Below are positions 1 through 64,000 of a stretch of DNA of 64,000 bases, in pieces. How positions within the stretch are numbered: position 1 is the stretch's first letter; the number at the start of each line of letters is the position of its first letter. The notes beneath the pieces are model-generated. The model was not told where the DNA came from. It did not search any database and saw only the letters and a list, made by a program, of their open reading frames with translations. A program made the position numbers and the translations under genes. This DNA is from Podarcis muralis (Eukaryota), in contig NC_135662.1 of assembly GCF_964188315.1 (NCBI RefSeq), positions 57,226,001 to 57,290,000 on the forward strand. Direction: 5' to 3'.

Positions 1-291
1 AAACTAACACAGAATAATATTTTGAAGATAAAATGTGTGGGAAGGAGTAAAAACTTGCTTGAGGAGCAAACCTGAATGCATCTTTTTCCTCAGTCAGTGT
101 TAAAACTGAAGTGGGATTTTATTATTATGAAAAATGTAGCACAGGCATCGTCTTCGTAGAAATGATAATCATGCATTCATTTCTAACACGACAAAAATAT
201 TAAAAGGGCAAAAAGTAAAAATAAAAAGCAGTGAAGAACAGATGGTGTTCAGATGGCAACCTCATGCAGCTTGGGTTTGTAAAGTACATAC

Positions 292-15336
<15,045 letters not shown>

Positions 15337-15920
15337 TTACTTCTTCCTCAGGCTTTGTTGGCTTTTATTCATATCTAAGCAATCTGTCATTCCATGTGTC
15401 CTTCTTTAGGCAGCCCTAACAAACAAGCAAACAAGCAAGCAAACAAACAAAAATCAAAGATAAAATCTCAAACTTGTACTTGTGTAGAAAATGATCTCCT
15501 GTTACAGCAAGTTGGGCAAATCACAAAGCACCACAGAAAGTCACTCTTCTTGAATCCAGTCTCAACCAGTGCCTTTTCTACCATGTTCAACAATGGATTG
15601 GTTGAGTGCCAAGACTGTGGAAGTCTAGCATCCCTAGAAATAAAATCCTCTCAGAAAGAACGTATATAAAGATGCACACACAGTCACTATAGGCTTTTCA
15701 GAAAATAAAGACCGCTCATTCATTATGGTACTGGTTTCAACACATTAGTCTCTCTCAAAATGTAGCAAAGTAATGTACCTAGTTATGGGGTTCTTCAGGT
15801 TACTCCACAACAATACAGCAGGCAAGATGACTGTGCAAGTTACTTGGCATGCTCCATTATTATTTACAGGAATAACACTTAGCCACTTTCAGGGGCTAGG
15901 ATAACCGTTTAAGATAACTA

Positions 15921-16135
15921 CAGTGGTACCTTGGGTTAAGAACTTAATTCATTCTGGAGGTCCGTTCTTAACCTGAAACTGTTCTTAACCTGAGGTACTT
16001 TAGCTAATGGGGTCTCCCGCTGCCGCCACCGCGCAATTTCTGTTCTCATCCTGAAGCAAAGTTCTTAACCCAAGGTACTATTTATGGGTTAGCGGAGTCT
16101 GTAACCTGAAGCGTCTGTAACCCGAGGTACCACTG
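15921..16135. mobile_element. Tc1/mariner (Tigger/pogo-like) MITE
   Basis: TIRs CAGTGGTACC(T/C)...GGTACCACTG with TA TSD on both sides. Same family as 35609-35831, in opposite orientation. Confidence 0.85.
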
Positions 16136-17299
16136 TACTGCAGAAACCATACTCAAAGCAGAGAGTTCTTCAATGAGTTGCTTCTCTCTGGTTAAGAATG
16201 ACTGTGCCTTCAAGTTCCATCTCTTTTGGTATTACCAAACACACATCTGCACATGTTTTCCCCACCCCAACTGAAGATAACATGACACAACCTATGTGGA
16301 AAGCATCTTGTGAATGGCTCAATACATTTTCAGGTTGTGAGGGAATGCTTGTCAGTTCATTTCACTGGATTTTTGCCATAAATTATTGTTATGACCTGCA
16401 CCATTGAACCATGAGTAAAATCAGCTCAATTGGAACAAATCTCACCAGGAATAGATAGTTATGTGATTCAGACCAACATCTACTTGACAACATAGGGATG
16501 AAGGAGCACATGAATGAGGTTTAAAGAGGACACCTAATTAAATGTGTGTGAGATAAGAGGGTATTTCTGTTAGAAGACACTTGCCAGCTGCACTTTTATA
16601 ACTAGTTGAATTTTTTATTTTAAATCAATTAAAATCTGCTGCCCAATCAACTGGGAGCACTTTCTGAAAAGTCACATGGAATCAATTATCTAACCAATTA
16701 ATCAGTGAAATATATCTCTTTCAAATCTGATTGCCCCACTAACTGCTTGTATGGTGTAAAGACCATAGAGAAAGGAAAGGGAAGTGACGGCTCTAACAAA
16801 AAAACCCAAAAAGAGAGAAGAGAGAAGAGAGAATCCCAAGAAGTTATAGTAAAAAGAGAAACCAGATGAAGGAAATGAAAAAGGCATGTCAAGTGCTACC
16901 GAGTATGGCTTGACTAAGGTGCACAGGAATGGCTGGGGCAGCTCTTCTACATTCTCTTTTGGAGGAAACTTTGCAGACTTCCCATATACGCATCCTACTG
17001 AGCCTATATGATCAACTGTGAACTGCTGGGAAATTAAATGACCGAGACTCCCGCACAGCTGAGCCATCTCAGCCTCCAGAGGACAGGCAGGCTTTGGGGG
17101 AACTGGCCGCAGCCTTCACAGGAAGAGCCTTATAACAGTTCGGGAAAGGAAGGGGAACTTTTTTGGAGAGAGACCATAATTCGCTTATCCCGAAGTGACT
17201 GATGCCTGCCTTTTGAATGGCAGCCTCCTGCTCTAGCACAAAGCAACCGTTCCACCCTCGACTTCCCTCCTACTCATCCTAGCAACTCTCCCAAACTCT

Positions 17300-17990
17300 C
17301 CCCGCCCCCGCCGCAAAAAGGAGCTCCCCAACAGCCAGAAAGTGCTCTGGGACGTGACCTCTCGCAGCCTCCATCTCACCTCGCCTTATCAGGAACAGTT
17401 ACGCCGCCGAGGGCCCCTCGCACCGAAACCCGCGCATCTCCTCCTCTTCCTGAGGGTGCCTGAGGGAGCAGCGCCGCCGGCGACCGACCTTCCTCCTTCC
17501 CCCCGCCCCGCGCCCCTCTTCCGGCCCCGGGCCCGCGACGCCTCCCCAGATGCAGCAGCTCGCGCCTCCGCCGCCGTGCAGCTTCTTTTTTGCCGCTGCT
17601 CTTTCTGAGCGGTTGGCGACAATAAGCAGGAGCGCTCGGCAGCGAGGGAATCGGCCCTGCCTATGTGACGTCACGACAGCCAGCAGCGCCTCCGTCAATG
17701 GAAGGAACCGCCCCGCACCCGGCCCCGCCACTCCCGGGTCCTAGCGCGAGACGCGTCCGTGACGATTTGGAGAAGCGGGCAAGAGGAAGCGACGTCCCAG
17801 TTTATTTGTCTTTTTAAGAACGGGTACTTTTTTTTTTTTTTGCGCCAGTCTCTCTGCCATGCGAGTACTGAAGTGTGCTTGGTGGGATTGCTTTCCCCAA
17901 GATATGGGGAGAGGAAAAAAGTGTTTTTTCGCAGAGCAGCGTCAAGGAAGGTGTTTCTAAAAGGCTTTTCAAATGACGTCATCCTCGCCA
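17300..17990 (-). promoter_or_regulatory. CpG island / probable SLC66A2 promoter and non-coding first exon
   Basis: CpG-dense 17300-17770, ~2 kb upstream of the ATG exon (acceptor at ~15416); full CRE palindromes TGACGTCA at 17666-17673 and 17974-17981; GC boxes. Confidence 0.7.
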
Positions 17991-19309
17991 AAGCAACAGC
18001 AGAGAACTTGCTATTTTTAACTATTGGTAAAAAGTAATTGCTGGTCCGTTCCCCCAATCAATTATCAATTTTTTTATGCACTGTATGTAAATTCTTGCCT
18101 CGAACAGGACTTGTGATGACCTTTGAAGCAGTGAACCGATGGATAATTGACTTCCGTTATTAGTAGTAGTATTTATTCCCTTTTTTATATTCAAGGTTGC
18201 TTTTAACCAAAGCAGAATTCAGAGTTCTAAATGCCAAAACGTCAATAAAACCAGCTCTCTAAAACAGGGCTGGGGATTGGGGAACTAGTGGTCCCCCAGG
18301 TGTTGTTCTAAGTCCTTGTAGGAAATGTAAAGCTCTGGAGTGCTACTGATATTCCTCAGAGATTACTTCACAGTTACTGTTTTGTGTGCATGTATACTCT
18401 ATTCTCACATGGTTGCTGAAATGGTCATATCTAAAAAGGAGGTTCCAGCTCCCAAAGAAAATTCAGGCTACAGTACAATCCCAAGAAGAACACGGTTCAA
18501 TGGGATAACAACCTTTATGTTAATAGTAGTGATATGGCTGTACAGAGGCACCCCTCCAAAAACCTCTGCTACTGTGGGGCCTCCTGAAGCACTTAGTAAA
18601 AGTATGGATGGCTAGGAAGCAACTGGTGGTGGAAGATCTGCTAATGATAGTCAGTGTAAGACCACAAAACTGGAGTGTTGCAGATAGTGGAGCAGGACCA
18701 GCCATGGATCAGCTGAATCCTAAACTGCTCCATTTAAAGATTGGAGGCTTGAGACAGGCTCCTCTGCTACATCAGCCTTGAGCTGGGGCAGCAAAACATA
18801 AAATCATTGAATTGTAGAGTTGGGACAGACCATGAGGGTCTCTCATGCAACTCAGTAAATATATTTAAGAAATATGTTACTGATATATTGATAGCAAAGT
18901 AATACCAGACACCTGAAAATGATCTAGAATGTGCCTTGTATTTTATTTTAAAGTGATCTGTGATATTTCATGCATCTCAGTTATAAGCTAAATTACTGTC
19001 AAGGGGTCAGAGAAACCTTTGTTCCATAAATAGCTTTTCTATGTCAGCTTAAGTAACAGCATATACTTCACAGTTGCTAGAGGTCACACATCTCATGTGG
19101 CAGTCATCATGCATCTTGTTCTAGCACACACTTGCTCATATCACAGCCTGACTATAATGAATCCCATGCAGTTCTTCTTAATGGCTATGATGGACGCTAG
19201 CTTCAACCAGTCACACAAAACAGTCTACCTCCCTTTATTTTCTTTTATCAAACCGTGCATGAACAAGGAAACAATGTCCTGCTGGAACTGATTATCTGCA
19301 GGAGAGGAA

Positions 19310-19645
19310 GGCAGGAGATGAACCCCCATCGTTCAGCCCAGACACTGAGATCCAGCACCGAGGGCTTTCTGGCGGTTCCCTCATTGTGAGAAGTGAGGTT
19401 ACAGGGAACCAGGCAGAGGGCCTTCTCAGTAGTGGCACCCGCCCTGTGGAACACCCTTCCATCAGATATCAAGGAAATAAGCAGATATCCTATTTTTAAA
19501 AGACACCTGAAGGCAGCCTTGTTTAGGGAAGTTTTTAATATTTAACGTTGTATTGTTTTTAACACTCGATTGGGAGCTGCCCAGAGTGGCTGAGGAAACT
19601 CAGCCAGATGGGCGGGGTATAAATAATAAATTCTTATTATTATTA
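19310..19645 (+). mobile_element. L2-clade LINE 3' fragment
   Basis: Encodes remnant RAFSVVAPALWNTLP typical of the L2 ORF2 C-terminus; 3' UTR ends in an (ATT)n tail. Older L2 remnants at ~31830-31985 (+, KAFLISAPKLWNAL) and ~61190-61300 (-). Confidence 0.7.
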
Positions 19646-21339
19646 TGAAGAAATTAACCTTTGGCAATGCAGCAGCCTAACAAGCAGGCTTCATCCCTCA
19701 ATTTCTTTTCTTTTCTTTTTTACTAAGATATCCCACCCTCTTCATTATCAAATGGCACACATCCAGCATTTCCCATCAAGCCTAATTTAACCACAAGTAT
19801 TCCTGCCAGCCTTTCACCTACAATTATTTTTGCAGATTGATACAATCTGTAGAGCTGGAGGAAGCACACGGTGGCCTCTGACACTTTTGGAAAGCTGCAG
19901 TCCCTGCCCCACCAGGAAGAAACTGTGGGAAGAGAAATACCATTCCATCTTCAATCACATTCCCATCTCACCTATCCTTCCATTACTATTGGATGCCATC
20001 TTCAGTTCTCACATTTCAATTGCCAAACCTCAACTTTCCCCCTTATCTTTTGTCACGTCTAACCAACATGGACAGGGGACTTTATAATTATACTGCCCAG
20101 CATACTCCTGACCAAAATAAAACACAAATCATATTAAGAACAAAATGGCAGTATTTGGTCTGCGGCTCAGCAACGTATGGGACTCCCTAGCTGAGCTATG
20201 GTGTTCTGTGTGGCACTGGACAAGTAATTTTTCCTCCCCACAGTTGCCATTTATGACATGGAAACATTTACAGTTCATAATGAAACTAGAAATGCAGTTG
20301 AGATTAATATGATAAAGTTTAAACAACACATATGCATGTAACCATCAATAATAAGCTTTGTAATAATAATCTTTGTCGTTTTTGTAAATACGGATATATT
20401 CAGTCAGGTATCCGTTTATCCAGTTTTTTTGGATGACTCCCAGAAAGCTCAAAGAAAAGCAGTCACAATCTACAGTACTAGTATAACTTGTTCTGCCAGT
20501 TTCTCACACATATTTTCTCAGCAAATGCAAGCCATCTGTGTACTCAAGAGTGAGCAGGAACATTTGAGAGTATGTTTCAACCTTAATTATGGTTGCCAGA
20601 CACTCCTTCTTTAAAGAATTCCTCATTGACAACACGGAGATATGTGGCCTGCGTTTCCTTCCAAATATTATGGTCAGGATCTCAAGAACTGTGAAACCAG
20701 TTCTGCCAGTCCAGCAGGGCTTTTGACTTGTTTTCTCTAGCACCATAGTCTCCTTTCCCTGCCAGATGACAGCTAGCTATTGAAACTGAGGGGTGCCATT
20801 GAGGCTCCCAGCCTTTGTGTGTGTGTGTGTGCGCGCGCACGAGCGCGCAAATGGGTGCCAACTGGGTCTTTGACCAGGGTGAAATAAAGCCTTGTTTCGC
20901 CTGGGATATGCGTGGTGCACATCTACAGTGGGACATACACTTAAATAATGATGAAATGACCATACTTACCAGGATTATGTCTCCTCTCCTTTGTTTTCTT
21001 GATGTTATGCACTTTCTTATTAATTAAAAAGTATTTTCTTTTTTTATAGAAAAGTTCTCTCTTGTTGTTTTTACTATATTTGATGGGGGGGGGGTTATGT
21101 TCAGAGCCACATGAGAGGGAATACTGTATATATACTATATACAGTGATTTTTTTTCTGGGGGGACGCATACCCCTAAACATTGTGTGAATCTAAGTTTGG
21201 CCTCACTGAGGGGCAGTATTTCAATATGAGCAGAAAAATGAGAGTACCCCTAAACATTTTTAAAGAGGGGAAAAAACCACTGCATGAATACATCCCTCAA
21301 CTTGTACTATTCATTGAAACATCCAAGCTGTGCCTTGAA

Positions 21340-21870
21340 CGTTGGCAGTTGGCGGGGGGAACTAAGCGCGGCCTTCCCCCAACGGCTGCCGCCTGGCGAC
21401 AAGGCACGCGGGCGGGTCGCTACGGGGGCGGAGGCGGGCAGGCTCAACGGCCACCACTACCCCGTCGCCGCGCAGGCGCGGGGCTGAAGGCGCGCGCCGC
21501 CGGCTCCCGCTTCTCCCACTGTCCTGCCAACCAGCGGCCGTTTGAGGAGGTGAAGAGCGGGAAGGCGAGGGACGAGGCGGCGGCGGCGCCACCACAGCGA
21601 GGGAGGAGGAGGAGGACAGGATGGCGGACAACGACCCTCAGAGCGCCAGGGAGCTCTCTCAGTTCGTGAGTGCTGGACGCTGCCTAGCCCAAAGGCTGCG
21701 CCTCCCTCACGAAATGTGTCGCTGCGTGGAGGGAGGGGACGGGTCTCGTCGCTGTTTTGGCAATAAATAGGGCGTGGGAAATGGGGTACTATTTCTAGCG
21801 GGTCAGGGGGAAATCCAGCCGTCGAAGATTTCGCCAACTTGGAGCCGCAGGGAAGGCGGTCCATATTGGG
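21340..21870 (+). promoter_or_regulatory. CpG island, HSBP1L1 promoter/first exon
   Basis: High GC/CpG density surrounding the HSBP1L1 ATG at 21621. Confidence 0.75.
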
Positions 21871-24800
21871 GGGGGGGGGGGTTCTTGCCTCTCAGAAAAA
21901 AGTAGCTGAAGGCAGAAAGGGCAGAAATACGGAAATAGAAGGGAAATAGAAGGGACGACGACGACACGGTTATTCCTCTTAACTGAAGGTGTCACGTCCT
22001 ATGTTGCCACTCTGGTAGTTAATACCACTTTCAACTTTGCCTTTACTCCAGGAAATGAGACTATATCCTTTTAATTCGTATCACAGTCCTAACCAGGAGA
22101 TAATAAACGTGAAGTATTCAGATAAATGCAGGAGTCTTAAAACGATACTTTCATTTTAGTAATTAATCCTTGCCCCTGTTTCATTTTCGTACTTCACAGG
22201 CGTGTCATATAGGTTGTGCCACACAAAGAAATCTTAGCCGATTAATAATGAATTTTAGTCAAATCGGTTCCCGTCTGTCTGCCCAAATCAGCATACAAGA
22301 CAAAGCGGCTTTAAAGGGAGAAACAGTTTGTTCTCATCTTAGACTTAGCTGATGTACACATGAGCTGCAGAGGCAATGAGGACTTGTATTACATTTCAAA
22401 AAACTATTAACAGTGCAATAATCTTATCACTGTAGCTTTTTAGTTGATGAGACTGCTATATTGCATTAACTAATTAATCAACAAAAGGTTGCTGTACTAA
22501 AAGCCACCAACCGATTGTTTCACTGTTCATACACAGAAATTCATATTTGTTATAAGTAACAAAAGCCACAAAGGGAAGTGTTCCTACTTGAATTTTATAT
22601 ATCTTAATCACAATTGGTAGAGTAAATGTAACTTTTAAAGTACCGTATATACAATACAATCATCCTCTCTCAGCTGGATATGGGCCTGTTTTCTATTTTT
22701 AGGATGCTGACAGGTACAGAGATACTAACTTTACAATACACGGTTGTTGCACACTCTGCTTACAAGATTCTCATTTCCCAATAGCATGTTACATAATGGA
22801 TTCATCCTTGAGCTTCTTTGTTCTTTTATAATCACACATTGATAATTATAGCTTCCATGTCAAATATAAATTCTTGGTGTGCCAAGCACTTATGCAATCA
22901 TTTCTGCCCCCACCCCTGAGCATATTAGTAGCATTCACACGTAAACAGAAATGTTACAGAGAAAAAATATGTTGTTGAAACAGATTGGCAGAGCAATCTC
23001 ATTGTGATGGGTGGGCAGATTTAATGGTGGAAGAAGCACTGAGTCCCACTGAGCTTGTCATTCAGTTTTCTTTCCCAACAATTCCAGTGTTCTTGTTTTT
23101 TGTTTCATTTGGTTTTCAGTTTTGCTCCTATTGAGTCCCATGGGACAAATTCCCTACACCAGCTCCAGGGCTGGTGTAGTTTTCTTCTAATTTGGGTGGT
23201 CTATCCAGGAAATGGAAACTTTGGATCCAATGCCTCATTCAATCTGCCCTCCCCCAGAGAATGAACCATCTTGCATCAGAGCACTGGTGCTGCAGAGCTG
23301 AAACCTCTGTGGCCACAACAAAGAGGTCTCCAAGAATGAAATTCTCTCTCCACATTCATAGTGAGGCATCTACAAAATCCTTTGCCCTTAAGAAAGCTTC
23401 TCAGTGACCACAGGACTGTGCTCTTCCATTCATAATCTTACTTTTCCTCTGGGTCCCTCTATCCTTACTTTATCTAGACATCTACTGTACTGTTGTTTTA
23501 AACCACAATTTTCCTTGGTCCCTGAGCCATGGGCATAGCCAGGGTTTATTTTAGGGGGGCAGACATTGTGTTGGGAGGCAGAACCGAGTTATCTGCGATG
23601 CAATTGGTCAGTTAAGTATTTTTATTTATTTACTTGATTTAGGGGGGCAGCTGCTCCCCCTGGCTACACCCATGGGTCCCTCCATTCCTACTTTACTAGA
23701 TATCTGCACTTGTTTAAAACACCCACTTTTTTCTTTCAGGATTCTTTCCTTCTCACTATACTCAACCTTTTCCCTCTTCCATTCCTCAGCTGACTCATGT
23801 GAGAGAGATAAAGGATGTGGAGCCCTAAAATATTCCATTGTATGAAGGTACTTTACGCAAACCTCTGCCAATGTTCAAAATTGCCGTTCTCCTTTGTTTC
23901 TTCCATGCATTTTACAATACCTTCCTTTAGTCAGCCTTAATATGTAACTAGCATTTCCTATCCCAGTGTACAAAATCCAAGCCGACTATTTTTATGCCAT
24001 TTTATTACAGCAAATTGATGGACTCATTTTCCAACAGTATAAACACATTTTGCTAACCATATCTTTTTTTCCAGGCAGAAAATCTACTACAACAGTTACA
24101 GGAAAACTTTGAAGCACTGACGGACAAATTACTTCTAAGAAATATCCTTTTCAGTTTATTTTCTAAAACTAATCACAAATTCTGCCGATTGATCACACTT
24201 TTGAAGCCATTTATGTAACCTGCTTGATTTATAATTACCAATTCCCCCCCCCCCCAAAATAACTGCTTATGATTCTAAAAGTTGGATAAAAATACATTCA
24301 AATATATTGTAATAAGAATTGCTAAAAAGAAATTGTACTAATTGCCTGGAACAGTAATCAGTGATGGGAGTCCAATAAATCTTATGCAAATACATAAGGG
24401 AGCCCAGTAGCTCTCATTTATTACTTCAGTCCACCAAGGGCCATTAAAGGGCCATAGAGAAGCTATACCAGTCATTTATACTGACCAATGCCTTTAAAAC
24501 AAAAATCTTATGCCTACACAGAAGTAAGTTCCATTGAATTCACCGAGCATGCATATAGGATTGCAGCCTGTTTTCTCAGTCAAAACCACTCTTGACTGGC
24601 ATGTCATTCAGTTTCATGTCACTTTGAGCATTAGACTATACCCGGTGAAGGGGCAATCTGTCTTTCCACTGTTTGATTACTAAAGACAAAGAAAACAACC
24701 ACAATGGTCTTTAACCTTTTATTACCAGATGAAATGGGCGAGCGCATAGATGATTTAGAGAAGCATGTTACTGGACTAATGGCACAAGCTGGGATAGAAA

Positions 24801-24951
24801 ACACCAGCGAAGAACTAATGGTAAGATTCTGGTTATGTTAAATAATCTGGTATTGATAGTCATCTGTCTGTGAGTATAATATTTTTGAAACACCAGTTCA
24901 GACGAAAACACTCTCAGTGTTCTTTTTGTTTGGGCTGCAGTAATACATTAC

Positions 24952-24984
<33 letters not shown>

Positions 24985-25841
24985 CTGATTGGTTGAAGAT
25001 TAATAGCCACATTTCAATGATAGATTTATTGATAAAATCCTTTTCAAAACAAAACCTTTTTCTTTCTTAAAAAGACCAGCAAATAGCTCAACAGAGAAGG
25101 CTAAATCAATGATTCATTAAAAAAATTTAAAGTCATGAATACATTTTTTACAAACAAAATTTAAAGTACCTGAGCAAACTAGTACATTTTATTTAGCTAG
25201 TACATGTCAAAAATCCTGAGTGTAGGACTGCGCTTCACAGAGAACTCTTCCATGTCATTACCAAATTAGCATCTCCTAACAATGGAAAGTGAGGAAAATC
25301 CCCCTCTGCTAATATTAAAGCATGGACAGGCTAATAGAGGTAGAAGTTAACTCAAGCCAATGAGAGAAGCAGTTATTTTAAGAGTGTATTCAACAACTGA
25401 GTACTCAAAAGTGCTTGGGTGTGGAAAAGAAGGTATGAATGCATAGTAGTTTAATTACAATGCAAATGTAGGTGAGTTTCTGCAAGACAGATAACACTCA
25501 ACTGAGTGTAGGGAAGACATGCAGTTACAGATAGTTCAGGGAAACTAAAATTAAGTAGATGCAGCATGTTGCAGAAGAATGGTATAGCAGATGCCTGTTT
25601 AGCATAGCTAAATATTCTGTCATAAGAATATGCTGACATTATATTGTTCTAGTACAAAAAAATTCACCAGAAAAATGTGTCTACTCATTCAATGGCATTC
25701 TTTTCATTATAAATTAGAAGAATATGTAAATGTGGAATGTGATAATGAAAGTCTATTTAGAGGCCAAATTCAGGCCTGATGGTTTCATTTTCCTAATTTT
25801 AACTCAAGCCTTGTGCTAATATTAATTTTGTACAGCATTGA
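21621..25841 (+). CDS. HSBP1L1: Heat shock factor-binding protein 1-like 1 (70 aa coiled-coil protein)
   Basis: Exons 21621-21665, 24075-24141, 24726-24820, 25836-25841 give [70 protein letters not shown]. HSBP1-family sequence, located between SLC66A2 and TXNL4A as in human. Not in the ORF track because the exons are short. Confidence 0.9.
23529..23674. mobile_element. Small hAT (Tip100-like) MITE
   Basis: Inverted termini CATGGGCATAGCCAGGG / CCCTGGCTACACCCATG; no clean TSD found. Confidence 0.6.
24142..24725 (+). other. U12-type (minor spliceosome) AT-AC intron 2 of HSBP1L1
   Basis: 5' site ATATCCTTTT at 24142; U12-like branch sequence TCTTTAAC at 24708-24715; terminal AC at 24724-24725 keeps frame and alignment length. 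Confidence 0.85.
24953..24990. repeat. (GATT)n microsatellite
   Basis: Tandem GATT units in HSBP1L1 intron 3. Confidence 0.9.
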
Positions 25842-26866
25842 AGAGGGAGACATGAAAACGACAAAAAACCTACGCTTGGAACTGAATAACTGTATGGCTA
25901 TAGCGGACGAAAAATCAAGCAGAACATGTAAAGTCACTTGCATTCATTATTTCTCTAATGAAGGTATCATTTGCTTTTAAACACTTTCGCATGAGTCAAA
26001 GTCATTATTCATCCTTGAGATCGGTGGACTACTTAAGTTTACCTGTGTGTCTAACATTGGAATCACCCCAACGAACACTGAAACCTAGTTTACTGTAACA
26101 GTGAAGACCATGGTGATTCGTATTTTTATCAGCATAATATAAACAAACACAGATTATGTTCATGTAAGTTTCCATTGTATTTTTGCCCATGGGTTCTTAC
26201 CTTTCCCTAGGGTTGTCCGCTGTGCCACTTTTGTTGCTCCACAACTTTGGGCAAAACTAAATAAAGCTCAACAACCCTACTTTTCCTCTTGGTAGATCAT
26301 ACAGGGATAAATGTTATGAACACCAGATGAGAAGAGACCCTACTAAGACTAACACAACTGGGAAGAAGTTCAGAAGTTTGCATTCTCTTATGTTCCCTCC
26401 CCCACCTCATTGGCTGACTAGTACCTGTATGAGTTGCATGTTTTGAACTCTGACCATTGCATGTCACTGGAGCACAGACCAGCCAGAACTAAATTGATTT
26501 TAATTCTCAGGATAAATTCAATATATTAGGTGTCTTAATTATGTAAGAACTGTAACCCAGAAGCACACAAGCCCATGTCAATTTGTAACACCATTAATTA
26601 TGCGAATCACACAAATAAACCTAGGAACCAGTGGCAGGTTTATAGATACGCACAGAATTAGGGCCCCCTGAGGCTGAGCAGCCCCAAAATTATTAATATA
26701 ATTTTTTAACTGAGAGGATACTTTTGAAACAAATAAGGAATTGCCACTGGTGAATTATAGTGTTTTAGTTTTGTTTCTACAAAATATTTGTGTGTAGAGG
26801 CCAAACAAAGTATTTCTTTTTGAAGGAAATTCCTATATCTCTCCTTTCAGTAAAAACTGTAGTAAG

Positions 26867-27226
26867 TAAAGGTAAAGGACTCCTGGACAGTTAAGTCCAG
26901 TCAAACTTGACTATGGGGTGTGGCGCTCATCTCGCTTCAGGCTAAGGGAGCCGGTGTTTGTCCAGACAGCTTTCTGGGTCATGTGGCCAGTATGACCACC
27001 TCTGGTGCAACGGAACACTGACGGAAGCCAGAGCGCATGCAAATGTTTAGTTTCCCGTCACAGCGGTACCTATTTATTTCCACTGGTATGCTTTCGAGCT
27101 GCTAGTTTGGCAAAGCTGGGACAGAGCAACGGGAGCTCACCCCAACGCACAGATTCGAACTGCCGACTTCATAATAAGCAAGCCAAAGAGGCTCAGTGGT
27201 TTAGACCACAGCACCACCCGCGTCCC
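26867..27226 (-). mobile_element. Sauria SINE (Squam1-type)
   Basis: Reverse complement of the 3000-3348 family: TAAAGGTAAAGG tail at left, ...CACCACCCGCGTCCC head at right. Confidence 0.85.
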
Positions 27227-27743
27227 TTTACCTTTTTAAAAAACATAGCATAATTATGCTAAGAGGGGAGGAAATAAAAGAAGGGAGGAAAGTTGCCTTT
27301 TTTCTTCAAAGACATCCTGGGACATGTATTTCTTTTTGGCCAGCAATGGATACTGTCTGCCTTCCAACTTTCTTGAAAAATCTATACTGGAACTGCTTTA
27401 GGCTCTGAAAGTGGAACACATAAAACACTGACTGAATTCCCTTATTACAATGATTACTTAATATTACAGTGATTAGTATCAGTTGGTGCTATGCATGTTT
27501 TCTGGTATCCATGACACATTAGATTCCCAGATTCTAAAGGTGAGCCTTAAACAATTGCTTGAATCCAAAATTCCTGCTCTGTAAGGCACTTTCTACTTGC
27601 TCGCACAAGATGGAGAATTCATTCCTATCCCTCCTATCTACAGACCTCCACACACCCTGTCCACCACCCCTAGCCATCTGGTGATAAGAGAACAGTATTT
27701 GGATCCAAGCCAATCACAAAAAATGTGCCTTGTGGGATTTATA

Positions 27744-27969
27744 CAGTGGTGCCTTGGTTCTCGAACTTAATTTGTTCTGGGAGTCTGTTTGACTCCCAAA
27801 ACGGTTCAGAAATCAAGGCGCGGCTTCCAATTAGCTGCAGGAGCTTCCGGCACTCAATCGGAAGCCGCATTGGATGTTAGGCTTCCAAAAAACGTTCACA
27901 AACCGGAACACTTACTTCTGGGTTTGCGGCGTTCAGGAGCCAAGCCCTTCAAGTACCAAGGTACCACTG
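27744..27969. mobile_element. Tc1/mariner (Tigger-like) MITE
   Basis: TIRs CAGTGGTGCCTTGG / CCAAGGTACCACTG, TA TSD. Confidence 0.8.
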
Positions 27970-28310
27970 TACTGTATTTTTATATTTTTATATTCTGATG
28001 AAATATGGTTTATGTTGTCTAGAGGCATTTGTTATGTTTCAACTGGACATAGCTCAATCTATTCCTATAGAAAATAATAGTTTTATAAAAATAATATTCT
28101 GAAAAATGTAAGATTCAAAACACTTTATGTGTAAAAGACATACTTTATTTCTAAAATCAAGTAAGTTTTTTTGCATAAAAAATAAGGTAACATATTTACA
28201 TAAATCCAAATATATATTCACAATGGAGATGAAAGCAAGAAAGAACACTTTATACAAAGTTTGAGTTTACGAAGCTCCAGAAGTAGACTTGTAGTAAAAT
28301 GATCAAATGA

Positions 28311-31300
28311 TCAATATCTGTATTTGGTTGAGTAGTCCTTGGGTGATACAACAAGACCTCTACCTTTACGTGCTCCTCTATAAACTGTTTCTATGATGTC
28401 AATCATCTCTTGTTTGTCCTCCATTGCCCAGTTAATTTTGTTGTTGTTACCAGTGCCTAAATCAATCATTATATGCTTGTTTCTTAAAGAAAGGAAAGAA
28501 AAATGGGGAAGGATATTATTAATATGTTATAGTTACATAGTATTTCATGTAGCCCCCATGTTCTGCAATATATACTCCTCCCTATCTCCAAATACATTTG
28601 GGCAGGATGGAGTGATTTACTTTAATGCATATTTCCTTTATACTAAAACTAGATTAGATTAATGGGGTTTTATCCAGTGCTGTACCAGTGGTATTCAACA
28701 GAAATTCGTAGTATTACAGACATCAATAAAGTTACTCTATTCTGCAGCTTATTTAGTTGCACTACATGACACAAACGGATTCGGTCAAAAATTAGAGAAA
28801 GCCTGGAAAACACTTATCAGCTGAAAATATACAAGTTATAGTATACCTGAAGAAAAACATGACTGTACAGGGATCGTACAGTTCATACATCTTGTTGAAG
28901 TCTGGCACTTCGGTGATATCCACAAGATAAATAACAGCAAAATTTTTCACCTATGGGAGAGGAATGTGTGTTTAGAACATACTATGTTCTAAAACATTAA
29001 TTGTAAGCAAAATAGCTTCACAATACAGTGGTACCTCGGGTTACAGACACTTCAGGTTACGCGATTTCAGGTTGCGCCGGTTCCAGACCCAGAAGTACTG
29101 GAACAGGTTACTTCTGCGTTTTGGCACTCGTCCATGCGAAGCACTAAATTGCGCTTTGTGCATGTGCAGAAGCACCAAATCGCGACCCACGTGTGCGCAG
29201 ACGTGGCGCTGCGGGTTGCGAACGTGCCTCCCGCACGGATCATGTTCGCAACTTGAGGTTCCACTGTATTGAAGTTTACAGAGAAACATGCTCACTGGGA
29301 TTTGCTTCCCAAAGGATACAAGTGTTTCCCATTTTGTTTCAAAACGAAACACACACATAACAAGAACTGAAACACAGAATACGGTTTTATATTTTAGATA
29401 TGTTCAGGTCCGATCCATTTGCGCTATACCCAGTAGCAGCCAGAATTCAACGTTTGTTCTTCTGCAAGCTTTAGGAAATCTCAAGCTGTTACAGTTGTTC
29501 AGTATTAATTTGCACATAATCTTCATTAGTTTACAGCTCCCACCCAATGCAATAGGTCATACTGATACTGTGGCAGTGATGATTGAAACAGCTTAATTTT
29601 AAAAAATACACTGTTCTGCAATTGCCAATGAGTTTAGCATATAAGAGATTTGGGAAGGAGGAAAAACAAGAAGGTCAGGGTCGCCAGTGTGGTGCCTGTG
29701 GGCCACAGTGTACCCACCAGTATCTCCTATAAGACCCACAAAAAGTCTCAGTAAATATCCCTTCAAAAATTCACAATACAAGAAAGTTTGCTGTTTCTGC
29801 TCAGTTCCTGTTTACCTCTCCTATATTAGACACACACCTGTAAACACATCCATATTTCATTGGATGCCAGGACTGGATACAAAAGGTTCAAAAGGAGGTG
29901 AGGGGCTGCCGCCTCTGCAGGAAAGGGGTGACATAACTGGGCTTCTGAGCCTCACGGGGGGCCACAGAAAGAATGTAGTTGGTAAAGGGAGCCGTGGACC
30001 CAAAAAGGTTGAAAACCTCTGCAACACACTAACATACACCTAAACCTGTAAGAACTAAGTATCTATTTTTAATACAGTGAAATATATGTTTCTTAAGACA
30101 CTTATAACCCTCCTACAAGTCATTGAGAACTCTGAAAATTTAAAAATATTTGACCCTTGTGCTAGTATTAAAACCCTAAAACATGATGACAATCTCTCAA
30201 TGCTCATAGACCAGGAAATAAAAAGTCTCATTATGCCAAGGAGTTCATTTTTTATTTTGAATGCTAGAGACAGAGAGACCTCATTCCGCTTACAAAACAG
30301 TAATTTCCAGAATGGTTTTACAATCAATCCATCTCCCGGGGACTATGGGAATTGTAGCTTTGTGAGGGAATAGGGGTCTCCTAGCAGCTCTCAGCTCCTT
30401 TGACAAACTAGTTCTAAGGGTCCTTTGGGGGGATCTATGACTGTTTAAAATGGTATGACACCGCTTTAAATGTTTAGTGATGATGGGCTCAGATATGCAA
30501 CTCATAAGAACAGAAGTAGACAAATATTCTTAAAAGCCTTTTTCTTTAGCGGCACATATTGGCAAACTTTTTGTTTTGCTGGACCTGACAGGAAGTCACT
30601 GTTGTCCAAAACACGTATGTTAACTTTTACACCCCAGAACTGCATGGTTATATTGGAAATTATGCATAGTGTATCAGAGAAGGAGCATAAACAGTGGAAG
30701 AACAAGCTGCACTTACTGGAAATTCTATCTAAGAAAGTGACCAGCATGGAAACTGGAAACTTCAGTGCTCACTGTCAACTAAATTTTCTCCCAGTGCAGA
30801 ATATAACTGTAGCATAATAATAGGTTTGCATGATGGTTCTAGTGTAAATATGCAGTACAACTGATTACTCACTCTTTGTACAGCAGTGATATCCGAACAG
30901 GACTTGTAAGCAAGAAGATGAGGAAGGATCACCCTCTTTAATCTGCTATTTCTGCAGAGGGAGATGTTCAAATACAAAGTTACATTGTTCTTTTTCCCCC
31001 ACGTAAAATTTAAGTGCCAATATGCTTGCCAAGTTACTAGTTTTTCAACTACGGTGGACGCTCGGGTTGCGAACGTGATCCGTGCGGGATGCACATTTGC
31101 AACCCACAGCAGTGTGTCTGCGCACGCGTGGGTTTCAATTCAGCACTTCTGTGCATGCGCAAAGCGTGATTTAGCACTTCTGCGCATGCGCAACTGCCGA
31201 AACCCGGAAGTAACCCGTTCCAGTACTTCCGGGTTTCAGTGGTCCACAAACTGAAAAAAATGCAACCTGAAGTGTCTGTAACCCGAGGTAGGACTATATT

Positions 31301-32827
31301 ACTATCTATAAAAGTATTCCAAAGAATATTATTTCCTTTTCCTTGACATTTCCTTGACAATGTTTATCCCACCTATTAATATTTCTAGCTATATCTTCCT
31401 TTAAAATGTCAAAATACTAAATAGTTATGTCTCAATTTTGGTACATGAACTTACTATATTTGCCCTGAAGTTTAAAGTCAATTTGTCTTTTATTGCTCAG
31501 AAGCAGTAATACAAGCAATTGGATTGCCTTTAGGGTTGTTTTCATAACAGTTTGAATTCTATGCTGTTATTAATAGCATATGTATGAATTTTATTATTTT
31601 AGTTTTCACAAAAACTTCTGCAATGCAATTTTATATAAGGTTAGATCCAAAGGCGCCCTTCATGTGACAGAAAGAGTCCTATTTTATTTCAGCCCCCATA
31701 ACTTCTGCAACTACCTTTAGCATATTTGCTGCTTTAAAATATATGCCAAACCTCCTTCATCTACCACCTATCCAAGTACCATTACATTCTTTACAATGGT
31801 ATAGAACACTGTTTTTCAAACTATGTTCCAATAATGCAGAGGTTCCTGGAAGCTTGAAGGCATTCTTAATATCAGCACCCAAACTGTGGAATGCCCTTCT
31901 TTCCCAGATTCAACTGGTGCTGAAACTGATAGATTTTCAGCAACAGTTAAAAACATACCTATTCGCCCAGGTTTTTTGCTAAACTGGTATACAGTTGTGT
32001 AGCCTGCTCTCAGTGACTTATCAATCTGTTGTAAGTGATTTAAGAATTTTTAGCATTTTATTTGTTTTATGAAAATGATTTCATTGTGAGTGGTGTATTT
32101 ATTGTGTATATTGTAAAACATTCTGGGATCATTTTTAATGATAAACAGGTTAGATGAATATTAAGATCAGCATTAGGTCTACCCTAAACTATGGCTTGCA
32201 AATGCCCATCAATCTTCCTCTCTGATAAAATCCTTTTGTGATTCCAATTCAATTTCATTCATTGCAACCAGAAAGATTACAAGTTTAGGAAAGTCAGTAA
32301 CTTTTGTATTCTGGCAAGAACCAATATAATTTTTTATTATAGCATAATATAAACTTTCCTTTGCTCCCCTCCCTTGTGCCCCTCCCACAAAATTGTGCTC
32401 CAGGGGGTTGGAAGACCCTCAGGCAGGTTTCAGGAGTGCTACAGAGGGCAGAGAGGAAGTCTTGTGATACAAGAGTCTACTCACATGACTCTGGATGTTT
32501 GCGACCTTTACTGAAAAAAATATTTTACATAAAAACCATGCAGTTCAGTTGTTCCTTCTGAGATAAAAATGTAAACGAAATAATTGGCATGTTTTCTCAT
32601 AAGTTTATGTTCTTGGTTTAATATATAAATATGGATTAAATGGATACAATACAATATTAATAAAAATGAAATACCTTCTCAGCAATACTATATAAAACTT
32701 CATCCATTTTCATACATGTTGGATCCCAGTCATGCCCAAAACGAATGACCACCACACGGTCTTCTTCTGAAAGAATGGCCTGGTCTACTTGCCAGCCATT
32801 GTGTAAATGTGGAAGCATATACGACAT
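28311..32827 (-). CDS. TXNL4A: Thioredoxin-like protein 4A (U5-15K/Dim1 spliceosomal protein), 142 aa
   Basis: Coding exons 32675-32827 (MSYMLPHLHNGWQVDQAILSEEDRVVVIRFGHDWDPTCMKMDEVLYSIAEK), 28847-28950 (VKNFAVIYLVDITEVPDFNKMYELYDPCTVMFFFR) and 28311-28482 (NKHIMIDLGTGNNNKINWAMEDKQEMIDIIETVYRGARKGRGLVVSPKDYSTKYRY*). GT-AG boundaries; AATAAA on - strand at 28144-28149. Confidence 0.98.
29026..29266. mobile_element. Tc1/mariner (Tigger-like) MITE
   Basis: TIRs CAGTGGTACCTC / GAGGTTCCACTG, TA TSD. Confidence 0.85.
31052..31296. mobile_element. Tc1/mariner (Tigger-like) MITE, same family as 29026-29266, inverted
   Basis: Starts CGGTGGACGCTCGGGTTGCGAACGTGATCC (reverse complement of the right end of the 29026 copy); TA flanks. 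Confidence 0.8.
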
Positions 32828-33252
32828 TTTCAAAATATGTGTAAGACCTGTGGGAGAAAACAGAACAAGACAATAATTTACAGTTCAGGTTCACTGTGCT
32901 CAATGTTACAGGAAAAGGTTTGATTCAAGACAAAGCAATTTGTTAGATTTTGACTGGTAAATTCATGAAGTGAATTCTTGTGTAAGGCAAGCAAATTGTT
33001 ATATACCTTAGTTTACCTTGTTATTCCAGCCAAGGTTAAGCTACCACTGCAGACTGCATAGTCAGTGGTGCGACATAATTAGGAATGTGTTGATGGGGGA
33101 GGTCAATTATTCTGGTCCATGACAGTTGGTAATAAGTTCAGATTCTTCTCTCCAAAAGGAAGGAACAGAAGAACTTACAGGTGTCTTTGGGGTCTGGCTG
33201 GGATCAGCCAAAAGAAAAGGGCATGATTAAAGGTTAATGTGAAGTTCTAAAT

Positions 33253-33442
33253 CAGGCATGTCCAACAGGTCGAATGCAATCTACTGGTTGATCACTGGGT
33301 GTTCCTGGTCAATCCTGATCCTAGTCGATCTTTGGACCCCTAGCGATCTCTATTTAAAAAAAAAAGGGTAGATCACTGCCAGTTGTGTGTTTTTTTTAAT
33401 ACTGTCAGTAGATCACAGTCTCTTGGGAGTTGGACGTGCCTG
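33253..33442. mobile_element. hAT (Charlie-like) MITE
   Basis: TIRs CAGGCATGTCCAAC / GTTGGACGTGCCTG; 8-bp TSD ttctaaat/ctctaaat. Confidence 0.8.
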
Positions 33443-33759
33443 CTCTAAATGACCTGGAACCAAAAAGATAGACAGGACCGTATGATACACCCCAAATATC
33501 AACATCATTTTTAAGAGTCCCTTAAATTGAAGGCTAAACCTTCAGTTACCCTAGCATAAGGGCATTTTTGTGTTTTGTGCCCTGGATCTGTAACACCTTC
33601 CCCTGACATCGAGCCTGACCTCCTTCTAGGTGAAGTGAATATCATATGCCCAGGCCTTTTGAAACCATTTTATCTTACATCCTCTTAGTCAAGTCCTCTT
33701 CCCTCTCCTGTCTGTTCAGGTTTTGTTATATATACAATGATTGTTCTGACATTTCCAAG

Positions 33760-34560
33760 AGCCGTTCTGCACGTTTTCAAGCCGCAGAGCGACATATAAA
33801 CGCGGCCAAATAGGGTAGCGTCGTCTTGACCAGGGCTATGGCACGGGCTGTGAGATAAGAGTGGGGTAAGGAAAGCCGAGGCCGGTTTAAGGTTCCGTGG
33901 GATTCTGCAAACCCCAAGGGATGGGGAGCTTGCGGCCCTCCTAACGCTGCCGAACTCCTCCGTCTCCCGACCGTTCACCCGCCCGCGGACTCCAGCCCGC
34001 CAGATAACAGCCACTCACCGAACGCAAAGGAATAACGTCTGTAACGGCTCCCCACAGGCGCCTCGAAGGACACGTGCGCGCTCGCGACGACCGGCGGCCG
34101 CCGAACTTAGAGTCCGGCCGGGGTGGGGGTGGAGGACGGGTAAGCGCCGCCTAATGCAGCGCTACGCTTAGCCCCGTGAGGGCAAATGAAGCCGTTTGCC
34201 CGCTTTTTGTTTCGCCACTTCCGGAGAGGTTCATTTCGCGACGGAAGTGGAACGGCTGCTCTACAATCGACGCCTGAGCGATGGGGACGAGTCCATTGCA
34301 AAAAGAAAGAGAGGTAAGGGGGAACCGTTCTGGTAAAACGGGTACCTGTTGGGTAGAAGAGAGTGGTTCTGACAGCTGTGAAGTTCGCGTAGACCTTGGG
34401 ATGACGTCAACCGTTTGGGAAAGGTTGCTCGCCGAAAGCTTGTCTAGCGGAGTTCTTGGTTTTGATGGTTTCTTCCAACCCGTAAGGAAAAGCGAATCGA
34501 GAGCAAGGATTGATTGCTCGGGTCTGGCCGCAGTTCTTGCCATTGCCCCCTCCTGCGGGC
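33760..34560. promoter_or_regulatory. CpG island / bidirectional promoter of TXNL4A (-) and dehydrogenase copy A (+)
   Basis: Outward-facing splice donors: minus-strand CG|GTGAGT at 34018 and plus-strand GAG|GTAAGG at 34314. Opposed ETS motifs CACTTCCGG (~34216) and CGGAAGTG (~34241); CRE TGACGTCA at 34402-34409. Confidence 0.75.
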
Positions 34561-35608
34561 AGAGACTTGCAATTAAGACTCTTGCCAGCTTCAGACCACG
34601 TGATCCGTTTGGAAGTATATTTCTCCTAGACAGCTGTAATACATATTGTTTTTTACATAGATACAGTATGCACTTATTTTAGCACCATGTGTAAACCATG
34701 AAAACATGGGCTGATAATGCCATATTTTTGCACTGTAGACAAGGCAAAATAAACATAGCTGCCACATATGTATTTTATCCAGGTTTGCTACTGTGATGAC
34801 TTTTTCCTTGGCTCTTAACGGATAATACATTGAGCATTTATTTTTAATTGAGAAGCTTGTAAATGCTGTTAATAAATATCTGGAAACCAAGTATAAGACT
34901 GGGATACAGCCTTGTTAGAAATGTGTGTACGTACTAAGGAACAGATGTGCTGTGTGCATAGCTCACATTCAGGCAGAGCCAAGCCAGCTAAGGGGCCTTA
35001 AAAGCAAACAGTTAAAAGAACTGACTGTACTCAGTGTGTGCTGTAGAAATCAAGAAATACGCACATTGTTCAATCCACTCCCCTACCAAAACTGGTAAGT
35101 TAGTTACAGCAGAAGCTGTTGTTAATCTTGGTGTAATCTTTGTTAAAAGTTTTAAACATCATTTATTTTGAGTGATTTATTTTGTTGGCTCCACAAAGGG
35201 TTTTTAGAATATAATTGCACTGTTAACTTCCTTTTTATTCAGAAATGTCTGCTTTAGTATCAACTAAATTTTCACAACACTAGCTTAGATTTAAATTGTT
35301 GTTTCTTGGACAGGTGTTCCCAAAACACTGTGTTTAATGTAGGATTATGCTCAGAGTTAAAGCCTTCTGCTTGGCACAGTCTGTTCAGCTGGCTGCTGCC
35401 TGGGTGAAAGTCTCCAGCAAGCACTGGTCTCAGTGGGCAAAGACAAACATTACCTGTGTGCAAAGCTACAGAACTGAGCAAAACAGCACTGGGGGAGCAG
35501 CTTACCAGGCCAAGGTTAGTACCAGGAGGAAGCAAATTGCCTTGTAGAAATATTCATGTTAATGATTGAAGTGATTATTGTGATTATTTATGCTAATCAC
35601 ATAATATA

Positions 35609-35831
35609 CTGTGGTACCTCAGGTTACATACGCTTCAGGTTACATACGCTTCAGGTTACACACTCCACTAAGCCAGAAATAGTGCTTCAGGATAAGAACA
35701 GAAATCGGGCTCCAGCAGCGCAGCGGCAGCAGGAGGCCCCATTAGCTAAAGTGGTGCTTCAGGTTAAGAACAGTTTCAGGTTAAGTATGGACCTCCGGAA
35801 CGAATTAAGTACTTAACCCGAGGTATCACTG
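35609..35831. mobile_element. Tc1/mariner (Tigger-like) MITE
   Basis: TIRs CTGTGGTACCTC / GAGGTATCACTG, TA TSD; internal duplicated 17-mer CAGGTTACATACGCTT. Confidence 0.8.
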
Positions 35832-37519
35832 TATATATAAACCCATGTGCCTATATTGCATGTTAAGGCTTTGAGTGAGGGAATTACTATTCTTATCTCT
35901 AGCTTGCTGAAAAACAGAGAGTTTGTTCCTTAGCAGGAATCAGCTGAGGGTACTTGTACTAGGCGGCCATTAGTAGCCCCTGGACCAAATTATAGCCACC
36001 TATATTTAATTGCATCCTGGGAATGGAATGGGGTTGCTGCCAATCAAAGTGGCCCTTTGGCAAAACTCATTGCTGACAAAATCTGTGGTGAAATATGGGG
36101 ACAGAGAGATGTAAACTATTCCAGTGCTGCAAGACAGCTGTTCCACCACCTCTCATGTGGGTTCCATTGCCATTCTAAGAGAATGAAGGAAGTCTTCATG
36201 GTGAGTTATGGCACCTCTTTTTCTAGAAAAATAGCACTGCCCACAGCCTTCCATTTGAACACATTGCTTCATACACCACAACTGATAATTATATGGAAGG
36301 GTCCATATAATTATATGGAAGGGCATTTTCACTTAAATGAATTCCTAATACTGTCTAATACTGTATTAGACAGAAGTCCAGTAAGCATATCATAGAAGGC
36401 AGTAACTAATGGAATCCCTCTTATGTGGGTTGGAGCGTACAGATAAGGCAGAATTTGGGTGTGATGTGTATGTTTTAGTGGGGTGAGAGTTGTATATTGT
36501 GACTCAAGATATGCCTTGCCGAGAGGGAGGCTGAAGATGGAAGGGTTCCTTGACTCTTTAAGAAGTTTTTTTAAATGTGCTGCTATGTTTTGAGGTCTTT
36601 AAGATTTTATTGTTTTATGTTAGAATATATTACATTGTTTCGTAGTTTTTCATATTCATTGTTTCTTGTATATACATATTGTATTTGTTATTTTCAAGAC
36701 CACAAGGTTACTGCCTTAATATTTAAACAATATTTAAATACTGTATAGGAAACAATAATTTGCTAGGTTTTTTTCCCTGATAAATCATCAAAAGTAGTGT
36801 ATGCTGTCCTCTTACGATGATCAAAATTAGTTGATGATGGTGTTTCTGTTAAAAGATAAGCAGCTAAATCTTGTGAAGTTTTTTGTCCTATAACTGGCTG
36901 CAGCTCATTTCTTTGTACAGAAGCTGACCGTCAGAATCAAAACTGATAAAAGGCTAATTTGATCGGCATAAAGCATTCTCAGACATTTTTAAAGAGGATC
37001 CCATTCCGCTCCAGCAACTAAGCATTTTTCTGCATCTTACATGATGAATACAGCTTTATCATTACATTGTAGTGTCTTATTGCCACAACTGGGCAAGAAA
37101 ATACACATGTAGAAAGTCATCATCTGTTGCAATTAAATCCTGTTGTAAATTAAATCCTCCTGGGTATATTCTTTTTCTTATGTATTTATGCATAAAATCT
37201 TTATAAATGTCTAAACACCACCAATGTCATAGTAGTATACAACAAAATTAAAACAAAGGAAATAGAAACAAACAAAGCCGATCTCTAAAGAGAAATCCGA
37301 TACTGCCTGTGAGTCAGCTCATCCTCCTGGGAATGCTTTTAGAAATCGATGTTTTAAGCACCCAACAAAATGTAGTTATTATCAGAGACTATCTAACTGT
37401 TAATATAGAATAATGCAGAATACTGAGACTCCAGTTTACATCCTTGGATATTTTCCATTGGCTTTATGAAAGCCTAGTTTTCTGTTTAACATTTCTCATC
37501 ATCCCCTTTTTTTCAGGGT

Positions 37520-40500
37520 ATGGGAGAAAAAGAACTGCCTGGTGTTTTGATCTGTGAAATAGGAGGTGCATTTGGTGTACTGGAGAGCCATGTAGAGTTC
37601 CTTAAGAAACACTTCAATCTCATCGCCCTGAGAGAGTTTCACAGAAACAAGGACGAACTTCGTGAAAAGATCAAGTCCATTTTTGTATTTGAGTGCAGAC
37701 CTCTCATTGACCGGGAACTTCTTGAAAGCTTGCCCAGCCTAAAGGTGGTAGCAAACTCAGGGGTAGGAGTGAATCATTTGGACTTGAAACTGATTTCGAG
37801 CTTTGGAGTAAAAGTCACCAACACCCCACATGCTGTTGCTGACTCCACAGCAGACATAGGCATGGCCTTAATGCTGGCATCTGCAAGAAGACTAGTGGAA
37901 GGTAAAGTCATTTTCTTTTGCAGTTTATGTAAGTTGTTGTGGACATATTTTAGATTTTGTGGGATGTAACTTGCACTAATATGTGCAGATTTTTAGTTCA
38001 CCACTCCCAGTATCAATCAGTCCTTGGATCAGCTGATCAATAGTTACATGATAATGCCCATGATATACTGATAAATAATAATACAGGTATTTTCTCCCTT
38101 TCCTAGCTATTCAGGTACCAAGTAGAAATTACAGTAACTTTTAAACTGAAAACTATGGAGTACTGTACTCCAAATTTTGGCTTGCTTTTAGTTTGTAACT
38201 GAAATTGAGTCAGAGCCAATATCCATTTAGCTCAACATTTTATGGGTTGAAGCTCTTCAGACTCTTGAACAGATGTTTCTCTATTCCTTCCATACAAGAT
38301 CCCTTAACTAGATTTAACAGTGATGGATTCTGCTGCCTTCTTCCTTAAATTTATTCCCACCTATATTTTTATGTGCTGCTTATTGTACAAATTCTAAGTA
38401 GAAATATGCCTTCCAGGGACTCCCAGTTAGAGCTGTCTTCTGATTTTCAATAACTATTGTAAATAGTGCAGGCATGTTTTCTAATTTCTGGAATAAAGTT
38501 GTTGTAACTACTAACACTCTTGTTTCTCATTCGCTGCTGTGTGGCTTCTGCTTTTGTTTTTTAGGTTGTCATATTGCAACATCTCCAGATACCACACATT
38601 TTGCGGTTGACTGGCTGGGAGTAGAAGTTACCCGGGCCACACTTGGTATCATTGGAATGGGTAGCATTGGGTATAAAGTAGCCAAGAGAGCAAAAGCTTT
38701 TGACATGAACATCCTTTATCACAACAGGAACCGTAGGTATATCTTTGATGAAGGTGTTGTACAGTGCAGCCCATGCAAAATTAACATGGGAGTAAGTCTC
38801 ATGGATCTCAGTGGGGCTTACTCCTGAGTAGACAGGTACAGGACCTCATCCTTAGTTATTTAACTTCCAATGTATTGGTAATCTAGGTTTCAATGTCTGT
38901 TGGAAGCAGTTGTTCGAAACTATCAATCTCTGCACCATGTTACAGTGTCAGTCTGTGTGTAGTCATGGAGGCTAAGGGGCTGAGACAAAAGCAATTCCTC
39001 CTTCACTTGAGACTATTTTCATCTCTACCATTAAAGTGAAAAAGTCACTGTATGGTAGGGTTGCCATATTTCAAGAGGTAAGAGTCTGGACACAAAAAGT
39101 TGTTGGGCTTCCTTAGGGCAATCACCCAATAGCCCCTCCTCCACTGCTGAGCCTGAGCTGGCCACACCAGAGCCCGGGTCACCAGAGACTGAACCAGAGC
39201 CACCCCACACACAAAATAACCCCCACCAAAAATCCAGGACATTTGCTTTAAAATGTAAAATCACACACCCCCGATGGGCATGTAGGACTCCCAAAAGAGG
39301 GCATGTCCGGGAATTACTGGACATATGGCAAACCTACGTGTATGGTGATTCTTCTTGCTAATATTTGAACACTGAAGTGGAAACAAGTGATTTTTAAAGA
39401 CATGATGATTTTCAGACTTACAATATGGTAAAACGACCACACACACACACACACCCTGCCTGTTCAGAATTAATATATAAATCAGGGTTTATTAGATTTT
39501 TGTCTTGAATCTCTTTTTGCAGCATGCACAGCGCGACACATACAAAATAAGGGTAATTCTGCTTCTCTCCAGTATTGGCAATCAACACCTAAAGCAGGGC
39601 ACACAAGAAGGCGCACTAGAAGACTAGAAGATCTTTTCAAAGATAGTAATCATTTTTTAAAAAACCACCGCTAGCCAGAAATACATGCAGGCTCCCATGT
39701 TCCTCAAGTTTTCAGATTCTCATGATCAGCCAGCATCCTTTAGCAATGCCCTTTGGCTGCCTTGAAAGGCACCATGCAAGGAGTAACACTGATGTTCACA
39801 TGGATGCTGCATTGAATTGGGAGGGATGCAGTGGACTTTAAATGTTGCCTTTTGACCTAAAATTTGGCTACCCATAGGAAAGAATCTACGAGGAGCTCCC
39901 AGCCCCTGTCAAGTATTTGTTCTGCCCGGGCAGCTCCAGAAATGAGAGTTACTAGTTGTCAGGGGTTCAGGAGCAGAGGCAAGGGCAAGGGAGGAAACAG
40001 AGAGCGAAGGGGAGGAGGCAGAAGAAAAGATGAGCGATGACGACGACCCGAGATCTCCGAGCCTGTCCAGTGAATCGGAGGATTCACAGAAAGGAGCACC
40101 AGTGGCCAGGGCAAGGGGGGAGTTTAGGGGGGCACCCCAGGAAGATAGAGCCAGAGGGGACTCAGAGGAGAGCAGTTGGAGATCGGGACCAGCGTCACCG
40201 CCAGAGAACAGAGAAGAGGAAGGGAGCCAGGGGGCAAGCGCTGGCAGCTCACAACAGGAGGGAGGGCACGAGTCAGGAGTGGCCACACCTCCATCTGGGA
40301 GCGAAGAGACGGTTAGACGGAAGGTGGAAGGTTGGGCGCGCGCGCCAAGTTCAAATGCACAGGAAGGCGACGCAGTAGGCAGCCCGGAAAGGGAGCCGGG
40401 TCCTAAAGCCCGGCGCAAGGAGACAGGAGGGTCCGGGGGGTCAGCGTCAGAAGAATCCCGGAAGGAAGAGACCCAGGGGGGCAGAGGGACCCAGAGAAGA

Positions 40501-43500
40501 ACAGTCAGGCGGAAAAGGTGGAGCAGGGCTAGGATATTAAGTTGGTGTACGAGGGGCGGAGATTCAGACGGAGCTTCGCCGGTCTAGCTACTAGACGTAG
40601 AGTTGCACGCAGCAGCTTGAGAATGGAAACTGTAACTCAATAAAGACTTTTACTTAATGACCGTGGGCTAGCGTGATCCTCTGTGAGCTGGGATCTGGAA
40701 GCAACCCTGACAGTAAGCTCCGTCTGACTGAATTGTGGGCATCTACAGCCTCGAGGAGAGGAGAGAAGCAGGTGCCTACTAGCGAGCTCACGAACGGCAG
40801 CCGACATGACGGCTGAACAGCAGATAGCGGAACTCAGAGAAGCAGTGTCACAGCTGAATGCCGAGGCTCTCGCATCCAGGAAGAGAGAGGAGGACGCAGC
40901 TGCCGCCTACAGGGATCTCCAGGTCAGGTTGGAAGTGCTTACGAAGCAAGGGCAACAGACACCCAAACCAGAGGGGATTGGGCTGGGGAGACGCACAGGC
41001 GGTCTGGTCTCTCACTTCGATGGGAACCTGCAACAGTATCCCAATTTTAAAGCAGACGTGCTGTGTGCACTGCAACTGCTGAGTAAAGATTTTAGAGATG
41101 AACAAGAGAAAGTGGGATTCATCATGTCTTATTTGCATGGGGATGCCAGAGCATGGCTGCGCAATTTGTGGAGGGATAACGATCCGGCGCTCCAAAATGC
41201 GAATGCCTTTATTAAAGCGATGGATGAGTGTTTTTTATCAAGCATTGACGTGGATCTTGCTAGGCAACAGATTCATGGACTGAAACAGGGAAGGGCCAGC
41301 GTACGGCAGTACCATGCCCGCTTTTTCGCCTTGGCCAGTGCCCTAGAATGGGACAGAGATGCGACTCCTGTAAGAGACCTGTTCTGGGAGGGATTAAACA
41401 GCTCTGTGAAAGATGAAATTGCGAGGGGGGAGAGACCCCGAACCACCCAGGAGGTCGTGCAGAGGGCGCTGGCAGTGGGGGTGCGGCTGGAAGGACGTCC
41501 GTGGAGCAGGGACGAAGGGCGTGGAGGGCGCGAAACAGCCAGGGGCTCCTCCTTCTTTCCCAGAGAAGCAGCGCGTACGCAATCCACGCCTCCGCCAGGA
41601 GGAGGAGCTGAACCTATGGAGGTTGGAGGTGCCAGGGCTCAGTCAGCAACCAGAGCCCTAGCACCAGCAGCAGTGAAAGCGAAGCCTCCTAGAGGGAACA
41701 GGAAGTGTTACGTCTGTGAGGAGCCAGGGCATATGGCGAAAGAGTGTCCCCAGAGGCTCAACAAGCTCACTGCAGCCTCAGCAATGGTGACTGCAGCAAC
41801 GCAGCAAGGAGGACCACAGCAGGGAAACGACGCAGTCTGGCTGGAGGAAGAGGCACTGGGGCCCAGCCAGACGTGTTAATGATGCAGTCCCCAGAGATTT
41901 TACAGCCCGTGAACCCCCTCCCGCCCAAACCAGTGGTGAGGCTCACCGCATCGCTCCAGCTGCCCAATGGCATCACCATGGACGTGCCAATCACCATTGA
42001 CTCAGGCAGCAATGCGGACTTTATAGGGCAGGACTTTGTCAACAAGCATGCTATACAGTTGCTGCCGGCCACACTGCCCCTGCAGGTTGTCACGGTGGAC
42101 GGCAGGGAGCTGCTAGGGGGGCAAGTGGTGCAGCAAACGCCACCAATGGTGATGCGACTTGGGAATCACAAAGAAGTCATAAGCTTCAACGTCACTCAAT
42201 TATCGGACACGCCCATTGTGTTGGGCATGAGTTGGCTGGACAAGCACAGCCCAACGCTGGCTTGGTACCAGAGGCAGCTGACCTTCGGCTCTTCTTTTTG
42301 TGCTGAACACTGCATCGTGCCCAGGCAGGAAGGAGAGGAAGAGGAGTCACAGCTGCTACTAGGCACGCTGCAAGCGATTCCCCACAAGTACGCAGAATTT
42401 TTGGAAGTTTTCTGCGAGAAGGAGGCAGACCGGCTACCACCTCACAGGCCATATGACTGCAAGATTGACCTGCTGCCAGGAGCGGCGCTGCCTAAGGGGA
42501 GACTGTATTCCATGTCAGAGGACGAACTGCAAGAACTCAAGGAGTTCATAGATCATAATTTGGAGCGCGGTTTCATCCGGGAGTCCAAGGCAGCGGGAGG
42601 CAGTCCGGTGTTCTTCGTTAAGAAGCGGGATACGCCCCAAAAGAGACTTGTAGTGGATTACAGGATCTTGAACAGTGTGACTAAGCCATCGGACTTCCCC
42701 ATGCCCCGAATTGACGACCTCCTCGCAAAGGTGCGGAAGGGCAGAGTGTTCACCAAGTTGGACCTGCGAGGGGCGTACAACCTCATTCGCATGCGGGAGG
42801 GAGATGAGTGGAAAACAGCCATGTTCACGCCACTGGGGACCTACGAATATAGAGTTATGCCGTTTGGATTGCAAAATGGCGCCCACGTTTTTCAAGCATT
42901 CATGCATCACGTGTTGGCGGGACTTCTCTACAAGACGTGCGTCTGTTTCTTAGATGACATCCTGATCTTTTCGGAGTCGCAACAGGAGCATGACAAACAC
43001 GTCAAGGAAGTGCTGAACAGGCTAAAGCAACATAGGCTCTACGCCAAGCTGGAGAAGTGCCAATTTGACGTGACGGAGGTGGATTTTCTGGGCTACAAGC
43101 TGTCTGACAAGGGGCTCGCCATGGACAGCGCCAAGGTTCGAGCGGTGTTGGATTGGAAGAGCCCACGCAACCGGAAGGAGGTCCAACGGTTTGTCGGCTT
43201 TGCGAACTTCTATCGCAAGTTTATCAAGGGCTTCGCTATGCAGACGGCGGCCATCACTGACACGCTTAGCTCCAAGAAAAAGAAGTTCATTTGGACAGAG
43301 CAGGCGGAACAGTCCTTTCAGGCACTCAAGCGTCTCTTCGCGTCGGAAGAGCAGCTGCTTCACGTCAACCCTAGCAAGCCGATGAGGGTGGAGACAGACG
43401 CCTCGGACAGAGCCGTGGGGGCGGTCCTGCTGCAGAAAGACCCGCAAGGGGTGTGGCGACCGGGAGCGTTTTACTCCAGGAAGCTCAGCAAGTCCGAGCA

Positions 43501-46500
43501 GAACTACACCATATGGGACAGGGAGTTGCTGGCCATTCATGCAGCGTTCAAGGCGTGGAGGCACTTTCTGATCGGCGCCAAGCACACGGTGCAGGTTTGC
43601 ACGGACCACAAGAACCTAGAGCACTGGCGCACGGCACAGTTCCTGAACCAGAGGCAGATACGTTGGGCTGAGTTCTTTGCGAACTTCGACTTCCGAATAG
43701 AGTATGTCCCGGGGGACACCAACATCATGGCGGACGCTCTCTCTCGTAAGCCACAGTATCTGGAGGACGCAACGCCAGCGGCCGCCATGCACATCTTCGC
43801 ACCAACAGTGTGGGCGTGCGCCGCGGCAACCGTGGACCTGGAGGCGGTGCGACGAGCGTTGCAGGGGGACTCCTTCGCACAAGCAAAGATGGCAGAGGTG
43901 CAAAGGGGCAAGGCAGCGGCCGACGGTTTCCAGCTAAGAGATGGATTGCTCATCCGTAAAGGGGCCATCTACGTGCCGGGAGACGAACTTCGCGCCAAGG
44001 TGCTGCAGCAGCTGCACGACGCGCCCACGGCTGGGCACTTCGGCAAGGAGAAGACGGTGGAATTAGTCGCCAGGGATTTCTGGTGGCCTGGAATGAGAGG
44101 GGAGGTCGCGGACTACGTGGCGAGGTGTGACACCTGCCAGAGGGCGAAGCCAGTGCATAGACCGCCGGCCGGACTGTTGGAACCGCTGCAAACTCCGGTC
44201 GAACCTTGGGAGAGAGTGGCCCTGGACTTTGTCACGGATCTGCCCAGCTCGAGGGGCAAGACGGCAGTGCTGGTGGTGGTGGACCTGTTTTCCAAGATGG
44301 CACATTTCATTCCGTGTGCGAAGGTGACCACGGCGGAGCAAACCGCCAAACTGTTCATAGACCACGTGTTCAAGGTTCACGGTCTGCCACGGTCTATTCT
44401 GTCCGACCGGGGGCGGCAGTTCATCTCGAATTTCTGGCAGAAGCTGATGGGCTTCCTGAACGTCAAGATCAACCTGGCGTCGGCGAGACACCCGCAGACC
44501 AACGGGCAAGCCGAGCGGGTCAATGCCATCATGCAGCAGTACTTGAGGTGTTATGCAAATCAACAGCCTGCGACGTGGGTGGATTACCTGCCGCTCGCCG
44601 AGTTCGCCTACAACAACACGAAGCACGTGTCCACGGGGATCACGCCGTTCTTCGCCAACAACGGGAGGCACCCCAGAACTTTTCCGGGACTGGAAAGGCT
44701 GGGGGAGGGGGAGCCGCAGACGGCAGATGCGTTCGCGTCGGAGCTGCAGGAAGTCCACGATCAGCTGAGGCGCCACCTGGAGCTGGCCAAGCACGCATAC
44801 AAGGTACAAGCGGACAAAAGTAGAAGGGTTGGCGAAGAGCTCCACGTGGGAGACTGGGTCTGGTTAGCAGCCCACGCAGTGCCGGCCAGGTCGTTGGCCA
44901 AGAAGAAACTAGGGCATAAGCAACTGGGGCCCTATCAAGTCGAAGAGCAGATCAACCCGGTGGCCTTCAGGCTGGCGCTTCCGGAGGGTTCCAGAATGCA
45001 TCCGGTGTTCCACAGATCGGTGCTCACTCCCTACAAGGCACCGCACAGGTTTCAGGAACCCGGAACGGCACCGAGTCCGGTCAGAGACAGAACAGGGCGC
45101 GCAGGAGGGGCACAGAAGGAGCGCATCAACGAAGTCACAGAGATTTTGGATTCCAGATGGGGGGAAGAAGGGGTAGAATACTTTCTCGCCAAGGAGGGCA
45201 CCCCGGCCAGTGCGAACAGCTGGGTGCCGGGCTACGCCTTGGACGAACCTCTGCTCAAAGACGAGTTTCATGCCCTCTTCCCACATAGACCAATGCCAGC
45301 AGACTTTTTCGACGACTGGCTTTTCACGCCCACGCTTTCGGCCAGCACGTTCCGGGGGTTCGACTCGGACGAGGACCCGACACGAGACGTCCGTTCCCCG
45401 GAGGGGTCACCCTCGGGATCTGCCTCAGAACCCTCGTATTGGTGGGACGACAGACCAGAGGAGCAGTGGCGCAGGAAGTGGCAAGAAGGTCCAGGACGAG
45501 CAACGCCGCCAGGAGGAAGTGAGGGAGAGACGGACATGGACGTTTTCGGGGACGACCCTGGTTTCGAGCACGGCGGCACAGAGATGGAAGCAGAGGTGAC
45601 CGTCGTCGACGAGAGCAGGGAGGAAGAACCGGAAGACTTCGGAAGGAGGCCCGCTACGGGAAGCGAACGGTACCCGACATTCGTCCCCTTGACACAGCAG
45701 CACCCAACTCCAGCACCGGAAGGAGGGGAAGGGGGAGTGGGGGGCTTCGAGGGGGGGATGGATGTCAGGGGTTCAGGAGCAGAGGCAAGGGCAAGGGAGG
45801 AAACAGAGAGCGAAGGGGAGGAGGCAGAAGAAAAGATGAGCGATGACGACGACCCGAGATCTCCGAGCCTTTCCAGTGAATCGGAGGATTCACAGAAAGG
45901 AGCACCAGTGGCCAGGGCAAGGGGGGAGTTTAGGGGGGCACCCCAGGAAGATAGAGCCAGAGGGGACTCAGAGGAGAGCAGTTGGAGATCGGGACCAGCG
46001 TCACCGCCAGAGAACAGAGAAGAGGAAGGGAGCCAGGGGGCAAGCGCTGGCAGCTCACAACAGGAGGGAGGGCACGAGTCAGGAGTGGCCACACCTCCAT
46101 CTGGGAGCGAAGAGACGGTTAGACGGAAGGTGGAAGGTTGGGCGCGCGCGCCAAGTTCAAATGCACAGGAAGGCGACGCAGTAGGCAGCCCGGAAAGGGA
46201 GCCGGGTCCTAAAGCCCGGCGCAAGGAGACAGGAGGGTCCGGGGGGTCAGCGTCAGAAGAATCCCGGAAGGAAGAGACCCAGGGGGGCAGAGGGACCCAG
46301 AGAAGAACAGTCAGGCGGAAAAGGTGGAGCAGGGCTAGGATATTAAGTTGGTGTACGAGGGGCGGAGATTCAGACGGAGCTTCGCCGGTCTAGCTACTAG
46401 ACGTAGAGTTGCACGCAGCAGCTTGAGAATGGAAACTGTAACTCAATAAAGACTTTTACTTAATGACCGTGGGCTAGCGTGATCCTCTGTGAGCTGGGAT

Positions 46501-48526
46501 CTGGAAGCAACCCTGACACTAGTATAAGTGACAATTGTCACATTTATTTCCTTCCAGGAAAGAGGAAGAAGAACAGGCAGTTGGTGCCACTTATTGCAGA
46601 AACATAGAAGACTTGCTCCAAGGGTCTGACTTTGTGATGCTGGTTGTGAATCTGACACCTGAGACACACAAGCTCATTGGGAAAAGAGAGCTGCAGCTGA
46701 TGAAACCCACGGCTACTCTCATCAACATCTGCAGAGGTAGGGGATGTGTGACTACCTAAATGTAAACTTCAGCTATATACATTTTTCAAATACCTATTTT
46801 TGCATATATTCCATCCTTTTCTCTGTATTCCTTTGTGTGAAAGGTGATACATTTCATCAGCACTAACAAAGGGTGAGGCCAACAACCAGTTTTCAGTGTC
46901 AAGAATCAATATGGATTATTTTGAAACCAGTAGCATTGGGAGTGGGATCAGGAGTATGGTACACAAGAAAAAGAAGGGGGAAATTCAGTGGTAAAGAAAC
47001 ATACTTTGGGTACATTCGATTTGGCACAGCTGTGGGTTTCATTACACCCTAATCCAGATGTAGAAGGAAGGAAGGATGGAAGAGCAATATCACATGAAGT
47101 GGCTTTATTGGTGAACTTTTGCTGCAAAGGAAATGGATTAAGGACTGGATTCATAAGCCTTTTTACTATTTCGGCTCAATCAAAACATGTTTGGAGAGAG
47201 AATGTGGAGATTCCCTTAGCTCCTTAAAATGTGTTCATTGACTGCAATCCTAAGCACACTTACCTAGGCATTAACTCCACTGGACACAATGTTGGCTTTT
47301 CAAGTGAACAATGCAAGAAACAAGCTTTCAGTCTTTATCATGAGCTACTTTATGACTTTCTGTCTGTATCAGGTGCAGTAGTTGATCAAGATGCCTTGGT
47401 AGAAGCGCTCAAAAATGGAGTTATTAAGGCTGCAGCTTTAGATGTGACTCACCCTGAACCATTGCCAAGGTAAAATATTACCAAAAAAAAACAAAACCCT
47501 TTATTGTTGTTGTTTTAGTTCTGACATGGAATAAGTATTATTCATTGGTCCAAAACTTCAACATTAAGGCATAGATGATCATGGTTTGTCTCTGTTGCCT
47601 CCTTTTTAATGCTTGATGTGTTCAGAAACCTGTGTGCATGGATAGTCATAAATATGCCTTCTTCCGAAGTCATTTTGTCATTTCTTCTGACTGACCTGAG
47701 TCTCAGAGTATTTGGATTTAAACAAACTGAAGTAACACAAGAAATCATGGTGGTAGATGTATTATATATAACCCATTCCAAGCTCTGTAGTGCAACAACA
47801 CAATAGCACTTGCGTTCAGGGCTGAGATAGCAATCTGTCCCTTGTCCCGAGGTCTCAAATGCTTTTCCTTTGCCATCTAACACTTTGAAACAAAACAACC
47901 TTCAGATTGTATAGTAGACGGCAAAATTTGTTTTGCTGCTTTAATTCATTTTCACTCAAACCTATACCGTGCATTTGAAATGCAAAAATAGAGTGGAATT
48001 GTAAGGGGGAGTTCTTGTTCTAAGCCTAGAACATAGACTGCATTGTTCTAAGCTTTCTATCTAACAATCTAACAGTACTGCCATACAAACAAGTTTATAG
48101 GTGATGAGAACTTTGATTCAGAGCACCAGTCACTCAAAAGCAGATCTTCATAGGGCTAACTCCTAAAATGATTTAGTAGATCATATCACACTTAATGATT
48201 GTGACCTACACAGTGTATAGAAGACATCTCAGTGGAAGCTAACTTACCACTAAACCCCGCCCCCCCCCCCAATTTGGAGTCTTTTTCAGTGCAGTCATAT
48301 AGCAATATAGTTACTTTGATCTGCCTGTGCCAGATGACTTCTGATTTTTCTTTTATGGCTTCCTTGCAGGGACCACCCATTATTGCAACTGAAGAATGTT
48401 ATTATAACTCCTCACATTGGAACTGCAACTGTGCAAGCCCTGCTTATGATGACAGAAGAAGCAGTGGAAAATATACAGGCTGTTCTCAATGACCTCCCCA
48501 TTCCTAGTGAAGTGATCCCCCAATAG
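37520..48526 (+). CDS. D-isomer-specific 2-hydroxyacid dehydrogenase (GRHPR/2-ketogluconate reductase-like), copy A, 328 aa
   Basis: Coding exons 37520-37901, 38565-38736, 46558-46736, 47373-47469, 48370-48526 (382/172/179/97/157 nt), all GT-AG and in frame. Rossmann [17 protein letters not shown], catalytic Arg (INICRG), Glu (PEPLP), His (TPHIGTAT); AATAAA at 48691. Confidence 0.93.
39056..39336. mobile_element. hAT-Blackjack-like MITE
   Basis: TIRs TAGGGTTGCCATAT / ATATGGCAAACCTA; imperfect TSD ctgtatgg/cgtgtatgg. Family assignment from recalled TIR type. Confidence 0.7.
39957..40712 (+). repeat. 5' LTR
   Basis: TG...CA termini; TATTAA at 40535-40540; AATAAA at 40639-40644; near-identical to 45763-46518. 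Confidence 0.97.
40806..41879 (+). CDS. gag: Retrotransposon Gag (coiled coil, capsid, CCHC nucleocapsid), 357 aa
   Basis: Open ORF; capsid-like FDGNLQQY...FIMSYLHGDARAW and LKQGRASVRQYHARF; zinc knuckle CYVCEEPGHMAKEC at 41706-41747. Confidence 0.93.
   Translation: MTAEQQIAELREAVSQLNAEALASRKREEDAAAAYRDLQVRLEVLTKQGQQTPKPEGIGLGRRTGGLVSHFDGNLQQYPNFKADVLCALQLLSKDFRDEQEKVGFIMSYLHGDARAWLRNLWRDNDPALQNANAFIKAMDECFLSSIDVDLARQQIHGLKQGRASVRQYHARFFALASALEWDRDATPVRDLFWEGLNSSVKDEIARGERPRTTQEVVQRALAVGVRLEGRPWSRDEGRGGRETARGSSFFPREAARTQSTPPPGGGAEPMEVGGARAQSATRALAPAAVKAKPPRGNRKCYVCEEPGHMAKECPQRLNKLTAASAMVTAATQQGGPQQGNDAVWLEEEALGPSQTC
41822..46393 (+). CDS. pol: Retrotransposon Pol (protease, RT, RNase H, integrase, chromodomain, long C-terminal extension), -1 frame relative to gag
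   Basis: Uninterrupted ORF: IDSGSN protease (41999), LPPHR...FFVKK...FLDD RT, TDASD/ELLAI/TDHKNL/ADALSR RNase H, HHCC + DDE integrase, GPY/F motif, chromodomain ~45125-45292; stop at 46391-46393 inside the 3' LTR. Confidence 0.95.
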   Translation, partial: GKRRSLAGGRGTGAQPDVLMMQSPEILQPVNPLPPKPVVRLTASLQLPNGITMDVPITIDSGSNADFIGQDFVNKHAIQLLPATLPLQVVTVDGRELLGGQVVQQTPPMVMRLGNHKEVISFNVTQLSDTPIVLGMSWLDKHSPTLAWYQRQLTFGSSFCAEHCIVPRQEGEEEESQLLLGTLQAIPHKYAEFLEVFCEKEADRLPPHRPYDCKIDLLPGAALPKGRLYSMSEDELQELKEFIDHNLERGFIRESKAAGGSPVFFVKKRDTPQKRLVVDYRILNSVTKPSDFPMPRIDDLLAKVRKGRVFTKLDLRGAYNLIRMREGDEWKTAMFTPLGTYEYRVMPFGLQNGAHVFQAFMHHVLAGLLYKTCVCFLDDILIFSESQQEHDKHVKEVLNRLKQHRLYAKLEKCQFDVTEVDFLGYKLSDKGLAMDSAKVRAVLDWKSPRNRKEVQRFVGFANFYRKFIKGFAMQTAAITDTLSSKKKKFIWTEQAEQSFQALKRLFASEEQLLHVNPSKPMRVETDASDRAVGAVLLQKDPQGVWRPGAFYSRKLSKSEQNYTIWDRELLAIHAAFKAWRHFLIGAKHTVQVCTDHKNLEHWRTAQFLNQRQIRWAEFFANFDFRIEYVPGDTNIMADALSRKPQYLEDATPAAAMHIFAPTVWACAAATVDLEAVRRALQGDSFAQAKMAEVQRGKAAADGFQLRDGLLIRKGAIYVPGDELRAKVLQQLHDAPTAGHFGKEKTVELVARDFWWPGMRGEVADYVARCDTCQRAKPVHRPPAGLLEPLQTPVEPWERVALDFVTDLPSSRGKTAVLVVVDLFSKMAHFIPCAKVTTAEQTAKLFIDHVFKVHGLPRSILSDRGRQFISNFWQKLMGFLNVKINLASARHPQTNGQAERVNAIMQQYLRCYANQQPATWVDYLPLAEFAYNNTKHVSTGITPFFANNGRHPRTFPGLERLGEGEPQTADAFASELQEVHDQLRRHLELAKHAYKVQADKSRRVGEELHVGDWVWLAAHAVPARSLAKKKLGHKQLGPYQVEEQINPVAFRLALPEGSRMHPVFHRSVLTPYKAPHRFQEPGTAPSPVRDRTGRAGGAQKERINEVTEILDSRWGEEGVEYFLAKEGTPASANSWVPGYALDEPLLKDEFHALFPHRPMPADFFDDWLFTPTLSASTFRGFDSDEDPTRDVRSPEGSPSGSASEPSYWWDDRPEEQWRRKWQEGPGRATPPGGSEGETDMDVFGDDPGFEHGGTEMEAEVTVVDESREEEPEDFGRRPATGSERYPTFVPLTQQHPTPAPEGGEGGVGGFEGGMDVRGSGAEARAREETESEGEEAEEKMSDDDDPRSPSLSSESEDSQKGAPVARARGEFRGAPQEDRARGDSEESSWRSGPASPPENREEEGSQGASAGSSQQEGGHESGVATPPSGSEETVRRKVEGWARAPSSNAQEGDAVGSPEREPGPKARRKETGGSGGSASEESRKEETQGGRGTQRRTVRRKRWSRARILSWCTRGGDSDGASPV
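45763..46518 (+). repeat. 3' LTR
   Basis: Copy of the 5' LTR, preceded by PPT GAGGGGGGGATGGA and followed by TSD CTAGT. Confidence 0.97.
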
Positions 48527-50693
48527 TTTGATGGAGAACATTAATAATCAATGGCTGGTCAGCAAAAGGACATTAACCGCTAAGTAACAATGGAGAATGA
48601 AAATCAAAACTCATGCTACGTAGTTTTCATTTATGGCCTCCCATACTGTAACTATTTTCTGTAATCATATTCTTAAGTAAAAGAACTACTAATAAATGTT
48701 GCTCAAAGGCTTTCGAGCACAACAGCTGACTTTGATTCTTCCAGCCCTTTATTTGTACAAACAGATATTCGCTGCAGCCTACATTTTCAAATCAAATGGA
48801 AACTGGTTTGAGGGAAAGCACTAGGATTCCTCAAGTAGCTTTAGGATAGTGTTGAAAACGTCTCTATTACATGAGAGATTTAACGGGTGCCATTTACTCA
48901 CCCAATGGAGACTGGTATCTTTAGGATATAAGGTTTTAGTTACAGATATATAAAACTTGAGCATAGGATGGAGGGGCTCACACCCCAGCACATTTTGCTT
49001 CTCCATTAGGAAGAGTATCCACACCCAGTTGTCTCTGGCAACATGACAAACTTCCATCATGCAGAAGGAGGGTGCTTAAGAGGGCCAGCTAGGTCATCAG
49101 CTTAACAAAGAAACTGGTTTGAACAATCCAGCAGTTTCTTCTACAACATGCTCCATCTTATAGATACAAAACTACGGGCTTGGTGGAGACCCAAAGGTGT
49201 AATCCAAACCAACCTCCCAATCCTACAAAAATAGATATGAATTGTGACTGTCATGGGTACCCTATTCCAAACACCAACAGTGGGAGCGTCCTGGAGCCAT
49301 CGAAAATAGGGATGTGCATGCAGCCTCAGTCACTTTCAAAAGTAAAATAATACATAATATCCAGTGGAGTTGCAATACCAAATTCAACCGCAACTGATTA
49401 AGAGGCTGCTTGGTGTTCTGTTGGACATACCATGTACAGGTTCAGCTTCTGTACCCTTAAAAATGTGAACTGTCCCAAACAGCACTGTTATATCTTGTCC
49501 TACACGTGCCATTTGCATGAGGAAGATGACACTCCCCAATATGCTGCAGTAGCCATCTTGTTTTCCCTTGCATTTTTGGTTTCCCAAGAGAACTACTGAC
49601 CACTATTGGCTACCCCTGCTTTTGAATGTCTCACGTCAAGCAAAAGCGGAATCCATTCATGGCATAACTGAGAAGAGTGCAAAAAAGTGGTTGTTGGGTT
49701 TTTTTTACATACTAAAGCAAAGTGATTGGATTGTACCCAATGCTATATAAGAGGAGTTCAACTTGAGCAACACCACATTCCCTACCTCTCCCTTGCAGCC
49801 CCCTCATGTGTCTCCAGACTCTGCTCTGGGGGGTCCCTCAATGCTATGGAGCAGATTTTGAGTTAGGGGTGCTGCAGGGGAGAAGAGTGGGAAGTTTGTG
49901 GAAGTCTGCTGTGCAAGTGGAACGGCGGTGCTGGATGCAACCTGTTGTTTGCATTTGAAAACATTTCTTTATATTATTAAGACAATGTTGAGGTTATAAT
50001 CAAATAAAGAAGTGCATTGTGGTTGAGTCAGATTTAGCAAACAATGTATTTGGAGTGGGTTTTTTTAAAAAGCAACAATATGCCAAAGTTCTCTCTGTTG
50101 ATTTACTAGTAGAGAATTATGCATATCTTTAATGCTCATGGATTGAACTTTGTTGGATAATTAAATATGTTTAAATTAGTCTGGATTATACCCATACTTG
50201 GCAAGCAAAATGGCTTACAAAGTAACTTGATAAATTCCAGTGTTCAAAGTTCAGCAGTGCTGAGATTTGCATGCTATTATTTCAAGACATCCTTTCGATG
50301 AGCACAGCTTCACAACCGGTATTGTGTTAATTTTTGAAGTTTTCTTTTCTCTTGAAATAATTGCTTCGCAGATAGTCAACCACACAGAGCTTTTCTCGCA
50401 ATCAAGTGGTATAGACATTTTGTTAAATAAATAAACAGGAATGAGTTTCTGAGTGCTATTGTACAAGTCTTGACAGTTTAAGGATCAGGCTTTGTGAAGT
50501 TTGATTTTAAGAGATTCAGAAGAGACAGGTTTACATCTTTCTGACCATGTTGGTCTTCCACCAATTCTTTGTATATTGTATGTCTTGCATATTGTATCAC
50601 AATGAAGGAAAATAATCCAGTATTTTGTGGCGTGGTTTGATTGTTTCTCTATGTTTTTCAGAAAACTCATTGTCTCCCATCCTTTCGAAGATC

Positions 50694-53600
50694 ATGCAAG
50701 ATCCCAAGTTGCCTCTCTTACTGATCAATGAAGTAGGTGGCACCTTGGGAGTCTTAGAAGCTCACGTGTCGTTTCTGAAGAAACACTTTCAACTTATCAC
50801 CATGAAGGAATTCCTCGAAAGCAAAGAACACTATCGTGCTCAAGTCCAAGCTATTTACTCGTGGTGGCATAAGCCAGTCATCGACAGGGAGCTGTTGAAC
50901 AGTCTGCCTAACTTAAAAGTGATTTCAAGTGCAGGAGTGGGTACCGATCACCTGGATTTGAAGCTGATCTCTGGGTTTGGAGTGAGAATCGCCAACACTC
51001 CTCATGCTGTCCACAGCACTACAGCAGACATTGGCATGGCCTTGCTGCTGGCAGCTGCCCGAAGACTCGTAGAAGGTAACACTGACAATACTGTGCACAT
51101 TTCTTTACAGTTACCCTTGTCTCATTTTCCTGAGCAGTGAGAGGTTCCAGGGCGGAGTACTTATCCAGATTTGATTCCCTTTGGAAGGAGGTAAATTGAG
51201 GCTGGTGTCAGGGATGAGGAGTCAGATTATTATTCAGGTGATGGAGCGGAGGACTCCAAAACAGAGGACATGTATGGCCAGACCCAGAAGTGCTGCTACC
51301 CAGTGAGCTCATGGAGTCAACATAAGCCTGGCCAGAAGAAGTGGCCCTGTCATCCTCTGACTTGGAAGACTCCATGGAAAGTGACGTGCAACCAGAGTCT
51401 GCCACGTTCTGTTGCAGGAAGAGATTAATGCTGAGACCTAGGCCCCTTTAAGCAAAGCAGCACCTTCCAGTATGGGTGAGGCTCACAATGGGGAGGTATC
51501 AACGCCGCTGATATACAGGAGAGAAGCTCGCTTTGTTCTTTGCTGAAACAACATACAGTAGGAGCTTTCTGTTCATAGAGCCTCTGCCTTCAACCTGAAC
51601 CCTTTTCTACCTAATATTGCATCAGGTTGCCCTGTATCCTACCTGAACCTCACCCTGCAGTTTGCAGACATTTTTGTAATGCTGAGTTGGTCTGTTAACA
51701 GGCCTAGTGCCTGAAGCCAGCTCCCGGTAGAGCAATTGCTTGCATATTTATACCCTGTTTGTGAATATGAATTTTTGTATGCAATATGACTTTTGTTGCG
51801 ATCTAAACAAATAATTTAACACTGATGTATAATGAAAAATCACCTATTTACAGCCTCAGCTGAATAACTCAGATTTCTTACAAAAATCACTCCCCCCCCT
51901 AGAATTCTGTTTTTAATGAACACCTCTTCTCCACCCGCCACCCCTTATTTTGTCATTTTGCAGGTTGCCAGATTGCTGTTTCCCCTGACACAGGCTATTT
52001 CTCTAATAACTGGTTAGGAGAGGAAGTCACTGGGGCAACTCTGGGTATCATTGGAATGGGAAGCATTGGGTATAAAATTGCTCAGAGAGCCAGAGCTTTT
52101 GAGATGAAAATTCTTTATCATAACAGGAACAGAAGGTAAAAATACACAGTTTGATACCATACCAAATAGAGTGTATCTTCACCTCTAAAGCTGTTTTATC
52201 CGCCAAATCTTTGTGCATGGGTATAGAGAAAGATCAGCTGGTCTTCAGAAGTGAACAAACACAGCTGTACTTTTCAACTCATATTTCTGCTTAATGTGAT
52301 GAAGAGAGGCTAGCCTATCATGTTGAGAAAAGGTGATCCATCCGGTGAGAAAAAGATAAGGATAAATAAGGGCCATTTCACACAAACAAATTTCAATTCT
52401 TAGTAAATGAGGAAACTGGCGAAGTAGCTTGTTCCAGCATTCACCCAAATCCTATGAGAATATGTGAAGTCTTCCTGCCAGTCTTCCAATCCTCCCACTT
52501 TTTTCTACAAGAGAGCCATGATTTAAGGTTGATATTCATCCTGAGTGATGTCTGAATTTGGCTTTTGCTGTGTTCCGTTTCATCCTCACTCTGGTTTTCT
52601 AAGCTGTTGCTTTGCTAGGGAGGAAACTAGATATTACAAAAACCACAAGGACTGCTGAAAAGAGCCATGAGCAAAGCTCTCTTCTTCCCTTCAGTAACAC
52701 ATTGTGGAACTTACCTAATGTACTTCAAATCAGGATATTAAAAGAACTTAACCTCATCATGATGGAGGGAGGGAGAACCTCTACTACATGTGGTTGCCAT
52801 TTTTGGTGTGTGTTTTAATAATGTCAGAGTTTGCTAGGAAAAAGTACACAGCTCAGCTCATTTTTATGCTAATTTAGATGGTTTTATTAAATCTCAGTGG
52901 CTTGATTGCAATATTTAAGTTTTTCAGCTTTGAAAAAAAGTATTTAAACCTTCTTAATTTCCTTGCTAGAAAGATAAATATCAATATAATATACAGGGGA
53001 GATTGGAACATTAATCTGATCTACTGTGTAGCCTTGAACTTAGTGGTACAGTGCACCCCTTGTTGTACAAGGGATCTGCACATTTGTGAATGCTAACCCC
53101 CCCCCCCCCCAAGAACTACCACTTGTTAAACAGATCATCCTTGTTGTTTTTTTCTGTCAGGAAAGAAGATGAAGAACAGGCTGTGGGTGCCTGCTATTGT
53201 GGGGCAATAGAAGACTTGCTCCAGCAGTCAGATTTTGTGATGCTGGTTGTAAATCTGACACCTCGGACGTACAAACTGATTGGGAAAAAAGAGTTGCAGC
53301 TGATGAAACCCACAGCTAGTCTTATAAATATCTCTAGAGGTAGGTCATAAAGAGCTGCTTGAAGAAAAATATTGAGTGTTAGGACTTCAAAGCACAGCAC
53401 TGTCTGAAAGTCGCTTTGCAAAAAGGCTTTCAAACAGCCCAGTATTCCCCTTTTGAGCAGTTGCTTTTTGAAGAAGCCCTGCATTCTTTATCACAACATG
53501 TGAATCTGTGCTCAGCTTAACATTGTAGTTTGTTTTGAGAGAAACAAACTACAAGTGTTGGCTCACAACTTGTGTTATACCAAGGCTCGTGGTCTGTTGC

Positions 53601-55782
53601 TCCCAGCTTGATGAATGGAGGTGTGTAATGAGATCAGTTCAGCAGCATGTACTTATGTTCTCCTTAACTCGGAAGGTGGTGGTCTCTCCTTCATTGGAGC
53701 TTTTTTAGCAGAGGCTGGATGGCCGTCTGTCATGGATGCTTTAGTTGAGATTCCTGCATTGCAGGGAATTAGACTAGAGGACCCTGTGGATGCCTTCCAA
53801 CTTTATGATTTGATGAAACCATGCAATGCACTGTTACCCAGCGGTTATCATAAGAACATGATTTCCACACAGGGCAAGTTGTAGACCAAGATATGCTTGT
53901 GGAAGCTCTTCAGACTGGTGTTATTAAAAGTGCCGCTATGGATGTCACTTATCCTGAACCACTGCCCAGGTAAACAACTATGTATTTATCTATTTTAAAA
54001 AATGAATGACTATAAGCGCATTGTAAAGACTGCAGGGAAGCATAGGAGTAACCAGTGCTAAAGTTCAGACTGACATCTCTGCCTTCTTCCACTGTATACT
54101 CTGGGAAGTAGTAGGAGAACCTATATAATACACATCATGCTTCCTTCCCAAATTGAAGCCATGAGGCAATGGAAGGACAGTGTGAGCAGGTGTTAAGTAA
54201 ATGTTTGAGTTAGTGCTGAAAGCTTTCATCTGCAGCTGGGATTCCTAACTGCATCTTAAAACATCCCTTGCCGCCCACCAAGGCCCCTGTCCCTCCCAAT
54301 TTGTTTAAAAAGTGTCTTTGGCTTTTTTGTTACGGTTCGTTTGGGAGGATTGCTTGATTTTTGTGTGTGAAGGGGAGTATGGTCTGCTTTTAATCTTTGT
54401 TTTATTTGGGGATTGGGGTGGAGCTTATTTTCAGATGTGCAGTTCTGAGCATGGCCAGTTTTTTTGCCTATAAAATGGGAATTTTATGCTGTTCCCGAGA
54501 GTTTGTAGATTTCCGTATGATCCTCCAGACCAAAAATAGTTGGGGACCCTGCAGTTCAAAAGGCAGTCCTATAATTGTAGTGATTATCCCTGCATCACAG
54601 TTATACAAGCATTATGCCAGTGCATTATAGTTGAGATCCCATGCACCTTTTATCACACAGATAAGACAGGAAAGGAGGAGCGTTATTCCATTCATAACAA
54701 ACAGCCAACCCTATTTCTCAGTGCAACATACATTGCTCACCTACACCCTCTTCCTCCCAAAGACATGGGCTTATGGTCAGTTGTCTGACCGCATAGATAG
54801 CTGACAGAGTACTCCACACATGAATGTATGGCATCTGTGTGATTGGAGCAAACATTTTGCGAAAGAGTGGGCCATATAGTCCAAGAAGAGGAGGCACTTC
54901 AGCCATGAGTTCATAATGTACAAGGAGCTATCCAGAAGTTTAGTGAGAATGAGCAACGCAATGGGAGACAGAGGGTGGGGTTTTGAGTTGTCTGGGGCTC
55001 CCCATTGACTCCAGTGTGAGTGTTTTCTTTTTGCATTACCTGTTCTGCAGTTATAATGGTGTGCTGGTGCCATGGACGCTACCAGCACCTGAGGTTCTCT
55101 CTCCTCCTACTTAATGCCCGAACTTCCTCAGTTCATGTTGGTGAATCAGTTAAACATGCATTAAGCAGCACCAACACAACAGTGATCCAACACCAATGTA
55201 ATCTACAACACTTGCATGTTTTTAGGCTTCTAACATTCAGGTGGGCTCAGGGGTGACCCAGTCTCTAACTGCGAGTGTAAGTCGTGGGTAGGATTGCTCT
55301 GTTAATCTTCTACTTTAGAAATATAAGTTACATAGATCTATAGTGATTTCTTTATACATAACTACACATTAACTATTATACTCTACTAAAGCACCTGTAT
55401 AATCAGAGGGAGTAAATATTAACCACAGGGGCTGAAACTGAAGGGTACACTTGCCTATTTTCAAGTCATTTGACTTTGGTACATTGCTAGAATATGGATG
55501 CTTGCCAAGTCAGATAACTAAAATCCTTCAAATGGTGGATAGCTCTAAGTACTTTTCCTTCATTTGCTTGAATGAATGCCACTTCCTATATTCATAACCT
55601 GTCTTTTTTATCTTCTTCTTTTCAGAGATCATCCGTTACTAAAATTAAAAAATGTTATCATAACACCACATGTTGGTATTAAAACACACAAAACTACTTT
55701 TATGATAACAGAGGAAGCAGTAAGCAATGTATTGGCAGCTCTTAATGGTCTCCCAATGCCCAGTGAAGTGTTTCCTGACTAA
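50694..55782 (+). CDS. D-isomer-specific 2-hydroxyacid dehydrogenase (GRHPR-like), copy B, 328 aa
   Basis: Coding exons 50694-51075, 51964-52135, 53161-53339, 53873-53969, 55626-55782 (same lengths as copy A), GT-AG, in frame. Motifs [28 protein letters not shown]; AATAAA at ~56103/56113. Confidence 0.93.
51206..51820 (+). mobile_element. Possible degenerate gypsy solo LTR / 3' remnant in copy B intron
   Basis: Starts TGTCAGGG like the intact element's LTR and is preceded by a purine-rich tract. GC-richer than the flanks, with acidic-coding 5' half. Right end and TSD not established. Confidence 0.4.
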
Positions 55783-57406
55783 ACTTGTGGGCTGTCATCT
55801 AACATAGCAACATGGAACTATTCTACATTTTCCTCTAGTGCAAGAAACATATTGACAGATGTATAAATTCAACCTGAATCTCATGCCTCATGCAGCAGTG
55901 TTTGTTCTGGACTGAAGACACAAAACAAGCCAATAGATTTTATATTTTGTTAACTCCTCATCATAGTTATAGCAGATAATGTCCTTTGTTACCATTCCAC
56001 ACAATTAAATTTCAAACAGTGCTTGCTCGTTAATATGAAAAACTGTTGTGAAAATTTCTATGCTTGCATTTTAAATATTATATACAATATTTATAACAAA
56101 GAAATAAAAATAATAAATGTGCTTTGAAATTTGCAAGTGAGTTAGTTACTTCTTTCACAATAATTTGTAGCCAAACCTAGCTTTGCTACCTGGTAATCAA
56201 TTAAAAAATTGGAAACTCTGCCTGATTGCCATTTCAAAGTAAACTACTTCTAAAAGGTTTAAAATAAAGTGCCACTACCACGGCTTTAAAAGTTATAAAT
56301 TGGATAATTTAATATCTTGATGACAGTTCTTCCAGCCCTTTTATTTTGTCAAATCGCCCCTCAAAAACTAAGTTTTCTGTGAGGGCTTTGGCACAACTCG
56401 CTTGTTCCATGCTACCCTAACTAAGCCTCCTACACTGTAATTGGAAATGTTCACACTTCATTTCTCTACCCTAGCCAGTGGGAGCAGCAAACCATGCAAA
56501 ACAGGGAATATTTGAAAGACTGAACATGTGACCTCTGTTGAGAATAGGTTCATCAATGGCTGCTAGTTACGATGGCTATAGACAGCCTTCAGTCCCTGCA
56601 TGTAAAGCACATTTCAGGTAACATTTTTTTAATGCTAAGAACCTCAAAGAAAATAATAAAGTTGAAACATAGATTTTTCTTTTCATTTGTTGGGGGGCAG
56701 GGAAGAGTAGGTGTTTTGGTGACCAACATCAACATGCTCAAGCAACCTAAGTTTTATTGCCTTAAACTCATGTGATCTTGTTCCTAACATAAAATTTATT
56801 GCCAGTTCACCAATGAGAAACTAAAAGAATCAATACAATAAAGGCTAATCAACCTATTGTCTATTTTATTGTATGAGTCTTATCCAAGAAACCATGAACT
56901 TTAGAGAGAGAGAAACAGAGATATTCTGAGTTGCGTTGCATGTCATGCTTCTGGTTGTTTTACTCACATGTGAAATAGCATTTTGAAAAACTGTTGGCAG
57001 AACCTGAAACTCTGGGAAATTATCTTTAAAATTATATATGAAAATTAAAAAATGGGTTTGTAGGTTGACATTTTCATGGAATTGCGGTTGGGGTGCATCA
57101 ACAGAAGACCAACACATTCATGCTCTGCTGTTTGTTTCCCATAGGCATTGAGCAGGGCTCTGCTCGTGTTACTCCATAATTTGTTACACTATGGTTAGTC
57201 CCATGTTCATTTTTTCAGTGGAGGACAAATGAGTAAGTCTTCAAATGACCCAGTTGTGGTTTCAGAACTGTAGGAAGAATTGTTTGGTGTTGCTCTATGT
57301 TCCTCCTGAACTTTTTTCACATGCCCATCTTCAAACACACAATTTCAAAACTGGAAGGAGCTGTTTGATATTTGCACACCCCGTTTAGTCTTTGCACACC
57401 CACAGA

Positions 57407-57726
57407 TAGGGCTGGATTTAGGTTTGATGAGGCCCTAAGCTACTGAAGGTAATGGGGCCCTTTGTATGTCCAGCTGTCCTTTGTCAACAACAAATTGTCG
57501 CTGTTTTAGTGTGTTGAATATATGCTATATGGTAATTTATGGACCTAATAGGCATCTAAAGCCATTTGCACATAACAAAATATGTATTTTATCAAAGTAA
57601 TTGTTGAACCGAAAGACAACAAGAAGTATATTAAGAGTGAAATACAATTAAAAAGAAGTATGGGGGGGGCAAGAGAGTGGGGCCCTAAGCTACAGCTTGT
57701 TTAGCTTATACATAAATCCAGCACTG
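57407..57726. mobile_element. hAT (Tip100-like) MITE
   Basis: TIRs TAGGGCTGGATTTA / TAAATCCAGCACTG; 8-bp TSD cccacaga/ctcacaga. Confidence 0.75.
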
Positions 57727-58496
57727 CTCACAGATAATATTTCATTAAGGCCGGGGCTCCCAAAATACAAACAATTCATTCAACGGGAACAGGTGGCAAG
57801 TTCTGTTTATGTGTGGAGGCAGGTACTGAACTTGGGAGAGCAGGTGCAGGCTAGTAGCTGGACTATGAGTGGAGAAGCCTGTATTTAAGATTTCCAATAC
57901 CTATCAAGCTCATTGGGTAGCCTCAGCCCAACCTACATCAAAGGGTTGACGTGAGTATAAAATGGAAGGGGAGAACTGCCGTTTACCATCCTGAGCATCT
58001 TGAGAAGTAAATGTAAATAAATGACAGCGTATCCAGATAATGCCAAATTGTAAAATACTTGTTATTCTGATCTCTTTTTCTTAAACTGATAAACTTATTT
58101 CCCTTCCATTGCTGCTGGCTGCCAATATTTCCTCCTTTGGGTGAAATAACCGACAGCAAGAGGGCTGTCATTACCTCTAGTTACTCTTTTATCTGTACAG
58201 CAGATTTCGTCCTGCAGGTCCTCCTAGCTCAGTGTGAGCTGAAAGAGGCTCCACTGCAGCTTCGCGGTTTCCCAGCCCAGGGAACAAAGTCCTTCCTTGC
58301 CGACTCCTTAGCTGGGGACTCACAACACTCCGGGGTTTATTCCCGGGTGATTTCCACGTCCCTCAGCTCTGCTCCGAATCAGCAGGTACCAATTCAAGAG
58401 CAACTTTTCTGAAGGAGCTGAAAGACGTTTCTTTCCACAAGGTAATTTGTATTTCTTTTGGAGGCAAGCGAAGGCGCCATAGTACTTGATAGCATC

Positions 58497-58676
58497 CAGT
58501 GGCGTAGCGTGGGTTGTCAGCACCCGGGGCAAGGCAAGTAATTTGCGCCCCCTAACCTGTGGATTTGCGCCCCCTAACCCGTGGATTTGCGCCCCCTAAC
58601 CTGTGGATTTGCCCTAACCCCAGATGTTGCGCCCGGTGCGGCCAGCCCCCCCTGCACCCCCCACGCTACGCCACTG
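58497..58676. mobile_element. 180-bp hAT MITE with internal 22-bp tandem repeat
   Basis: 17-bp perfect TIR CAGTGGCGTAGCGTGGG / CCCACGCTACGCCACTG; perfect 8-bp TSD ATAGCATC (58489-58496, 58677-58684); three copies of ATTTGCGCCCCCTAACCYGTGG plus a partial. Confidence 0.9.
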
Positions 58677-58679
58677 ATA

Positions 58680-58683
<4 letters not shown>

Positions 58684-58720
<37 letters not shown>
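58684..58720. repeat. (TC)n microsatellite
   Basis: Uninterrupted TC run. Confidence 0.95.
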
Positions 58721-58722
<2 letters not shown>

Positions 58723-58744
58723 TAAGGTTGCTAATCTTTATTGA

Positions 58745-58813
58745 AGACAGGAGTGTCTGGCGTGCTCTGGTCCATGGGATCAAGAAGAGTCGGACACGAC
58801 TAAACAACAACAA
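58745..58813 (+). mobile_element. RTE/BovB LINE 3' terminal fragment
   Basis: GACAGG...TGGCGTGCT..GGTCCATGGG.TC..AAGAGTCGGACACGACT followed by (CAA)n tail matches the recalled BovB 3' end. Confidence 0.75.
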
Positions 58814-58929
58814 ATCTTTATTATCCTTTTACTGACGCCTTTTCTCCCTTTTGCATCTTCTAAGGGGCTGCTTGTCTGTGTAGGAATTTCCTAAAGGCAA
58901 ACATTCTCACAAAACTAGCAAGCATACCA

Positions 58930-59450
58930 GCCCCTGCCCTAAGCGGAAGTTCCTAAATTCCATGGGGTTCATGGCTCTCCAGAAATGTCCCATCGCTAAT
59001 TGTCATTTGCTTGGGTGGGTGTTTAATTCCAGCCAATAAGAGGGGTAGATGCAAATTAATAGAGAGGGGCGGGGTCCTTATCTGAGCTTTTTCCGGGGAG
59101 CGGGCACGGATCACATTGTCTCTGCAGCTCAAGCTTTGTGACAGTAGGCAATTCCATTCTCACCGGGGGAGGGAAGGAGTTGTAATAGTCAGATTTTGTT
59201 TTAAATTGGGGCGCACTTTTTCGGAAAAAATACACTTGGGCGAAGTGAATCCTTTTGTTCCTTCGTTTGCATTTGTTATCCCTGAATAGCAACTGGAGGC
59301 GTCATTTCACGAGGTGATAGTGACTCACGTCTTGTAACACTTGTTTATGAAGTTGGTTTTGTATTTAGTTCGTTGAATTTCTTCTTAAAATCCAGATATG
59401 TATTAAATTAGGGGAAAGAGTTTTGTGCACTGCAGTGCCGGAGGAGGAGA
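58930..59450 (+). promoter_or_regulatory. Candidate promoter of dehydrogenase copy C
   Basis: Local CpG enrichment 0.6-1.1 kb upstream of the ATG exon; ETS GCGGAAGT, octamer ATGCAAAT at 59049-59056, GC box at 59066-59074, AP-1 TGACTCA at 59321-59327. Confidence 0.4.
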
Positions 59451-59689
59451 AATACAGCATTCAGAAGCATGGTGTGCAATAATATTTACAGCAGGGTCCA
59501 AATGTTCATCTTTTGATATGGTCAGGATTAGATTACAAAACGTCTAGTATGTTTCATGCTGGTGTTTAGTTTTTCTCCTTTATGTAAGTCACTAATCTGT
59601 TTCTCAACAGAATTTATACTAAGAACACTCCATTCTTGCTAATGCATCAGTAGTGGTATAGATTACCTGGACTCCCTTGGGAGGAAGGG

Positions 59690-59734
<45 letters not shown>
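59690..59734. repeat. (AAT)n microsatellite
   Basis: Tandem AAT units. Confidence 0.95.
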
Positions 59735-59735
<1 letters not shown>

Positions 59736-60050
59736 GCGAAAGCCTTGAACCTTGATGGGCACTTCCACCTTGATCTTATTCGTGTTTACTCAGAATTAAG
59801 CCCTGCTAAATTCAGTTGGGTTTACTCCCAAATTAAATCTGCATAGATTACACAATTTTGGACTGAACACTCCGGAATGCTAATTAGCAGTCTTGGATAT
59901 CCCCGCCCTTATTGTATAAAGGAACTACCCTGTTAATCACAATGAACTAGATAAAAACAATAATCTGAAGAGAAACACTGCTGTCTTCACATTAGTTTTA
60001 AAAAATGAGTTTTGATATATAAATTCTTTTTTCTATACTGTATACAGACC

Positions 60051-63000
60051 ATGGAAGAGAACAAGCATCCATATACACTGATAAATGTTATAGGAGGCAC
60101 AAATGGAGTATATGAAGACCATGTGGAGTTTCTGGAGAAACATTTTAAGCTCATTACCATGAAGGAATTTACTGAAAACAAGCAAGATCTTAGTCATAAA
60201 ATCAAAGCAATTTTTATGTGGTTTCACAAACCAGTGGTTGACAGGGATCTCCTGCAAAGCTTGCCTAATTTAAAGGTGATTGCAAACTGTGGCGTAGGCG
60301 TGGATCACTTGGACCTAAAACTGATCTCCAGCTTTGGCGTGAAAGTAGCAAACACCCCATTCGCAGTTTCCAATCCTACAGCAGACTTGGGGATGGCTTT
60401 GATGCTGGCTTCTGCCAGGAGGATTGTGGAAGGTACACTTTAGCTTTCCAATTAACTTGATTTAAAACACGGTGTGAATGCAACTGATTATGTATGGGTT
60501 TCTGTGCTTAAAAGTCATAGAGTGATCAGATAAAGGAAATTATTAAATGTCGTTTGTTGATAAAAAACATTTCCAAACAAATCCACCCTAGAAAACATAT
60601 TTGGTCTTACAAAACACCTGTCCTGTAATTACAGTCTATTGGATTTTGCAAACAATTTCTTGGACGAGGAAGTTTTTTTCTCATGGTCTACAAGCGCTTG
60701 ATTATATAGGCCTATAATCAGAATTAGGCATGTGCAGAGAGGTCTATCTGTAAAATGTCAACATAGTCAGCAGAATGTCTGTATAGGTTGGAGAATGCCT
60801 TGTTGAACTAGCAAACACATGGATAAACCTGTTCTACATCATTTCCAATATACATAAAATATACAGCCTAGCTGCTGAATACTGAAAGTGGGTCACAGAT
60901 AATTGCACTCCCACAGATGTTTGATTTTGATCCACTCGCACAGGTATCCTTTGAAGGATGTGATGACATCCTGCTGTTGGTAGAACTATATCTTCATATC
61001 TGTTAATTTTATATATTTATACTACGTTCCAGCTCAGATTAAGAACTCCCACAGGCAAGTTCACAACAGTCCATGTCTTAGTTCGCAAAATCAGAGAGCA
61101 GTGAAAGACAAAGTAAAATGTTTAGAACAAAAATAATAGCTAGCAAGATTAAAACACACTGGTATCATGACATAATAAAAATGTCTTAATTGTCAAAAAG
61201 AGGAGGGGGGCAGATAAACAGCCCTATGGAGAGATTTCCATAATTGGGGTTCTGTCAATGAAAAGGCCCTACCCCAAACATCCCCACCAATCACTCCTCG
61301 GATGAGTATAACTATATTTGGGCTAAAAAGGTGTGTGCCTTCAAGGAAGATTTGGGACCTGGTATGTAGTATTTTAGAAATCAAAGCAGTTGTTGTTGTT
61401 CAAATACAGCTCAGAGCTCTTAAAACCAGAGCAATTTTCCAAGTTGGGATGGGCATCACACCGTATGTTTGTTAGCTGATCTCCTAAAACACTGCAAACC
61501 CTCATTTTCTTTTGTCTGTCTGAATTTCTAGGTCATCAGATTGCAGTTTCTCCTGACACTAAATGTTTTATGGCTGACTGGTTAGGAGAAGAAATTAACA
61601 GTGCAACGCTGGGGATCATTGGAATGGGTGCTATTGGGTACAAAGTGGCCCAGAGAGCCAGAGCTTTTGAAATGAACATTCTTTATCATAATAGGAACCG
61701 GAGGTAAACCTCTGCCTGATCTCGGTGTTTTAATCTGATTTTACCCACCTGTTAACTTTAGCATTTATTTTGTGACTGTCTGCATTAATCCATTGTGCTT
61801 TAACTGAGTTTCCCTGGACTGCCTAAACATTTACTGTGAATGTTAATGGAGTACCTATTAAACAAGGCCTACTTCTCTGAGAAGTGACAAGGTCATGAGT
61901 AGGAATAGAAAGATCTGTCAATTTCCATTCTTTCAGTTTTTCAATCTTACATTTGGTTCTCTATATCTCTGCAACAATTGGGGAATTATTACTTTTTAAT
62001 TTTCCTCATGAGAATTCATCAGTATTATAATGCAAATTTTCCTGGGTGAAGACATTTTGGATTAAAGTACACATTTTTGCAAGCAATTTTTCCTAACACA
62101 ATGCAGTTTTAATGTTAGTTTAACTAATATATTCAGTTTTATGCACACTTTCTCCTAATATACAGTATTCATTTTTGCTAACATTGTTTGTGCATTGCAC
62201 AATTCAGACAAGTACAAATTCCCAAGGATAGCTGTATTTTCATTTCACCAATCCTTTCTAATATCATCTCCATGTCTAGTCACTGGGCTGGTCTTACTTA
62301 GGTTTGATTAGTTTTGGAAGGAAGAGGTCACGGGGGACTTAAGGTGTTTTGGTAATATCTGGGTTTGTTTACAAATATAAAATGTGATCGTAGGTGGAAG
62401 CAGATAGCACAGGACATCCATAGGGAAGAAGTTTTCCCAAATGCTTTTTTCACTTACAGCTCGGCTGTTTTACTGTCCCCCCCCACCGCCTCCTCCAAAA
62501 TCCTGCCTTTTTACACACCTTAGCTGGGAGGAGGAAGAAATAGCACTTATTCCGCCCCCCCCCCCCAGCTCCTCATAAATTTCTGTTTTGTAGCCCTGAA
62601 TGCTGGTTGTGACTCGGAGACATTCTTGCAACCTCCCTTCTCCCAAAAAGGATGTATATTGCTGGTACACTAGCTTTAATTTGGCAAAAGCACTTCTAGG
62701 TAGGGTTGCTATATTTCAAAATGTGAAAATCTGGACACCTTTTTTTTTTTTTTTTTGCAAAGTTGTTGAGATAGTTTTGGGATTTTTTTTGGCCAGCTTT
62801 TTTTCCCCAAAGTCTCAAAAAAAGAAGATGTTTTGAACTATTATAAAGGAAATTAACCAAAATTTACACTTCTGACATGGGTTGCCATATGTCCGGATGT
62901 TCCCGGACCTGTTTCCTATAGCCGAATCCCAGCTATGTCCGGGAAATTCCGGACGTATGGCAACTCCTGTCACCTGTATATCCAGAGGTAATGCTGGTTC

Positions 63001-64000
63001 CAGGAGAACGCCCAAAAAATGTACAGTTCCATCCAGAAGAACCTGAAAGTTTGTTCCTGGATTAGTAGTTCCACTCCTAGTTTGTATCTTCATTAAAAAA
63101 AAAAAGTTTCAGTTTATTATTAGTCCTTCACTGATCCTTGACAAAAGGTTCAGCAATTTGTTGGGAAAGGAAAGAAAGAACTAGGTATCATCTGTATATT
63201 GCTGACACTAAAACTCACATCCCCAGATGACATCTCCTGGTGGTTTCATGAAAATGTTTAACGACAATCTACCGTATGTGCTATTTTTGTTAAATGCTTA
63301 ACTAGAGCTAAATGTTTGTTTCCTGCAGGAATGAGGCTGATGAACAGGCTGTTGGTGCTGTTTATTGCCCAAAGTTGGAAGACTTACTCCAGCGTTCTGA
63401 CTTTGTCATACTGACTGTGAACCTGTCACCTCAAACACAAAAACTGATTGGAAGAAAGGAGTTGGAACTCATGAAACCCACTGCTACTCTTATCAACATC
63501 TCTAGAGGTAGGATACTGAATCATGTTTGGGCAGTAAACCACATTTTCCTGGAAAGAGGCTCTAGACTGACAACGCTCCATTACTTTGTGGGGGTCAACA
63601 CACAAGAATGAGAGATGTTGGGAGAAATCATGTCATCTCCAGCAACTGTCCACTGCACTTGTTTCAGGAGATTAGTCTCCTCCTTTTTAGGCACTGTAGA
63701 GCTAGATAAGCCTCTCCCAACCTGGTGTCCTTAAAATGTTTTGGAGCACAAATCTCATCCATTCCAGCAGGCAGCATAGAGTGGTCCATGGGTAAGGGGT
63801 TATGGGAGTTCTAGCCCAAACCTGGAGGGCACCAGATTGGGAAAGACTGAGGTAGATTGGAACAGATACTGGACACACACTATCGTTCTGCAGAAATCTT
63901 GGCTGATGGCATTTCTATATTGCTGTCTATATTGCAGTCTATGTTTTGGTTCAAATGAAACAGTACGATTTTTCATTTAGGTCAAGTGGTTGATCAAGAT
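60051..64000 (+). CDS. D-isomer-specific 2-hydroxyacid dehydrogenase (GRHPR-like), copy C, 3' end beyond window
   Basis: Coding exons 60051-60432, 61532-61703, 63329-63507 (382/172/179 nt) and start of next exon at 63981 (GQVVDQD); GT-AG, in frame; GIIGMGAIG, INISRG. Confidence 0.92.
62701..62968. mobile_element. hAT-Blackjack-like MITE remnants
   Basis: TAGGGTTGCTATATTTCAA...TCTGGACAC start similar to 39056; inner GGGTTGCCATATGTCCGG...CCGGACGTATGGCAAC inverted unit. Confidence 0.6.

Follow-up and report, generated by a model that had tools for sequence, protein, structure and literature searches.

Three tandem 2-hydroxyacid dehydrogenase genes between TXNL4A and RBFA in Podarcis muralis

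Characterised relatives and the distance to GRHPR

The closest described counterparts of the three Podarcis muralis genes considered here, A, B and C, are vertebrate proteins listed as putative or probable 2-ketogluconate reductases (RefSeq LOC entries, chicken 2KTGRL, pig LOC100157017 and zgc:136493-type proteins). The Podarcis muralis entries among them match A and C at 100% and represent the same genes, and exon-coded domains, locus and tree position agree. The top relatives of known structure are a YvcT-like enzyme (9m0t), the Pyrococcus glyoxylate reductases, a Thermus glycerate dehydrogenase/glyoxylate reductase (2cuk) and human GRHPR. All are GHRB enzymes, and sequence comparison thus places the closest characterised relatives of A, B and C in the GHRB subfamily.

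Among proteins of known structure, the Pyrococcus enzymes (2dbq, 6bii, 5aov) rank first or nearly so, aligning along almost their entire length. The Arg-Glu-His triad and GxGxxG are common to them and to A, B and C; a Gly-Ser and an Arg-x-x-Met motif are common to them and to C, whereas A and B lack both of the latter. The dimer loop of the lizard proteins is about five residues shorter than that of the archaeal glyoxylate reductases. Against NCBIfam PRK13243 (archaeal glyoxylate reductase) the summed exon score was ~217 bits (cut-off, 455), and against PRK15409 (E. coli GhrB) ~182 bits (cut-off, 492); these sums are rough, the exons having been scored separately. Neither is thus an equivalog, but GhrB resembles the lizard proteins in its GHRB membership and in an NADPH-type βB-αD loop that lacks the acidic residue.

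Human GRHPR (2gcg, 2h1s) belongs to the same subfamily, is of similar length and shares the catalytic residues and the C-terminal PEPLP...HPLL...PH-G pattern. Its cofactor loop reads LYTGRQPR, compared with LYHNRNRR throughout the family of A, B and C. Its locus and its exon structure also differ, and it is only a distant paralogue. The homology with GRHPR is nonetheless clear, and several sources name family members "glyoxylate reductase/hydroxypyruvate reductase", as would be expected if A, B and C were simply orthologues of GRHPR or had recently been duplicated from it. We regard this as very improbable and reject GRHPR orthology: GRHPR scores 183-186 bits, below the archaeal and bacterial GHRB enzymes of Pyrococcus and YvcT type (203-224 bits) and far below family orthologues (490-670 bits). 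This ranking supports an earlier note on this DNA, which had set the genes apart from true GRHPR. Moreover, the family has its own locus beside RBFA, kept from ray to tarsier, and coexists with GRHPR in mammals.

Gene models at the locus

The window analysed comprises 64,000 nt of Podarcis muralis chromosome OZ076961.1. The gene order in the public record is TXNL4A (minus strand), A, B, C, RBFA. TXNL4A (DIM1) was located by its peptide motifs at approximately 28320..32830 on the minus strand, head-to-head with A, and the public record has a called gene with PF02966:DIM1 adjoining A. C ends at ~66307 and RBFA begins at ~68752 in the public record (window coordinates, beyond the window). The proteins encoded by A, B and C are ~70% identical to each other. 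The earlier note had described three same-strand paralogues with matching exon lengths, and the coordinates, splice sites and open frames bear this out: A and B each have coding exons of 382/172/179/97/157 nt, and C has the first three of these within the window. All three genes lie on the plus strand with open frames, canonical GT/AG splice sites throughout and AG...GT at every internal junction of the models; A and B each comprise 328 codons plus a stop, with zero internal stops.

What the earlier note took for the 382-nt first exon of A (37520-37901) is in fact an internal exon starting at 37517. In the long isoform a coding exon precedes it at 35347..35514, found by tblastn with residues 1-56 of the public protein P0219 (100% identity) and followed by a GT donor at 35515. 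The next exon, 37517..37901, is defined by its splice sites (acceptor cag at 37514-37516), contains an internal ATG at 37520 and matches PF00389 with E=2e-16; it codes for the substrate-binding domain, including the β3-α3, β4-α4 and β5-αA loops. The 172-nt exon of A (38565..38736) matches PF02826 and carries the dimer loop with F140/W144, the GxGxxG motif (158-163) and ILYHNRNRR. Sequence and Pfam matches define the 179-nt exon (46558..46736), with the catalytic Arg244 at its end, and the 97-nt exon (47373..47469), with Asp268 and Glu273. The last coding exon (48370..48526) holds His292, the βG-α5 loop PHIGTAT...ALLMM and a TAG stop.

Gene B starts with an ATG at 50694 in its first coding exon (50694..51075) and continues through the 172-nt (51964..52135), 179-nt (53161..53339) and 97-nt (53873..53969) exons to the last coding exon (55626..55782), which has His292, the βG-α5 loop PHVGIKT and a TAA stop. 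The exons are supported by Pfam matches and by RNA contigs. These contigs, from three studies, show splicing at all four predicted junctions; the 51075/51964 joint is present in contigs from three studies. In gene C the first coding exon (60051..60432) is 100% identical to the public protein P0285, the 172-nt exon (61532..61703) also matches P0285, and the 179-nt exon (63329..63507) is the last within the window, with two final exons past its end.

PF00389 (catalytic) and PF02826 (NAD(P)-binding) are matched in order, exon by exon, in A and B. Both have G158-x-G160-x-x-G163, Arg244, Glu273 and His292; the same triad and GxGxxG are present in C, as read from the identical P0285. A, B and C are therefore members of the D-isomer-specific 2-hydroxyacid dehydrogenase (2HADH) superfamily. 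The Rossmann motif and catalytic Arg that the earlier note saw in all three genes, and the Glu and His it saw in A and B, are present, as are all of the peptide segments it listed (for instance IFVFECRP in A, IYSWWHKP in B and IFMWFHKP in C).

The upstream exon of A encodes a basic leader of 56 residues (MLRVKAF...) with a net charge of +6. Judged by splice context and conservation, it has been kept in squamates, turtles and birds; among the three paralogues it is carried by A only. It is a likely organelle-targeting leader that would direct the long isoform to mitochondria; the hydrophobic moment of the leader gave no clear signal either way. Intron 2 of A contains a 6.56-kb LTR retroelement (39957..46518), inserted in sense orientation on the plus strand. 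Its LTRs (39957-40712 and 45763-46518) are 756 nt each, 100% identical and have TG...CA ends, and the element is flanked by a 5-nt CTAGT target duplication; it is very young. Neither the leader exon nor the LTR element featured in the earlier reading of the window.

The 3' end of the element lies 39 nt short of the exon at 46558, and it could disturb the splicing of A in this haplotype. One or more copies, above all A, split by the 6.6-kb element, might thus be dead or dying, and we found no transcript contig on record encoding exactly A or C. We consider this improbable. The open frames and canonical splice sites argue against it, as do the demonstrable splicing of B and the conserved orthologues that each copy has in other orders. 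The dN/dS values of 0.11-0.18 (dS above 1.1) show that A, B and C have been under purifying selection. As the two LTRs are identical, the insertion in A is too recent for decay to show.

Names, taxonomic spread and age

A is 100% identical to residues 58-385 of P0219. "Putative 2-ketogluconate reductase" is the public name of both A and C; B, too, has an annotation. We therefore reject the "orphan" status claimed in the earlier note, and the genes themselves are no discovery, being already in the lizard's public annotation. The sources name the family "probable 2-ketogluconate reductase", "glyoxylate/hydroxypyruvate reductase B-like", zgc:136493 or 2KTGRL. The 2-ketogluconate reductase name traces to B. 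subtilis YvcT, itself just "probable"; the public name is a transfer from YvcT, and the function it implies is only putative.

The family was found in echinoderms, amphioxus, a tunicate, sharks, birds, marsupials and most placental orders. Placental holders include Xenarthra, Afrotheria, Carnivora, bats, artiodactyls, lagomorphs, several rodents, lemurs and the tarsier, in which the gene lies 5 kb upstream of RBFA. Fused 2HADH-RBFA gene models occur in Mobula and Camelus. The tree and the conserved place beside RBFA identify A, B and C as members of the vertebrate family that occupies the TXNL4A-RBFA locus and is named "probable 2-ketogluconate reductase". With the tarsier protein as query, the matches included none from anthropoids, mouse or rat, in agreement with the claim that the gene is absent in human. 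This negative result would also suit the proposal that A, B and C represent a non-mammalian orphan subfamily of keto-acid reductases, the three copies being specialised on different substrates; so would the pocket-loop differences described below, which are real and conserved in each paralogue clade, and the enrichment of fixed A-versus-B differences in active-site loops. The proposal is nevertheless unlikely as a whole: the genes correspond to annotated public proteins, and the presence of the family in marsupials and most placental orders, beside RBFA in the tarsier, and also in the tunicate, amphioxus and echinoderms refutes the description "non-mammalian".

In the phylogenetic trees, the A clade (turtles, crocodile, birds, tuatara and squamates) has a support of 100/99, the B clade (turtles and squamates) 100/97 and the A+B grouping 100/97. 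Squamate C is supported at 100/99, a sauropsid-wide C clade by SH-aLRT values of 73-87, and the vertebrate clade of the family at 100/99. The trees identify A, B and C as ancient sauropsid tandem paralogues, each kept across orders. Monophyly of sauropsid A+B+C is weakly supported (78/21 in one tree, 51 in another), so that their split may have come before or after the split from mammals.

Cofactor loop, substrate pocket and predicted reaction

The βB-αD loop has no Asp after βB and a basic run, HNRNRR, that hardly varies between the tunicate and mammals. The loop is thus of the NADPH type, as the earlier note had recognised from the missing acidic residue; it is compatible with NADPH binding, and a preference for NADPH is predicted.

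A Gly-Ser motif correlates with hydroxypyruvate preference and is not a defining GHRB feature; "most GHRB members" carry an Arg-x-x-Met motif (PMC6303947). After the catalytic His, C and the mammalian proteins have PH-x-G-S-A-T. The corresponding position is G-T in the A clade and G-[I/V/A/S]-[K/R] in the B clade, with Gly-Ile-Lys in Podarcis B. In helix α5, the Arg-x-x-Met region reads A-R-Y-L-M-M in C and A-R-x-Q-M-M in mammals. The Arg is replaced by Ile, Thr or Leu in the A clade (L-L-M-M in Podarcis A), and B has T-F-M-I. A and B each have their own clade-specific β3-α3 loop, with Glu58 in the loop of A and WWHKP in that of B.

The paralogue-specific differences lie in loops named as substrate determinants in GHRB enzymes (PMC6303947). 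With loop boundaries that we set ourselves, 20/37 loop sites were variable, compared with 77/207 sites outside (OR 2.0, p=0.04). Clade-fixed differences between A and B were found at 7/51 loop sites and 8/277 sites outside (p=0.0035); contrasts other than A versus B were not significant for such enrichment. The concentration of differences in substrate loops that the earlier note had claimed is therefore modest, holding for variable sites and for A versus B.

Taken against the canonical C, the motif changes and clade-specific loops of A and B make different substrates plausible, and a specialisation of the three paralogues fits this evidence. C, which keeps Gly-Ser and Arg-x-x-Met like the mammalian proteins, would be a glyoxylate/hydroxypyruvate-type reductase. 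A, with Gly-Thr, no motif Arg and Glu58, and B, with Gly-Ile-Lys and the WWHKP loop, may each take a different 2-oxo acid. A somewhat doubtful alternative is that all three are redundant glyoxylate/hydroxypyruvate reductases, retained because their place and time of production differ (tissue, isoform, or mitochondrial versus cytosolic site) while their substrates do not. Identical catalytic residues and cofactor loops, the leader exon in A only, the promiscuity of GHRB enzymes (PMC6303947) and the lack of pocket-loop enrichment in most type-II contrasts all suit such redundancy. However, A and B have lost both motifs correlated with hydroxypyruvate and small-substrate preference, and each replacement has persisted in different orders over hundreds of millions of years.

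We consider it likely that A, B and C are three ancient tandem paralogues of a deuterostome-wide, experimentally unstudied family between TXNL4A and RBFA, most likely dimeric, NADPH-preferring 2-oxo-acid reductases. By the mechanism of the family, the enzymes would reduce a 2-oxo acid to the (R)-2-hydroxy acid, with the nicotinamide as hydride donor and His292, held by Glu273, as proton donor; the carboxylate and carbonyl would be bound by Arg244 together with the β4-α4 loop through its main chain. Our literature search for an assay or functional study of vertebrate family members found none, and for this reason substrate, cofactor and localisation are inferences.

It is noteworthy that an entire family of enzymes, conserved between sea urchins and lemurs and consistently placed beside RBFA, should have no biochemistry that we could find in the literature, apparently because the usual model mammals seem to lack the gene. 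Reptiles and birds retain two or three old copies, whose pockets differ at residues that govern substrate choice in related enzymes. What these reductases reduce, and what anthropoids and murid rodents gave up, are the questions raised, and the answers may bear on glyoxylate and oxalate handling across vertebrates. Tentatively, we picture a fifth animal 2HADH, unstudied since it was lost in humans, other anthropoids, mice and rats, which in sauropsids split more than ~250 million years ago into three jobs: a canonical glyoxylate/hydroxypyruvate-type C, a mitochondrial A and a lysine-bearing B, with A and B acting on other 2-oxo acids.

In GHRB enzymes a large aromatic residue (Trp141 of GRHPR) enters the pocket of the partner subunit (PMC6303947). 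W144 is conserved in tetrapods, and the HMMER alignments place it opposite one or the other of two tryptophans in the relatives of known structure. Phe140, instead of W144, may be the counterpart of Trp141.

Gene copies, public annotation and transcripts

Gene models rebuilt from the sequence contain three 2-hydroxyacid dehydrogenase (2HADH) genes on the forward strand: gene A (exons 37520-37901, 38565-38736, 46558-46736, 47373-47469 and 48370-48526), gene B (50694-51075, 51964-52135, 53161-53339, 53873-53969 and 55626-55782) and gene C (60051-60432, 61532-61703 and 63329-63507, after which the window ends). The rebuilt exon lengths of 382/172/179/97/157 nt agree with the earlier note, and every peptide quoted there was found in the translations of A, B and C. 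All internal junctions are AG...GT and the frames are open; the observation of three gene copies is sound. In a local frame check, the spliced models of A and B each run for 328 codons, uninterrupted up to the stop. The joined translations, which served locally to check frames and to compute identities, dN/dS, alignments and trees, have protein identities of 0.70 (A/B), 0.69 (A/C) and 0.70 (B/C). Pfam PF00389 matches the first exon of A and B, and consecutive portions of PF02826 match the remaining exons. Exon-by-exon family scans placed the genes in the superfamily without reaching the subfamily.

The genes had been described as orphans, which does not hold in the annotation sense, since all three are present in the public record. 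That record (GCA_964188315.1, OZ076961.1) lists TXNL4A/DIM1 (reverse strand), A (385 aa), B (328 aa), C (327 aa) and RBFA. Local BLAST matches A to residues 58-385 of the public protein P0219 at 100% identity, and the 244 residues of C encoded in the window to the public protein P0285, likewise at 100%; both entries are titled 'putative 2-ketogluconate reductase isoform X1 [Podarcis muralis]'. Full-length A and C were searched as P0219:58-385 and P0285, and B, which has no stored reference, exon by exon only. Upstream, peptide motifs identify a SLC66A2/PQLC1-like exon (15073-15306) and the coding exons of TXNL4A (28320-32830), both on the reverse strand. TXNL4A and gene A are arranged head-to-head and the public range of gene A begins at about 34281, so the two genes may have a promoter region in common.

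Gene B is transcribed and correctly spliced, as the joints in RNA contigs fall at the predicted borders. Contigs from runs of three studies (searched over 50600-55900) contain the joints 51075/51964, 52135/53161, 53339/53873 and 53969/55626, all four being GT..AG and exactly at the modelled exon borders (with a cut offset of +2 or +3 applied). A single contig of 1789 nt spans all four. It extends 491 nt past 50600 at its 5' end, which means that gene B has either a long 5' untranslated region or additional exons upstream. In the one raw RNA-seq run that was compared, no more than a few reads fell on the first exon of B. In the public record, no transcript contig was found that encodes A or C exactly, and a look-up there for the short isoform of A returned no entry. 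Within intron 3 of B, the stretch 53609-53785 (...GGGTTGGACTAGATGACCC...) shows many loose ends and, in three runs, a summed contig depth of about 10,000; it resembles a dispersed repeat of very high abundance transcribed from many genomic places.

Known relatives and the substrate pocket

Among solved structures, 9m0t, a 'probable 2-ketogluconate reductase', scores 224 bits against full-length A and 210 bits against full-length C, and the glyoxylate reductases of Pyrococcus score 203-224 bits against the two. Human GRHPR lies below these enzymes, at 186 bits (A) and 183 bits (C), while orthologues in other reptiles reach 490-590 bits in local BLAST. Orthology with GRHPR was rejected on these scores, as the earlier note had expected: with GRHPR so far under the orthologues, we infer that A, B and C are paralogues of GRHPR within the broad glyoxylate/hydroxypyruvate reductase B (GHRB) subfamily. 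Scores fall far short of the cut-offs that NCBIfam sets for its archaeal glyoxylate reductase and GhrB equivalogs. The public name derives from Bacillus subtilis YvcT, which is itself labelled only 'probable', and our literature search turned up no functional work on the animal members. A, B and C belong to an enzyme family that is known by annotation and biochemically unstudied.

Several substrate determinants have been described for the GHRB subfamily (PMC6303947): a Gly-Ser motif that follows the catalytic His and whose serine (Ser296 in GRHPR) binds the hydroxypyruvate hydroxyl; an Arg-x-x-Met motif in α5 that keeps out larger substituents at C2; a Trp contributed by the partner subunit; and the β3-α3 loop. 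In the family alignment, PH-x-G-S...R-x-x-M is retained in C, mammals, frog and tunicate. The entire A clade has G-T-A-T, with Ile, Thr or Leu replacing the Arg (ALLMM in Podarcis A), and the entire B clade has G-[I/V/A/S]-[K/R]-T without Arg at the motif position. The β3-α3 loop reads F-x-[FY]-E-[CR]-R-P in A, with a conserved Glu, W-W-H-K-P in B and W-[FY]-[HY]-K-P in C. In the β5-αA loop, A retains x-D-S-T-A like GRHPR, where B and C carry Ser or Asn. The counterpart of GRHPR Trp141 may be either W144 or F140.

The earlier note had proposed that the differences are concentrated in substrate-contacting segments. This is borne out for the comparison of A with B, in which 7 of 51 sites in five active-site loops (with limits set by us) are fixed differently, against 8 of 277 elsewhere (p=0.0035). 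Other contrasts are weak: type-II divergence tests other than A vs B were not significant, and raw variability among A, B and C is weakly enriched in the loops (odds ratio 2.0, p=0.04). Judged from these substitutions, diverged substrate use of A, B and C is a reasonable inference. The segment LYHNRNRR shows almost no variation between tunicate and mammals and would be compatible with an NADPH site.

Age and distribution of the family

In a tree of 77 proteins (support given as ultrafast bootstrap/SH-aLRT), vertebrates and tetrapods each form a clade with 100/99 support, and mammals a single clade with 99/96. The A clade (100/99) contains turtles, a crocodile, birds, tuatara and squamates, and the B clade (100/97) turtles and squamates; A and B group together (100/97), and the squamate C genes form a clade of their own (100/99). 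With an enlarged sequence set, crocodilian, turtle, bird and squamate genes unite as C with SH-aLRT support of 73-87. Given clades that run across reptile orders, all three copies are older than the split between lepidosaurs and turtles/archosaurs. Monophyly of A, B and C within sauropsids, on which their timing relative to the mammal split depends, is weakly supported (78/21 in the 77-protein tree and 51 in the enlarged set). In comparisons among the window copies, dS has reached saturation (1.16-1.88), with dN/dS at 0.11-0.18; the genes have been under long-term purifying selection, which speaks against the neutral divergence considered in the earlier note.

The main protein search used the 127-residue first exon of A as query, and matches were reused as full-length queries; the word search covers proteins of 0.55-1.75 times the query length. 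Family members were found in a tunicate, amphioxus, sea urchins and a sea cucumber; in sharks, rays, ray-finned fishes, lungfish and coelacanth (three copies on one contig); and in frogs, a newt, turtles, crocodilians, birds, tuatara and squamates. Marsupials have the family, often in two copies, as do most placental orders: we found it in sloth, armadillo, elephant, dugong, tenrec, aardvark, cats, hyaenas, many bats, pig, peccary, hippo, bison, deer, camel, pika, rabbit, kangaroo rats, gundi, ground squirrel, tree shrew, shrew, lemurs, galago and tarsier. The description of the family as non-mammalian was therefore wrong. A link to vitamin-C synthesis (GULO) was also dropped, since teleosts, bats and tarsier have the family and are not known to carry GULO.

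The best 120 matches to the tarsier protein, down to 66% identity, include none from monkey, ape, human, mouse or rat, which is informative because anthropoid and murid orthologues would rank near the top of such a search. Absence from human is supported indirectly, being consistent with the count of four 2HADH paralogues in the human genome (PMC6303947) and with the listing of chicken 2KTGRL, on chromosome 2, among genes without a human counterpart (PMC6839265). In pig, the family gene is represented by full-length mRNA contigs, transcript records that give no synteny, and the protein appears in a muscle proteome (PMC11083045). In tarsier, a gene with an RBFA domain follows 5 kb downstream of the family gene. 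Fused dehydrogenase-RBFA gene models occur in Mobula (public proteins P0153-P0159) and Camelus bactrianus (P0402); they hint at read-through transcription or at merged annotation of this locus, and point to the same RBFA neighbourhood in ray and camel. The marsupial protein P0014 (Dromiciops gliroides) has NTK for NTP, carries Ser at the third glycine position of GxGxxG, and continues as unrelated sequence beyond NRNR; the copy may be decaying, or the model may be poor.

Leader exon and retroelement of gene A

Gene A has an upstream coding exon, missed in the earlier note, at 35347-35514, with a GT donor and joined to 37517. It adds a leader of 56 residues (MLRVKAF...) that has a net charge of +6 with a single acidic residue and is recognisably conserved across squamates, turtles and birds. 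The chances that this leader is a mitochondrial presequence are roughly even: its hydrophobic moment is not above that of a control stretch, and the idea is therefore based only on charge and conservation. In sea turtles, nearly the same leader is annotated before a B-type body (P0231, Lepidochelys) and an A-type body (P0242, Natator), reflecting either one 5' exon spliced to two tandem genes or an annotation artefact.

Intron 2 of A also contains an overlooked full-length LTR retroelement in sense orientation (39957-46518, forward strand). Its two LTRs of 756 nt are identical, its ends are TG...CA, it is flanked by the target duplication CTAGT, and it carries an open frame of 1549 codons. The insertion is very recent. 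The 3' end of the element lies 39 nt upstream of the gene A exon at 46558, and the element may disturb splicing of A in this haplotype.

Follow-up and report, generated by a model that had tools for sequence, protein, structure and literature searches.

Retroviral genes such as nef of HIV and SIV, sag of MMTV and bel/bet of the foamy viruses overlap the polypurine tract (PPT) and the U3 region of the long terminal repeat (LTR). They are separate genes, with start codons of their own and spliced or internally promoted mRNAs. Some integrases carry disordered tails in which short motifs tether the integration complex to chromatin factors (MLV integrase to BET, Ty5 integrase to Sir4, Ty1 integrase to AC40); these tails are short, and their coding sequence lies upstream of the PPT. 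Within the group A chromoviruses of the plant CRM lineage and in some Bingo/Beetle elements of Beta vulgaris, the gag-pol ORF passes the PPT into the 3′ LTR, so that the C-terminal part of integrase, the CR motif with its putative targeting role, is encoded there (PMC3059260, PMC3605345). CRM primes with tRNA-Met (PMC3059260), whereas the self-priming of the Tf1/sushi group is described in passages of PMC6317226 that cite Butler 2001 and Lin & Levin 1997.

Our analysis of a 64,000-nt stretch of the Podarcis muralis genome (the window) revealed a retrotransposon whose pol frame likewise runs past the PPT into the 3′ LTR (Table 1). The element is a Ty3/gypsy (Metaviridae) member, as seen from its TG...CA LTRs, 5-bp target-site duplication, CCHC gag and PR-RT-RNaseH-IN order. 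Its pol encodes protease, reverse transcriptase, RNase H, integrase (zinc finger, core and SH3 parts), a chromo-like domain and a 366-residue tail, with Pfam matches in the order RVP_2, RVT_1, RT_RNaseH, Integrase_H2C2, rve and SH3_Tf2-1. As in Tf1 of S. pombe and sushi-ichi of fish, Gag is followed by PR-RT-RH-IN-chromodomain, here with a degenerate chromodomain, and by a Tf2-type SH3 domain within this order, and self-priming would have the 5′ end of R anneal to a primer-binding site (PBS) beside the 5′ LTR. The PBS can pair with the 5′ end of the element's transcript in place of a tRNA, as in Tf1/sushi self-priming; the complementarity spans 11–13 nt, lies about 30 nt 3′ of the TATA-like box and is maintained by compensatory changes in four subfamilies. 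The SH3_Tf2-1 match is the single domain pointer toward a putative phylogenetic placement of the element within the Tf1/sushi group.

Table 1. Features of the element, in window coordinates.
Feature	Position	Strand	Remarks
Whole element	39957-46518		young lizard Gypsy-type retrotransposon; LTRs differ at 1 base
5′ target-site duplication CTAGT	39952..39956	+	same 5 bases at 46519-46523
5′ LTR, 756 bp, TG...CA	39957..40712	+	same open frame; 185-aa ORF from AUG 40030
PBS	40715..40727	+	pairs with self-primer at R start; covaries with R start in four subfamilies
gag	40806..41879	+	Retrotrans_gag, Ty3 capsid, CCHC knuckle
pol ORF, 1549 aa	41744..46393	+	-1 frame relative to gag; domains through integrase, chromo-like domain, 366-aa tail
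Degenerate chromodomain	45131..45271	+	Pfam Chromo E=0.002, 18.4 bits; gathering cutoff 25.1
Tail segment A	45293..45499	+	acidic-aromatic motifs DFFDDWLF, SYWWDD, PEEQWRRKW; constrained
Tail segment B, variable acidic linker	45500..45700	+	pN/pS 0.81; 18-codon indel between subfamilies
Polypurine tracts	45718..45762	+	translated GEGG.GGFEGGMD; low synonymous divergence (nucleic-acid constraint)
3′ LTR, 756 bp	45763..46518	+
LTR-encoded tail part, 209 codons	45764..46390	+	covers U3 entirely and R for 7 codons; omega 0.275
In-frame AUG of 185-aa stand-alone reading	45836..45838	+	not conserved across subfamilies
TATA-like box ATATTAA	46340..46346	+	within translated RILSW stretch; codon positions 1, 2 and 3 all conserved
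Start of R / self-primer TCAGACGGAGCTT, 13 nt	46370..46382	+	within translated DSDGA
pol stop codon TAG	46391..46393	+	21 nt into R; within few codons in other subfamilies
AATAAA polyadenylation signal	46445..46450	+
3′ target-site duplication CTAGT	46519..46523	+	matches 39952..39956

A preliminary description of this DNA had claimed that, after the chromodomain, pol continues without a stop through the PPT, U3 and the TATA-like box, that 209 residues are LTR-encoded and that the stop falls about 20 nt past the predicted transcript start. All of this is borne out. The 366 codons contain no stop in the pol frame, as compared with 5 and 8 in the other two sense frames, and the tail ends in the self-primer region of R; with R beginning at the Tf1-type self-primer, 21 nt of it precede the stop. 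The tail was also rightly described as acidic with a basic end (79 D+E against 46 K+R, pI 4.5 overall; pI 11.5 over the last 60 residues). Short conserved motifs (DFFDDWLF...SYWWDD...WRRKW, SLSSESEDSQKGAP, RKVxGWARAPSSN, SASEESRK and RKRWSxAxxLxWC) are separated by fast-evolving linkers. Between the window and copy L004, segment A shows a pN/pS of 0.27; segment B and the mid-LTR segments evolve almost freely (0.57–0.81, with in-frame indels tolerated), and much of the tail's length may therefore be spacer only. An AlphaFold2 model of chromodomain and tail, built on a shallow alignment of 10 rows, has a pLDDT of 40.7 with a short helix at PEEQWRRKW only, a result compatible with a disordered tail. 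No match to it came from Pfam (E up to 10), the ESM Atlas or a sequence search of the PDB.

Is the open frame more than an accident of a young insertion? A first-order Markov model of the same dinucleotide content, calculated exactly, predicts 6.1 stops and a probability of 2e-3 that a single copy has none, which is unusual and by itself not decisive. Comparison of aligned copies settles the question decisively. LTR copies were drawn from Podarcis genomes and read assemblies, and dN/dS was taken from Logan and P. lilfordi loci, leaving out P0001 and P0003; the sample of tail DNA is small, with three tails in full length and about ten copies of the LTR. Starting at the second base of the LTR, the frame stays open for 207–242 codons in 6 of 10 LTR copies, at 66–93% DNA identity; it remains open for 194 codons in the 5′ LTR of L001, and L004 likewise keeps it open. 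The other sense frames contain 2–11 stops, and every other frame is interrupted in at least some copies. Pairwise NG86 dN/dS over U3 is 0.21–0.33 in the tail frame versus 0.6–1.7 in the shifted frames, and a maximum-likelihood codon model of six copies gives an omega of 0.275 in the tail frame (2dlnL=135.8 against omega=1), compared with 2.58 and 1.25 in the shifted sense frames and 1.80, 0.39 and 1.69 in the antisense frames. The preliminary description had proposed to test for this pattern, an open frame with dN/dS below 1 across U3 and stops accumulating in other frames.

Substitutions between individual copies follow the same rhythm. In a nucleotide-only alignment of the window with L001, dN/dS is 0.19 for gag, 0.07 for PR-RT-RH, 0.06 for integrase, 0.42 for the pre-LTR tail and 0.24 for the LTR tail, and the differences fall 25/33/66 on the three codon positions (p=1e-5). 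Against L003 they fall 35/32/74 (p=8e-6), the 209 ORF codons being free of indels. In the SLSSESEDSQKGAP block the wobble positions all vary, invariance at codon positions 1 and 2 reaches 80% and 73%, and the residues are fixed; in SASEES, a serine codon has switched between TCC and AGT with the residue kept. The sole base that differs between the two LTRs of the window element is synonymous in the tail frame. At the protein level, 14 of 30 Podarcis proteins that carry the tail start reach the same C-terminus, at 51–99% identity. Reads from copies at least 95% similar contain no tail indel at a share of at least 10%, and the four listed read variants in the LTR ORF all lie at codon position 3. 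We conclude that the tail frame is open and conserved and that, as judged from substitution patterns, protein-level selection acts in the pol frame alone.

This coding constraint overlaps in the same nucleotides with that on cis elements. Close to where the LTR starts, and around the TATA box and primer, conservation extends to all three codon positions and is thus partly at the DNA level. RNA reads on the element are sparse and fall on both strands; because they form no pile-ups of transcript starts or ends at this low depth, the U3/R border is set by the TATA box and the covarying self-primer, with a predicted transcript start at 46370 and, in the 5′ LTR, at 40564. The genomic RNA has U3 at its 3′ end, which is why a ribosome translating pol can read through it. 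Such read-through would make the same nucleotides serve as plus-strand primer, integrase-binding LTR end, TATA promoter, self-primer and coding sequence.

It is conceivable that selection favors the read-through itself and not the protein. Loss of the stop would leave a 3′ UTR of about 100 nt where there had been about 1.1 kb, and would spare the genomic RNA nonsense-mediated decay, with the identity of the residues largely irrelevant. The lax segment B and mid-LTR regions would suit such a role, as would the position of the stop, which in all subfamilies lies at nearly the same place, just past the self-primer. Removal of stops alone, however, would not lower dN/dS to the overall omega observed, nor would it hold every residue of the motif blocks while every wobble base changes, or preserve serine through the TCC/AGT switch, and we regard this explanation as improbable. 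Less probable by far is an open frame that arose without selection, as a by-product of T-poor composition (10–13% T) in a very young, undecayed copy. U3 is 10% T, an antisense frame is also open in the window copy, and the chance probability for a single copy is only about 2e-3; yet lineages down to 66% identity keep the frame, other frames of the same composition hold 2–11 stops, and the codon model departs strongly from neutrality. An equally remote chance attaches to a real gene in the antisense ORF (45268-46224, minus strand, 318 aa), of which the sense signal would be the mirror image. The wobble positions of this ORF coincide with those of the pol frame and its omega is 0.39, but that value exceeds the sense frame's, its ends are not conserved, and it contains stops in four of six copies, in which the sense frame has none; the sense frame, moreover, follows on from pol without a break and has a conserved stop at its end.

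The preliminary description had left two readings side by side, an integrase-fused tail and a separately expressed accessory protein in the manner of nef or sag, and the two fare differently. For the latter, 185 residues would be translated from the LTR's AUG on a spliced or LTR-initiated mRNA, and both AUGs and the ORF in the 5′ LTR are present as described; the same ORF opens in L002 and L003. The AUG is nevertheless confined to the closest subfamilies (the window, L002, L003 and P0001) and is replaced in P0002, P0003, P0010, L001, L005 and L006, while conservation and wobble periodicity extend upstream of it, across the LTR edge and in the pol frame; within the LTR, coding conservation starts at the second base and carries on in frame from the pre-LTR tail. 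Two RNA runs, at a depth of only 2–10, showed no splice joints, and U3 of the 5′ LTR lies upstream of the transcript start. As with nef, sag and bel, promoter and protein occupy common nucleotides in the lizard element; unlike them, its frame continues pol. The unconserved AUG and the constraint upstream of it indicate that the tail is part of Pol, and we consider a separate protein very unlikely. The stand-alone ORF was thus rejected on the replacement of its AUG, and chance or composition and the antisense ORF on the codon-model and stop data. The open frame and its dN/dS favor the integrase-fused tail.

We propose that the 366 residues are probably a genuine, selected C-terminal extension of Gag-Pol, fused behind the integrase and a degenerate chromodomain. 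A ribosome that has frameshifted into pol would continue through the former 3′ untranslated spacer, the PPT, U3 and the first 21 nt of R, and we infer that the tail is translated. The product would be a predicted-disordered, acidic chain with a basic C-terminus, and its motifs may equip the integrase complex for targeting, tethering or nuclear import. The proposed tethering resembles that by the MLV, Ty5 and Ty1 integrase tails as a functional analogy; unlike those short tails, the lizard tail is 366 residues long and extends beyond the PPT.

The state of the chromodomain bears on this proposal. Although it falls below the Pfam threshold, it can be aligned with those of the outgroup proteins P0013 and P0014, which are canonical (60 and 47 bits), and all three residues of their aromatic cage, Y/W/Y, are replaced in the window element, by N/K/T. 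The tail motifs may functionally replace this chromodomain that lost its methyl-lysine cage. Unlike the window element, its nearest relatives P0013 and P0014 end 29 and 6 residues beyond the chromodomain, as measured on these two protein ends only, the contig of the relative L007 containing no LTR. A search of 1.84 billion representative proteins with the tail returned five matches, all from the window element's own family. By these comparisons, the nearest relatives lack the tail and no homologue of it turned up elsewhere, and it is probably a young, lineage-restricted coding sequence that arose from non-coding LTR DNA. More tentatively, we speculate that it was born de novo by overprinting, when loss of the stop after the chromodomain opened the 3′ spacer, PPT and U3 to translation, and that acidic-aromatic, activation-domain-like patches, a phospho-acidic SSESEDSQ block and an arginine-rich basic C-terminus overlapping the TATA box took over tethering or nuclear entry from the cage-less chromodomain. 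We rate this full sequence of events as possible but rather unlikely; if it is true, promoter, primers and targeting module co-evolve in identical nucleotides.

The preliminary description was correct in likening the element to plant CRM elements (PMC3059260, PMC3605345). The two have in common that they belong to Ty3/gypsy, that their gag-pol ORF extends past the PPT, and that a chromodomain able to read methyl-lysine is atypical or missing. In contrast to CRM, the lizard element has a vertebrate host, is self-priming and Tf1/sushi-like, and keeps a chromodomain remnant upstream of the PPT with the tail added behind it, whereas the CR motif of CRM replaces the chromodomain; the LTR part of the lizard tail also takes in the whole of U3 along with the TATA box and self-primer. 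Neither Pfam nor the representative-protein search linked the tail to CRM or to anything outside the lizard family, and the lizard and plant tails apparently arose independently. In the literature within our reach, which did not include some subscription-journal papers on vertebrate chromoviruses, we found no report of an LTR-encoded integrase tail in vertebrate or Tf1/sushi elements. With the present element, an arrangement reported for plant centromeric elements is extended to a vertebrate Tf1/sushi-like family. It also represents an extreme functional overlap, with a stretch of 630 nt combining an integrase-binding LTR end, a TATA promoter, a transcript start and self-primer, and 209 selected codons.

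The tail is a candidate for the means by which a putative vertebrate chromovirus, its chromodomain apparently dead, selects integration sites or enters the nucleus. For genome annotation, conserved ORFs in lizard solo LTRs should be read as pol tails and not as host or accessory genes. Three distinct P. muralis proteins (P0004, P0046 and P0052) have in common a frameshift in the G-run just before the LTR and end 9–11 residues later, which suggests that one branch of the family may have multiplied while lacking the LTR-encoded part, or with its mobilisation supplied in trans.

Mapping of the window placed a single complete LTR retrotransposon in it, with the 5-bp duplication CTAGT on both sides. 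The two LTRs differ at one base (40065 G versus 45871 T), a difference that is synonymous in the tail frame. Domain matches along pol follow the order protease, RT, RNase H, integrase zinc finger, integrase core and Tf2-type SH3, and the other two sense frames contain 5 and 8 stops over the tail. The coordinates in the preliminary description were all confirmed by ORF, LTR and motif mapping, as was its portrayal of the tail as acidic with a basic terminus (pI 4.5 for the whole tail and 11.5 for its last 60 residues).

Features of the element and divergence along it (dN/dS, window element against L001, a full P. lilfordi element; pN/pS, against L004, a contig with the most divergent full tail)
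Feature	Position	Remarks	dN/dS	pN/pS
Full LTR retrotransposon	39957-46518	only one in window
5' LTR, 3' LTR	39957-40712, 45763-46518	756 bp each, TG...CA ends
gag ORF	40806-41879	Retrotrans_gag, Ty3-capsid and CCHC matches	0.19
pol ORF	41744-46393	frame -1 relative to gag
PR-RT-RNase H			0.07
Integrase			0.06
Chromodomain, weak Pfam match	45131-45271	E=0.002; 18.4 bits, below the 25.1 cutoff
Chromo-like domain			0.05
Stop-free tail frame	45293-46390	366 codons after chromodomain; TAG 46391-46393
Pre-LTR tail			0.42
Segment A	45293-45499	acidic-aromatic motifs		0.27
Segment B	45500-45700	plus 18-codon indel		0.81
Purine tracts	45718-45762	crossed by tail frame before LTR entry at 45763
LTR-encoded tail			0.24
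First 46 LTR codons				0.25
Middle of LTR part				0.57-0.61
Last 46 codons				0.36
TATA-like ATATTAA	46340-46346	inside tail frame

Where does the frame end relative to the transcript? Thirteen nucleotides at 46370-46382, found again in the 5' LTR at 40564-40576, are perfectly complementary to 40715-40727, which begins two bases past the 5' LTR. In L001 and the related loci L003 and L005, the site where the primer binds (PBS) and its partner at the start of R, which pair over 11-13 nt, have changed in a compensatory manner, making four subfamilies with that of the window, and in these three loci the self-primer keeps a constant position ~30 nt past the TATA-like box. The covariation between PBS and R supports, at the level of sequence, self-priming of the Tf1 type rather than a tRNA primer in the lizard element; the Tf1/sushi group is known to self-prime from the first transcript bases, as described in PMC6317226 with reference to Lin & Levin 1997 and Butler 2001. 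The self-primer thus sets the start of R at ~46370 and U3 at 45763-46369. Pol terminates 21 nt inside R, in agreement with the ~20 nt past the predicted transcript start reported earlier, and the last seven pol codons are the self-primer itself; the C-terminal residues of the tail co-vary with self-primer and PBS. Clear transcript starts or ends were not found in RNA reads over the window element.

The tail DNA is poor in T (13% before the LTR and 10% in U3), and an exact first-order Markov calculation with matched dinucleotide content predicts 6.1 stops and a probability of 2e-3 for none. The open frame of one copy alone is only suggestive evidence against chance, and relatives were therefore sought. 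Protein searches with the tail gave matches in Podarcis proteins and in a few ORFs from read assemblies, and nowhere else (5 matches in 5.8e9 clustered proteins, 5 in 1.84e9 representatives); two of the relatives, P0018 and P0026, share 99% identity with the tail of the window. Fourteen of 30 annotated Podarcis proteins with the tail start reach the common C-terminus, at 51-99% identity. The DNA sample comprised L001 (81% identical to the window element), L004 with its complete tail, the LTRs of L002, L003 and L005, and four LTR copies of L006. Measured from base 2 of the LTR, the pol frame runs without a stop for 209 codons in the window, for 211 in L002 (93% identical), for 209 in L003 (77%) and for 207 in L005 (71%); two copies of L006 (66%) reach 217 and 242 codons, the 5' LTR of L001 reaches 194, and the frame is uninterrupted throughout L004; three copies (the 3' LTR of L001, L006_a and L006_c) have a broken frame. 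Every LTR copy carries 2-11 stops in the other two sense frames. Intact copies differ by indels in multiples of three only, and the stop, directly past the self-primer, is steady to within a few codons. A frame that stays open while the others gain stops, the pattern proposed earlier for a coding tail, is therefore present in intact LTR copies down to 66% identity.

Selection acts in the same frame. Nei-Gojobori pairwise dN/dS between subfamilies is 0.21-0.33 in the LTR-encoded part, against 1.0-1.7 and 0.6-0.9 for the shifted frames of the same alignment. A maximum-likelihood codon model (GY+F3X4, six copies) gave an omega of 0.275 in the pol frame and of 2.58 and 1.25 in the shifted sense frames; fixing omega at 1 in the pol frame cost 67.9 log-likelihood units. 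Both estimates bear out the dN/dS below 1 anticipated across U3. The window element and L001 were aligned as nucleotides, avoiding protein-guided alignment bias, and their LTR tails differ at codon positions 1/2/3 by 25/33/66 (chi-square p=1e-5); the window and L003, over 209 ORF codons free of indels, differ by 35/32/74 (p=8e-6). Reads from copies at least 95% similar contained no tail indel at a share of 10% or more, and all four listed variants within the LTR ORF fall at third codon positions. An antisense ORF of 318 aa (minus strand, 45268-46224), open in the window, has its wobble positions in common with pol and an omega of 0.39; it was rejected as a real gene, since stops in four of six copies mark it as a by-product of the sense frame.

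Protein-level and nucleic-acid constraints can be told apart at some sites. In the block SLSSESEDSQKGAP, invariance among six copies is 80% at codon position 1, 73% at position 2 and never found at position 3, a signature of selection on the protein; one serine of SASEES alternates between TCC and AGT. Synonymous divergence from L004 is low at the codons of the polypurine tract (PPT), which indicates nucleic-acid constraint. All three codon positions are conserved in the first 15 LTR codons, which form the LTR end that integrase must bind, in the RKVEGWARAPSSN region and in the TATA region; judged by conservation, cis-element and coding constraints are inseparable there.

The preliminary description allowed for either an integrase-fused tail or a separate accessory protein, the latter opening at an AUG in each LTR (45836/40030). 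This AUG is retained only in the closest subfamilies and is replaced in the relatives P0002, P0003, P0010, L001, L005 and L006, while conservation and periodicity start upstream of 45836, unbroken from the pre-LTR tail, whose proximal part has the highest protein-level conservation of all. The U3 of the 5' LTR lies outside the element's own transcript, and two RNA-seq runs, with a depth of only 2-10 reads, showed no splice joint. On these grounds, translation as the C-terminus of Gag-Pol appears the parsimonious reading: the fused form is upheld by constraint continuous with pol, and the separate protein is disfavored by its unconserved AUG.

What is the origin of the tail, and what might it do? 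In the nearest outgroup polyproteins identified, P0013 (41% identity) and P0014 (35%), the chromodomain is canonical (60 and 47 bits, respectively) and the protein ends 29 and 6 residues past it. No tail homolog outside the family was found among 1.84e9 representative proteins, and the tail had no match in Pfam, PDB or Atlas. These observations fit a model in which the post-chromodomain stop was lost and the non-coding spacer, PPT and U3 would have been recruited as coding sequence by overprinting. Alternatively, the tail may be captured host sequence, now unrecognizable. All three aromatic-cage positions differ, being Y, W and Y in both outgroups and N, K and T in the window element, so that, judging from the alignment, its integrase chromodomain is degenerate and the methyl-lysine cage lost. 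The tail is rich in Ser, Gly and Pro, and AlphaFold2, with a shallow alignment, returned a pLDDT of 40.7 and a single short helix at PEEQWRRKW, consistent with predicted disorder. Short conserved motifs in a disordered integrase C-terminus serve several retroelements for chromatin tethering or nuclear entry; examples are MLV, whose integrase tail works with BET proteins, Ty5 (with Sir4) and Ty1 (with AC40 and a nuclear localization signal). Given a chromodomain without its cage, we tentatively regard a replacement role in targeting, tethering or import as the likeliest function. Two observations speak against a strictly essential LTR part. Much of the tail's length consists of linkers that evolve almost neutrally, and three non-identical P. 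muralis proteins (P0004, P0046 and P0052) have in common a frameshift in the G-run that directly precedes the LTR, stopping 9-11 residues beyond it; the latter points either to a sub-lineage that lacks the LTR-encoded tail or to repeated slippage in the homopolymer.

Genes overlapping U3 are established in retroviruses. The plant precedent cited earlier was confirmed in the literature: a reading frame that continues into the 3' LTR is an established feature of CRM group A and of some Beta vulgaris chromoviruses (PMC3059260, PMC3605345), and the LTR-encoded CR motif of plant CRM is a putative targeting domain (PMC3059260). Unlike plant CRM, the lizard element belongs to another clade with another priming mode, keeps a chromodomain remnant upstream of the PPT, has an unrelated tail sequence, and codes across U3 in its entirety, with the TATA box and the self-primer. 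No report of an LTR-encoded tail in vertebrate Tf1/sushi-type elements was found in the full-text literature, which is weak evidence because key older vertebrate-chromovirus papers lie outside its coverage.

RNA-seq reads, which lie on both strands, cover U3 (45763-46360) at 3-5 times the depth of the internal region. Many of them cross the LTR edge at 45763 into heterogeneous flanking sequence, so that many copies of the LTR appear to sit within other transcripts. In P. lilfordi, the full-length L001 copy (L001:4419-10982) has LTRs 99.7% identical, and several indels of 1-2 nt interrupt its pol. Such a defective copy in a young insertion suggests mobilization in trans or very recent damage. 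At L006:9778-16237, also on a P. lilfordi chromosome, four family LTRs lie within 6.5 kb, 66-80% identical to the window LTR and one of them inverted, which may mark a hot spot for insertion or a cluster of nested copies.
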